From positions 1,984,001 to 2,048,000 of the forward strand of contig NC_059436.1 of assembly GCF_021028975.2 (NCBI RefSeq): 64,000 bases of DNA, in the 5' to 3' direction. Positions within the stretch are counted from its first letter, which is position 1, and each line of letters begins with the position of its first letter. Positions 1-64,000 of the stretch are shown here, one piece after another. A program made the translations under genes and the position numbers. Source of the stretch: Sphaerodactylus townsendi. Lineage: Eukaryota. The notes under the pieces were generated by a model. That model did no database searches and was not told the DNA's origin. It worked only from the letters and a program-made list of their open reading frames with translations.

Positions 1-2129
1 CCATTGAAGTCCTACTCTTCAAACCTTGCTGTCCTCAGGCTTCACCCCTCAACTCAGAGCTGGCAACCCTACAAGAGGCAGATGGGTAACATGATTATTT
101 GCCTTTCTGGTAAGTGGCTGAGAATAAAGCCACGGAGTAAAATGCCCTACTTGCTCCATCATTTGTTTCCCTTAAAAGTGAGTCTGTGTGGAAATTGTTT
201 TACTGGCCTTTGATTACAATTGATAGTTTTAGTGTATTAATCTTTGCATGGAGGGCAGGCTAGGCATGGCTTGTAATCAACAAGGTGCTAAATTATGTTG
301 TCTGTGTTACAGTCTTTGGCTTTTTACATTTCTAACTTATAATTGTTCTCATCCCTACAGTCTGATAGGAAAGGAAGTATTCATGGTTGGGACACAGAAA
401 CTCTAAATGGGCAAATATCTGAGTACAAAAGAGAAGCAGCTAAATTCATGAGGTTACAACAGAAGGGTCTCCAGGATGCCAAATAATGTTGCTCTAGGGG
501 TATAGTTGGCTGCTTTGGAGGGTGGATTTTATGCCATTCTACCCCATTGAGGTCTCTCTGCCAACCCCATCCTCCCGAGGCGCCATCCCCAACTTTGTGG
601 CATTTCCCAACCCTGAGAGTTGGTATCCCTCCTCCAGAGTTATATTTGACCCACAAGGTGCAAGTAGCTCACCCCTGATTTTGTGCCACAATCCTCCCAG
701 TGTAAAATGGTGGCTGTACCTCTTGTTTCCCCATTGCTATAGGTTTGCAGCAGACAAACCTCAGACCTGCACTTCAAGCTCCAAATCTTCATTCACAGAA
801 TGGTGTTTTATTCAGTAGGCCTTGACTCAGCATCTTTACCCATTTCAGAGCTTATTGCATTAGAAAACGCCATAGGCCCCTGCCCCCCAGTCTGGAAATC
901 TCTGATGCCGCAGACACTTCCTTCAAGAACTTCTCTGACTTTCAGAGGCTGAAAGAAGAAAGTTTGGATTTGGAAGCGAAATCACCACTGTGACTGTGAT
1001 ATAGCCCAGAGCTATTTAGGGAATCAGATTAACACAAAGTCTTTATGAGCCATCAGCTGTATAACTGTGGGGGAGTGAATCAGCAGACCGGTAGCCTGGA
1101 GGCCAGCTCTTAATTGAAAATGGAGAGAGAGAATGGATGTAGGGTTATATCCAGCAGTCTGGAAAATACTTTGCATGTTTTGGATCAGGACTGGCTGGAA
1201 AATGGAAGTTTCGTCCTGTAAAAATAAGTCAGCTCAGGGTCTATTCACACTGTGAAGATGATGATCTTATGAAAAACTGTCAATGTCTGCGGCATTCTGC
1301 AAAAAGACAGGTCCCTGTTGCAGGGGGCTTACCCTATACACTTTGACAATAGGGGCTGGAAGAGGGAGCATCTGGCATATGGTAGCCTAGGAAAGTCATC
1401 TCCCAGGGGCTTTACCGTATGGCCACCATGAGCCAGACTCCATTTCAGACATACCATTGCAAATGCTTACAGCTGCAATGCCTCCAGATGGTTGTGGGAA
1501 TAGGCCAAGTCAAACATGAGTTAAATACAGCTTTTAAAAAAAGATCTCGAGATGGCGCTTGCCTTGAATTTTCTCCTTGTTTTTATTGTTAATTGTGTCA
1601 TTAATTCTATGATGCATTTTATTGCATTTTGTACACAGTTTTGTACGCAGTAATGTTTTTGCTATTGGCCACCTTGGGAATTTTGCCTGAGAAGCTGATT
1701 GTAAGTCTGAGGAATAACTAAATAAATTAAATGTTGTCATTCAAAACTGGAACAAAAAAGCTGAAGAACTGGAAAGGCGGAACCCTGTCATTTTATAGAA
1801 TAATAAGAAGGGAGCGAACGCAGTATAGTGGTTAGATTAGAACTGGGGAGACTTTGACATCAGTGGTGCACTTGAATAATTTTAGCCTCCTGCCTTAATT
1901 GTCTCAGGACCCACCTATTAATTAGCTATAGTAGTAGATGCTGGAATCCTAAGAACACTTCCTTGTAGGTCAGGCCCATTGAATAAAATGAAGCTTGCTC
2001 CTGAGAAAACCTACTCATGACAGCTTTTCTAGGCTGTAAATCTGTACACACTTCTGTGGGACAATCTCCAACTGAACATATGAAAAATTAAGAGTAACCA
2101 TAGCTAGGAAAGCACGTTGACTTAGTCTG

Positions 2130-4175
2130 GAACTTTGTGGAGCAGCAGAAGCTTCAAGAGGAAAATGGGCTTTGGATGTTACACAACATCGAGCCTGGAT
2201 CAGGGTTCAAGCATTGCAGGGACAACCAACAACTTGGCGGACTCTCTGAGCCACGATCTGACTGTTCAACCAGACTGGTCCCTGGATCAATTTTATCTAG
2301 ACCCTGTCTTTGCTGCTTGGGGGATCCCAACTATCAATTTCTTTGCTTACCACAACTTGAACTGCCAGACCTATTGCTCCAGAGCAGGGCTGGGCGAGGG
2401 GTTCAGGGGCGATCCCTTTCAGTTCAAATGGAACAGAATGTTTCTATATATTCCCCTCCCCACCCCGTTCCCCCTGCTGCACAAGACGGCAGCCAAGATC
2501 AGGGAGAATTGTACATCCTGCATTCTCATACCACCATATTGGAGCAGGCAGCCATAGTTCCCACGGCTGCACAAGATGACCAAGGGGAGCATGTTTCCCT
2601 GGCAACGGAGGATCTGCTTCTGAATGGAAGAGTTCACCATCACTATATTCCTTCCCTCCACTTGGCCGCTTGGTTGATCATTCACTGAGCAGTTGGCCTG
2701 ACAATGTGAAAGAAGTCCTGCTCTCCACTAGAAAACTCTCCACTCGCAATCATATGAAGCAGAGTGGAGACATTTTTGTGGCTGGCGGATGAGAGAAATG
2801 TTGATCCAGTTACCTGTTCTCTTCCATTGGTTTTTGAATACCTGTTGTCATTAAAAGAGTATAATTTGACCAATTTTGTCTATAAAAGTGCATTTGGCTC
2901 GTATTTTGACCTTTCATGTGGGTTTTAAACTCTGCTTTGTTGTTCTCTCACCCCTTCTGCACTAGGTTTTTGAAGGGCCTTGGTAATCTTTTCCCATAGG
3001 TTAAAGAACCTTTACCACAATGGAGTCTTCGGTTCCTTTATGGTACTAACTAGTCTTATGGGAAAGCCCTTTGAGCCTAGGGCCACATGTGATATGACTC
3101 TTCACTCCCATAAGGTGGCGTTTTTTATCACCATCATCTCTGCAAGGAGGATTAGTGACCTTAGGGTGTTGATTGCTGAGCTTCTTTTTCTTAAGTTTCC
3201 TCCGAATAACGCTAGTTATGGCCTAGTTTATACTACCTCCACAAGGTGGTTTCTTCTTTCCATCATCCATAGATGTAACATATGATTTTAAATTTAATAA
3301 TTTAAGAATAGTGTATAACCACTGTCTCATACCTAATGCCAATAAAGGTTATTGCATCTTTTCCATTCATCCCAGAACATAGTCATCCCTACTTTTTGTC
3401 CCAACCCCTCTAACAATTCTGAATGGGCTTTCTTCCACTTCCTAGATCGAAGGATGGATCTTTCTTTTTATACAGAATGCATGAGACCATTTAGAAGGGA
3501 TATCTTCTTGCTTATTGCTTTTCGGGGTCTCACAAGGGGATGGGTATCTCCACTCAAACATTTGAAAGACTGGGTTGGCCATACATCCAAAAGGCTTATG
3601 CCTTGGCAAAGGTGGACTGTCCTATGATGGTCAGCACTCAACAAGAGTTCAAGCATCGGCTGCCTTTCTAGTGAGAATCAGGATTGAAGATATCTGCAGC
3701 AACTTGGTCTTCATCCTTGATGTTTGTTCATCATTGTGCTGTGGATGTGGACTCGGTCAGAGAATCCAATTGTGTGGGGAAAGCTGCATTACAATCTATT
3801 TTCAAGTGAATGTTAATAAAGTTTCCACCTCACTCTGTCCATCCTTGGCCATTGCGATTTTCTATTGCATAACATTTGCCTCCACCTCCTGCTGGTTTAG
3901 CTTGCTACTCTCCCATGTGGGTCTGATAGAATAGGAAGAGCAACGCTTGCATTTACCTGTAACTGTTGTTCGTCGAGTGGTCTTCTGTGCAGTCACTCAT
4001 ACCCTCCCGCTGGCCCCGCTGTGCTCTGGGCAGTCAGCCACTGTGCTGTTTGCCTTTCAGTGTGTTTGTTGCATGTATACTAGAAGAGAACTGAGGAGAG
4101 TGCTCCCTCCTGTCCTCAGCCTCTGATTAGCAGAGGAGATATTCCTGTTCCAATGCAGGGAGGAGGGAGAGGAAG
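2130..4175 (+). mobile_element. Degenerate DIRS1-like tyrosine-recombinase retrotransposon, 3' part (RNase H end, MT-like domain, YR, ICR/terminal region)
   Basis: Translated motifs: (H)IAGTTNNLADSLS (RNase H C-terminus); WGIP.INFFA..NLNCQTYCS...GDPFQFKW...LY...FPLL.K...KI....CILIPPYWSRQP (DIRS MT-like domain); KPFEP...KVAFFITIISARRISDL, SFH/LSQNIVIPTFCPNP, HSTR and ATWSS (YR). The 3' segment gcatttacctgtaactgttgttcgtcgagtggtcttctgtgcagtc resembles reptile DIRS ICRs. Stops and frameshifts are present. Confidence 0.88.
3265..3356 (+). mobile_element. ~97-bp LINE 3'-end insertion interrupting the DIRS recombinase (mirror 46223-46319)
   Basis: Ends in atgccaataaaggttattg. The right arm shows an 11-bp TSD gatggaaagaa at 46212-46222 and 46320-46330. 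Removing it rejoins KVASSFH and LSQNIVIPTFCP. Confidence 0.75.
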
Positions 4176-4526
4176 TAAAATTTGGATTTGGATTTATTCA
4201 AGAATAAAAATTTGGATTTATTCAGGGAATAAAAATTATCTGTAGGGCGCCAAATAAGACAAATAACATATATTCGGATATACCCTAATATTTGGGCATA
4301 GCTGAAAAAATCTGGGTCCATCTGAATTTTTTTGGGCATTTTTTGGGCTTTTTGCATTTTGGCCTGTAGGGGGCATTTTTAAAACTAACGGCACTAAAAT
4401 TTTAGGTTATCATCCAGAGACTATCTTCCTGATAATAATGCCCAAGTTTGGTGAAGTTTGGTTCAGGGGGGCAAAGTTATGGTCCCTTAAAGTGGGTGCC
4501 CCATCCTTCATTGTTTCCAATGGGAG
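4176..4526. mobile_element. Probable DNA-transposon internal/subterminal fragment (mirror ~45076-45414)
   Basis: Contains ccaagtttggtgaagtttggttcaggggggcaaagttatgg...cattgtttccaatggg, a motif I recall as recurrent in lizard DNA transposons, plus short aaaatttggattt repeats. No TIR/TSD resolved. Confidence 0.4.
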
Positions 4527-4823
4527 AGAAGAAGAGGAGGAGGAGTTTGGATGAGTATCCCCCCCCTCTCCTGTGAGGAGACTCTGGGGCTTACAATCTC
4601 CTTGCTCTTCCCCCCTCACAACAAACACTCTGTGAGGTGGGTGGGACTGAGAGAGCTCCGAGAAGCTGTGACTAGCCCAAGGTCACCCAGCTGCATGTGT
4701 AGGAGTACAGGCTAATCTGAATTCCCCAGATAAGCCTCCACAGCTCAAGTGGCAGAGCAGGGAATCAAACCAGATTCCTCTAGATTAGAATGCACCTGCT
4801 CTTAACCAGTTCGCCAATGCTGC
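4527..4823 (-). mobile_element. Squam3-type tRNA/CORE SINE (mirror ~44770-45075, +)
   Basis: tRNA-like head (ggttaagagcagg...ggtttgattccc), CORE gggtgaccttgggctagtcac, tail ...tataaatccaaactc(ctc/ttc)n. Confidence 0.85.
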
Positions 4824-5041
4824 CTCTAATCCACATGGTATCTTGATCACTTCAGCTGCTAATTTCTTACCATGATGGTTAGGGAAAGAAAAACTTTCAT
4901 CAGAAACAGAAAAAATCATTAGACCAAGGTGTAGACGATCTCAAAAGCTCCCTCTCAGTCTTGTCTTCATAGAAGTTCAAATTTTTAAAGCCTTCGTTTA
5001 ACCATTAGACATAAACTCTACCAAGAACCATTGTGGGAATC

Positions 5042-8000
5042 AAATACAAATACAAATACAAAACCTTTAATGGCATATAAAGAGTGGTAAAATACAGATT
5101 ATGTTAAAACCAATTGACTAAAATTTACACAAAGGTTTCACTCTTGATCCAAGTGCCTTTGTTAAAAACCTGGCAACTGATTCAGTAGTGTGGGGATGAT
5201 GGTCACTAAGCAGGTGTGAAACTATTTCCTTGTCTGATCTCACTGAAAATTTCTTCAAGATGGCCTCGAGAAAAAGCAACCGATAGACTCCCAAAACTAT
5301 GCAATGATGGAGAGCTTGTGCAGTTGTTTCGGGTAGGTCTGCTTTTACCAGGAACAAGTCCTGTTCTCCTGTGGGATGCCAAGGATATCTGCCTCTTGTT
5401 TGGGCAGTCGGTAACACATTTAGCCGAAAGCAAGCATAAAATAATTCATGATGTGGATTGATTAAATTACTCATATATTTAGCCATAAAACCCGGCAATG
5501 GTGGTGAAATGCCATAAAATGTGGGAGAACAAGTTCTTATATTCCAGCTGTGAGAAGTCAGTTCCTTCAATGTCAAGAGTACGCTGTTTCAAAACTCCGG
5601 AAGCCTGTTCTTCATCCATCAGTAGGAGTTGGTCAAAAAAGATAGCACCTATGTTGTTTATTTGCTTGATAATTTTTGTGTTCCATGTGGAGTCGAAGTG
5701 CTCGCTTAACAGAAAATATGTGAGACTGCCCGGGAGTGGCTCTATAACAAGGCGTAAGCCAGTATTTAAACAACAAAGAGAGCCAAACCCGGGAAAAAAT
5801 TGTCTTGGCTCCGGTTTCTAAACAAAGAACTTGATACGTGACTGAGTTTGGGAAGACCTAATAAACGCACGTAAGAAAACAAAGATTGAACACTCTCTAC
5901 TTTCTCAGCGGTTTTTGCTCCCTCAGATTGGAGCTCCGTGAAAGTAATTGTGGCAGTAGTTTTAACTGAAAATCCCCATTGCGGCAGGAAAAAATTGACT
6001 GCCTCTGGTGTGAAAAAATCTGGATATTTCAACAATTTAATTTTACTACTTGTATTGAGAGTCTGGTGGATATGAGAGGTCCAGGTTAAGGAATGATGGA
6101 AGGTGATTCCTAAATATCTGTATGAATGGACCTGTTCAATCAATGTACCGCTTATTTTCCACGTGCTGAGTTTTTTTTGAATTCGAAAAGACCAGCACTT
6201 TGGAATTGTTATAATTAATCGACAGGCAATTGTTTGTGCAGTACGCCGCAAAGGCTTGAAGTGAAGTCTTTGCAGGCCCACCTTGGACCGAGACAGTAAC
6301 ACAGTGTCGCCTTGCATAGAGAAGTGTACATGTGGGTCTTTGTCCCAAAATGGGTGCTGCGACTTTCAGTCTGAGATAAAATGAGGAGCAAAGGTCAAGT
6401 AAATAAAGATTGAACAGGAGAGGAGCAAGTGAATACAACCCTGCTTGACTCCCTTGTTAGAAACTATAGGTGAAGTTAGGCGTTCAAGACGATCACAACG
6501 AACTTGACAGGTGTAGTTGAGGAATACAACTGGCTTAATAAGAAACAGTAATCTCTGGTCTATTCCCAACACAGTCAAATTTCCCACAGCTGATTCCTGG
6601 GGATAGAGTCGAATGCGCATTTCAAATCTAGGAAAGCCGCGAAGGAGTTTCCCACCCTTTGGGTGGCAATATTTCTCCGCCAAATGGCTTAAAACCAGAC
6701 AATGGTCAAGGGTGGATTTACCTGTGGCATATCCTATCTGTTCCGGGCCTCATAATTGAAGAGGACCAGGCAGTGAGATCGTGACATAAGGTACCTATGA
6801 AAAGCTTACTTCGTAGCCACTGAAAGCAAGCTTATGGGGCGATAGTTAGATGGATTTGATGGATCAGCCTTTTTTATGTAGGAGGTACAATGATAGCTTC
6901 CAGTCCAGTGCTTAGGGATACAGCCACTGTTGTTAATTTTGGTAAACAGGGTAGCCAAAATAGGGGCCCAGAACTCCGGGAATCTTCTAAAGAGGTCAGG
7001 GGGCAGGCCATCTGTGGGCTCCAGTTTTCCCTTGTTTTAGGTCATCAGATATAAGGGTGATCACCTCTGTCAGAGCTGATGGAGGCCATTCAGGTAAATG
7101 CTTTGCTGTCTAGCCAGTTGCACATGGAGTATCCAAAAGTTCTGGATTGCAGAAAATGGTTGTAAAATGTGTCCCCTATGCTTCCACTGAAATCTGAGAA
7201 CTGATGGCTGCATAGGGCTCACGGGCACTTGAATTAATTATACCAAAAGCTTTTTTGCTGTCTCTGGAGTTAAAGGCTTGATGGAGATTGTTCCAAATCT
7301 TTGTAAGATGTAATTTCTTTTTGGTCTTTAAAAGATCATCATGATAGGACTTTCTAGCTGCGCAGGTAATTCCTTTGATAGCTAACAATTTCTTTTCCTC
7401 TAAGTTCACAATGATGAAATAACTTCCTCGGAGTTGGGACTTGCTGCTCATACACATTCTCACAAACTAGGTGGAGGGATTCACTGAATGTGAAAATTTA
7501 TGATGTGATTGATTACTGGAACCCTGGAATGGTTAGATAGGAAACCAGTTCATATTGGTAGATTTGACAAACCTCCTCTGCTGTCCTTTGCAGCAGTTAA
7601 CTGTTGAAGAAAGTTAGCCATCCGATCATCAGAAAGGAATGAGCGACGCTGGTTCAGTTTCTTTATGCGCCCAGCTGGCCGGACATGACAGGAAGACCCT
7701 TCTTCCTGAGCTGATTTGCTTTGAAGGGATTTGTTTATTAGTCTAAGAAGAAGGGGAGAGTGCTCACTTTCCGCTCTGAGCTGCTAATTGCAAAGTGAGC
7801 AATGTGGTTTGTTAGTTCAGGCGATATTATTACATAATCAATCACACTCACCCCACGTGCAGATCTAAACGTGAACTTTCCAGGGTAATCAAAGGGAGGA
7901 AGACCATTTAAAATTACCCTATTTGCTGATAGGCAAAGGTCTATCAAATGCGGGGAGCTGCTTGATTTATGGTGCGGACGCTGGACAACCTGCATTGGAG

Positions 8001-8383
8001 ATATGGTGTCAGATTGAATTTCATCCAAATTTAAGTTTACATCTTTGACTTAGGGCTGAATCATTTTCTCCCATCCTGGTGTTTAGATCACTCAGCAATG
8101 ACGACGGGTGTCAGAGGATGTTCTTGCTCGGCCGGAAGTATGTATTGATGGAATCGTGACCAGTTCTCTACAAGAATGCTTGCCTCTTCTGCGGGTGGCA
8201 AATAAACATTTACTAGTAAAAATTTCAGATTGAGCTGCGAAATCAATAGGGCTTGGGCCAAAGGCGGGCACGAGTTTAGTGCTACTGCATTGATTTCTGC
8301 GTTGAGAGAGACTAGGATACAAGTACCTGCTCTCATCCTCCCTCTGGCTTTTAACCTGAATGCTGGAATTGAGAAGGAGGCAT
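5042..8383 (-). mobile_element. 5'-truncated non-LTR retrotransposon (APE endonuclease + RT + C-terminal Cys/His motif; RTE/RTEX-like), frameshifted as assembled
   Basis: Minus-strand motifs: LLVNVYLPP and ILNG...FTF....SVIDYVIIS (APE); NKGVKQGC, LAPLLFNLYL, LLYA/DTVLLS, INYNNSKVLVF and HSYRYLGITF (RT); FRLNVLPTAQTRGRY...ETTAQALHHC (C-terminus). The 3' end is atgccattaaaggtttt+(gtattt)n. 13-bp TSD cattgtgggaatc at 5029-5041 and 8384-8396. Clade assignment is from motif recall only. Confidence 0.92.
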
Positions 8384-10984
8384 CATTGTGGGAATCCTGA
8401 CTGCCGCTTCTTCATTGCCTTCCCCCTCATGATTTATTCCTGGCAAGTGGATAAAACCCCTTGTGTGACCATACACACACACTTTGATGCTCCCACACTC
8501 CCACCCCTCTAACACACACCATTTGAAATATTGGCTAATGAGCTATTCATCTATAATATACTCTCTAAGAGGAGCCAGCCGCCTCAACCATATCAACTCG
8601 CAAATCATCTTGGGTGACACTTTATAACAGAGCTATTCTCATCTGCCTTTTGGCAGTGGCAAGCTGTGGGCCGTGTGGGAAGAAAGAACGCAAAAAAAAG
8701 CCACACATCTTATTTTCCGTCATAGCGTAAACAGGGTTAAAGTGGGAGAGAAACCCACAAGTCTGCCACAAATTGCCTCTCTGTGGTCCCAGCTCTCTTT
8801 GCCCTACCAGCAAGAGTCAGCATCAAAAAGGATTACAAGGTGGAGCAGAGTAGCCTAGCTGTCTGCTTACTCTCTTAAGTAAAAGGATCAATCAGTCTCT
8901 GTGGTGAGCCGCCCCAGACCACCATTTCCAAGCCCAGTTCCCTTTGCTAGGCAGCCCCTGATTTCCCAGATTGAAACCAGGTATTTCAGGGAGCTTGAGA
9001 AACTCAGCATCAAACACTTTCTTGTGCTGACTGACCTCCCGCTTCCACGCCTGTAAACAATTATTTTTTGTCAAATTATCTTCTCTGATTTAATAAAAAT
9101 CCATGGGCACTTTTCTTAACTGGTTTTCTATGTAGGGTAAAAATCCATTTACTAGAGGCTTCATGGGTAGAAAGGGCAGCTGAAGCGTTTCATGCCATAA
9201 GATCCCATCAAGCTTCTGTTGAAAAAAAGGACAGGGCATTTCCCCCCCTCCAGGCAGTGGGCAACCCTCACTTCTGTGGTTCAAGGGGACAGGCAGTTGG
9301 CAAACCTACTTCTGTCCAACCAAATTCTGAAGCAGAGGTGATGAACATTCACTGGAATGGGGATGTATGAGCCATGGAGGGTCAGGTGTACCCCCAAATC
9401 TCCACAGATCTCCAGTCCCAACCCAGAGCTGGCAACCATAGGAAGTGTTCTGCATGCAAGGTGTTTTTCCTTGTGGAAGAGAGCATTCAAAGATCTCCCC
9501 ACCCCCACTAAAAGTCAAGCATTCTTTCCATTTTAAGTTTTCACATAGGAGAGTCTCCAGAAGCAAGATTTCTATGTTGTGAAACAGCATCAATTGTAGG
9601 GGACACTGCAAATAAAACTGAAGATACCTTTTAAATTGATCGCGTCTATGCTCTCCCATTCTGAAATTAAAAGTAAAGGAAACCTAATGATATTCCCACT
9701 TATATCACACAACTATAGGTAACCAGATGTTACTTTTCCAGCAATCCCCAGATTCCTGTTTTTTTTCCATACAGTATAAAGCCTGCTTTAAGTACTTACC
9801 CCCCCCTCCACCCAATTTAAGGCACCATCAATGACTCGACACTTTTTTTTATACCTTCTTCCCATCATGTGAGGAATTGGTGCTAGAGAGCAAATTGCAC
9901 AATTTCCTGTCAGATTCTTTCCCCACATCTAGATCTTCATTTCCTAAGGGAAATATTTTAAGATTTTTTAATGTAAGGTGACAGAATCAGCTTTTACACC
10001 TGTGACACACATTCTAATTTTTTCTTAACACGCTTATCATTCCTCTACTCCAAAGGGGCTTTTGCATTTTTTAAAGAATTACATATTAAATGTAATCTTG
10101 AATGTTCTGTTTGAAGGCAAGCATTCCAACAATACAACAAAGAGGTTTCTAGACAACATCAAAGAACACTTGTTCCTTCCTCAGACATGCACATATAAGT
10201 CAGTGTATTAATACAGCAGATATCCCAGATTCTTACGTAACTCATTCTAGGTTGTCTTGGTGCTTTTACATGTTCATTTCCTCTCACAGAATTGTATTTT
10301 TTAACTCATGATTTCCTCCAAGGAATTCAGAGTACCATACATGGTTCTTTATTTTATCCTCCTAACAACCCTGTGAGGTGGAGTTTAGGCTGAGAGAGTG
10401 ACTGGTCTAAGGTCACCCAATCAGCTCTTCAAAGTCATGGATTTGAGCCCAGATTTTAACAGTCAGGCAGCCCAATCCTATTGGGGGGGGGGGGGGGGGG
10501 GGAGGGAGGGAGGAAAGGGACTTACACCAGAGGGAGGGCAATTGGAAGGTGAGCAGGGTGCTGTGGACCTTGGGACACCTGACCTGGAAGATGGCCTGGC
10601 CTCCTAAAGCAGTGTGGTTGTCCAGGAGGACACTGGCACAGTGGGAAGCATCTCTTGGGGAAGGAGACTGACTTGGTCAGCTTCCACCCGGGCTTTGGAG
10701 CTCGGAATGCCCTAGCGTTGCCTCTTGCAGCTACAATTCACCAGAAAGGATGGCATAAAGTCCATTTTTTTGGGCTATGGAGTATTTCCTGTCCCCCAAG
10801 GCAGCATTGGCAACCCTACCAACTCCTGGAAAATTCAAGACTTCTGCCTAGTTTGCCAAAGGACTGAGGTAAAATATTTATTGGAAGAGGGGTATGTCAG
10901 AAGCAAGAAGACCACCAAAGTTACTGTCACACAATATATAATTAATCTAGGGAATTTGATGGACCAGAATTAGGTGAGAATTGT

Positions 10985-11225
10985 TGGCTGCTGGGTCTGG
11001 CACATTAAAAGTACATCAGCCATATTCAGTTGCAGAGACAACGGTAGTGTACCAGTTTCTAGCAGGGGTGGCCGGTGAGGGCAGCATAGAGGGGAAAGGC
11101 TAGTTGCTTTGTTGCCCTGCTTGTAGGGGCGCTCCCCAGACCCGACATCTGGTTGTCCATTGTAGGAAACAAGATGCTGGGCTAAATGGATCTTGAGCCT
11201 GGTCCAGCAGGCACCTCTTTGTTTT
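10985..11225 (+). mobile_element. Old CR1 LINE 3' fragment (mirror ~41885-42110)
   Basis: ...aagatgctgggctaaatggatcttgagcctggtccagcaggc... resembles the CR1 3' terminal region. The tail is degraded. Confidence 0.5.
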
Positions 11226-12485
11226 TTCTCTTTAAGGGGAGGTGCCTGGAGCTCCTTCCCCTTTTGGTTCTTCCATCCTGTTCCAGGATCAGTTCCCCCC
11301 ATGTCTGCTGTTTATGGGAAACAAAGCAGCAAGAGATCTAATAATGGCTCTCCCAACATTTCATCTGATGTGGTCCCTGGCAGTATCGCACTACACAAGT
11401 AGTAGATGCGTAGTGCTCATCCACACACACAAATCGAAATTCACATGGAATGCTCATCAGAAGGAAATGCATTCGGGATATGTCTTTCAAGGGTTATCTT
11501 CGCTTTCTACTGTGTGCAGGGATTTTCTAATGTAACCATGTTTTGCTTATTTATTGACTATGCCCATGCATTCTAGTCCAGAAACTTGCTGGGACATTCG
11601 GGCTTTGTGATGCCACTTATGTCCCTGTGACTGGCCTTCACATGAAGAAAACAGAGTTGGGCTCTGATCAGCCCAGATTTGTGACCTTTAACTGCTAAGT
11701 CAATGGAAGAGGCAACTGTCTTGGGTAGAATAACTGCTGGCAGTTTCCTGAGTTGAGAAAACTGGGTGGGGTCTCAATTGAGATCCAGCCCATGCATGCA
11801 ACCATAAACCCATCTCCTTCTAATTTCATTTTACCTAAGAGTTTCCAAAACTCTACGGAAACATTTGACACTTAAAAATAGAGCTGGAATGCTGTTTGGA
11901 AATGTGGTTAGAGTATTGATAGTGCTTTTGGAGATATTTATACTTCTTTTCTCTCCCAGAATTTTTTTGCAATCATCTTGAAAGCTTAACTTTAAATAGG
12001 CACATGAGTGTGGGCATTCCAGAATGAGTACAGATGATCATTTTTGAGGAACACAATGTGGAAACACCAATTCACCTTCTCAACTCTCCAGCGCTTGAGA
12101 TTTGTTCCTCGTGATCTCGTGCATACTACCTGTTTACAGAAAAATCGGAAGGGGGGGGATATGCTCATTTTGTTTGTCACCTTTTTAAAAACATGGATGT
12201 TACAAGTGGGAACAGAGATGCCAACTCCACCTAGGCTTTGTTGCATGCATAACATGAAGGCTCTGCAGCGCTTAGGCATTCCTAACCAGATGTATGAAGA
12301 GACCAGTAAATGCACCACATTTCAATGGGATTCACTCCTAGTAAGCTATTGTTAGCATTGCAACCTTTAGATGCCACATATGACAAGCAAATCAGGTCTT
12401 GTACAGAACAAATAAAATCAGAAGGCTTAACTTTTTTGGTGGGGGGCAGGCCCTCGCTGGTAGGGAAAATAGACACATGTGAAAA

Positions 12486-12780
12486 AAAAAGACTTGGCTT
12501 TTATAACCCACCTTTCTCTAGCACAGTAAAGAGTCTCAAAGCAGCTTACAATGGACTTCCCCTCCCCCACAACAGATGTCTTTGTGAGGTAGAGGTGGAG
12601 GCTAAGAGTTCTGAAGGGACTGTGGCAAGCCCAAGATCACCCACATGGCTTTATGGGTAGGAGTGAGGAATGAATTCTCCAGATTAGAGTCTGCTGCTCA
12701 TGTGGAGAAATGGGGAATTAAAACCGGTTATCCAGACATATAGAGCCCGCTGCTCATGTGGAAAAGTGGGGAATCAAAGG
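12486..12780 (-). mobile_element. Squam3-type SINE with an internally duplicated head (mirror ~40435-40715)
   Basis: CORE and tail motifs present. The segment gctgctcatgtgga(g/a)aa..ggggaat occurs twice (~12692 and ~12749). Confidence 0.75.
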
Positions 12781-12901
12781 ATTTCTTTATTTTATCTTCG
12801 TGTAATCCTCCCTTTATAGTTAGCAAACTCATATATAAAAAAAAAAGCAATTGCTTGAATCTGTCCCTTCTGCTCTTTCTCTGCTAATATGTACATATAT
12901 A

Positions 12902-12946
12902 TTTCTTATGCCTAATAAAGGTTTTTGGATTGGATTGGATTGGATT
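12902..12946 (+). mobile_element. Minimal (~42 bp) LINE 3'-end insertion with (TTGGA)n tail (mirror 40281-40322)
   Basis: Sequence tatgcctaataaaggtttttggattggattggattggatt. Perfect 13-bp TSD tatatatgtatat at 40268-40280 and 40323-40335 in the right arm. Confidence 0.7.
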
Positions 12947-13163
12947 ATATACATATATACCCAACAGACTGGAGGAGAAAGCTACACACATTTCAGAAGT
13001 TCTCAATCCCTGCAGGGGGGTGGAAAAATGAAGAAAAAAATGAGAAAGGCAGCTCTTGTTGGGGGGGCTCATTCAGGGCCAAAGCATTCTTTTCTCTGAG
13101 TTGGGTACAGACTTGTCACCCTCCCACTCCCCGGGCCTGTATCCGATCTCATATTACAAAGTT

Positions 13164-13463
13164 GAGAGCCAGCGCGATGGTGTAGTGGTTAAGAACAGTG
13201 TTGCACTCTGATCTGGAGAACCGGCTTGATTCCCCGCTCTGCCACTTGACCTGTGGAGTCTTATCTGGAGAACCAGGCCAGCTTGTGCACTCCAGCTTGC
13301 TCATGCCATCTGGGTGACCTTGGGCTAGTCGCCCAGTTCTTCGGAACCCTCCCCACCTCACAAAGGTGTTTGTTGTGTGGGGGGAGAAGGAAAGAAGATT
13401 GTAAGCCCTTTGGAGTCTCCTTACAGGAGAGAAAGGAGGATATAAATCCAAACTCTTCTTCTT
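13164..13463 (+). mobile_element. Squam3-type SINE (mirror ~39796-40085)
   Basis: A-box tggtgtagtgg, B-box-like region, CORE gggtgaccttgggctagtc, tail tataaatccaaactcttcttc. Confidence 0.85.
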
Positions 13464-14960
13464 TATGAAAGAAAAAAATGAAAGTTGATTATATCATAAA
13501 AGCCCACCCTACATAAGCCTTCCCTACATTTCCACTTATGTATATTGGCTAGCATGGAAGGTGGGGTGGGGAGGTTATTACTCAGCTCTTGTTGTATTCC
13601 ACAGACCGTTGTGTGGTAATGGCTGGCTGCACCTGCCATTTTCTCTCATATCAACCCTTATTCTTGCGTTAGAGTCTCTAATTAATACACAGTATACAAA
13701 TGTTCATGCTGCAAAGTTAGCCAAGGCGATAAGTGTGTTTGTTAGCCAACAGTACATGTTATGGAATCCTGGCAATGGTAGTGTTTGAAACCAAGCTCTA
13801 TAAAATAAAATTAATTATAAACAGGGGAAACAATCCACTTGCTGTATGTGGGAAAGGCATGGTAAACTTTATTAATGACAGGATTTGGATAATTGGACGG
13901 GGGGGCCAGGGTTAATGAGAAACATGACGCTGGAAGATGGTGAGAGTTGCACCACTGGAAAAGCAGCTAACATTTTAAGCGACATTTTCCACTGCCAGAT
14001 TTGAAAATCTGTGCGCGATGACAGGTCTGCAGTCCTCATTGTGATCAATGGGTTTTTACGACCGGACACCCATCAGCATTGGCCCCCACTCCCCCCCCCT
14101 TTGGCCAAGCATTTAGAGTCCATGTGCTTTGCTTAATTTTGGACAGCCCCAAATGTTTGTACACTCTCTCTCAGTCGGCTGTGGTGACTTTTTACAGACT
14201 TATGAAGGTGTGCCTAAATAATAAAAGAGACTTTGTTGTTTCTCAGTCGTGCATGGAGGGGTTATTTGCAGGCTTAAAAAACGACAAATCCAACATCCTT
14301 ACTTTATTGCACAAAGACGGTGGAAAATTCTTCAGCTGGGGTGATACCACAAAGGGTTTTTAAAATTAGCCTCATCATGTTTTATTCATCAAACCTTTAA
14401 TTATAATTTATATATTAGTGTGAAGAAGGCAAATTTCTCCTCCTACACACATCGCGCTGGAGCTTTTCCCCTCTTAAATATTGATTTTTAAATCAATTAG
14501 TCCTGTTGCTTTTGATCCTCTCAGCCTTCAGTTACAAGCACAAGAGTTGACTTTGAATCAAAGCCGGGCCAGAGCTTTTGTGGCTGAAGGTGTTAATGAC
14601 AGAGTAGCATGAATTCTGCACAATGGAAAGATATGATTTTTTTGTAATAAGCTGGACAGCCACCAAGCACAATACCCTTTCCACTGCTGAAAATGAGCCT
14701 GTCATTGCTCACAAGAAGAAGATGGATACATTAATTAGCTGCTAGTTTGTGAAATGGAGGGAAAAAAAAGCCTAGTGTAATGGCTAAAGGCTCCCTATCC
14801 ATGATCCCACTTGAATACTGTCCTTGTTAAGGTCTTTCATAGGTTGCTAGCACTGGGTTGGGAGAGATTCTGGGAGTTTCTGGGAGTGGAGGAGGAGGTG
14901 GAAGGGAAAGGAGCTCAACAGAGTTTACAATGCCATGGAGTCCTGCTTCCCGCCCGTCCC

Positions 14961-15178
14961 CTATGGCTACCAATCTTGATCCTCCTTGATCTCAGATTGC
15001 AAATACCTTAACAGACCAGGTGCTCAGGAGCAGCAGCAGCAGCAGAAGGCCATTGCTTGCATCTCCTGCCATTGAGCTCCCAAAGAGCACCTGGTGGAGC
15101 CTCTGCGATTAACAGAGTGCTGGACTAGATGGACTCACGGTCCTGATCCAGCAGGCTAGTTCTTATGTTCTTATGTTC
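14961..15178 (+). mobile_element. CR1 LINE 3' end (mirror 38122-38338, -)
   Basis: gtgctggactagatggactc...ctgatccagcaggctag followed by the 8-bp tail repeat (ttcttatg)n, characteristic of reptile CR1. Confidence 0.85.
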
Positions 15179-15294
15179 CAGATGCAGGCGTTGATCTGTT
15201 GGAAGTTTTTAAAAGATATGCTAGTTCAGTGGCATTCAGTCTGCAGTTCATAGAGAGCCACATGCGGCAATTACCATCAGTTAGAAGACTCCAT

Positions 15295-15440
15295 GGCCCC
15301 TTCCGCTGCATAAAATAATGCGTTTTTCAAACCGCTGCAACTTGTTTGCAAGAGTGGATTTTGCCATTCCACACAGCTTCAAAGAGCATTGAAAGCAGTT
15401 TGAAAGTGCATTATTCTGCATGTGCTTGGAATATGAGTCC
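15295..15440. mobile_element. Harbinger/Tourist-like MITE, noisy left-arm copy
   Basis: Reverse complement of 37867-38006. Confidence 0.65.
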
Positions 15441-16857
15441 AACTTGTTGAATGCCCCATTCCTGGCACTGGGATGAGGAGGGGCGGGGAGGCGACAACTG
15501 TCCAGTTGTTGGGATGAGAGGCTGCAGAAGAGATGGGCCCTTTGTTTGTATCCTTGGCATGAAACCTGGATCTTGCAGCTAACCCATCCTGCAGTCTGTG
15601 TGTGCTAGTGACTGTTTCAAGGTGGAAACCATCTGCCCACCTGAAGTCCTACAAGGACAATGACTGTACCACATTCCTGGAACATAGGGCGGGTGCCACT
15701 CTGAGGAGCATTGCTCATAAGAACCACAGAGTGACATGTCGAAGCTACATGGGATTCTTGAGGTAAATATTACTGAGATAACCCATTAGGTCCTCCCCCC
15801 ACCCATAGGGCCTGGCCTGACCAAGTCACATTTATGTGACTTGTAACAAAGGAGTTCGGCACCCCTCCGTTATGCTTGACTTCCTTCTAGCTTGCTAAGA
15901 AAGCGAGTGGCTTTGCAAGCTATCTTTCCCCCCATCTGTCTGAGAGAACAATGCAGCCCTCATCTTGCTTTCTTGCTTTGCTGGGTTACCAGGAAACTCA
16001 GAACACATAATGTCATATGCAGCTGATCACTTGAGCTCTTTCCGTTGCTGGTAACCTGGCTCCAGATCTTTGCTGTAGACTGTGGAGGGTGCTTTTATTA
16101 ATTTTCCCATCGTTGCAAACTTCTCAGTGTGTGTGCTGTACTTTATGACGCAAGCAAATCTTGAATAAATAGTGACACATTGAAAGGATGGATGGCTTAC
16201 TAAACCACTCAGCCCATTACTGCGGTGAATGAGGTTAGATTGTCACTCTCAGGAAGGAAAACTTGGACTGGATCATGCCTTTATTATTTTTAAAAGTCAC
16301 ATTTTACAACATGTACATCCAGCTCCTAGTGTTTTTTGGATATTGGGCAGAATTTAAAAAAAAATTGATGGGGAGATAAATGGTAAGTATGAACACAATG
16401 CATGTATCAGAATTTTAACATCCTTATATCAAATAGGCAAGGGCTGGCTCCCATGTAGATTAATAAACCCTGTACTTTAAAAGAGCCAGCCATGGATTCT
16501 ACAAACCCAGGGGAATCCCCAGATTGATTGGATGATTAGTTTTAAGAAATGCTCTGGGGTCAGGATACTTCATTATGTTTTCTTATGAAGACTTTACCTG
16601 CAGGGCGAGGTCTGTATAGAAGTTCCAGGTCTCTCCTGGCCACCAGAGCAGAATAGGGGAGTCAATTCACGGTCTCCTGCTATTCACGGTGTTGACAATA
16701 GGATGAATTTACACAGATTAGGGCATTTGGGATAGCAGCCCTTCAGCTTTGTGGGGTTTTCTGTCCTCTGGGAGGTCCATGTTTGTTCCATCCCATCCAG
16801 ATGTCAGGCAGGCGGTCAAGATGGTTTTATTGCAGAGTGCATTTGAAGCTTAAGTAA

Positions 16858-17312
16858 GAGCGAGAGCATGAGGTATAGTGCAGGGGTGCAGGAACCTGCG
16901 GCTCTCCAGATGTTCAGGAACTACAATTCCCATCAGCCTCTGTCAGCATGGCCAATTGTGGCCATGCTGGTAAGCTGATAAGGAAACAGACCTGAGTATC
17001 TGGAGAGCCGCAGGTTCCCTACCCCTTTATATCAGTTAAGAACAGATCCCACTCTAATCTGGAGAATCGGGTTTGATTCCTTGCTCTGCCACTTAAGCTG
17101 TGGAGGCTTATCTGGTGAACTAGCTTAGCTTGTGCACTCCAACACATGCCAGCTGGGTGACCTGGGGCTAGTCACAGTTCTTCAGAGCTCTCTCAGCCCC
17201 ACCTATCTCACAGGGTGTTTGTCGTGAGGGGGGAAGGGAAAGGAGTTTGTAAGCCCTTTTGAAGTCTCCTTACAGGATAGAAAGGGGGAATATAAATCCA
17301 ACTCTTCTTCTT
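16858..17312 (+). mobile_element. Squam3-type SINE interrupted at its A-box by a hAT MITE (mirror ~36035-36487)
   Basis: Head gtatagtg|MITE|..gttaagaacag...gggtttgattcc, CORE and (ttc)n tail. An additional orphan SINE tail lies at ~17405-17460. Confidence 0.8.
16881..17027. mobile_element. Palindromic hAT MITE, left-arm copy with degraded 3' half
   Basis: Termini caggggt...acccct. Mirror of 36320-36467. Confidence 0.75.
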
Positions 17313-17617
17313 CCAACTGCCTCCCTTTTAACACACATCTTTATGTCATATATGAATCCAAAGTAACTGTCATGGCTTTCCTCAAATAATTCTGGAAGCT
17401 CTAAGAGAGAAAGGGGGGATATAAATCCAACACTGCTGCTGCTTCTTCTTTTTCTTCTTCATGCATAATATCATGCTGTTTTTATTCTTTTGGGCTGGGT
17501 ACCTTGGTCTTTCAGTTTTAAACCTCTATGATATTAAGAAGATAATGGTTGCTTTAGTTGAAGTTATCAGCTGCTTTACAAACATATGTTGGCTGAAAAT
17601 GGGCTAGGAAAGCTTTA

Positions 17618-17643
17618 AACCAACCAACCAACCAACCAACCAA
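17618..17643. repeat. (CAAC)n microsatellite (mirror ~35710-35730)
   Basis: aaccaaccaaccaaccaaccaaccaa. Confidence 0.9.
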
Positions 17644-19699
17644 TAAATAAATTAGCAAAAGGGCCCTAGACCTAAGGAAGCCGAGAGGCATTTTACATGG
17701 TGGCAGCTGTATTCCTTTTTTAAGCACTAAGGATTCTATTTTTATGTAAACTAAATTAGGCACATATGCATATTTTAAAAATTAGGTTTTAATCTATTTT
17801 TTGCAGTGTTTTTAATAAAACCAACATCTGGCAGGATTTGAGACAAGAACTGAGGATTTGGGTCCAGGGATACTATTTGTGGAAGGCAGGGTGAATGTGC
17901 ACTTGTTCCCTTTCTATGCCTCTGCATGTCACACCACATGTGATTATTCATCCTTACGCTGACTGTGGGGTACAAAGCCAGAATCTTTGGCGAAAAGGAA
18001 CAAAAACAGATGAGGGAGACTGCGAGGGTTGAGAGTGGACCTTCCAGCAAGTGCACGCAAGCATAAGGTCCCAAATTCAGATTGAGCCTACATGAGGAGA
18101 GGAAAGATTTCCTTGAAACCGGGGTCTATGCAGCATTACAGCATTTTGGGAGAAAAGAAAATGGAAAGAAGACGAGTATCTTTTGGCTGGAATAGGATCC
18201 TGGAATACTCTAGTTTTTTGAATGCCATTGAGCTTGCTGCATAGACCCTGGGCGAGACAGACACACTCATAGGCCATTTATGCAACTACCACTTGATAAG
18301 CAGTCAATCCTCAGTCTTTGCCTTCCAGTGGGGTTTTTTTCTGTTTTGCACCACCCTTTTTTTTTTCCCTGTGTTTTTTTCTACCTGCGTCTGTTGTGTG
18401 ACAAAACTGTGCAGGAGAGGAATGGTCAATATATCTCTTCCCTCTCTGCAGTGTCCTGAGTCAAAACTGGCCACCCACTCAGTTGTAATTGAGTTTATGA
18501 AGAAGATGTTGGGTGGCGAGAGATTTCAGTAGTTTCTGTCTTATCTAATTTAAGCCAAAGACTCATAATACTCTTTTCCCCAAATTACATTTTTAATAGC
18601 CCATCGAGAAACTTCTGGCAGATCTCTTGACTTCACCTGATTTCCATTTCCCCTGAAATAGAGGCCCTGATTGAATCACCTGTGGGACCTTGGCCTATCC
18701 CGCCACCCCCTAGGAAAAGTAAAAGATTTCTAGGATGGCAGTGTCGCATCAGGGTAGTTTGCACTTTCAGCAACCATACTGTGAAGATTTTTATAGAGTG
18801 ATCTTTTAGATGAACAAGTGCAGCCAACTCCTCTTACTTGATGACTGGCACAATGACCAGAAGCAGTAGTCATCAGCTATTGGGAGACTTGAAGATAAAG
18901 AAGTTGGGGAGGTGTTTTTTTTTCCTTTCAAGACTTTGCAAGTAATGAGCTGTTGTGATAAAAGTCTTTTCCAACTTTCCTGACACTGAAATTAAAAGCC
19001 AGGAGGTTGTACAGTTTATTTTATTTCCCAGCCTCCTGGGATTTGTTTCATACTTGTCTCCTGTTTCCTTGAATGACGGAGCCTGGAGAGGAGGGAGAGG
19101 TTCTCCGTGGAGAATTCAATTCGGCAGAATTACGTCCGTTTCAAAGCTCTCTCCCACGCATTGACTGCATTGCCGGTAGCTTCCGGTCGAAAATCTCTTT
19201 GCAGCCCTCATTTTTGTGCCAGCTTTGATAAGAGTCCCTGTGTAATCAGCAAAGCAACCGTTAGCTGACTCCAATACTGTACGATTTCCCCTTGTGGCTT
19301 CTTCAGTCCTGTTTATAATTGAAGTAAGGCTCCTTGCTTTATGCTGAGGGCTATGAAAAAAAGAATAAGTTAATAAGTAATAAGTAATAAGACAATGGCT
19401 CGCGTCCAAGATCTTGTTTCTCAGCCTTGTTCCTGAATGCACAGCTAAATGCATAGCAGTAGTTTTTAGCCCTGTGCCTTATATATTGGATTAGTCTAGG
19501 TGAATTTTCCACAGATCTGAAAGGAAATTCACGGAAGATGCAAACAGACCCTACGAAGAAAGAGGCATTTGCAAACTACAGTTAAGATATTCTTGAAAAA
19601 AGGCCAAAAATTCATTATGATGATGAAAGACCAGAGGAGAAACTAACTTTTTCTTCCAAAGGCCCTTGCACTTAGGCCCTTTCTGCATGGGCCATAAAC

Positions 19700-20165
19700 A
19701 GCGCCCTGGGGACAGCAAAAACGCCATTTGGGAGCTGTTCGCACCGGCGTAGCTGCTCGCGCAACCGCACAGCCCTCGCACCTCCCGAGCGTAGCGAAAT
19801 ACCGTTTTTCTGACCTGCCGGCTTCCCCAGCGAGGTTTACAGAAAACGGCGGCTTCCAACCACTACCATGTGAACGGCAGCGGCTGGAAGGAGCCATCCC
19901 TCCCCCCTGTGACCGGTGGACCTACCGTCTCTGGCGGCGTCTGGAATGGTCGAGGCAGGGCAGGGGGACATGTCCCCTGGCCTTGGCGATGCGGCTGGAC
20001 TGTCGCGAAGATGGTGCGTCACCTGGGCTGCAATAACTGGCACAGCGTGGCGCCGTTGTCCCGGTAGTTTCTGGGACCGATGGGTGTGAAGCGGTCCAAG
20101 AGGGGTTGGGTCAGCGTCGTAATGTACGCAAACCCAACCCCCACCGTAACCATCGCGAGGAAATG
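19700..20165 (-). promoter_or_regulatory. CpG island, putative promoter/first exon (left-arm copy)
   Basis: Sharp local rise in GC and CpG with no recognisable transposon hallmarks, a CRE-like tgcgtca, and a candidate donor ACG|GTAGGT on the minus strand at ~19925. Confidence 0.55.
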
Positions 20166-21775
20166 GCCATAAACTCCAACTGCTTCAGTCCCAAATACAT
20201 TACTGCCCTCATTTTGTCCTCTTTGTTGCTTTGGTGGGGATGTCTTCATAAAATGTTGTGGTGTGAATTGCTACACTTGTCGTTTTTAATTGTAAGCTGC
20301 CTTGGGCATGTATATGAAGAAGTGGCATAGAAATATCCTAAATAAATATACTTCTCTTGTTAATGATTCTTTGTCCATTTGACTTTGTAGCTGCTAGGTT
20401 GTATATTCAACCAGGGTTGCACAACAGCAATCGTTTGCAACTGGATGAACTTGTCTATAGGAAAATTCAGTTGAGAATTATTACTATAGCACAAAGATAA
20501 TGCTATATTCCAACAATGTGTGCATGGGAATAGTTTAGACTCCCAGTTGGGGGAGTGGAAGCTAAAAACAAATTCAAAAGCACCTGAAATTTGGAGAGGG
20601 GCTCCTGCCTGCATTCCCATTATCTGGTCCCCACTTATCAGGCTGGCAGGGGAAAAATGAAGGGGGCTCTTCAGTATTGCATCAGAAGTGATGTCAACCC
20701 ACTGGAGTAATACCCTGGGATTCATACTGGATTAGATAGACCACTGATTTAATCCTGCTGGGCTGTTTTTATATCCTATGGAGAAAGATGACATGCATGC
20801 TCACACACAGAGCATCCCATAATTCAACACAACCCTTCCTGATCCATTTGTAGTATACCTGGAAACACTGAGTCACAAATCAATCTTCTTTGAATTTGGA
20901 GAATTTGAATTATGAGAGGTGAAGGAGTGTCAACCAGACCTCCAAGGAGGCCATGTTGAGAAAACTCCCTTATAATTACTCCACAGAGGAGATGTGATGG
21001 TATGGTTAAGGTCTTTATTCTACATGCATAATTTTAATCCAGCCCTGATTAACGCTGGTGGCTAGATAAAAACAGTTGGAATGGCACTCAATCCAGCTCG
21101 TATGGCGTGTTTCCTGAAACCATGAAAGCATAACCGGGGCTTAGTCAATATAATTAATTTTTTTAATGTGGCATACAAAATTACTTTTAAGTGACAATGT
21201 CAAAGTAGTAACTGTTTTTGATGAGAAAATGATGTATGATGATGCAATAGATCAGTTTCGTACATTCTCGCGAGGACTTCCAGTAGTATCATCCTTTATA
21301 GGCAGAACCTAGCATTAAAGAAGTGGAAACAAGATGTGTCTGGCTTTTTATTTGTGTTTCAATGTGCCAATGATTCCCAGTTCCTCTCCAGACAACTCAT
21401 AAACAAGAATTCCAGCACAAAGAAGTTTAGAGAATTATTTTTAACTATCATAACATTTAACACAAAGAAGCTTTCTACTTAACCACACAGGAAGCAATAG
21501 ATAGATAGGACTTGAATTCACAAGGGAGAAATGAAGGCTCTTCCTTCACCCCTATGAATTAATCAAAATGTCAAGATTGTAAAAGATAGTTTTTCTACAC
21601 CAGGTTTCATGTTTACACCTGCTCCAGTTTGACAGCTAAAATACTGGTTTAACGATACAAAATTTCTTACATCTAGTCAGCTGATGATGATGATTTACCA
21701 TATCTTTGTTCTCAATTTCTTTTCTTTTTAAAATACTCTTAAAAAAATAAGAACATGTAAAACAATCATAGCGAA

Positions 21776-22022
21776 GTATTGTCAAAGGCTTTCACAGCTG
21801 GATTCCGCTGGTTCTGGTGGGTTTTCCGGGCTGTGTGGCCGTGATCTGGTGAATCTTGTTCCTAACATTTCACGCACATCTGTAGCTGGCATCTTCAGAG
21901 GTGTATCACAGAGGGAAGTCTGTTACACCTGTGGTAGAAACCACAGATGCAGGCGAAACGTTAGGAACAAGATCCACCGGACTCCCATAACCCCACAACC
22001 CAGAAAACTTCCACCAGAACCA
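21776..22022. mobile_element. Penelope-like element terminal fragment in inverted arrangement (left-arm copy)
   Basis: tattgtcaaaggctttcac...tggcatcttcagagg...gatgcaggcgaaacgttagg. Mirror of 31446-31690. Confidence 0.7.
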
Positions 22023-25000
22023 TTCATAATAAAGAAAGGTCCAGAAGGGCAGGTAAGAGGGATGGTTTGATGAGGGAAAAGAATCTGAAAAGGGTCAAAG
22101 AAGGAAAGGTAAGGAACTGTTAGGAACCAGGAGGTGGAATGGGAGATGGAGATCATTGTAGAGAATAGAAATGGTAGTGGGAGGAAGAGAGAAAGAAGCA
22201 AAAGGAGAGGAGGAAGAAAGAAAAATTTTAAAAGACAATTATAAAGACAATAAAAAGGCAAAAGCCATTTTGGCCTCTGAATCTGCCCCTGAAATTCTGT
22301 GTGCAGGTAAAGAGTGATGACAGAGTAGTGATATCGCGCCCATGATGTCAGGGTGCTAATCAGCTCAAATTGGGTTGTGAGTGTGTGAAAATATACCTCT
22401 GCCAACATTAATGAACAAAAAAGAAGTGAAATTATGATTGTCATATGATCCCCCCCCCCCAATGAATGGAAAAAAAGATGGGAGATGAATGGTTTTGAGT
22501 GGAAGAAGACTTGTGGGTCTTCTGTTCTAAATTTAGGATGCTAATGACAGAACAGCTACAATTTGATTGTGGTGATTAGCCCTGGCAACAGAAGGCCACC
22601 CCCAATACAAACTATTCTGAACATGATTAAAAAAAACACCCTATTCCAAAACTGAAAAAAGCTATTCCAAACTGAAAACTATTCCAAATACAACTAATAC
22701 AATTAATCCTGGAAGTTGTAATTCCTCACTCCAGTTCCAAAAATGCTTGTTTTCCAAACCAGTACTGTTCTATTCCTGACTTAAAGTGACAGCATCACAG
22801 GTGGTAAAAATTTATATCTCACACCTACTACCTGATTCTTTTACATATGAGATACTGGGGATTACTGCTTTAGGACATTCTTGCATGCAAAGCAGATGCT
22901 ATCCCACTGGCTCCTCCCAAAACCCACAGCTCAATCCACTCAGCTTTACCTCATTCCATAACTTGATTTGCAGACCATACAAACTGGGTTATACCTATTC
23001 TTCTGTGAAAGCAGGCAGTAGGCATTTGAGATGGAAATGTCTCTCTTTCTTCCGACTGAAACTAAAACTTCTGGATCTTCTATTTGAGCAATCAACTTTG
23101 AGCACAAGGCTTACTTTTTGTCCTATATTCACACAATGCAGAGTGGGTGGTTTTGGACTTCCCTTGGCAACAGAAAATCCCCTCTCCTGAGGCAGTGGCC
23201 TTCAGGCAGCCGGTACCAGCTGTATGGATCCCAGCTTTTTTTAAAACGAGCACACTCCATTTGGTGGAACAGATAAAAGACAGAGGAAGGGGCTTTGCAG
23301 AGTCACATTCAGTTTAATGAAAAAACACTTTAATAAGGACAATCTCCTTCGAGCTGGCTTTGGTTACCATATAAAGCAAATTCATTCCCAGTAAATCAAA
23401 GAAATGGTTTCTCTCTCCCTGAAGAATCCATTTGGCACTTGTTGTAATTTTGCCCTGGGAGGGAAAAAAAAATGAAAGAAAGGAAAGAACCGTGACCAAA
23501 CACATTTTAAAAGACATGAATTGGCTGAAATCTTATCCTGAAAATTAGCCTGTTGTTGTTATCTCCTAGGCAGCAGTTCTTGTTGGGGCTCTTGTGAAGT
23601 TAGTGGATGAGGATTGGAACCTTTCACATAAGGACTCTGAAAGGCAGCATTTAGATCCTGGCTAAAAACTTGTTTTATGAGTCAATAAATCCTCTGAAAG
23701 ATATACCATAAAAACTTCAGGGTTACTAATTTTTAAAACTGAGAAGTGATAATCTCAATTCTGTCCAAGTTTGCTCTGGAGACAAAACCAGTATTTCTTA
23801 ACCTTTTGGACAGAATCACTTTTTTTATTTATTGTGATAGTCTCGAATATAAGACTGTTCAGAATTGTATGAAATGTATCCAACACCCCCATTTGACTCC
23901 CTCTCCATGCAGATTTCAGCTTTTTTTGGAATTTTGGTCATAGCTCACCCGTTCAGTCCCCAAAATGCTTTCCCCCCCCTGAGCTGTCATAAGTGGAAGA
24001 GTTTAATTCCAATTTCCATTTTTTCAGCAGCACGCAAGGCAAGGGCTGTTTTGTTTTTTTTAAGTGAGAATTTGAACAAAATAAAGAGACAGAAGTCAAA
24101 GCAAGGTAAGCTTTATAAGACATAATCAAATTTGTATTGCTCTGGTGCAAGATTGAATCCAGAAAACTGTCTCTGCAGTGGCTTTGGAACTCTCTGAAGT
24201 TATTGTGACTTTGACCTGACGGTTTTGAAGCATCATCCGTTTCACAGATGAATTAAAAACAACAACCTACACTTGAAGTTTTGTATGAAATAACTAAATC
24301 ATCATGGATTGGCATTTGCTCAAAAATGTTAATGCTATTATTTTGAATTTCATTGTTGGCCTGAGATGATTAAGCTAAAGCACTAAGTGTGACTCAGTGG
24401 GCTACAGCTGGAGAGATTTGAGTTCCAAGTATCCCTCAGCATTAAAGCTCCTTGTCCTTCACACTCACCTTCTTCATGTGGTTATTTGGAGGATAAAATG
24501 GAGGAAGGAAGACCCTTATGTGAGGTACTTTTGCTCTTCTTGAACTGGTTGGCATAACATGTTCATGTGGCTGATTTGTTTAAACCAAGGGAAATGTTAA
24601 AAGGAATCCACCAAGAGTGATGTCAACATAAAAGTGGTCCTGGCGACATAATCATACCTGCAAAATTATGCTCTGAAGACACTTCATAGTAACTGAAGAA
24701 GATAATCTGAGAGCAGTTGGGCAAGTGTGCTGCTGGTGCTCCTCAGTTATTAGCTACTTTCGACCCAGCACCTGGTGTTTAAAAGCGTAAAATACCGAGG
24801 AGGGCAAATAATGGAAATCCAATATGGTTTACTAGGAAGCATTTGGAGAGAGCAGAAAATCAATTTGACTCCTGTAATTATATACACAGGGCCAGAGGCT
24901 CTTAAAGCTGGTATAGTGCTCTATGGGTTACGATGTAGGCAGTATGCATGACAAAAGAACAGAACAGTAACATACTAGGAAAAAGGAGAAAGAACTTTGA

Positions 25001-25474
25001 AAGCGGCTTGCCTCCCACTTGCCTGCAGAAGAAATTGGGTGGTGCAGGCGCCAAGATGGGCAGTGTGATCTGAAGCTTAATCTCCACTTGGTTTGTCCCT
25101 TATTACTTCCACTTCTGTTTCCAACTGCCCACATTGGGGCTGGAAGCTGCTAGGCACCCCTTCACAGCACTTAAGATCTGTAGCCCTGAGACACGTTTTT
25201 GTGTGCAGCCGGATTTATAGCTTATTATTGAAATTTTTGATTCCTTCAAGCTGGTGTGGGAATCAAACTTTGGTTGACGGAGGAAAGGTATTTTAAAGCT
25301 GGGGAAAGTACTAAACTTCACAGGATGTATTATTGTGTAATAAAGTAATTTGGAAGTTGCCTCCCCCGAAATCTTTCCCTTCAGGATCCTATATCAACAT
25401 TCAGACCCAAAGAGATTAACAAAGAAGCAGTGAAAACTGAAAATGTGCAATTTAACATTACTGATGAATGGGCA

Positions 25475-25528
25475 TGCTAGATAACAATGGGCATGTTAGA
25501 TAACAATCCCATGTTAGATAACAATCCA
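25475..25528. repeat. Three-copy ~18-bp tandem repeat (tgttagataacaat core; mirror ~28097-28152)
   Basis: tgctagataacaatgggca tgttagataacaatccca tgttagataacaatcca. Confidence 0.8.
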
Positions 25529-26774
25529 TAAAGTTAATTAGCCCTAAACACTGAGTGGTTGCAAAGGTTTTATTAGGAAGAGATTAATTTGAGGCCTCTG
25601 AATAAGTAGCAAATATAATAGGAGCAACCAGGGCAATTGTTTTAGTGCGCTGGCATAAATTGGCTCATGGTTGATGTTTGGTCTTGTTTCAGAGGGTAGC
25701 TGTATTGGTTTGCAATAGAACTGTTAGATTTGAGTCCAGTAACACCTGACCCCATTCTTGCACGGGGGGATGACTTTTACCTGACACCTTAGAGACCATT
25801 AAGAATTTCACCTGTTTCATTTCTATTGTTATTTCCTGTTTCTGCACAGTATTGCCTAAGAAGTCATTTATCCCATAATTTATTCCATGAATTTCCCCGG
25901 CATCCCTTAATTTTCCCCAATTCCCTTCACCTACTGGTAGCATCCCCACCCTATCAAATCAATATACCTTAACAAATATTTAAATTTCTTTTTTTACAAT
26001 AGCCATACTTGATTCCATATTGAACACATTTGGCTGGAGTCCCATAGGTTATCCCGTTGGAGAAACATACATACAACCATCAGTTTGGGTTCCCAGGATC
26101 CCCACTTTGGAGCCACTCCCCGCAGCACTGTTTTGCTGGCCAGTGGGGGGGACTTAGCAGCAGCAAACTGAGGCCCTAGGTCCCTGTCACTGGAGACATG
26201 TTGACATCAGAAATGCAACATTGCTGGCAACAATCCAGCAACATTCTGGCAACAATCCTACACAGCCTGGGCCCTTGTAGCTGACTGCTGGTAACCCTCC
26301 CACCCTCGCCACAGTTAGCCACTTTGTATTTGAAATCTTGGCCCTGATCCTGCTGAATTTCTTTTCCCTACCACATCCAATCACTGGGTTAACCTGGAAA
26401 GCAGGCTTTCTCTGCACAGCCTCCCCCCACCAACAACCAAATGGTTGCCACATGTTTCTAGAGTAGAGAATGTGTAAGCTTTTTCAAATAAGTCCTTCAT
26501 AGACAAGCTGTTACTCCTGACACCACATAGATCTCCCAGAGGATCAACTCTTTCTCAATATTCTGGGGGCTGAAACTAGAGTTCTTTTAAGCTAGTCTAA
26601 TGTAAATATTTAGAAGGAAAGAGTAGAATGCATACACATTTTCCATGTTTACATCCTTGTTTATTTATATTGGTGAGAAACTTCCTGAGAAGGGCACACT
26701 CTCTTTAAAAGGAGCCTACATTGTCAGCATTACCCAGAGCATGGATATTCAACCCAGTCTTGGTCAGCAAGGGA

Positions 26775-26865
26775 NNNNNNNNNNNNNNNNNNNNNNNNNN
26801 NNNNNNNNNNNNNNNNNNNNNNNNNNNNNNNNNNNNNNNNNNNNNNNNNNNNNNNNNNNNNNNNN
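26775..26865. other. Assembly gap (91 N) at the symmetry axis of the inverted duplication
   Basis: Run of n followed by 9 unpaired bases gaatggcac (26866-26874). Confidence 0.99.
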
Positions 26866-29800
26866 GAATGGCACTCCCTTGCTGACCAAGACTGCTGAAT
26901 ATCCATGCTCTGCAATGCTGACAATGTAGGCTCCTTTTAAAGAGTGTGCCCTTCTCAGAAGTTTCTCACCAATATAAATAAACAAGGATGTAAACATGGA
27001 AAATGTGTATGCATTCTACTTTCCTTCTAAATATTTACATTAGACTAGTTTAAAAGAACTCTAGTTTCAGCCCCCAGAATATTGAAAGAGTTGATCCTCT
27101 GGGAGACGATGTGGTGTCAGGAGTAACAGTTTGTCTATGAAGGACTTATTTTGAAAAGCTTGGCTGCATTCCCTACTCTAGGAACATGTGGCAACCATTT
27201 GGTTGTTGGTGGGGGGAGGCTGTGCAGAGAAAGCCTGCTTTCCAGGTTAACCTGGTGATTGGATGTGGTAGGGAAAAGAAATTCAGCAGGATCAGGGCCA
27301 AGATTTCAAATACAAAGTGGCTAACTGTGGCGAGGGGTGGAGGGTTACCAGCAGTCAGCTAAGGCCCAGGCTGTGTAGGATTGTTGCCAGAATGTTGTTG
27401 GATTGTTGCCAGCAATGTTGCATTTCTGATGTCAATATGTCACCAGTGACAGGGACCTAGGCCTCAGTTTGCTGCTGCTAAGTCCCCCCACTGGCCAGCA
27501 AAACAGTGCTGCGGGGAGCGGCTCCAAAGTGGGGATCCTGGGAACCCAAACTGATGGCTGTATGTATGTTTCTCCAACGGGACAACCTATGGGACTCCAG
27601 CCAAATGTGTTCAATATGGAATCAAGTATGGCTATTGTAAAAAAGAAATTTAAATATTTGTTAAGGTATATTGGACGGATAGGTGGGGATGCTACCAGTA
27701 GGTGAAGGGAATTGGGGAAAATTATGGGATAAATGGGGAAATTATGGAATAAATTATGGGATAAATGACTTCTTAGCAATACTGTGCAGAAACAGAAATA
27801 ATAGAAATGAACAGGTGAAATTCTTAATGGTCTCTAAGGTGTCAGGTAAAAGTCATCCCCTGTGCAAGAATGGGGTCAGGTGTTACTGGACTCAAATCTA
27901 ACAGTTCTATTGCAAACCAATACAGCTACCCTCTGAAACAAGAATTCAAACATCAACCATGAGCCAATTTATGCCAGCGCACTAAAACAATTGCCCTGGT
28001 TGCTCCTGCTTATATTTGCTACTTATTGTGAGGCCTCAAATTAATCTCTTCCTAATAAAACCTTTGCAACCACCAGTGTTTAGGCTACTAACTTTATGGA
28101 TTGTTATCTAACATGGATTGTTATCTAACATGCCCATTGTTATCTAACATGCCCATTCATCAGTAATGTTAAATTGCACATTTTCAGTTTTCACTGCTTC
28201 TTTGTTAATCTCTTGGGTCTGAATGTTGATATAGGATCCTGAAGGGAAAGATTTTGGGGGAGGCAACTTCCAAATTACTTATTACACACACACATCCTGT
28301 GAAGTTTAGTACTTTCCCCAGCTTTTAAATACCTTTCCTCCGTCAACCAAAGTTTGATTCCCACACCAGCTTGAAGGAATCAAAATTTCACACAAGCTAT
28401 AAATCCGGCTGCACACAAAACGTGTCTCAGGGCTACAGATCTAAGTGCTGTGAAGGGGTGCCCAGCAGCTTCCAGCCCCAATGTGGGCAGTTGGAAACAG
28501 AAGGAAGTAATAAGGGACAAACCAAGTGGAGATTAAGCTTCAGATCACACTGCCCATCTTGCGTCTGCACCACCCAATTTCTTCTGCAGGCAAGTGGAGG
28601 CAAGCGTTTCAAAGTTCTTTCTCCTTTTTCCTAGTATGTTACTGTTCTGTTCTTTGGTTGCGTACTGCCTACACGTAACCCATAGAGCACTATACCAGCT
28701 TAAGAGCCTCTGGCCCTGTGTATATAATTACAGGAGTCAAATTGATTTTCTGCTCTCTCCAAATGCTTCCTAGTAAACCATATTGATTTCCATTATTTGC
28801 CCTCCGGTATTTTACGTTTTAAACAGGTGCTGGGTCGAGTAGCACAACTGAGGAGCACCAGCAGCACACTTGCCCAACTGCTCTCAGATTATCTTCAGTT
28901 ACTATGAAGTGTCTCAGAGCATAATTTGCAGGTATGATTATGTCGCCAGGACCACTTTTATGTTGACATCACTTGGTGGATTCCTTTTAACATTTCCCTT
29001 GGTTTAAACAAATCAGCCACATGAACATGTTATGCCACCCAGCCCAAGAAGAGCAAAAGTACCACATAAGGGTCTTCCTTCCTCCATTTTATCCTCCAAA
29101 TAACCACATGAAGAAGGTGAGTGTGAATAGCCAAGGAGCTTTACTGCTGAGGGATACTTGGAACTCAAATCTCTCCAGCTGTAGCCCACTGAGTCACACT
29201 AGTGCTCTAGCTATCATCTGAAGCCAACAATGAAATTCAAAATAATAGCATTAACATTTTTGAGCAAATGCCAACTATGATTTAGTTATTTCATACAAAA
29301 CTTCAAGTGTAGGTTGTTGTTTTTAATTCATCTGTGAAACGGATGATGCTTCAAAACTGTCAGGTCAAAGTCACACAACTTCAGAGTTCCAAAGCCACTG
29401 CAGAGACAGTTTTCTGGATTCAATCTTGCACCAGAGCAATACAAATTTGATTATGTCTTATAAAGCTTACCTGCTTTGACTTCTGTCTCTTATTTTGTTC
29501 AGCCCTCACTTAAAAAAAACAAAACAGCCCTTGCCTTGCGTTGCTGAAAATGGAAATTGGAATTAAACTCTTCCACTTATGACAGCTCAGGGGGGGGAAA
29601 GCATTTTGGGGACTGAATCCAGAGCTATGACCAAAATTCCAAAAAGCTGAAATCTGCATGGAGAGGGAGTCAAATGGGGGTGTTGGATACATTTCATACA
29701 ATTTAACAGCTGATAAAGTAGAGACTATCACAATAAATAAAAAGTGATTCTGTCCAAAAGGTTAAGAAATACTGGTTTTGTCTCCAGAAAGGCTTGGACA

Positions 29801-31445
29801 GTGAGATTATCACTTCTCAGTTTTAAAAATTAGTAACCCTGAAGTTTTTATGGTATATCTTTCAGAGGATTTATTGGCTCATAAAACAAGTTTTTAGCCA
29901 GGATCTAAATGCTGCCTTTCAGAGTCCTTATGTGAAAGGTTCCAATCCTCATCCACTAACTTCACAAGAGCCCCACTGGAACTGCTGCCTAGAGATAACA
30001 ACAGGCTAATTTCAGGATAAGATTTCAGCCAATTCATGCTTTTAAATGGTTTGTCACGGTTCTTTCCTTTCTTTCATTTTTTTTTCCCTCCCAGGGCAAA
30101 ATACAGCAAGTGCCAAATGGATTCTTCAGGGAGAAGAAACCATTTCGATTTACTGGGGAATGAATTTGCTTTATATGGTAACCAAAGCCAGCTGAAGGAG
30201 ATTGTCCTTATTAAAGGTTTTCATTAAACTGAATGTGACTCTTAGCCCCCTTCCTGCTTTTATGTTCCACCAAATGGAGTGTGTCGTTTTAAAAAGCTGG
30301 ATCCATCAGCTGGTACCGGCTGGAAGGCCACTCCGGGAAGGGGATTTTCTGTTGCAAGGGAAGTCCAAAACCACCACTCTGCATTGTGCTGAATAAGGAC
30401 AAAAAGTAAGCCTGTGCTCAAAGTTGATTGCTCAAATAGAAGATCCAGAAGTTTTAGTTTCAGTCGGAAAGAGACATTTCCATCTCAAATGCCTACTGCC
30501 TGCTCAGAGAATAGTATAACCCAGTTTTATGGTCTGCAAATCAAGTTAAGGTGGGTAAAGCTAGTGGATTGACTGGGTTTGGGAGGAGCCAGTGGGATAG
30601 CATCTGCTTTGCATGCAGAATGTCCTAAACGTAATCCCCAGTATCTCATATTAAAAGAATCGGGTAGTAGGTGATATAAATTTTTACCTGTGATGCTGTC
30701 ACTTTAAGTCAGAATAGACAGTACTGGTTTGGAAAACAAGCATTTTTGGAACTGGAGTGAGGGTACAACCAGGATTAATTTATTAGTTGTATTTGGAATA
30801 GTTTTCAGTTTGGAATAGCTTTTTTCAGTTTTGGAATAGGGTGTTTTTTTTAATCATGTTCAGAATAGTTTGTATTGGGGGTGGTTCTGTGCCAGGGCTA
30901 ATCACCACAATCAAATTGTAGCTGTTCTGTCATTAGCATCCTAAATTTAGAACAGAAGACCCACAAGTCTTCTTCCACTAAAACCATTCATCTCCCATCT
31001 TTTTCCATTCATTGGGGGGGGGGGATCATATGACAATCATAATTTCACTTCTTTTTTGTTCATTAATGTTGGCAGAGGTATATTTTCACACACTCACAAC
31101 CCAATTTGAGCTGATTAGCACCCTGACATCATGACAGTATATCACTACTCTGTCATCACTTACCTGCACACAGAATTTCAGGGGCAGATTCAGAGGCCAA
31201 AATGGCTTTTGCCTTTTTATTGTCTTTATAATTGTCTTTTAAAATTTTTCTTTCTTCCTCCTCTCCTTTTGCTTCTTTCTCTCTTCCTCCCACTACCATT
31301 TCTATTATCTACAATGATCTCCATCTCCCATTCCACTCCTGGTTCCTAACAGTTCCTTACCTTTCCTTCTTTGACCCTTTTCAGATTCTTTTCCCTATCA
31401 AACCATCCCTCTTACCTGCCCTTCTTGACCTTTCTTTGTTATGAT

Positions 31446-31690
31446 TGGTTCTGGTGGGTTTTCTGGGCTGTGTGGCCATGGTCTGGTGGATCTTGTTCCT
31501 AACGTTTCGGCTGCATCTGTGGCTGGCATCTTCAGAGGTGTAACAGACTTCCCTCTGTGATACACCTCTGAAGATGCCAGCCACAGATGTAAGTGAAATG
31601 TTAGGAACAAGATCCACCAGACCACGGCCACACAGCCCGGAAAACCCACCAGAACCAGTTGAATCCAGCTGTGAAAGCCTTTGACAATAC
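31446..31690. mobile_element. Penelope-like element terminal fragment, ~95-bp inverted pair carrying a hammerhead-ribozyme-like motif
   Basis: Arms 31446-31542 and 31561-31658 around an ~18-nt spacer. Motif CCT-CTGAAGA-stem-GAAACGTT-AGG on the minus strand (31498-31538), with a decayed copy on the plus strand (31565-31605). Confidence 0.72.
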
Positions 31691-33264
31691 TTCGTTATGA
31701 TTGTTTTACATGTTCTTATTTTAAGAGTATTTTAAAAAGAAAAGAAATTGAGAACAAAGATATGGTAAATCATCATCAGCTGACTAGATGTAAGAAATTT
31801 TAATGTTAAACCAGTATTTTAGCTGTCAAACTGGAGCAGGTGTAAATAAGGAAACTGGTGTAGAAAACTATCTTTTACAATCTTGACATTTTGATTGTTC
31901 ATAGGGGTGAAGGAAGAGCCTTCATTTCTCCCTTGTGAATTCAAGTCCTATCTATCTATTGCTTCCTGTGTGGTTAAGTAGAAAGCTTTGTGTTAAATGT
32001 TAAGAGGTTAAAAATACTTCTCTAAACTTTGTGCTGGAATTCTTGTTTATGAGTTGTCTGGAGAGGAACTGGGAATCATTGGCACATTGTTCAATAAATA
32101 AAAAGCCAGACACATCTTGTTTCCACTTTTTACGTTAGGTTCTGCCTATAAAGGATGATACACGAGTCCTCGCAGAATGTACGAAACTGATCTATTGCAT
32201 CATCATACATCATTTTCTCATCAAAAACAGTTACTACTTTGACATTGTCACTTAAAGTAATTTGTATGCTACATTAAAAAAAATTACCATATTGACTAAG
32301 CCCTGCTATGCTTTCATGGTTTCAGAAAACACGCCACAGCTGGATTGAGTGCCATTCCAACTGTTTTTATCTAGCCACCATGTTAATCAGGGCTGGATTA
32401 AAATTATGCATGTAGAATAAAGACCTAACCATACCATCACATCCTCTGTGGAGTAATTATAAGGGAGTTTTCTCAACATGGCCTCCTTGAGGTCTGGTTG
32501 ACACTCCTTCAATTCTCATAATTCAAATTCTCCAAATTCAAAGAAGATTGATTTGTGACCTTGTGTTTCCAGGTATACTACAAATGGATCAGAAGGGTTA
32601 AAAGGAATTATGGGATGCTCTGTGTGTGAGCATGCATGTCATCTTTCTCCATAGGACATAAAAACAGCCCAGCAGGATTAAATCAGTGGTCTATCTAATC
32701 CAGTATGAATCCCAGGGTATTACTCCAGTGGGTTGACATCACTTCTGATGCAATACTGAAGAGCCCCCTTCATTTTTCCCCTGCCAGCCTGATAAGTGGG
32801 GACCAGATACGGGGAATGCAGGCAGGAGCCCCTCTCCAAATTTCAGGTGCTTTTGAATTTGTTTTTAGCTCACCCCCAACTGGGAGTCTAAACTAGAGTC
32901 TCATGCACACATTGTTGGAATATAGCATTATCTTTGTGCTATAGTAATAATTCTCAACTGAATTTTCCTATGTGGACAAGTTCATCCAGTTGCAAACGAT
33001 TGCTGTTGTGCAACCCTGGTTGAATATACAACCTAGCAGCTACAAAGTCAAATGGAACAAAGAATCATTAACAAGAGAAGTATATTTATTTAGGATATTT
33101 CTATGCCACTTCTTCATATACATGCCCAAGGCAGCTTACAATTAAAAACGACAAGTGTAGCAATTCACACCACAACATTTTATGAAGACATCCTACCAAA
33201 GCAACAAAGAGGACAAAATGAGGGCAGTAATGTATTTGGGACTGAAGCAGTTGGAGTTTATGGC

Positions 33265-33715
33265 CATTTCCGCATGGCCACGGTGGGGGTTGGGTTTGCG
33301 TACATGACGCTGACCCAACCCCTCTTGGACCGTTCACACGAATGGTCCCAGAAACTACCGGGACAACGGCGCCACGCTGTGCCATTGCCCGGGTGACCTA
33401 CCATCTCTGCGACAGTCCAGCGCATCGCCAAGGCCAGGGGACATGCCCCCCTGCCCTGCTCGACCGCTCCAGACGGCCACAGAGACGGTAGGTCCACCGG
33501 TCACAGGGGGGAGGGATGGCGCCTTCCAGCCGCTGCCGTTCACATGGCAGTGGCTGGAAGCCGCCGTTTTCTGTAAACCTCGCTGGGGAAGCGAGGTCAG
33601 AAAACGGTGGCTTCGCGTCGCTCGGGAGGTGCGAGGGCGGCGCGGCTGCGCAGCAGCTACGCCCCCCGTGCGAACAGCTCCCTGGGGACGGCGTTTTTGC
33701 TGTCCCCAGGGCGCT
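33265..33715 (+). promoter_or_regulatory. CpG island, putative promoter/first exon (right-arm copy)
   Basis: Mirror of 19700-20165, with candidate donor ACG|GTAGGT at 33487/33488. Confidence 0.55.
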
Positions 33716-36319
33716 GTTTATGGCCCATGCAGAAAGGGCCTATGCAAGGGCCTTTGGAAGAAAAAGTTAGTTTCTCCTCTGGTCTTTCATCATCATAATG
33801 AATTTTTGGCCTTTTTCAAGAATATCTTAACTGTAGTTTGCAACAGCCTCTTTCTTCGTGGGGTCTGTTTGCATCTTCCGTGAATTTCCTTTCAGATCTG
33901 TGAAAATTCACCTAGACTAATCCAATATATAAGGCACAGGGCTAAAAACTGCTGCCATGCATTTAGCTGCATTCAGGAACAAGGCTGAGAAACAAGATCT
34001 TGGACGCGAGCCATTGTCTTATTACTTATTACTTATTAACTTATTCTTTTTTTCATAGCCCTCAGCATAGCAAGGAGCCTTACTTTAATTATAAACAGGA
34101 CTGAAGAAGCCACAAGGGGAAATCGTACAGTATTGGAGTCAGCTAACGGTTGCTTTGCTGATTACACAGGGACTCTTATCAAAGCTGGCACAAAATGAGG
34201 GCTGCAAAGAGATTGGACTGGAAGCTACCGGCAATGCAGTCAATGCGTGGGAGAGAGCTTGGAAACGGACATAATTCTGCCGAATTGAATTCTCCACGGA
34301 GAACCTCTCCCTCCTCTCCAGGCCTGTCATTCAAGGAAACAGGAGACAAATATGAAACAAATCCCAGGAGGCTGGGAAATAAAATAAACTGTACAACCTC
34401 CTGGCTTTTAATTTCAGTGTCAGGAAAGGGAAAGACTTTATCACAACAGCTCATTACTTGCAAAGTCTTGAAAGGAAAAAAAAACACCTCCCAACTTTTA
34501 TCTTCAAGTCTCCCAATAGCTGATGACTACTGCTTGGTCATTGTGCCAGTCATCAAGAGGAGTTGGCTGCACTTGTTCATCTAAAAGATCACGATAAAAT
34601 CTTCACAGTATGGCTGCTGAAAGTGCAAACTACCCCATGCGACACCAAGCCATCCTAGAAATCTTTTACTTTTCCTAGGGGGTGGCGGGATAGGCCAAGG
34701 TCCCACAGGATTCAATCAGGGCCTCATTTCAGGGGAAATGGAAATCAGGTGAAGTCAAGAGATTCAAGGTAGTTACTGATGGGCTATTAAAAATGTAATT
34801 TGGGGAAAAGAGTATTATGAGTCTTTGGCTTAAATTAGATAAGACAGAAACCACAAATCTCTGCCACCCAACATCTTCATAAACTCAATTACAACTGAGT
34901 GGGTGGCCAGTTTTGACCAGGACACTGCAGAGAGGGAAGAGATATATTGACCATTCCTCTCCTGCACAGTTTTGTCAACAGACGGTAGAAAAAAACACAG
35001 GGGAAAAAGGCAGTGCAAACAGAAAAACCCCACTGGAAGGCAAAGACTGAGGATTGACTGCTTATCAAGTGGTAGTTGCATAAATGGCCTATGAGTGTGT
35101 CTGTCTCGCCCAGGGTCATGCAGCAAGCTCACGTGGCATTCAAAACTAGAGTATTCCAGATCCTATTCCAGCCAAAAGATACTCGTCTTCTTTCCATTCT
35201 CTTTCTCCCAAAATGCTGTAATGCTGCATAGACCCTGGTTTCATGAAATCTTTCCTCTCCTCATGTAGGCTCAATCTGAATTGGGACCTTATGTGGTTAT
35301 AAGTGCACTTGCTGGAAGGTCCACTCTCAACCCTCGCAGCCCCTCATCTGTTTTGCTCCTTTGTCAAAGATTCATTTTTGTACCCCACAGTCATGTAAGG
35401 ATGAATAATCACATGTGGTGTGACATGCAGAGGCATAGAAAGGGAACAAGTGCACATTCACCCTGCCTTCCACAAATAGTATCCCTGGACCCAAATCCTC
35501 AGTTCTTGTCTCAAATCCTGCCAGATGTTGGTTTTATTAAAAACACTGCAAAAAATAGATTAAAACCTAATTTTTAAAATATGCATATTTGCCTAATTTA
35601 GTTTACATAAAAATAGAATCCTTAGTGCTTAAAAAAGGAATACAGCTGCCACCATGTAAAATGCCTCTCGGCTTCCTTAGGTCTAGGGCCCTTTTGCTAA
35701 TTTATTTATTGGTTGGTTGGTTGGTTGGTTTAAAGCTTTCCTAGCCCATTTTCAGCCAACATATGTTTGTAAAGCAGCTGAGAACTTCAACTAAAGCAAC
35801 CATTATCTTCTTAATATCATAGAGGTGTAAAACTGAAAGACCAAGGTACCCAGCCCAAAAGAATAAAAACAGCATGATATTATGCATGAAGAAGAAAAAG
35901 AAGAAGCAGCAGCAGTGTTGGATTTATATCCCCCCTTTCTCTCTTAGAGCTTCCAGAATTATTTGAGGAAAGCCATGACAGTTACTTTGGATTCATATAT
36001 GACATAAAGATGTGTGTTAAAAGGGAGGCAGTTGGAAGAAGAAGAGTTGGATTTATATCCCTCCTTTCTCTCCTGTAAGGAGACTCAAAGGGGCTTACAA
36101 ACTCCTTTCCCTTCCCCCCTCACAACAAACACCCTGTGAGGTAGGTGGGGCTGAGAGAGCTCCAAAGAACTGTGACTAGCCCAAGGTCACCCAGCTGGCA
36201 TGTGTTGGAGTGCACAAGCTAATCTAGTTCACCAGATAAGCCTCCACAGCTCAAGTGGCAGGGCAAGGAATCAAACCCGATTCTCCAGATTAGAGTGGAT
36301 CTGTTCTTAACCACTATAC

Positions 36320-36467
36320 CAGGGGTAGGGAACCTGCGGCTCTCCAGATGTTCAGGAACTACAATTCCCATCAGCCCCTACCAGCATGGCCAATTGGCCA
36401 TGCTGACAGAGGCTGATGGGAATTGTAGTTCCTGAACATCTGGAGAGCCGCAGGTTCCCTACCCCTG
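36320..36467. mobile_element. 148-bp near-perfect palindromic hAT-type MITE
   Basis: TIR caggggtagggaacctgcggctctccagatgttcaggaactacaattcccatcagcc and its reverse complement around a central ggccaattggcc. 8-bp TSD cactatac at 36312-36319 and 36468-36475. Confidence 0.9.
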
Positions 36468-37866
36468 CACTATACCATTCTCGCTCTTAATTAAGCCTAA
36501 ATGCACTCTGCAATAAAACCATCTTGACCGCCTGCCTGACATCTGGATGGGATGGAACAAAATGGACCTCCCAGAGGACAGAAAACCCCACAAAACTGAA
36601 GGGCTGCTATCCGAAATGCCCTAATCTGTGTAACCATCCTATTGTCACCGTAACAGCAGGAGACTGTGAATTCACTCCCCTATTCTGCTCTGGTGGCCAG
36701 GAGAGACCTGGAACTCCTATACAGACCTGCCCTGCAGGTAAGTTCATAAGAAAACACATGAAGTATCCTGACCCCAGAGCATTTAAAACTAATCATCCAA
36801 TCAATCTGGGGATTCCCCTGGGTTTGTAGAATCCATGGCTGGCTTCAAAGTACAGGGTTTATTAATCTACATGGGAGCCAGCCCTTGCCTATTTGATATA
36901 AGGATGTTAAAATTTGATACATGCATTGTGTTCACTTACTATTTATCTCCATCACTTTTTAAATTCTGCCCAATATCCAAAAAACACCAGGAGCTGGATG
37001 TACATGTTGTAAAATGTGACTTTTAAAAATAATAAAGGCATGATCCAGTCCAAGTTTTCCTTCCTGAGAGTGACAATCTAACCTCATTCACCGCAGTAAT
37101 GGGCTGAGTGGTTTAGTAAGCCATCCATCCTTTCAATGTGTCACTATTTATTCAAGATTTGCTTGCGTCATAAAGTACAGCACACACACTGAGAAGTTTG
37201 CAACGATGGGAAAATTAATAAAAGGACCCTCCACAGTCTACAGCAAAGATCTGAGCCAGGTTACCAGCAACGGAAAGAGCTCAAGTGATCAGCTGCATAT
37301 GACATTATGTGTTCTGAGTTTCCTGGTAACCCAGCAAAGCAAGAAAGCAAGATGAGGGCTGCATTGTTCTCTCAGACAGATGGGGGAAAGATAGCTTGCA
37401 AAGCCACTCGCTTTCTTAGCAAGCTAGAAGGAAGCCGCATAACGGAGGGGTGCCGAACTCATTTGTTACAAGTCACATAAATGTGACTTGGTCAGGCCAG
37501 GCCCTATGGGTGGGGGGAGGACCTAATGGGTTATCTCAGTAATATTTACTCAAGAATCCCATGTGGGGGTTTTTCGACATGTCACTTGTGGCTCTTATGA
37601 GTAATGCTCCCCAGAGTGGCACCTGCCCTATGTTCCAGGAATGTGGTACAGTCATTGTCCTGTAGGACTTCAGGTGGGCAGATGGTTTCCACCTTGAAAC
37701 AGTCACTAGCACACAGACTGCAGGATGGGTTAGCTGCAAGATCCAGGTTTCATGCCAAGGATACAAACAAAGGGCCCATCTCTTCTGCAGCCTCTCATCC
37801 CAACAACTGGACAGCTGTTCCCCCCCCTCCTCATCCTGTACAGGAATGGGGCATCCAACAAGCATG

Positions 37867-38006
37867 GGCTCATTCCGCACATGCAGAATAATGCACTTTC
37901 AAACTGCTTTCAGTGCTCTTTGAAGCTGTGTGGAATGGCAAAATCCACTTGCAAACAGTTGTGAAAGAGTTTGAAAACGCATTATTTTGCGTGTGCGGAA
38001 GGGGCC
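37867..38006. mobile_element. 140-bp PIF/Harbinger-like MITE
   Basis: TIR ggctcattccgcac / gtgcggaaggggcc, 3-bp TSD atg (37864-37866, 38007-38009). An independent copy lies at 55866-56006. Confidence 0.75.
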
Positions 38007-41000
38007 ATGGAGTCTTCTAACTGATGGTAATTGCCGATGTGGCTCTCTATGAACTGCAGACTGAATGCCACTGAACTAGCATATCTTTTTTAAAACTTCC
38101 AACAGATCAACGTCTGCATCTGAACATAAGAACATAAGAACTAGCCTGCTGGATCAGACCAGAGTCCATCTAGTCCAGCACTCTGCTACTCGCAGTGGCC
38201 CACCAGGTGCCTTTGGGAGCTCACGTGCAGGAGGTGAAAGCAATGGCCTTCTGCTGCTACTGCTGCTGCTCCTGAGCACCTGGTCTGCTAAGGTATTTGC
38301 AATCTGAGATCAAGGAGGATCAAGATTGGTAGCCATAGGGGACGGGCGGGAGCAGGACTCCATGGCATTAAACTCTGTTGAGCTCCTTTCCCTTCCACTC
38401 TCCTCCACTCCCAGAAACTCCCAGAATCTCCCAACCCAGTGCTAGCAACCTATGAAAGACCTTAACAAGGACAGCATTCAAGTGATCATGGATAGGGAGC
38501 CTTTAGCCATTACACTAGGCTTTTTTCCCTCCATTTCACAAACTAGCAGCTAATTAATGTATCCATCTTCTCTTGTGAGCAATGACAGGCTCATTTTCAG
38601 CAGTGGAAAGGGTATTGTGCTTAGTGGCTGTCCAGCTTATTACAAAAATCATATCTTTCCATTGTGCAGAATTCATGCTACTCTGTCATTAACACCCAGC
38701 CACAAAAGCTCTGGCCCGGCTTTGATTCAAAGTCAACTTGTGCTTGTAAGTGAAGGCTGAGAGGATCAAAAGCAACAGGACTAATTGATTAAAAATCAAT
38801 ATTTAAGAGGGGAAAAGCTCCAGTGCGATGTGTGTAGGAGGAAAAATTTGCCTTCTTCACACTAATATAAATTATAATTAAAGGTTTGATGAATAAAACA
38901 TGATGAGGCTAATTTTAAAACCCTTTGTGGTATCACCCCAGCTGAAGAATTTTCCACTGTCTTTGTGCAATAAAGTAAGGATGTTGGATTTGTCGTTTTT
39001 TAAGCCTATAAATAACCCCTCCATGCACGACTGAGAAACAACAAGTCTCTTTTATTATTTAGGCACACTCATAAGTCTGTAAAAAGTCAACACAGCCGAC
39101 TGAGAGAGTGTACAAACATTTGGGGCTGTCCAAAATTAAGCAAAGCACATGGACTCCAAATGCTTGGCCAAAGGGGGGGGGAGTGGGGGCCAATGCTGAT
39201 GGGTGCCAGGTGGTAAAACCCCATTGAGACCAATGAGGACTGCAGACATGTAATCGGGAACAGATTTTCAAATCTGGCAGAGGAAAATGTCGCTTAAAAT
39301 AAGAAGGCTTTTCCAGTGGTGCAACTCGCCATTCCAGCGTCATGTTTCTCATTAACCCCCCCCCCCCCGTCCAATTATCCAAATCCTGTCATTAATAAAA
39401 TTTACCATGCCTTTCCCCCATACAGCAAGTGGATTGAGCCCCCTGTTTATAATTAATTTTATTTTATAGAGCTTGGTTTCAAACACTAATTATTGCCAGG
39501 ATTCCATAACATACTGTTGGCTAACAAACACACTTACGTCTTGGCTAACTTTGCAGCATGAACATTTGTATACTGTGTATTAATTAGAGACTCTAACGCA
39601 AGAATAAGGGCTGATATGAGAGAAAATGGCAGGTGCAGCCAGCCATTACCACACAACGGTCTGTGGAATACAACAAGAGCTGAGTACAACCTCCCCACCC
39701 CACCTTCCATGCTAGCCAATATACATAAGTGGAAATGTAGGGAAGGCTTATGTAGGTGGGCTTATGATATAATCAACTTCATTTTTTTCTTTCATGAAGA
39801 AGAAGAGTTTGGATTTATATCCTCCTTTCTCTCCTGTAAGGAGACTCAAAGGGGCTTACAATCTCCTTTCCTTCTCCCCCCACACAACAAACACCTTGTG
39901 AGGTGGGGAGGGCTCCGAAGAACTGCGACTAGCCCAAGGTCACCCAGATGGCATGTGCTGGAGTGCACAAGCTAATCTGGTTCTCCAGATAAGACTCCAC
40001 AGGTCAAGTGGCAGAGCGGGGAATCAAATTCGGTTCTCCAGATCAGAGTGCACCTGTTCTTAACCACTACACCATGCTGGCTCTCAACTGTATGAGATCG
40101 GATACAGCGGGAGGGAGGTGACAAGTCTGTACCCAACTCAGAAAAAGAATGCTTTGGCCCTGAATGAGCCCCAACAAGAGCTGCCTTTCTCATTTTTCTT
40201 CATTTTTCCACCCCTGCAGGGATTGAGAACTTCTGAAATGTGTAGCTTTCTCCTCCAGTCTGTTGGGTATATATGTATATAATCCAATCCATTCCAATCC
40301 AAAAACCTTTATTAGGCATAAATATATATGTATATTAGCAGAGAAGAGCAGAAGAGACAGATTCGCAATTGCTTTTTATATATGAGTTTGCTAACTATAA
40401 AGGGAGGATTACACGAAGATAAAATAAGAAATCCTTTGATTCCCCACTTTTCCACATGAGCAGCGGGCTCTATATCTGGATAACCGGGTTTAATTCCCCA
40501 TTTCTCCACATGAGCAGCAGACTCTAATCTGGAGAATTCATTCCTCACTCCTACCCATAAAGCCATGGGTGATCTTGGGCTTGCCACAGTCCTCTCAGAA
40601 CTCTTAGCCCCACCTACCTCACAAAGCATCTGTTGTGGGGGAGGGGAAGTCCATTGTAAGCTGCTTTGAGACTCTTTACTGTAGAGAAAAGGTGGGTTAT
40701 AAAAGCCAAGTCTTTTTCACATGTGTCTATTTTCCCTACCAGCGAGGCCTGCCCCCCACCAAAAAGTTAAGCCTTCTGATTTTATTTGTTCTGTACAAGA
40801 CCTGATTTGCTTGTCATATGTGGCATCTAAAGTTGCAATGCTAACAATGCTTACTAGGAGTGAATCCCATTGAAATGTGGTGCATTTATTCCTTCATACA
40901 TCTGGTTAGGAATGCCTAGCGTTAGAGCCATGTTATGCATGCAACAAAGCCTAGGTGGAGTTGGCATCTCTGTTCCACTTGTAACATCCATGTTTTTAAA

Positions 41001-44000
41001 AAGGTGACAAACAAAATGAGCATATCCCCCCCTTCCCCGATTTTCTGTAAACAGGTAGTAGCACGAGATACGGGAACAAATCTCAAGCGCTGGAGAGTTG
41101 AGAGAATTGGTGTTTCCACAGTTCCTCAAAAATGATCATCTGTACTCATTCTGGAATGCCCACACTCATGTGCCTATTTAAAGCAGCCAGATGATTGCAA
41201 AAATTCCTGGGGAGAGAAAAGAAGTATAAATATCTCCAAAAGCACTATCAATACTGACCACATTTCCAAACAGCATTCAGCTCTATTTTTTAAGTGTCAA
41301 ATGTTTCCGTAGAGTTTTGGAAACTCTTGGGTAAAATGAAATTAGAAGGAGATGGGTTTATGGTTGCATGCATGGGCTGGATTCAATTGAGACCCCACCC
41401 AGTTTTCTCAACTCAGGAAACTGCCAGCAGTTATTCTACCCAAGACAGTTGCCTCTTCCATTGACTTAGCAGTTAAAGGTCACAAATCTGGGCTGATCAA
41501 GCCCAACTCTGTTTTCTTCATGTGAGGTCACAGGGACATAAGTATCACAGCGAATGTCCCAGCAAGTTTGGACTAGAATGCATGGGCATAGTCAATAAAT
41601 AAGCAAAACATGGTTACATAGAAAATCCCTGCACACAGAAAGCGAGATAACCTGAAAGACATATCCCGAATGCATTCCTGATGGCTTCCATGTGAATTTG
41701 ATTTGTGTGTGTGGATGAGCACTACGATCTACTACTTGTAGTGATACTGGGGACCACATCAGATGAAATGTTGGGAGAGCCATTATTAGATCTCTTGCTG
41801 CTTTGTTTCCATAAACAGCAGACATGGGGGGAACTGATCTGGAACAGGATGAAGACAAAGGGAAGGAGCTCCAGGCACCTCCTAAGAAAACAAGAGGTGC
41901 CTGCTGGACCAGGCTCAAGATCCATTTAGCCCAGCATCTTGTTTCCTACAATGGACAACCAGATCGGTCTGGGAGTCTACAAGCAGGGCAACAAAAGCAA
42001 TAGCCTTTCCCCTCTATGTGCCCCCACCGCCACCCCTGCTAGAAACTGGTACACTACCGTTGTCTCTGTGAATATGGCTGATGTACTTTTAATGCCAGAC
42101 CCAGCAGCCAACACCACAATTTGGTCCATCAAATTCCCTAGATTAATTATATATTGTGTGACAGTAACTTTGGTGGTCTTCTTGCTTGACATACCCCCTC
42201 TTCCAATAAATATTTTACCAGTCCTTTGCAAACTAGGCAGAAGTCTTGAATTTTCCAGGAGTTGGTAGGGTTGCCAATTGCCTTGGGGGGACAGGAAATA
42301 CTCCATAGCCCAAAATGGACTTATGCCATCCTTTCTGGTGGTGTAGCTGCAAGGGCAACGCTAGGGCATTCCGAGCTCCAAAGCCCGGTGGAAGCTGACC
42401 AAGTCGTCTCCTTCCCCAAGAATGCTTCCCACTGTGCCAGTGTCCTCCTGGACAACCACACTGCTTTAGGGGCCAGGCCATCTTCCAGGTCAGGTGTCCC
42501 AAGGTCCACAGCACCTGCTCACCTTCCAATTTGCCCTCCCCTCTGGTGTAAGTCCCTTTCCCTCCCTCCCTCCCCCCCCCCAATAGGATTGGGCTGCCTG
42601 ACTGTTAAAATCTGGGCTCAAATCCATGACTTTGAAACTGATTGGGTGACCTTAGACCAGTCACTCTCTCAGCCTAACCCACCTCACAGGGTTGTTAGGA
42701 GGATAAAATAAAGAACCATGTATGGTACTCTGAATTCCTTGGAGGAAATGTGAGTTAAAATACAATTGACGGAAATGAACACAAGCACCAAGACAACCAG
42801 AATGAGTTACAAGAATCTGGGATATCTGCTGTATTAATACACTGACTTATATGTGCATGTCTGAGAAGGAACAAGTGTTTTGATGTTGTCTAGAAACCTC
42901 TTTGTTTATTTTGGAATGCCTTCAAACAGAACATTCAAGATTACATTTAATATGTAATTCTTTAAAAAATGCAAAGCCCTTTGGAGTAGAGATATGTGTT
43001 AAGAAAAAATTAGAATGTGTGTCACAGGTGTAAAGCTGATTCTGTCACCTACATTAAAAATCTTAAAATATTTCCCTAGGAAATAGTCTAGATGTGGGGA
43101 AAGAATCTGACAGGGAAATTGTGCAATTTGCTCTCTAGCACCACCTCATGATGGGAAGGTATAAAAAGTGTCGAGTCATTGATGGTGCCAAATTGGGTGG
43201 AGTGGGGGTACTTAAACAGGCTTTATACTGTATGGAAAAACAGGAATCGGGGGGGATTGCTTAAAGTAACATCTGTTCTATAGTTGTGTGATATAATGGG
43301 ATATCATTAGGTTTCCTTTACTTTTTAATTTCAGAATGGGAGAGCATAGACGCATCGATTTAAAAGGTATCTTCAGTTTTATTTGCAGTGTCCTACAATT
43401 GATGCTGTTTCACAACATAGAAATCTTGCTTCTGAGCTCCTATGTGAAAACTTAAAATGGAAGAATGCTTGACTTTAGTGGGGGTGGGGAGATCTTTGAA
43501 TGCTCTCTTCCACAAGGAAAAAACACCTTGCATGCAGAACACTTCCTATGGTTGCCAGCTCTGGGTTGGGACTGGAGATCTGTGGAGATTTGGGGGTACA
43601 CCTGACCCTCCATGGCTCATACATCCCCATTCCAGTGAATGTTCATCACCTCTGCTTCAGAATTTGGTTGGACAGAAGTAGGTTTGCCAACTGCCTGTCC
43701 CTTGAACCACAGAAGTAGGGTTGCCCACTGCCTGGAGGGGGGGAAATGCCCTGTCCTTTCAACAGAAGCTTGATGGGATCTTATGGCATGAAACGCTTCA
43801 GCTGCCCTTTCTACCCATGAAGCCTCTAGTAAATGGATTTTACCCTACATAGAAAACCAGTTAAGAAAATGCCCATGGATTTTATTAAATCAGAGAAGAT
43901 AATTTGACAAAAATAATTGTTTACAGCGTGGGGCGGGGAGGTCAGTCAGCACAAGAAAGTGTTTGATGCTGAGTTTCGCTCCCTGAAATACCTGGTTTCA

Positions 44001-45414
44001 ATCTGGGGAATCAGCAGCTGCCTACCAAAGGGAACTTGGCTTGGAAATGGTGGCCTGGGGCGGCTCACCACAGAGACTGATTGATCCTTTTACTTAAGAG
44101 AGGCAGACAGCTAGGCTACTCTGCTCCACCTTGTAATCCCTTGATGCTGACTCTTGCTGGTAGGGCAAAGAAGCTGGGACCACAGAGGCAATTTGTGGCA
44201 GACTTGTGGGTTCTCTCCCACTTAACCCTGTTTGCTAACGAAATAAGATGTGGCTTTTTGCGTTCTTTCTTCCCACACGGCCCACAGCTTGCCACTGCCA
44301 AAAGGCAGATGAGAATAGCTCTGTTATAAAGTGTCACCCAAGATGATTTGCGAGTTGATATGGTTGAGGCGGCTGGCTCCTCTTAGAGAGTATATTATAG
44401 ATGAATAGCTCATTAGCCAATATTTCAAATGGTGTGTGTTAGAGGGGTGGGAGTGTGGGAGCATCAAAGTGTGTGTGTATGGTCACACAAGGGGTTTTAT
44501 CCACTTGCCAGGAATAAATCATGAGGGGGAAGGCAATGAAGAAGCGGCAGTCAGGATTCCCACAATGGTTCTTGGTAGAGTTTATGTCTAATGGTTAAAC
44601 GAAGGCTTTAAAAATTTGAACTTCTATGAAGACAAGACTGAGAGGGAGCTTTTGAGATCGTCTACACCTTGGTCTAATGATTTTTTCTGTTTCTGATGAA
44701 AGTTTTTCTTTCCCTAACCATCATGGTAAGAAATTAGCAGCTGAAGTGATCAAGATACCATGTGGATTAGAGGCAGCATTGGCGAACTGGTTAAGAGCAG
44801 GTGCATTCTAATCTAGAGGAATCTGGTTTGATTCCCTGCTCTGCCACTTGAGCTGTGGAGGCTTATCTGGGGAATTCAGATTAGCCTGTGCACTCCTACA
44901 CATGCAGCTGGGTGACCTTGGGCTAGTCACAGCTTCTCGGAGCTCTCTCAGTCCCACCCACCTCACAGAGTGTTTGTTGTGAGGGGGGAAGAGCAAGGAG
45001 ATTGTAAGCCCCTTTGAGTCTCCTCACAGGAGAGAAAGGGGGGATATAAATCCAAACTCCTCCTCCTCTTCTTCTCTCCCATTGGAAACAATGAAGGATG
45101 GGGCACCCACTTTAAGGGACCATAACTTTGCCCCCCTGAACCAAACTTCACCAAACTTGGGCGGTATTATCAGAATAGTCTCTGGATGATAACCTAAAAT
45201 TTTAGTGCCGTTAGTTTTAAAAATGCCCCCTGCAGGCCAAAATGCAAAAAAACCCAAAAAATGCCCAAAAAAATTCAGATGGACCCAGATTTTTCAGCTA
45301 TGCCCAAATATTCGGGTATATCCGAATATGTTATTTGTCTTGTTTGGCATACAGATAATTTTATTCCTGAATAAATCCAAATTTTTATTCTTGAATAAAT
45401 CCAAATCCAAATTT

Positions 45415-47440
45415 TACTTCCTCTCCCTCCTCCCTGCATTAGGTGGGGAATATCTCCTGCCTAATCAGAGGCGAGGACAGGAGGGAGCACTCTCCTCAGT
45501 TCTCTTCTAGTAGCCACATGCAACAAACACACTGAAAGGCAAACAGCACAGTGGCGGCACAGAGCACAGCGGGGCCAGCAGGAGGGTATGAGTGACTGCA
45601 CAGAAGACCACTCTACGAACAACAGTTACAGGTAAATGCAACGTTGCTCTTCCTATTCTGTCAGACCCACATGGGAGAGTAGCAAGCTAAACCAGCAGGA
45701 GGTGGAGGCAAATGTTATGCAATAGAAAATCGCAATGCCCAAGGATGGACAGGTAAGTGGAAACTTTATTAACATTCACTTGAAAATAGATTGTAATACC
45801 GCTTTCCCCACAGTGGATTCTCTGACCGAGTCCACATCCACAGCACAATGATGAACAAACATCAAGGATGAAGACCAAGTTGCTGCAGATATCTTCAATC
45901 CTGATTCTCGCTAGAAAGGCAGCCGATGCTTGAACTCTTGTTGAGTGCTGACCATCATAGGACAGTCCACCTTTGCCAAGGCATAAGCCTTTTGGATGGC
46001 CTTGGTAACCCAGTGCACAAATGTTTGAGTGGAGATACCCATCCCCTTGTGAGACCCCGAAAAGCAATAAACAAGAAGATATCCCTTCTAAATGGTCTCA
46101 TACATTCTGTATAAAAAAGAAGATCCATCCTTCGATCTAGGAAATGGAAAGCCCATTCAGAATTGTTAGAGGGGTTGGGACAAAAAGTAGGGATGACTAT
46201 GTTCTGGGACAGATGGAAAGAATCACACACAATAACCTTTATTGGCATTAGGTATGAGACAGTGGTTATACACTATTCTTAAATTATTAAATTTAAAATC
46301 ATATGTTACATCTATGGATGATGGAAAGAAGAAGCCACCTTGTGGAGGTAGTATAAGCTAGGCCGCAACACAACGTTATTCGGAGGAAACTTAAGAAAAA
46401 GAAGCTCAGCAATCAACACCCTAAGGTCACTAATCCTCCTTGCAGAGATGATGGTGATAAAAAACGCCACCTTATGGGAGTGAAGAGTCATATCACATGT
46501 GGCCCTAGGCTCAAAGGGCTTTCCCATAAGACTAGTTAGTACCAGGGACAGACTCCATTGTGGTAAAGGTTCTTTAACCTATGGGAAAAGATTACCAAGG
46601 CCCTTCAAAAACCTAGTGCAGAAGGGGTGAGAGAACAACAAAGCAGAGTTTAAAACCCACATGAAAGGTCAAAATACGAGCCAAATGCACTTTTATAGAC
46701 AAAATTGGTCAAATTATACTCTTTTAATGACAACAGGTATTCAAAAACCAATGGAAGAGAACAGGTAACTGGATCAACATTTCTCTCATCCGCCAGCCAC
46801 AAAAATGTCTCCACTCTGCTTCATATGATTGCGAGTGGAGAGTTTTCTAGTGGAGAGCAGGACTTCTTTCACATTGTCAGGCCAACTGCTCAGTGAATGA
46901 TCAACCAAGCGGAGGGAAGGAATATAGTGATGGTGAACTCTTCCATTCAGAAGCAGATCCTCCGTTGCCAGGGAAACATGCTCCCCTTGGTCATCTTGTG
47001 CAGCCGTGGGAACTATGGCTGCCTGCTCCAATATGGTGGTATGAGAATGCAGGATGTACAATTCTCCCTGATCTTGGCTGCCGTCTTGTGCAGCAGGGGG
47101 AACGGGGTGGGGAGGGGAATATATAGAAACATTCTGTTCCATTTGAACTGAAAGGGATCGCCCCTGAACCCCTCGCCCAGCCCTGCTCTGGAGCAATAGG
47201 TCTGGCAGTTCAAGTTGTGGAGCGAAGCAAAGAAATTGATGATTGGGATCCCCCAAGCAGCAAAGACAGGGTCTAGATAAAATTGATCCAGGGACCAGTC
47301 TGGTTGAACAGTCAGATCGTGGCTCAGAGAGTCCGCCAAGTTGTTGGTTGTCCCTGCAATGTGAACCACAGTCAGAAAGGCTCGATGTTGTGTGGCCCAC
47401 ATCCAAAGCCCATTTTCCTCTTGAATCTTCTGCTGCTCAC
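45415..47440 (-). mobile_element. Mirror copy of the DIRS1-like element
   Basis: ORFs 47013-47402, 46312-46527 and 45955-46248 carry the same RNase H/MT/YR motifs. Confidence 0.88.
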
Positions 47441-49552
47441 AAAGTTCAGACTAAGTCAGCATTATCCTTTCCTAGCTATGGTTACTCTTAATTTTTCATA
47501 TGTTCAGTTGGAGATTGTCCCACAGAAGTGTGTACAGATTTACAGCCTAGAAAAGCTGTCATGAGTAGGTTTTCTCAGGAGCAAGCTTCATTTTATTCAA
47601 TGGGCCTGACCTACAAGGAAGTGTTCTTAGGATTCCAGCATCTACTACTATAGCTAATTAATAGGTGGGTCCTGAGACAATTAAGGCAGGAGGCTAAAAT
47701 TATTCAAGTGCACCACTGATGTCAAAGTCTCCCCAGTTCTAATCTAACTAATTATACTGCTGCTCAGCTTCCCTCTATTATTATCTCTATAAAATGACAG
47801 GGTTCCCGCTTCTTTCCAGTTCTTCAGCTTTTTTGTTCCAGTTTTGAATGACAACCTTTAATTTATTTAGTTATTCCTCAGACTTACAATCAGCTTCTCA
47901 GGCAAAATTCCCAAGGTGGCCAATAGCAAAAACATTACTGCGTACAAAACTGTGTACAAAATGCAATAAAATGCATCATAGAATTAATGACACAATTAAC
48001 AATAAAAACAAGGAGAAAATTCAAGGCAAGCGCCATCTCGAGATCTTTTTTTAAAAGCTGTATTTAACCTGCTGCTCTGACTTGGCCTATTCCCACAACC
48101 ATCTGGAGGCATTGCAGCTGTAAGCATTTGTAATGGTATGTCTGGAATGGAGTCTGGTTTCCATGGTGGCCATGCACGGTAAAGCCCCCTGGGAGACACT
48201 CTCCTAGGCTGCTCATATGCCAGATGCTCCCTCTCTCCAGCCCCTATTGTCAAAGTGTATAGGGTGTTTCCCCCTGCAACAGGGACCTGTCTTTTTGCAG
48301 AATGTCGCAGACATTGACAGTTTTTCATAAGATCATCATCTTCACAGTGTGAATAGACCCTGAGCTGACTTCTATTTTTACAGGACGCAAACTTCCATTT
48401 TCCAGCCAGTCCTGGATCCAAAACATGCAAAGTATTTTCCAGACTGCTGGAGGCAACCCTACATCCATTCTCTCTCTCCATTTTCAATTAAGAGCTGGCC
48501 TCCAGGCTACCGGGTCTGCTGATCTACACTCCCCACAAAGCTATACATACAGTTGATGGCTCATAAAGACTTTGTGTTAATCTGATTCCCTAAACAGCTC
48601 TGGGCTATATCACAGTCACAGTGGTGATTTCTGTCTAAATCCAAACTTTCTTTCTTTCAGCCTCTGGAAAGTCAGAGAAGTTCTTGAAGGAAGGTTCATG
48701 CGGCATCAGAGATTTCCAGACTGGGGGGCAGGGGCCTATGGCGTTTTCTAATGCAATAAGCTCTGAAATGGGTAAAGATGCTGAGTCAAGGCCTACTGAA
48801 TAAAACACCATTCTCCAGAATGAAGATTTGGAGCTTGAAGTGTGGTGGCCTGAGGTTTGTCTGCTGCAAACCTATAGCAATGGGGAAAACAAGAGGTACA
48901 GCCACCATTTTACACTGGGAGGACGCAGGCACAAAATCAGGGGTGAGCTACTTGCAACTCAGGGTCAAATATAACTCTGGAGGAGGGATACCAACTCTGT
49001 GGCTGGGAAATGCCACAAAGTTGGGGATGGCGCCTCGGGAGGGATGGGGTTGGCAGAGAGACCTCAATGGGGTAGGAATGGCATAAAATCCACCCCTCCA
49101 AAGCAGCCAACCATACCCCTAGAGCAACATTATTTGGCATCCTGGAGACCCTTCTTGTTGTAACCTCATGAATTTAGTAGCTGCTTCTCTTTTGTACTCA
49201 GATATTTGCCCATTTAGAGTTTCTGTGTCCCAACCATGAATACTTCCTTTCCTATCAGACTGTGGTGGGATGAGAACAATTATAAGTTAGAAATGTAAAA
49301 AGCCAAAGACTGTAACACAGACAATATAATTTAGCACCTTTGTTGATTACAAGCCATGCCTAGCCTGCCCTCCATGCAAAGAGACACACTAAAACTATCA
49401 ATTGTAATCAAAGGCCAGTAAAACAATTTCCACACAGACTCACTTTTAAGGGAAACAAATGATGGAGCAAGTAGGGAGATTTTACTCTGTGGCTTTATTC
49501 TCAGCCACTTACCAGGAAAGGCAAATAATCATGTTACTCCATCTGCCTCTTG

Positions 49553-49749
49553 TAGGGTTGCTAGCTCTGAGTTGAGGGGTGAAGCTCGAGGACAGCAAGG
49601 TTTGAAGAGTAGGACTTCAATGGGGTGTGATGCCAGTTTCCACCTTGCCAAAGCAGCCATTTGATCTAGAGGAACTGATCTCTGTCAGCTGGAGATCAGT
49701 TTTAATCCCAGGAGATTCTGTAGCCACTACCTGGAGGTTGGCAAACCTA
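49553..49749. mobile_element. Old non-autonomous DNA transposon with TAGGGTTGCC-type TIRs (its mirror is cut by the window start, 1-71)
   Basis: tagggttgc...ggaggttggcaaaccta. Related fragments at ~490-680, ~9255-9440, ~14840-14950 and 63388-63858. Confidence 0.65.
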
Positions 49750-49825
49750 GCCTCCCTTTACACCCTATCCCTAAGAACACATTCTCCATACACCCTAAGA
49801 ATACATTCCCCATACTGTTATCACT

Positions 49826-50131
49826 AGAAAGCCAGTGTGGTGTAGTGGTTAAGAGCAAGGTGGGATTCTAATCTGGAGAACCAGGTTTGATTCCCCCCCC
49901 ACCCCTCTGCCTGAGTGGTAGAGGCTTCATTCAGGTGAACCAGATGTGTTTCCGTGACTCCCACCCTGTTGGGTGACCTTTGATCAGTCATAGCTCTTTG
50001 GAACTCTCTCAGCCCCACCTACCTCTGCCAAGCAGTCTGTTGTGGGGAGAGGGAAGAGAAAGGAGCTTGTAGCCACCTTGAGTCTCCTTACAGGTCAGAA
50101 AGGTGGCGTATAAATCCAAAACTCTTCTTCT
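49826..50131 (+). mobile_element. Squam3-type SINE
   Basis: gccagtgtggtgtagtggttaagagc...ggtttgattccc, CORE, tail tataaatccaaaactcttcttc. Confidence 0.85.
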
Positions 50132-52197
50132 CTATGATGTGAAGCCAACTCTATTACACAGACCTCTGATCCATAAGGGAGGTTGAATTGTTTTGATCCT
50201 TGTATGAGTATCCAAAGAACAGAGTATCCCCAGTGAATACAGAAGTTGGCCATTCCTGTACTAGACAATAATAATTGCAAAACATGCCTTCCTAGATAGG
50301 AATGGGGTAGTGGTTGATGTGTAGGACTACAATCTTGGGAAACTCAGATTAAAATCTCTACTCTGTTAAGTGGAAGATCACTGGGTAACTTGGGCCTGTC
50401 ACAATAATCTCCAGCCAAACTTGGGGGAGAACGATATAAGCTATGGATCCTCCTGGTAAAACAGGTAGGGTATAAAGGAGTAAAATTCAATTAAAATACA
50501 TAAAAATCCCACCTGGTACAGCATCCTGTTTCCTACTGTAACAGGAATCCCATAGTAATAGCACTCCCTTTGTTTCCTTTGCCCTCATCTTCAAAGCAGT
50601 TTAGGAATTGAGATAAAAAACATTGACTAATTCATTTCTTTTTATATGTATCTATATTCTTTTTCTCAATGATTTCACCCTCTTTTTTAATGTGTTAGCT
50701 CTATAGATTTGTCAGTGTATATTTTATGGAGCTTAGATGTATACATTTATGCTTTTATGTCCCTCGTTTTTTAAACGGCTTATATTCTTTTTATAGTGGT
50801 AATTCATTATACTTTGTAAATTATATATTTGTAAACTGTCAAGCAGAATCATAAAATGATCCTAAATGAGTAATTATTCTATATGTAAATTAATGTGAGA
50901 TATATGCAAAGTGCCAATTTATTAATATATGTTGGTAAATGTGCACAATTTAAGAACAATTCCATGTGAGGACACGCAAAATAATCATGGATCTGAGTCA
51001 TGCATTGAAGGAACAAAATCAAAATGAGGATTTTTCTGGTAAAAGTAACTGGGCCCAACAATTTGAAATAATCTCTTGGGGGGGGGGGGGAGTGCTGCCT
51101 GGGAATGTAGATCTTCCATTTAGCTAATAACACTAATACCCATTAAGAGATAGTATGAAAATTTATTTTCTCTTGTTTATCTTGACCACACTGCCAATCC
51201 ATTTCACTGTATATTTCTGAGGTCTGGTAATATGACAGAAAGTAATGTCCCAGTCCAACAGTTTCTGTTCCACCGTCTCTTTTGCTGGGCAGAATGGTAC
51301 AAGTTGACTTTGTCTTATAAGAAGAAATACTCAGGGGAGCCTTCAGTAAGAAACAGCGACATCTGTGGACAAATGTATTGCTCACAGGGGCAAAGTTTCA
51401 GCAGTGGTTTCTCATGCATAAAGATGAGAGAGAAGTGCACAAGTTTGTTCCTGGGCATTCTAATATTCAATAGAAGGGAGAGGGAAATATCCGTGGATAA
51501 GGTTAAGTTGGAATCAAAATAGTATTTGTTTCTGTTTTAGTAAAACAAGAGAGATTATCCAAAGATTTTTTTGGTTAAGAACTAAATAGCTTCCTGAAAT
51601 GAAGTCACAAAAGCTTTTCAAAGCTATGCCTAATCTTTTCAAGATGAGATATATCCATTAGCCAACTGGACTCTCCCATTACAGTGATCATGTTAGGACA
51701 ATTGTCTTCAGGTTTCAGATTCTGGCACACAGCCAAGTTGCCCTGTTGCCTCATTCAGAAATTCAGCAACCCAAGAAACTCAAAGAAAACTGAGATTCCT
51801 AAAGCATTGTCATAAAGCTAAAAGCACACTGACTGTAGCAAGTGAAACTTTTTTCCAATATGTTGGCTAGAAAGTCATGGAAAAATGTTTGGGGCGGGGG
51901 TCATATAATCCCTCACTTAAGCAGGCCAAGATTGTATGCTTCCTAGGGCTTTGTCCAATCTAAGTATTAAATATCACAAGCAATGAAGCTTCAAATTGCT
52001 TTGGTGTTTCTTGTCTGGCCAAATCTTTTCAACACTGTGCATTTTTAAAGAGGCAGTCAAGCCTTCGATGGAACTATCACAGGAGAAAACCTAGAATTTA
52101 TACTTTCATAGATCTCGGAGGCTAATAAATGTTTCTAAATACATACGGTTGTTGAAAACTGGATTATTAATTTAAAAATTAATTAGTGAAATTAATG

Positions 52198-52492
52198 CAC
52201 CAGTGTGGCGTAGTGGTTAAGAGTAGTGGACTCTAATCTGGAGAATTGGGTTTGATTCCCCACTCCTCCACATGAGCAACAGACCCACCTGGTGAACCAG
52301 GTTTGTTTCCCCACTCCCACACATGAAGCCTGCTGGGTGACCTTGGGCTGGTCACAGTTCTCTCAGAACTCTCTCAGTCCCACCTACCACACAGGGTATC
52401 AGCTGTGGGGAGAGGAAGGGAAGGTGTTTGCAAGCCACTTTGTGAATTGTTGTGTTTGAGAAAAGCAGGGTATAAATCTAAACTCCTCTTCT
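52198..52492 (+). mobile_element. Squam3-type SINE
   Basis: ccagtgtggcgtagtggttaagag...gggtttgattcccc, gggtgaccttgggctggtcac, and tail. Confidence 0.85.
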
Positions 52493-52646
52493 AATACAGA
52501 ATTCCCTTGATTAACTAATCTGTTGACCTTAGAAGGACATGACTTTGTGAATTGTTGTGTTTGAGAAAAGCAGGGTATAAATCTAAACTCCTCTTCTAAT
52601 ACAGAATTCCCTTGATTAACTAATCTGTTGACCTTAGAAGGACATG
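52437..52646 (+). repeat. Perfect 105-bp direct tandem duplication
   Basis: Units 52437-52541 and 52542-52646 (actttgtgaattg...agaaggacatg), also visible as a repeated peptide in ORF 52399-52719. Confidence 0.95.
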
Positions 52647-53574
52647 GCTGATCCAATCCATTCTGGGGGTCCCCCCCCACTTTTCCCCCCATATTTTGGC
52701 TTCTGGTGTATAGAGGCACCCCTGAAGCTGCATATATCAGTTTCTCTGCTTGGATTCACAGGGCCACACCTGGGAGGCAGCGCCATATACTCTACCCAGA
52801 TTTAGAGTATTTCCCAGCTGAGAATTTCTAGGATCAGTTGTTGTAAAAGGCAATGACAGACTGCTCAGCTCACCAGGCAAGAACATGAAGCTTGGTTCTC
52901 ATTATGCATATTCTCTGGCCAATCCAAAAGCTGTACACTAAATCTGCTAAAATTATGTTGCAAAGCAATATTCCACACTGTGGCTCTAGAAGGCTTTGAA
53001 TGCTGATCCTGGGTAGGTGACTTGGTTAAGCCCCAGCTTCAGACTGTTAAATTTCTGGTTCAAGCCCCATAGTCCCCAACATGAAAGCACAGGAGTCTGA
53101 ACAACTCATTTCAGTGTAGTGGCTGGTTTCATCTAAATGCATTTTTTGTACCATCTATGATTTAAAGCGCTGACCATTGAAACCACTGCAGAGCAACAAT
53201 ATGGGACAAACACAATACACTGATCATCATGTTCCCCTGCAGCACAAGTCTTTTCAGCTGAAGGCAGGCACCCTGAATGAAACTGTTCTGACTCTTGACA
53301 AGCTAAAGATTAAAGTGGATGCCCAACTTCTTCACAGAACACGTCACTCTAAGTATGAGTAGTTTGCCAGAGCAGGCATCAGGGGACATTCTTTTTACAT
53401 CCTCGTGACGTTTTATTTGTGTTGTACAGAAAGTATCACACGTTGTTCTACAGTCGTTCTCCACCTAGCATGGCTAGAGTGTCAGACTAAGATCTGGGAG
53501 ACCCAGGTTCGAATCTCTGCTCTGCCATAAAAGCTTGGGCCAATCACTCTCTCTCAGCCTAAACTACTCTCATA

Positions 53575-54251
53575 GGTCGAATCCCCACTTGAAATTTGCA
53601 CGCAGATCCAAACCTGTCCATTGTGAAACTGTGTTTCATCGGAGTTTCTCCCTCCTCACCGCAGCGAGCACACAGCAGACACACCCGGTTGCAGAACTCT
53701 TAGCAATCCCCACTATCAGGTGAGCTCGCTTCGCCAGTCTCCCCTGATTGGCTGGCATGCCTTGATGGGGCGGGACCTTTTCCCACTGCGGAAACGTACA
53801 TTGTAGGGGCGTGATCAAAAAAGCGTGTAAAAGTTCAACGTTTAACTGTGCAAACGGTCAATCGTTACCTGTGTAAACCATTAACACCCGTGTTACACAT
53901 TTGACTGTTTAAGGTTTGCATCCCCTTCGGCTGGCCGATCGCAAAAGTGGAAACAAAACTAAGGAAAGGCTGTGCTTGCATTGCAGCGCTGATTGGTTGC
54001 CTGAATTCCACGTCACACTCCAGGGTGGGAAACGAGTCAGGGTTTCAATCCTCATCCCTCCTCTCAGATCAGCTCTGAACTGTGTTAATGGGGTCTATGC
54101 CACTTGCAACCAGGTCCTGCCGGAACGCGGATTAACGGGGAGAACGAGCACCAGAAACGGAATCTGCCACGCAAGCAATGGGGAGGTCGTCCCTCAAACC
54201 TGGTTAGTTTGTGTTCTGAAACCTGGCTAAGACGGTAGTGGGGATTCAGTC
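53575..54251. mobile_element. 677-bp non-autonomous PIF/Harbinger-like DNA transposon nested in an older SINE (~53465-54350)
   Basis: TIR ggtcgaatccccact / agtggggattcagtc, 3-bp TSD ata (53572-53574, 54252-54254). SINE head (ggttcgaatc B-box) lies upstream and the SINE 3' part downstream. Confidence 0.72.
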
Positions 54252-55865
54252 ATAGAGACAGGGAGGATAAAATGGAGGAAGAAAGAATGAGGTTGAAGCT
54301 TACTTTGGGTTTCCACTGCAGAGGACAGCAGGCTATAAATATCTAAAATAAAAGGGCCTGGAAAAGAGGAAAGGAGGTGATTGTAACTAAGTATCAAGGT
54401 AGCCTCAGCTGATTTAACAAGAAATGCAAATATCCAGAAAGATCTGGGTTGACACTGGCTGCAAAATCAAACACCTGCAAATTAAGAATGCCAAATATAG
54501 TTAGCTATATGAGCAACTATATTTAGTTCAGCCTCTTTGGGCAAAAATTATAAAATAAAGAACTGTTTGCATTTCTTAAAATATATTTAACTTGATCCCA
54601 TGAGCTGCTGAACAGACACTAAAACAGGCCAGAATCCGGCGGGTGTGAGACAGTGTGGAGAAGCTGGATTGGAACAATGGCCCAATTTGTACAGGTACAT
54701 AAGCTCTACTTGCCTTTTTTGCAGACAAAGTGGCACTGAGCCCCAGTAATGCACAGGATAACTGACATGTCCCATGTCCTTGAGAGACAAGATGACCTGG
54801 GAATCCTTTATACAACTAATTATGCAATAAATGTTGTAGCCAGAGTTGACGTAAGCATGTTTTCCTTGCATAGGAGATGGATGAAGGCCTCTATCCTACA
54901 CTCACAAGGTAATGACAGTGTGTCACATCAATGGCAACATAAACATTTCATATCCCCCCCCCCCCTTTTTTTTTTTTTTTTTTTTTTGTTTAGATGAGAC
55001 TTTAAGCAAAGAGAAAGAGAGAAAAGAGAGACTGGAGAAAGATGCACATTGTAGTGAAGCTTAAACTGAAAAATGTAGCGTGTTCATTCAACACTGATAA
55101 AAATAGATGACAACTAAAATGCACCCCATTTTTTATTTTTAAATCTCATGAATTTCTCCACCAGGCTCAAAGTAAGAGGGGGGATTAGAAGCAGAAGTTC
55201 ACATACTGTACATAGCTTCTCCGCTATTACCAGGCTAAGAAAAGCGGTCCTTCCAGATTTCCAGTTCATCTCGGCCTAGAAGAACTCGGCTTGGCCTCGA
55301 GAATGTGGCTGGGAGTGCAGCTAACAGATACGTTAGACATCAAATGAAATTAAAAAGGCCTGTCACAGCTTGAATTGAAGATCCCATAGGGAAAAGCTGC
55401 TTTCCTCTCATAACCCATCCTCAAACTAACATCAGATGTTACAGGAAAGATGAAATGTAGGATGCAAAGGGAGGAGGGTTGTTCTCCATAGTCCAAATAT
55501 TGGTTTTGGGCAAAAAAAGGTGCATGACTGAGAAAAGCTGAGCTGAGTTTTCCTGAGCTCTCCAGAACCTCTTCCTTCCCTTCGCTTCTAAATAAGGCTG
55601 CTTCTGGCACTGGAGATCATACGTTTTGGTGGCCAAACCACCCCTAGGAATGCCCCTGTCAGGCCGATGCAACTGGGGGTAGCATGTGAGCACTGACGCA
55701 AGGCCAGGTGCCGTAGCTGGCTGTCCCAGGGTGCTGCAGCAGCCAGGTACTACTGGATTTGACCCTCCGCTGGGATAAGTGCCCCAGGAAGGGTATTTCC
55801 ACTGGCATAGGCCCATGCTGCCTCCAACGGGGATTTGCTCCCACCCCAGATTGGGCTGTTAGAGA

Positions 55866-56006
55866 AGCCCCTTCCGCACATGCAAAATAGTGCGTTTTCA
55901 AACCACTTTCACAACTGTTTGCAAGTGGATATTGCTATTCCGCACCGCCTCAAAGAGTACCGAAAGCAGTTTGAAAGTGCATTATTCTGCATAAAAGGAA
56001 TGAGCC
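55866..56006. mobile_element. Second independent copy of the 140-bp Harbinger-like MITE
   Basis: gccccttccgcacatgcaaaatagtgc...gcattattctgcat...ggaatgagcc, homologous to 37867-38006. Confidence 0.72.
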
Positions 56007-58297
56007 TGAGATTGAAAAAGCCATTCTTTGCCTGGTTAAACTGAAGAGCCACTGTCAGCCAGTGTAGATAGTATGACCCTGATAGGAACCAAGCTGCCTT
56101 CAAATTCAAGGGGAAGCTTCATATGTTCCACACCTGTAGCATGTCTTGCTTAGGGAAACCCACCAGGAGACATTTTAGGTTTCTATTTGTCATATAGTAA
56201 CAGCTTCTATTCTTAACTACTGGTTGATGTGATTTCCTTGTTTTAAACTGTGATTTGATGTGATTTTCTGGTTTTGAAATGCTCTTTAATGCTTTCCCTG
56301 GTAGGGTCTTAACTTCATTATTCTCTTTGTTTGCTTTGCATTTTTGTAAGTCATTCTGAGCACAGAACTCTGTAGAAAAGCAATTGGCTAAGGCATTCTG
56401 CCCACTTGTTCTGTTTACTGATTGGGATAAGATTACTAATTTGTCTGTTCCTCTGCCAGCAGAGCATGATGCTAAGGTTTGCAGTAAATTATTACAGCTG
56501 AAATCTGATATTCTGGTAGGAGGTATCGTTAATTCTTTTGCCACTTGCAAATTATCAATGTGTGAGAAAACTGGATGGAGCTGGAAATGTGGAAGGGGAA
56601 GAAATGGCACTGAGATGGATATTTACAGCCAACCCAGGTCCAGTTATTCCCAGTGGTGGAATAACATTGAAGATGGGGCATAAGAAAAATACATACTTCC
56701 ACTGAAGTCAATTAAGAGCTCCAATTTTTCTCCCTTCATTTCTGCACCCACAGCTCCTTTCTGACCAGCTCATAAGTTTGGATCTGCTGGCTTCTTATCC
56801 TATTTTTCAGGATAACAGCACAGCAAACGGAGTAGAGTCTGCATCTTACACACAGTCTAGACTGGAGCACTGCCAGGGATGAGGGCAAATATTCCAGCAG
56901 TTTAATATTCTCCAGACTTCTGCTTCCCACTACTAATGGTGCATCACTGCACACAGCAGTTCAAATGTAAAAGAAGAGAAAGAGGGAGTAGGACAACAAA
57001 ACATCCTGAGAGACACTGGCACTCACCCCAATGAGCATGGCAGAATAGATGCGGAGGGGGCAGGCAAAAAGGATCACATCCAGAAGAATGAATGATCTAA
57101 AGAGCTATCTGAGAGAGTACAGTGCTAGAAACTGTTGTGTGTTACCACAGTGCACAATCAAAATCTTCCATATCCTTTTGTCTGGGAGACTGCACTTAGG
57201 TACTGAATTGTGGTGTTGTACAAGAACTATGGTTCTATGAGCATTAAAAACCAAACAAATATACACAGTATCCCTTTAGTGCAGTGCTGTGTCTGGGATT
57301 CTTAGCCCCATCCATGGTACTGAGAAAGATTAGGATGTGCATGGACTAGAATCCAGATCTCCTGTTTCAGATAGCATAAATACACGGACAACGGAGCAGG
57401 CAGAAGGGGGACACGTGATAGCTGACCAATAAAATAGGCAAAAGCCAATCCAAATTATGCATTTTAACTGGCACTAGTTTCAATGGGAGAGCATTAAAAA
57501 TATGCTTAATTGGACTGAGGGAGGCTCTGTTTAAATGCTTTAATATTGCTGGATTATTCTTATAGTCTCAGCTGAGCCTGAGGATTTAGGGTACAATGTA
57601 AATATAATCCACTTATTCCAGAACTCATTAAAGAATTTTCAAAAGCCTTCTAAATCCAATTCTAGCTTTGAGCACCCAGCAGCTGTCCTCTCAGAAATCT
57701 TCCGCATGCCATTGCTCCATCGCCTCTCGCCTGCTCTGCCAGAGTGACCTTTTGCCATTCTCTCTGTAATAACTTTCTCGAGATTATTTCTATCTCAATA
57801 CCAAACATGGACAAAATACTTAAATGCGGGCTAACTGATTTCCGAAAGGAAGATCAGTTTTCCTCGAGTAACATTTTCAACAGGCATATTGGACTTCATC
57901 GCCTGCTGTCTTCCTCTACTTATGTGTCAGCAACCGAAGTCTTTGGAATAGGGTTGTCTGCAATTCAGTGAATAAATATTGGGGAGGGGAGATTTTACAT
58001 AGTCTCTTAATTACTTGCCAAGTGTGCACGAATGACATTTGCATGGCCATATCGTTTATCTGACAAATAGTTTGGAGGAAACTCTTGCTTTCTAAATGGC
58101 AATTGCAGACAGCCAGCTTGGCTTGTTAAGACTGATAAGTAGACACATTCACCAATGCTCCAGTACTCCAGTGGGCTAGTCAGCTTCAGAACAGGGAAAT
58201 GTTCACAACTGAATAATATTTGTCAAATGTAGTGAGTTACTAGAGCCAAAACTCAGCAGACATAAGCTAAGGGTTCATGATGAAAGAAGATCTGTTA

Positions 58298-58470
58298 TAT
58301 TGTCGAAGACTTTCACTCATGGTAGAATCATTAGGGTATTGTATTTTTCTGAGAAGGGACATAATTTGTATATTTTTTCTCCTGACGTTTCACAACAGAT
58401 GCAGGTGAAACATCAGGAGAAAATGCTACTGGAACATGGCCATACAACTCGGAAAACCCACAACAGCCTA
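58298..58470. mobile_element. Second Penelope-like terminal fragment (different subfamily)
   Basis: tattgtcgaagactttcac, inverted pair ttttctcctgacgtttcac / gtgaaacatcaggagaaaa, and ggccatacaactcggaaaacccac. Confidence 0.6.
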
Positions 58471-59573
58471 GAAGATCTATTGTTTTTAAACTGCAAATAG
58501 CAGCTAGTGGGGAGGAACTCAGATCAGGATCTACGGCATGGGGGATTTGACTCTTTCCCCTCCCTGGAGCTTCAGTTTCTCAAAAAATATTTAGGTATTC
58601 ACTGGGTATCTGTATATTTTTCCCTATGGTGCATATATTTATTTGCTTACTTGCTCCATTTATAGCCTGCCTTTCTTATTGACACTAAAAGAGGATTACA
58701 TAATTAGAAAGCATTGCAATAAAGGTCTTATAATACAAGTGACAGTGAGTGCAATAAAACTGGTTCACATTATTAGAGCCCTGCAGGGAGGGGAAATACA
58801 TTGAAATCTGAAAGATGGTATAGAGGAAAGAGTTAAATACTCTCTCCTGCACTGCAGCCCCAATTTAAATCAAAGTTACCCAGAGCTGATATTTGTACTT
58901 TTAAATCAGCAAATTCACTGATGCATTTCACACCCTCTTATCACTTTATGCCCTAAAATCACAGCGCATTTTTAAAGCATTTGTTTGTGCCACCCATCAA
59001 CGAAGAGACATTTTAAATGAACTATGGAAGTAAAGAAAAGGACAGGCTGACCTGAGTCACCAGCCAGAGGCCAAGAATTGCTGGGATGATGCAACCCTCC
59101 TTCCCCACCGAGAGTATGAATCAAAAGCAAACATAAAATTTAATCTTATGAGAACTGCAGAGAGACTGTGTCTGAAGGTACAATGGAATACAATGAAATG
59201 TATTTAATATAGAATGAAACCAGAATTTGCATAGCGTTCAAATAATTAGTAGATAACTTCTAACAATGGCAAAAAGGTATTTAAAAAATGTATAAACATT
59301 CCTGCACAGACTAGTGCCACATATATATCCAAGCAGTGTCTTAAAGTTTGCATGCAATGCAAACTCCTCCTTTAGCCAAAGCATTTTCCAAAGTGGAGGC
59401 AAACACGTGGCATCTCTTTTTATTCATATTTGCTAGACATGTCCAAAGAACTGTAGACTCACCAGCGAGGATCTTGTTCAGCAATACTTTTCCCAGTCCC
59501 ATGACAGAGCAGGGACAGTGTGGAAGGTGGAGGCTTCCTCTAGTCCACACCCACCCATCCACGCCCAGGACAG

Positions 59574-59910
59574 AGAGCTAGAGTGGTGTATTGGTTAAGA
59601 GCAGGTGGGTTCTAATCTGGAGAACTGGGTTTGATTCCACACTCCTCCACCTGAGTGGCAAAGGCTTATCAGGTGAACCAGATGTGTTTCCATACTCCTA
59701 CATTCCTGCTGTGTGACCTTGGGCTAGTCACAGTTATTCAGAACTATCTCAGCCTCACCTACTTCACAAGGTGTCTGTTGTGGGGAGAGGAAGGGAAAGG
59801 AGTTTGTAAGCCACCTTGAGTCCCCTTGAGAAAGGTGGGGTATAAATACAAGCTACTACTCCTACTACTCCCCCTCTTCTTCTTCTTCTTCTTCTTCTTC
59901 TTCTTCTTCT

Positions 59911-59944
<34 letters not shown>
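59574..59944 (+). mobile_element. Squam3-type SINE with expanded compound tail (CTA)n/(TTC)n/(CTG)n
   Basis: Head gagagctagagtggtgtattggttaagagc and CORE, then (ttc)n ~59875-59915 and (ctg)n ~59915-59944. Confidence 0.85.
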
Positions 59945-59945
<1 letters not shown>

Positions 59946-60809
59946 CTTAGCAGCAGATGGGATAGCGATGGGGGTCAACAGCAGTTCTTGTCCTCTTCCA
60001 GTGCTGCCATCTTACCAGGCAAGGGTGGGGGAGCATAGGTTCCTGCCTGCCTTCACAGCTACCACCTTAGTGCCATTTTTAGTGGGGATGGGTGTAGAGG
60101 CTCCCCCTTACTCTTTGCCCAGTCCCCACACATCTCCAATAATGCCCCTTCAATGGTGGATGAAAGGAGGTGGCCCCCAGGAGACAGCTGTCTTGCACTA
60201 ACATGAACAACTGCTCCATATTGGGGGGGGGCATTTAGAAACACACACACACAACCTCTTTAAGACTTCAAATTTTCTTCAAACCTGGGAAATCACTCAA
60301 GTATGGAGAAAAATCTCTCTTTTGTCAATGTGGCCCCCATCTGCAGATTTCAGTATGAAAAAAAGAGTTGGTTTTTATACCCCACTTTAAATATCCAGAG
60401 ATGGGGGCCATGTTGAGAATGAGAAATATTGAATGGGGCTATTTGGTATTTTAAGCAGCCGCCTCTCTTCACTCGCAATAGCTTCTGACAGCCAGCTGAA
60501 GAGAGCTGTTTTATGCAGCTCACTGCACTCTGGAAATAAAATCTAAAATGTTAGCTCTCTGCCCCAGGTCATTATAAAAGTGGCACACAGCAAACAGGAA
60601 TGAAATCCAGCAATAAGGCATTGACTGATGGCCACAAGGCACACAGGACTCACTGAACATATGCCTAAGATCTGCAAATCATATGCATGCACCAGGAAGT
60701 TGCCTTGCCTGCAGTATTGTCTGTGTGTATTTGTGTGTATGCGTGACCCCAAAGGGTTTTCAAGGTAAGAGATGGTCAGAAATGGTTTTCCATTGCCTGA
60801 TTCTGAGAG

Positions 60810-60905
60810 AACCCTGACTCCCCAAGGTCACCCAGCAGGCTTCATGTGGAGGAATAAGGAATCAAACCTGGTTCTCCAGATTGGAGTCCGCCGCTCTTAT
60901 CCACT
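60810..60905 (-). mobile_element. Partial SINE (head + CORE)
   Basis: cccaaggtcacccagcaggcttcatgtggagg...ggaatcaaacctggttctccagattggagtcc. Confidence 0.65.
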
Positions 60906-61009
60906 CATTTTTTTTACTTGTGGCTTAGGGGGAGGGGCACGTCAATGATAACGTTTTATATTTGGTGGGCAGTAGTGAATTAAAGGCTAAAAACCACCAA
61001 TGAGAGGAA

Positions 61010-62285
61010 GGTCATTTCTGCACGGTCCAAATATCCCAGGTTGAGCAAGGGAAATATTTGGCCAAGAAGTTCGAACAGTTCCTGGTCCTAGAGCAGGTTT
61101 GTCTCGCAATATTTCCCTCATCCTGGGATTTTCAAAAATCGCCAATTTGGCAATTCTTTTCAAAAATCCCGGGTTGAACCTGCTACCGTGCAAATGTTAT
61201 GGGGGCAGAACCAGTTTATTTTCCCCACGCAGCCTCCTGATCTCCCCGCCCTGCCCCCCCCCTGATCTCCCCACCTGATGTCATGTTAGTTTTCAACTGT
61301 GCTGAGCCACCAACTGTTGCAGCCAACCCTTCCCAAAATGTCCCCCCCCCAAGCACGTTTTCTGCTCATGGTATTGACTGGGTGCAATTTCACCTGGGTT
61401 AATAATGCGTGGAGTCCCAAAATGTCCCTGTTTCTTTTCTGTACAAGTACTGGTTGCTCAGAGCACATAGCTAAGGAGATGTGCACTTTGGGCTGAATGT
61501 TAGTGGGCATATCATTGTGGGGGGGAGGGGGATCTCATGTTTTCCACAGAAAATATGAGAACATGAGTAGGAATGTGATATCATGCTGTGCCCCATTGTT
61601 TTTTGCTGCCGCTTGCCATGCTGAGGTCTGCGCCGGGCCCTATCCTGAAGTGGAAAAAATGCAGGGGCTTCATTTTCAGGGGCTTCATTTTCCCCTGCTC
61701 ACTGTGGGTTGACCAATCAGAAGCGCAGCCTTTTTGTGTGGGTGGCAACAGCCCGAAACAAACCTTGGCCAGAAAACGCCACTTTGAGTTCCGGATCCAG
61801 GCTCAATAGGCTCAGATCTCCCAGCTCAAAAAACATGCTCCTACCCAAAAACCGCAGAGCAGATGTAAAGGCAGGCACCAGCAATTCAAATTCAAAAGAC
61901 TGTGCAAAGACATTCAAAAAACATCCCAAAAAGCCAGCCAATCAGAACATGTGACACCAGGGATGTTCGTGCATGTGCGGATACGTTTGCAGTGTAAAAA
62001 CAAAAGACCCAGGCTCGTGCAAAACAAACTGGAGTATTTCCTCCTGGTCTTCGCTCAATCTCAGAAGAGCTGAGTAATGAGCCACCTGCACAAAGGGGGA
62101 CAGAGGCAGAGGCGTTTTCCAAACCGGCAAAATATCCCGGGGGAAAACCGAAATCATACATTCTAGGACGTTTCTATCTCGGTTTCTCCCTCCGGACAGC
62201 AGCCCGGCAGCGCTTTCAGAGTGGGAGGAAGAACTCCAGGTGATTACGCATGCCCCCCAGTTTAGTTTCATTTTCCTCGCCGACG
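61010..62285. mobile_element. CpG-enriched cluster of probable Harbinger-like DNA-transposon remnants
   Basis: Two similar left-end-like motifs, ggtcatttctgcacggtccaaatatcccagg (61010) and ggcgttttccaaaccggcaaaatatcccggg (~62111). No closing TIR found. Confidence 0.3.
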
Positions 62286-62289
62286 TTGC

Positions 62290-62545
62290 CACACATGACC
62301 TCCTATAAAAACCTTGTTGTGGGCTTGCCTCTGCCTGGGTACAACAAGTGTATTCCCTGGTGTGCTCCATGTGCCTGGTCTTCCTCTGACCTCCAACTCT
62401 CAGCCTGCCTACCTGATCTCCTGCCTGTGATTTGACATGGCTGTACCTTTGCCTACTGCCTGCCCTGACTTTGGCCTGTCTTGACTACACCTCGTTTGCT
62501 GCCCACCTGGACATTGGTCTGTCTGGCCACACCCTAGCAAGCACA
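62290..62545 (+). mobile_element. Possible Gypsy-type LTR fragment
   Basis: TATA-like tataaaa followed by pyrimidine-rich repeats (cctgccctgactttggcctgtcttgactac) reminiscent of vertebrate Gypsy U5 regions. No TSD seen. Confidence 0.3.
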
Positions 62546-62900
62546 TGCTGGCAGCACACATTTCTATCATCAACAAGACATTTAAGCAGGGAGGGAATTT
62601 ACAGCCTGGCTATGCGGATGTAGACAAAGGAAAGATCCCACGTTCACCAATACGTTTTCTGACAAGAAGACAAAGGATTAGAAAGGCTTCAGGGTTCAGG
62701 CAAAAGAGAGTTTGGCCAGCTTGACCCATTTAAATTGCAGTCAATAAGGACAGGGCTAAAGACATAGGCCCAATAAAAGTTCTTATTTCACAATTTTATC
62801 TTACAATTTCTTCAAGGAGCTCAAGGTGTATTTATAGTTCTTTCATTTCCAATAAATCCTCACAACATCACTATGTAGGAGACTGGAACTGGGGGGAGGG

Positions 62901-62907
62901 GTGTGTG

Positions 62908-62955
<48 letters not shown>

Positions 62956-62965
62956 TGTGTGTGTG
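62901..62965. repeat. (GT)n/(GCGT)n microsatellite
   Basis: gtgtgtgtgcgtgcgtgcgt...gtgtgtg. Confidence 0.95.
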
Positions 62966-63590
62966 GCCAACTAATCAAAGGCCATCCTGGGTTTCAATCC
63001 TAAAAAGTATTACTTAGTAGTGGTAGTACTCCAAATCCTCTCTTCTGATCTGCCACCAAGATTCTTCCTGCTGCGTTAGATGGTCCCGGGGGGGGGGGGG
63101 TGTCCTTAGCTGTTCTGACTGTGCATGGCAGGTTGCTTATAGTAGCTCTGGAGTAATCTATGAAATCTATTCATATAAATGTGCAAAAGCCAGTTCTGAA
63201 CTTTGAAAAAAATCAGCCTACATGCTTCTACCTCCTGCTTGACAAGAAGCTTTTGATGATAAGAACATCAGAGATTTTCTACACATTTCATTGGATCATC
63301 ACCTCTGGCAACCCACATATTATTACGTGGGAAGCTGTATTGGAAAGTCGTGTTCTAGCATCACTTCAGCCTCACTAGTGCAAGTCATAGAGTTGCCAAC
63401 TCCAGAATGGGAAATTCCTGGAGATTTGGATGTAGAGCTTTGGGAGGGTGTGGTTTGGAGAGAGGAAGAACTTCAGTGGGGTATAATGCCGTACAGTCCA
63501 CACTCCAAAGCAGCCACTTTCTCAACTCTGCCACATGGAAATCAGTTGTAATTCTGGGAGATCTCTAGGTCTCACCTGAAGGTTTGCAAC

Positions 63591-63846
63591 CAGGGGCATA
63601 CCACCCAGAGGAATATATGGGGTCAAATGTCCCCAGACTGCAGCCATTTAGTTAAGGGGGGGGGCATAAAATCACCCCTCGCCCCTCTCCTCCTTCTCCC
63701 CAGGTCCATACACTGACTTCAATACCTGGTGCAAAAAAAAGTTGTTTGGTTGTAGTGGGGGAAAGCAGCCGCCCATGGCGAGGGGTGGGGGAGGTCAGAA
63801 AATTCAGATCTTGCACCAGGCTACATTTTTCCTAGATGCGCCTCTG
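63591..63846. mobile_element. 256-bp hAT-type MITE nested in the right TIR of an older TAGGGTTGCC-type element (63388-63858)
   Basis: Termini caggggcatac / gatgcgcctctg. Perfect 8-bp TSD tttgcaac at 63583-63590 and 63847-63854. Confidence 0.82.
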
Positions 63847-64000
63847 TTTGCAACCCTAGGCTCAATGTCATACCACCATGTTTATGGAATATTGCCCACT
63901 AAAATCTGAGATCCATTCCTCCTCACATCTACTTTTTTTCTCCCACAGTTGGACTTTAATGCATGACAGGTGGGAAATGGCAATCACCTAATCCAGGGGA

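What the first reader, a model, noticed from the sequence alone, without database searches (positions are those of the whole stretch)
1..49623. At least 23-kb-arm inverted duplication centred on an assembly gap: a false haplotype duplication or a real palindrome
Seen: 1-26774 and 26875-49623 are reverse complements, and every SINE, MITE, DIRS fragment and the CpG island is mirrored. Position 1 falls inside a transposon whose complete mirror continues past 49623, so the arms probably extend further. Established: large palindromes exist (e.g. sex-chromosome amplicons), but uncollapsed haplotigs scaffolded head-to-head give the same picture. Inference: the artefact is more likely, given the gap at the axis and the error-like indels. 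A simple fold-back of one molecule is excluded because only one arm carries the TSD-flanked LINE.
Basis: partly seen in the sequence, partly recalled or inferred. Interest (0 to 1): 0.72.

Follow-up and report, generated by a model that had tools for sequence, protein, structure and literature searches.

The report
False inverted duplication at assembly gap
This 50-kb mirror image is very likely an assembly error: the right half matches other sequencing runs almost perfectly and continues into different DNA there, while the left half is an error-rich copy, likely of the second chromosome's version of the same stretch, placed backwards across a gap.

Summary
The mirror is in the assembly: 1-26774 and 26875-49623 are reverse complements at 93-95% identity around 91 N plus 9 unmirrored bases (100 in all). 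It is very likely not in the animal. The right arm differs from three public runs by 0.07-0.12 per 100 bases, the left arm by 6.2-7.9. In two runs one contig covers the right arm's tip, matches the 9 bases and runs about 1 kb past the axis without folding back. The left arm has nanopore-like errors (strand-biased transitions; indel direction flips near 2.35 kb). It also holds real allelic information: the other runs' allele at 10 of 22 sites, and a LINE with a 13-bp target-site duplication. Best reading: a false duplication of the second allele, built from very few long reads. Its exclusion of fold-back is too strong, because a fold-back read could still have seeded the shared end. The source reads were not identified, so half depth is untested. 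The scan noted similar gap-side false duplications in other genomes, none at this locus. Ordinary; low interest.

The parts
1..26774 (+). Left arm: error-rich copy of the locus, likely the second allele, built from very few long reads
   Evidence: 6.2-7.9 differences per 100 bases against runs X1-X3; carries the other runs' allele at 10 of 22 sites; strand-biased transitions
1..2350 (+). Deletion-rich distal part of the left arm, resembling one raw nanopore read (inferred)
   Evidence: 47 right-only against 11 left-only indels; purine against pyrimidine transitions 25:10.
5030..8397 (-). 3,355-bp non-LTR retrotransposon (LINE) plus its 13-bp target-site duplication, present only in the left arm; 3' tail of (TGTATT)n; reading frame in many pieces
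   Evidence: weak Pfam Exo_endo_phos_2 hit (E 0.009, below the curated cut-off) in 1 of 7 pieces; about 50-70 times single-copy depth in X5; contigs of X2 and X3 cross the empty site
8384..26774 (+). Insertion-rich proximal part of the left arm
   Evidence: 469 left-only against 55 right-only indels; longer than the matching public contigs, e.g. 4,764 against 4,583 bases
26775..26865 (.). Assembly gap, 91 N
26866..26874 (+). Nine unmirrored bases (GAATGGCAC): the start of the true single-copy flank; 91 N + 9 = 100
   Evidence: matched without a listed difference by the 5,640-nt contig of X2 and the 5,484-nt contig of X3
26875..49623 (+). Right arm: the accurate copy of the locus, with the empty LINE site (target site at 44555-44567)
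   Evidence: 0.07-0.12 differences per 100 bases against X1-X3 over the listed contigs within 26866-46253
33262..33740 (.).
   Evidence: repeat-level depth
49553..49749 (.). ~197-bp element with terminal inverted repeats; its mirror is cut off by position 1

Best explanation
The mirror is very likely a false duplication: the right arm matches three public runs at about 99.9% and is followed there by non-mirror DNA, while the left arm is an error-rich copy, likely of the second, LINE-bearing allele, probably built from one to a few nanopore reads and joined head-to-head across what was likely a 100-N scaffolding gap. Shown: the one-sided error load, the continuation past the axis in two runs, the shared alleles, the LINE and its target-site duplication. 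Inferred: (a) the left arm escaped collapse because of the 3.4-kb LINE plus about 6% error; (b) short reads polished the better copy and reached the left arm mainly where it has private anchors (the two LINE junctions and an 8-bp indel); (c) 9 of 100 N were later replaced from reads of the true flank; (d) both contigs ending at the same base needs one cause, either a fold-back read or a fork in the assembly graph, and I cannot decide between them.
For: (1) Sums over the 8 listed contig pieces per run (added up). Right arm: 15 other letters + 2 gap letters in 14,601 (X2), 8 + 2 in 14,086 (X3), 2 + 0 in 2,275 (X1). Left arm: 252 + 659 in 14,734, 251 + 650 in 14,352, 36 + 149 in 2,340. (2) A 5,640-nt X2 contig (depth 28.1) fits 26866-31470 and has 1,035 letters left beyond the tip; a 5,484-nt X3 contig (depth 56.4) has 979 left. 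Neither shows a listed difference in the 9 unmirrored bases (chance of 9 of 9: 4e-6). No mirrored ~1-kb piece is listed although pieces of 456-656 nt are. Their depths resemble the other listed arm contigs (X2 25-33; X3 56-77). (3) The left arm carries the other runs' allele at 10 of 22 single-copy sites (P 5e-12 at 2% error), so it holds real allelic information. (4) 32% of the 31-mers of 18000-26774 occur in the right arm, and the best indexed runs hold 0.28-0.29 of the sampled words: left-specific words are largely missing from those runs. (5) Transitions are strand-biased and the bias switches: purine to pyrimidine 25:10 (1-2350), 4:28 (2351-5028), 96:46 (13001-22000). A-G excess on the read strand is a nanopore trait (PMC8486125, passages). 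(6) The ~310-320 bases beside the LINE hold 0 and 1 differences against a rate of 4.8 per 100 (P 2e-7 for none in 308). (7) X5 raw depth averages 0.96 in 17 of 30 bins under 3x for 1,934 Mb read, i.e. about 2.0 Gb per copy, which fits one copy in a lizard genome (size range recalled). (8) A gap between the copies, erroneous k-mers and haplotype k-mers are the marks listed by Ko et al. (PMC9516828).
Against: The source reads were not identified, so half or very low depth on the left arm and absence of axis-spanning molecules are untested. The letters of the ~1-kb continuation are not shown beyond the first 9. X2 and X3 belong to one study; X1 and X5 gave no listed piece at the axis. No depth was measured outside the arms, so there is no single-copy control beside them. 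The LINE-bearing allele was not seen in any listed contig. Error-poor islands around the shared-allele sites are not significant (11.7 against 14.5 events per 300 bases, P 0.067). 10 of 22 sites match the right arm and 2 are unreadable. The strand bias is absent in 2 of 6 segments (10:7 and 23:19), and the 2,350 boundary was chosen after seeing the indels. If the assembly used low-coverage long reads only to fill gaps, a real private copy would also be poorly corrected.
Confidence: 0.93

Rival explanations
1. A sub-case of the artefact: a fold-back long read from the LINE-bearing chromosome turned at 26774/26875, diverted the contig and supplied the left arm; the contig was later cut at the turn and rejoined with 100 N.
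For: The two arms end within 9 bases of each other and 91+9=100, which independent contig tips would rarely do. Both read directions appear in the left arm. Fold-backs are about 0.55-0.6% of nanopore genomic reads in PMC12870357 (passages). Ko et al. report false palindromic sequence of raw-read length in assemblies (PMC9516828, section 10).
Against: The arms are not one molecule (LINE; 10 allelic sites). No adapter or linker is visible at the axis. Inverted duplicates are reported to give missed base calls (PMC7229812, search listing only), whereas the error-rich arm is insertion-rich near the axis. Two independent reads or a graph fork would give the same picture.
Confidence: 0.4
2. A real inverted duplication private to the assembled animal or to one sex chromosome, whose second arm was only badly corrected.
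For: The left arm has a real private feature (LINE with target-site duplication). The source reads and the sex of X1-X5 are unknown. Other windows of this genome are reported to hold raw-read-quality sequence that may be real (e1-9956481, unchecked).
Against: Two runs continue past the axis without a branch. The 9 bases in the window's own gap edge are the ordinary flank. The left arm's alleles fall inside the pool seen in X2 (10 of 17 X2 sites). Nearly all arm differences are errors.
Confidence: 0.05
3. A species-wide palindrome or amplicon whose arms have diverged by 5-7% through evolution.
For: Only the mirror geometry.
Against: Differences are one-sided; no listed contig in X1-X3 has the left-arm version. 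Indels outnumber substitutions 615 to 457, and only 12 of 65 isolated transitions are in CpG context. Transitions are strand-asymmetric. X5 depth would imply a genome of about 4 Gb.
Confidence: 0.01

Closest known systems
Heterotype and homotype false duplications (Ko et al. 2022, PMC9516828; passages and section 10 read)
   Same: Two copies side by side on one scaffold, separated by a gap; haplotype-specific variants; erroneous k-mers; length of a raw read (their range 1-50 kb).
   Different: Here both types are mixed in one copy: a real second allele plus about 6% read error. The word 'invert' does not occur in that paper's main text, though it mentions false palindromic PacBio sequence of 7-17 kb. 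Their depth and read-pair criteria could not be run on the source reads.
Fold-back artefacts of long reads (Heinz, Meyerson and Li 2026, PMC12870357; passages read)
   Same: Strand switch within 200 bases of the same position (here 9).
   Different: They define single reads; here the two arms are different alleles of different quality, separated by N.
Sex-chromosome palindromes and amplicons (recalled, no paper read)
   Same: Large inverted arms.
   Different: Those have real junction and spacer sequence, arms kept nearly identical, and doubled depth. Here the junction is a gap, differences are one-sided errors, and other runs show an ordinary flank.

Membership tests
False duplication (Ko et al. 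2022) | Assembly gap between the duplicated pair on one scaffold | tested here: met
   91 N at 26775-26865
False duplication (Ko et al. 2022) | Half depth (heterotype) or very low depth (homotype) in reads of the assembled individual | not testable with these tools
   Source reads not identified. Indirect only: best runs hold 0.28-0.29 of left-arm words, close to the 0.32 shared with the right arm
False duplication (Ko et al. 2022) | Discordant or spanning read pairs at the junction | tested here: inconclusive
   No pair data for the source. In X2 and X3, contigs leave the axis into other sequence for 1,035 and 979 letters
False duplication, heterotype | Haplotype-specific (1-copy) variants in the duplicate | tested here: met
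   Left arm carries the other runs' allele at 10 of 22 sites; LINE with target-site duplication. Tested against other runs, not by k-mer multiplicity in the source
False duplication, homotype | Erroneous k-mers in one copy | tested here: met
   6.2-7.9 against 0.07-0.12 differences per 100 bases
Fold-back artefact (Heinz et al. 2026) | [quoted passage not shown] | tested here: met
   Arms end 9 bases apart
Fold-back artefact (Heinz et al. 2026) | Both halves are one molecule, turning near the middle of one read | tested here: not met
   Not met for the arms as assembled: LINE in one arm, 10 allelic differences. A fold-back read as the seed is not testable without the raw reads
Real palindrome or amplicon (features recalled) | Junction between the arms present in molecules of the species | tested here: not met
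   X2 and X3 contigs run past the axis without folding back; the source animal itself is untested
Real palindrome or amplicon (features recalled) | Doubled depth over the arms | tested here: inconclusive
Real palindrome or amplicon (features recalled) | Both arms exist as real sequence with symmetric, evolutionary differences | tested here: not met
   One-sided, indel-rich, strand-biased differences

The most novel reading that the evidence does not exclude
The assembled animal carries a real, young inverted duplication of at least 23 kb, private or on one sex chromosome, whose second arm derives from a LINE-bearing haplotype and was recovered only by a few uncorrected long reads; the other runs lack it.
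Probability: 0.05. Interest if true: 0.45.

Novelty: not a real feature. Interest (0 to 1): 0.07.

Why it matters
Mainly as quality control. Bases 1-26865 should be treated as a likely false duplicate, and about 1 kb or more of true flank is missing at the axis, so the scaffold join there is suspect. Frameshifts, repeat ages and copy counts read from the left arm are unreliable. The one biological by-product is a likely polymorphic LINE insertion with a clean target site, usable as a marker. The case also gives a sequence-only recipe for spotting such artefacts: one-sided indels, strand-biased transitions, and error-free islands beside private insertions.

Tried and rejected
First guess that the right arm had deletion errors near the axis: rejected, because public contigs match the right arm's length. 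Idea that polished islands centre on the shared-allele sites: not significant (P 0.067). Simulation: with error rates from the middle of the ranges in PMC8486125, a keep-everything consensus of two reads gave 2.9 insertions, 0.2-0.3 deletions and 1.9-2.2 substitutions per 100, close to the observed 2.55, 0.30 and 1.92. It did not reproduce the multi-base insertions (220 of the 502 small left-only events), and the one-read case gave 1.5 insertions per 100 against 0.35 seen in 1-2000. It is suggestive only. Pfam: 0 of 9 long frames passed a cut-off, 1 of 7 LINE pieces gave a sub-threshold endonuclease hit, and 0 of 3 DIRS-like pieces gave a hit. The DIRS label and the LINE reverse-transcriptase motifs are therefore recalled, and the LINE clade is unassigned. 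The frame test (3 of 3 DIRS-like frames and 1 other frame open in the right arm are split in the left) is biased because the frames were chosen in the right arm. An X1 contig that stops near the empty LINE site (44558, 23 letters left over) is not evidence of the LINE allele: it stops 9 bases short of the target-site end, and other X1 contigs also have loose ends. X1's word share of 0.13 reflects low depth (contig depths 4-12). Earlier-findings look-ups near this place and among relatives returned nothing; one word search returned nothing. Paper searches listed nothing specific to head-to-head haplotigs, and one search found no paper; I make no claim that such cases are unpublished. Supplements of the papers were not read; Ko et al. 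Fig. S11 shows their palindromic cases and may bear on the fold-back sub-case.

Full report
Observation. Self-BLAST confirms the mirror: 26875-44567 against 26774-8384 at 93.4%, and 44555-49623 against 5041-1 at 95.0%. The centre is 91 N plus 9 unmirrored bases, exactly 100. A realignment gives 22,119 matches, 457 substitutions, 503 left-only and 112 right-only indel events, with one large indel, a 3,355-bp LINE flanked by a 13-bp target-site duplication. Indels outnumber substitutions, and only 12 of 65 isolated transitions are in CpG context, which is unlike ordinary vertebrate divergence (established knowledge). The repeats look like those of a lizard (recalled); earlier scan notes call the genome a gecko (unchecked).

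Which arm is right. Each answer lists 8 contig pieces per contig run, the longest of several hundred thousand records. Summed, the right arm differs from X2, X3 and X1 by 0.12, 0.07 and 0.09 per 100 bases, the left arm by 6.18, 6.28 and 7.91. The left arm is longer than the contigs (14,734 against 14,149 for X2); the right arm has the same length. So the left arm carries the errors, mostly insertions near the axis. The two calls used different likeness thresholds, but several of the same contigs appear in both (equal length and depth), so the contrast is not a threshold effect. The right arm from 46254 to 49623 is not covered by a listed piece. Four frames open there are split in the left arm, a test biased by how I chose the frames. 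Thirty-two percent of the 31-mers of 18000-26774 occur in the right arm, and the best runs hold 0.28-0.29 of the sampled words, so words specific to the left arm are largely absent from those runs.

What lies beyond the axis. An X2 contig of 5,640 letters fits the left arm up to 26774 with letters 14-4596 and the right arm down to 26866 with letters 1-4605. The extra nine are the unmirrored bases, and none of its four listed differences falls there. It has 1,035 letters left. An X3 contig of 5,484 letters behaves the same way, with 979 left. No mirrored piece of that size is listed although shorter pieces are, and a de Bruijn contig cannot hold the same k-mer twice (established knowledge). In two samples of one study, therefore, the locus runs on into other DNA. 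The window's own gap edge begins that same flank. X5 raw depth is 0.96 in the 17 of 30 bins under 3x (13 repeat bins dropped), about 2.0 Gb per copy. This fits a single copy if the genome is near 2 Gb (recalled). I laid no stretch outside the arms as a control.

The left arm is a second allele, not only noise. One search showed 40 of 189 difference rows; I dropped 18 in high-copy repeats and kept 22. At 10 of 22 the left arm carries the other runs' letter, at 10 the right arm's, and 2 are unreadable; chance at 2% error is 5e-12. All ten are among the 17 sites seen in X2. The LINE has a clean target-site duplication, which read errors would not make. Contigs of X2 and X3 cross the empty site, so the insertion is likely polymorphic; I saw no listed contig with the filled site. 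The stretches beside the LINE hold 0 and 1 differences in about 320 and 310 bases, and those beside an 8-bp indel at 2657 hold 0 and 1. This is what read pairs anchored in private sequence would polish (inference). The same effect around the SNP sites was not significant (P 0.067).

Read type. Taking the right arm as truth, purine to pyrimidine transitions run 25:10 in 1-2350, 4:28 in 2351-5028, 10:7, 46:26, 50:20 and 23:19 in four segments of 8384-26774. Nanopore reads show an A-G excess on the read strand, and deletions are their commonest error (PMC8486125, passages). Indel direction flips from 47 deletions against 11 insertions in 1-2350 to 55 against 469 beyond the LINE (P 4e-30). This suggests one read distally and a consensus of about two reads, in both directions, proximally. 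A simple simulation reproduces the proximal rates but not the multi-base insertions or the low distal insertion rate. The segment boundary was chosen after seeing the indels.

Mechanism. Shown: a good copy and a bad copy of one locus, of different alleles, around a gap. Inferred: the bad copy escaped collapse because of the LINE and its errors, was starved of polishing reads, and was scaffolded beside its homologue; nine N were later replaced from the true flank. The shared end point needs a single cause. A fold-back read (0.55-0.6% of nanopore genomic reads in PMC12870357, passages) or a graph fork would do.

Comparison and verdict. The case meets the gap, haplotype-variant and erroneous-k-mer marks of false duplications in Ko et al. 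(PMC9516828; passages and section 10 read, supplements not read). The depth and read-pair marks need the source reads. It fails the junction and symmetric-divergence tests for a real palindrome. Earlier scan notes report raw-read-quality patches elsewhere in this genome and gap-side false duplications in other genomes; they are unchecked and not counted as support. A private real duplication in the assembled animal remains at about 5%. Verdict: not a real feature; interest 0.07.

Noticed in passing
window 5030-8397: LINE with endonuclease and reverse-transcriptase motifs in one long, broken frame, a (TGTATT)n tail and a 13-bp target-site duplication; absent at this site in X2 and X3; family at about 50-70 times single-copy depth in X5. 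Likely a young polymorphic insertion. Clade not assigned; its frameshifts may be read errors.
   Followed up: partly
window 52437-52646: Perfect 105-bp tandem duplication (2.0 copies, 100%) starting in the 3' end of a SINE-like repeat. It could be a recent duplication or a contig-overlap artefact.
   Followed up: no
window 53751-54250: CpG-rich stretch outside the arms (GC 0.51, CpG o/e 0.75) with CCAAT-like and GC-box-like words; possibly a promoter or an LTR-like repeat.
   Followed up: no
window 33262-33740: CpG-rich element with 16-bp terminal inverted repeats (14 of 16 match) and TAT on both sides; multi-copy by depth. It resembles a Harbinger-type MITE (label recalled, and a lead from e1-10132652).
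   Followed up: partly
window 31446-31657 and 36320-36467: Palindromic high-copy elements (89% and 96% self-complementary) in the right arm; their left-arm copies match at only 80% and 85%, worse than the arm average.
   Followed up: no
window 45955-47450 (mirror 2100-3650): DIRS-like fragment with RNase H-like and recombinase-like frames (labels recalled; no Pfam hit); frames are open for longer in the right arm.
   Followed up: partly
window 59875-59944: (TCT)14 followed by (CTG)10 at the end of a SINE-like repeat.
   Followed up: no

What the first reader, a model, noticed from the sequence alone, without database searches (positions are those of the whole stretch)
5029..8396. Arm-specific 3.3-kb RTE/RTEX-like LINE with filled and empty sites in the same window: a likely polymorphic, active family
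Seen: the left arm reads cattgtgggaatc-[LINE]-cattgtgggaatc, while the right arm has a single copy of the 13-mer (gattcccacaatg, 44555-44567) in near-identical flanks. The insert has APE, RT and C-terminal Cys/His motifs, starts within the endonuclease, and ends in (TTTGTA)n. Inference: it is either a heterozygous insertion or a post-duplication insertion, and in both cases very recent. The many frameshifts may therefore be uncorrected long-read errors in a repeat rather than decay. This family may be poorly catalogued.
Basis: partly seen in the sequence, partly recalled or inferred. Interest (0 to 1): 0.75.

Follow-up and report, generated by a model that had tools for sequence, protein, structure and literature searches.

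The report
Young lizard LINE, misassembled mirror arms
A shortened jumping gene (a LINE) sits in a lizard genome between two identical 13-base insertion scars and is missing from the same spot in three public samples, so it is likely a recent insertion that only some chromosomes carry, which is ordinary in lizards; the mirror-image second arm is likely an assembly error rather than a real duplication.

Summary
Observation confirmed: 13-bp target duplication (5029-41, 8384-96), one copy at 44555-67, APE-RT-Cys/His remnant, (TTTGTA)3 tail. Short-read contigs of three samples (3 of 4 runs laid) join straight across the site, so the empty allele exists. The arms are likely not a real duplication. 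Contigs match the right arm base for base, at the depth of unrelated loci, and run about 1 kb past the central N gap without folding back. The left arm carries about 6% extra bases. Frameshifts are mostly such errors (37 extra-base versus 3 missing-base). Error-free islands around both junctions suggest real short reads spanned them (inferred). The copy lacks ORF1 and about 45 N-terminal endonuclease residues, so it is non-autonomous. Roughly 50-65 near-identical family copies reach this far 5'. It sits in a squamate LINE clade (41-42% to nearest proteins), probably RTEX; no labelled references were available to test that. Polymorphic RTEX insertions are already published for Anolis. The scan noted RTEX-like lizard LINEs in other genomes but no look-alike of this sequence. 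Ordinary; interest 0.25.

The parts
5029..5041 (+). Target-site duplication, copy at the element's 3' end
5042..5063 (-). 3' microsatellite tail, three TTTGTA units; one base of overlap with the target (inferred priming microhomology)
5064..5117 (-). Short 3' UTR; no unusually stable fold (z 0.11 for 5042-5140)
5118..8378 (-). ORF2 remnant (APE-RT-Cys/His), 5'-truncated; 40 frameshifts and 3 stops in the assembled sequence, mostly extra-base errors
5301..5432 (-). C-terminal Arg/Cys/His motif region of ORF2
6108..6847 (-). Reverse transcriptase motifs; the catalytic YADD-type motif at about 6303-6324 is split by an extra-base frameshift near 6312
7834..8378 (-). AP-like endonuclease lacking its first two motifs (about 45 residues missing)
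8384..8396 (+). Target-site duplication, copy at the truncated 5' end; family contigs continue past 8383 into upstream LINE sequence (X5 record 22: 114 nt)
8094..8696 (.). Near error-free island centred on the 5' junction (inferred footprint of junction-spanning short reads used in polishing)
4707..5289 (.). Near error-free island around the 3' junction (weaker: two other islands of 310 and 361 nt occur in 1-5041)
44555..44567 (-). Empty site, single copy of the 13-mer; matches the joint seen in runs X1, X3, X4
1..26774 (+). Left arm: error-rich second copy of the locus carrying the filled allele (likely false duplication; may extend left of the window)
26775..26865 (.). 91-N gap at which the two arms meet head to head, their ends 9 nt apart
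26866..49623 (-). Right arm: accurate copy of the locus where tested (26866-30400, 40797-44567), with the empty allele

Best explanation
This is a 5'-truncated copy of a young squamate LINE, probably of the RTEX clade, likely inserted recently by target-primed reverse transcription and likely carried on only one chromosome of the assembled animal, while the two arms are likely one locus assembled twice. Shown: the 13-bp duplication, the 3' repeat tail, truncation inside the endonuclease, the empty allele in three public samples, single-locus depth, no fold-back at the gap, and about 6% extra bases in the left arm. Inferred: an intact family member's ORF2 protein nicked the target, primed on the tail and stopped about 3.3 kb in, and repair duplicated 13 bp. 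An error-rich long-read sequence of the filled haplotype was then placed, inverted, beside the accurate empty-haplotype contig across a gap. Polishing reads mapped to the accurate arm or to other LINE copies, so the left arm kept its errors except within about 300 bp of each junction, where only it fits.
For: Joint 5028->8384 skipping 3355 nt with 13 shared letters in X1, X3 and X4, at depth 66.9, 32.2 and 18, like the flank; X5, with thin cover, shows none. Contig lengths equal the right arm, not the left: 1889=1889 versus 1998, 2949=2949 versus 3146, 1735 and 1736 versus 1861. Single contigs span 26866-30400 with 0-3 substitutions in X1, X2 and X3. They run 979, 1035 and 1035 nt past 26866 (X4 170 nt), and no strand-change joint is listed. 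Their depth equals that of unrelated contigs: X3 28.1 versus 28.9 and 28.2; X2 21.4 versus 20.9, 23.8 and 23.2. All 12 indel rows shown within the LINE are 'left out' in family contigs (326 further rows not shown). There are 37 extra-base against 3 missing-base frameshifts. The run 8384-8696 is the longest of 724 difference-free runs in that segment, and no frameshift lies between 8094 and 8378. X5 record 22 (232 nt) has 0 differences and X1 record 6 (260 nt) has 4 and no gap. Single family contigs near the 5' end have 52-66 times flank depth, and summed depth rises towards the 3' end (Spearman -0.96 to -0.98). The RT falls in a 33-row clade (SH-aLRT 99) whose named members are squamate.
Against: No run showed the filled junction directly; contigs drop rare variants, so neither presence nor homozygous absence is shown. 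At the 3 sites where X1 differs from the right arm and the 1 substitution where X3 does, the left arm has the right-arm base; 1 of all 27 listed alternative bases is in the left arm. There is thus no SNP sign that the left arm is a second haplotype of these samples. The 3' island (335 nt on the flank side) is only the second longest of 147 runs in 1-5041. Extra-2 and missing-1 shifts are frame-equivalent, so the 37:3 split depends partly on scoring. Three stops remain and were not checked against accurate reads. Depth ratios are rough, not copy numbers. The tree is the quick search, without bootstrap or labelled clade references.
Confidence: 0.8

Rival explanations
1. The insertion is real but comes from one long molecule: a somatic or mosaic insertion, or a long read from a different animal than the short-read contig. 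The assembled animal would then not be simply heterozygous.
For: The left arm has raw-read-like error (about 6% extra bases). No filled junction was seen in the runs laid. The left arm lacks the alternative bases of X1 and X3.
Against: The error-free island centred on the 5' junction (8094-8696) is best explained by many accurate reads spanning that junction, which a one-cell event would not supply.
Confidence: 0.11
2. A real inverted segmental duplication exists, and the LINE inserted into one arm after the duplication.
For: The arms are 93-95% alike and differ by the insertion. The runs laid may not be the assembled animal.
Against: The arms meet at an N gap. Contigs in 4 of 4 runs pass the gap end without folding back and sit at single-locus depth. 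The left arm's extra bases are absent from every contig measured.
Confidence: 0.04
3. An old, decayed insertion whose frameshifts are real, with the empty allele kept as an old polymorphism.
For: 40 frameshifts and 3 stops. In Anolis, RTEX insertions are rare and mostly fixed (PMC7561263, passage).
Against: The target duplication is perfect. The accurate parts have 0-4 differences from family contigs, family contigs lack the extra bases, and the unique flank shows the same extra-base bias.
Confidence: 0.03
4. The filled allele is an assembly chimera: a LINE read spliced into the flank by a gap filler.
For: It lies in an artefactual arm, and the filled junction was not seen in contigs.
Against: An exact 13-bp duplication, with the tail abutting one copy and a clean 5' break at the other, is the mark of retrotransposition, not of a misjoin. 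Both junctions lie in accurate islands.
Confidence: 0.02

Closest known systems
RTEX (RTE-X) clade LINEs of squamates, e.g. RTEX-2_Acar of Anolis carolinensis (PMC4476161, PMC7561263, PMC5753468; passages read)
   Same: APE-RT LINE in lizards that leaves polymorphic insertions (Anolis: 496 RTEX insertions, e.g. 380 fixed and 116 polymorphic in one population). Microsatellite 3' tails are listed for algal RTEX (PMC3747384, table). Anolis proteins fall in the same 33-row clade as this copy.
   Different: In Anolis RTEX is rare and mostly fixed; here the family looks young and abundant. No sequence labelled RTEX could be compared, so the name rests on recalled motif likeness and on the literature.
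Intact, unnamed squamate ORF2 proteins P0134/P0017 (ENA), P0019, and Podarcis and Anolis UniRef entries (e.g. A0A670K0W2, A0A803T0U9)
   Same: Collinear over the whole remnant; APE + RVT_1 architecture; shared C-terminal Cys/His region.
   Different: Only 41-42% (P0134, P0017) and about 36% (P0019, Podarcis) identical to the X-broken read-through. This is a distinct family, and this copy lacks the N-terminal endonuclease motifs.
RTE clade (BovB, RTE1)
   Same: APE-RT LINE with a short-repeat tail and target duplication (recalled); present in lizards (PMC7561263).
   Different: RTE has only a rudimentary ORF1 or none, unlike RTEX (PMC3905857, passage). Relatives here lie on contigs of up to 5.8-6.1 kb around a 3.3-3.4 kb ORF2, which leaves room for an ORF1. 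The C-terminal Cys/His motif is not typical of RTE (recalled).
False heterotype/homotype duplications in genome assemblies (bioRxiv 10.1101/2020.05.22.110833; passages read)
   Same: Two copies of one locus placed side by side with a gap between them, with differing consensus quality and no excess depth in reads.
   Different: Here the copies are inverted, and one is far more error-rich; the passages read describe tandem placement.

Membership tests
APE-type non-LTR retrotransposon (LINE) insertion | AP endonuclease upstream of a reverse transcriptase in one ORF | tested here: met
   Collinear with intact relatives that carry Exo_endo_phos + RVT_1. The window's own fragments are too broken for Pfam: 1 of 11 gave a sub-threshold endonuclease hit, none RVT_1.
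APE-type non-LTR retrotransposon (LINE) insertion | Target-site duplication, 3' repeat tail, 5' truncation | tested here: met
RTEX clade | RT groups with Repbase RTEX references, apart from RTE, L2 and CR1 | not testable with these tools
   No labelled references were held. The tree of 102 of 134 sequences places the copy in a squamate clade only.
RTEX clade | Real ORF1 (sometimes an esterase) ahead of ORF2 (PMC3905857) | tested here: inconclusive
   Truncated away in this copy. Relatives' contigs leave about 2.5 kb of room. No esterase hit in the 6 ORFs scanned from distant metagenome loci.
RTEX clade | C-terminal Arg...Cys-x-Cys...His-x4-Cys region (feature recalled, from no call) | tested here: met
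   Present at 5301-5432 and conserved in alignments A1 and A2
RTEX clade | Microsatellite (non-poly-A) 3' tail | tested here: met
   (TTTGTA)3; compare algal RTEX tails in PMC3747384. Not specific to RTEX.
RTE clade (BovB/RTE1) | ORF1 rudimentary or absent; RT groups with RTE references | tested here: inconclusive
   No references. No DUF6451 or DUF1891 hit at E<=0.1 in 10 relatives; their use as RTE and L2 markers is recalled.
Polymorphic insertion | Empty allele present in sequenced samples | tested here: met
   3 of 4 runs laid
Polymorphic insertion | Filled allele present in raw reads | tested here: inconclusive
   Only indirect (accurate islands). The DNA runs were held as contigs only.
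Autonomous, active element | 5' UTR, ORF1 and complete ORF2 in this copy | tested here: not met
   Starts about 45 residues into ORF2, after the first two endonuclease motifs
Autonomous, active element | Intact, transcribed full-length member of this family | not tested
   No whole genome was held, and no RNA run was laid
Real inverted segmental duplication | Doubled depth and fold-back at the centre | tested here: not met

The most novel reading that the evidence does not exclude
A currently transposing RTEX-type family, with no protein closer than 42% in the collections searched, is one of the main live LINEs of this gecko lineage (roughly 50-65 near-identical long copies and many more 3' fragments). 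That contrasts with the old, rare RTEX of Anolis and would offer an amniote RTEX that could be assayed in cells. At the extreme, the filled arm is a single-molecule capture of a de novo insertion.
Probability: 0.35. Interest if true: 0.45.

Novelty: new member of a known kind. Interest (0 to 1): 0.25.

Why it matters
One polymorphic LINE insertion in a lizard is routine: 339,149 polymorphic TE insertions were called in 28 anoles (PMC7561263). The value is modest. The site is a clean presence/absence marker. It points to a young RTEX-like family with no close protein in the collections searched, which a repeat library should include. It also warns that this assembly holds an inverted false duplication of at least 26.8 kb with about 6% spurious bases, which will fake pseudogenes, decayed elements and segmental duplications.

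Tried and rejected
No whole genome is held for the window, so family copies could not be collected. Word-index protein searches with two raw window fragments found nothing; phmmer with the C-terminal fragment gave 12 hits, which opened the family. Pfam on 11 window fragments gave no RVT_1 hit. Rfam found 0 families in the window. The viral-contig scan found no relative. The metagenome scan kept 80 distant loci (23-46% identity); none matched the element's DNA, and 6 ORFs from them gave no esterase. ESM Atlas with P0017 gave only generic APE-RT clusters. The PDB search gave only L1 and R2 proteins. The careful tree did not finish, and the quick tree was used; 32 of 134 sequences with short RT cover were left out. 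The 3' UTR folds no better than shuffles. The SNP test for a second haplotype was negative or uninformative. No host gene was found by Pfam in 33 long frames of 26866-64000; short exons would be missed. I first read the indel bias as deletions in the right arm and rejected that. Look-ups of earlier scan notes by sequence found nothing.
Full report
Observation. The 13-mer stands at 5029-5041 and 8384-8396 on the + strand and once, reversed, at 44555-44567. There are three matches with up to one mismatch, against 0.21 expected. The window is a large inverted repeat: 1-5041 pairs with 49623-44555 (94.9%) and 8384-26774 with 44567-26875 (93.2%). The arms meet at a 91-N gap with their ends 9 nt apart. 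The insert reads on the minus strand, and ends in a 54-nt 3' UTR plus three TTTGTA units.

The element. Raw fragments were too broken for Pfam or for two word-index searches. phmmer with the C-terminal frame found 12 proteins; 3 of the 10 looked up carried a name, all from the lizard Phrynocephalus. A profile of five of them found 226 proteins at E<=1e-20, 120 of them listed, headed by intact 1050-1136-residue APE-RT proteins from unnamed contigs and from Anolis and Podarcis. A frameshift-aware alignment of the insert to a profile of 19 relatives covers columns 18-1074 of 1081, with 40 frameshifts and 3 stops. Read through with X at the breaks, it is 41-42% identical to P0134 and P0017 and about 36% to the next. 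Residue 46 of P0026 aligns to 8378, so the first two endonuclease motifs, ORF1 and the 5' UTR are missing. This copy could not move itself even if error-free. A family contig in run X5 runs 114 nt on beyond 8383, which confirms truncation. In a quick RT tree of 102 of 134 sequences the copy sits in a 33-row clade (SH-aLRT 99) whose named rows are Anolis, Podarcis and Rhineura. No RTE, RTEX, L2 or CR1 reference was available, so the clade name is not tested. RTEX is my best label, from the C-terminal Cys/His pattern (recalled), the repeat tail, and the room for an ORF1 on relatives' 5.8-6.1 kb contigs.

Empty allele. Ten public runs hold part of 4820-12400. Of four laid, X1, X3 and X4 (samples S1, S2, S3; two organism labels; one study) each have a contig that joins 5028 to 8384, skipping 3355 nt with 13 shared letters. 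Their depths are 66.9, 32.2 and 18, like the flank. X5 has thin cover and shows no joint. One of these samples may be the source of the window and so not independent. These are contigs, which show presence only: they cannot say whether those animals also carry the filled allele.

The arms are one locus. The contigs have the length of the right arm, not the left: 1889 = 1889 against 1998; 2949 = 2949 against 3146; 1735 and 1736 against 1861. Two further pieces differ from the right arm by 3 and 9 nt and from the left by 114 and 39. In 8384-26774 the left arm has extra bases at 421 gaps and lacks bases at 41; in 1-5041 the counts are 26 and 51, so the far end of the right arm or the start of the left is also imperfect. 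On 26866-30400, X1, X2 and X3 each give one contig over the whole stretch with 3, 0 and 1 substitutions. They run 979, 1035 and 1035 nt past 26866 (X4 170 nt). A true palindrome with a 91-nt spacer would bring that sequence back on the other strand; no such joint or piece is listed. Depth equals that of unrelated contigs caught by short repeats: X3 28.1 against 28.9 and 28.2, X2 21.4 against 20.9, 23.8 and 23.2. This fits the false duplications described for vertebrate assemblies (10.1101/2020.05.22.110833, passages), and it removes the post-duplication option for these samples.

Frameshifts are mostly errors. 37 are extra-base and 3 missing-base (extra-2 and missing-1 are frame-equivalent, so the split is partly a matter of scoring). 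All 12 indel rows shown in the LINE are bases that high-depth family contigs leave out (326 rows not shown). The unique flank of the same arm has the same bias. The three stops were not checked against accurate sequence.

Is the filled allele real? It was not seen in reads. Two things support it. First, the anatomy: an exact duplication, the tail against one copy and a clean break at the other. Second, the error pattern. The left arm is identical to the right for 313 nt from 8384, the longest of 724 runs in that segment. On the LINE side there is no frameshift from 8094 to 8378, and family contigs match with 0, 2 and 4 differences and no gaps. The island 8094-8696 is centred on the junction. 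A similar island runs from 4707 to about 5289, but it is weaker, as two other runs of 310 and 361 nt occur in 1-5041. I infer that paired short reads anchored on the filled junctions fitted only this arm and polished it, which implies a germline allele in the polished animal. Against this, the left arm does not carry the alternative bases of X1 (0 of 3) or X3 (0 of 1 substitution), and has 1 of 27 listed alternatives overall. Nothing therefore ties it to a second haplotype of those samples, and a long read from another animal or a single cell is not excluded.

Family. Single contigs near the copy's 5' end have 52-66 times the flank depth in three runs, 87-127 times further in, and summed depth climbs steeply towards the 3' end. 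Depth is only a rough guide to copy number. Together with the near-identity in the accurate part, this indicates a young, abundant family with the usual 5'-truncation profile. Present activity is inferred from polymorphism; no intact member or transcript was shown.

What is known. RTEX is a Repbase clade, with L4 and L5 in human (PMC5753468). RTEX-2_Acar exists in Anolis (PMC4476161). 496 RTEX insertions, mostly fixed but some polymorphic, were called among 339,149 in 28 anoles (PMC7561263). RTEX has a real ORF1, unlike RTE (PMC3905857). Algal RTEX tails are microsatellites (PMC3747384). PMC9004415, PMC12477816 and PMC4209135 were also checked and added only mentions of the clade. For all nine papers I saw search listings and keyword passages only; I read no supplements, and these might hold labelled RTEX sequences or gecko repeat tables. 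Nine searches on RTEX or RTE-X showed no paper describing a gecko RTEX family. The library lacks most subscription journals, and Repbase and Dfam could not be searched, so this is weak evidence of novelty. Earlier scan notes call this genome a gecko with a patchy, error-bearing assembly and report RTEX-like LINEs in other lizard genomes; they are unchecked leads. Look-ups by sequence found no look-alike.

Verdict. A real, recent, non-autonomous LINE insertion that is likely polymorphic, displayed beside its empty allele by an assembly error. New member of a known kind; interest 0.25.

Noticed in passing
window 1-49623: Inverted false duplication of at least 26.8 kb around a 91-N gap; the left arm has about 6% spurious extra bases. 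Any gene or repeat annotated in the left arm will look decayed.
   Followed up: yes
window 4534-4827, 12500-12755, 13164-13468, 17035-17313, 36035-36321, 39792-40085, 40458-40718, 44769-45068, 49826-50137, 52200-52497, 59572-59868: A roughly 290-bp interspersed repeat in at least 11 places (some are arm mirrors), 67-89% alike, with a CTT-rich end; looks like a squamate tRNA-derived SINE (label recalled).
   Followed up: no
window 36320-36467 (mirror 16881-17026): 148-bp near-perfect palindrome flanked by an 8-bp direct repeat, at the end of a SINE copy: likely a young hAT-type MITE (label recalled).
   Followed up: partly
window 31446-31657 (mirror 21809-22022): 212-bp inverted repeat whose sequence recalls Penelope-like terminal repeats (recalled, not tested).
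   Followed up: no
window 52437-52646: Two 100% identical tandem copies of 105 bp at the end of a SINE copy: an assembly slip or a very recent duplication.
   Followed up: no
window 11529-11543: Run X4 (organism B) has 166 other letters in place of 13 here: a second presence/absence difference about 3 kb from the LINE.
   Followed up: no
L007:3-4412: In a distant metagenome LINE, a 320-residue open frame is separated from the APE-RT frame by one in-frame stop, like the read-through arrangement noted earlier by the scan for a wall-lizard LINE.
   Followed up: partly
L035:119-4897: A single 1593-residue ORF with an RNase H1 N-terminal domain and a MYND finger ahead of APE and RT: an unusual LINE architecture.
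   Followed up: no
P0023, P0027, P0039-P0041: UniRef names several Anolis and Podarcis members 'ribonuclease H', but Pfam finds no RNase H domain in the two scanned, P0023 and P0039: likely an automatic mislabel.
   Followed up: partly
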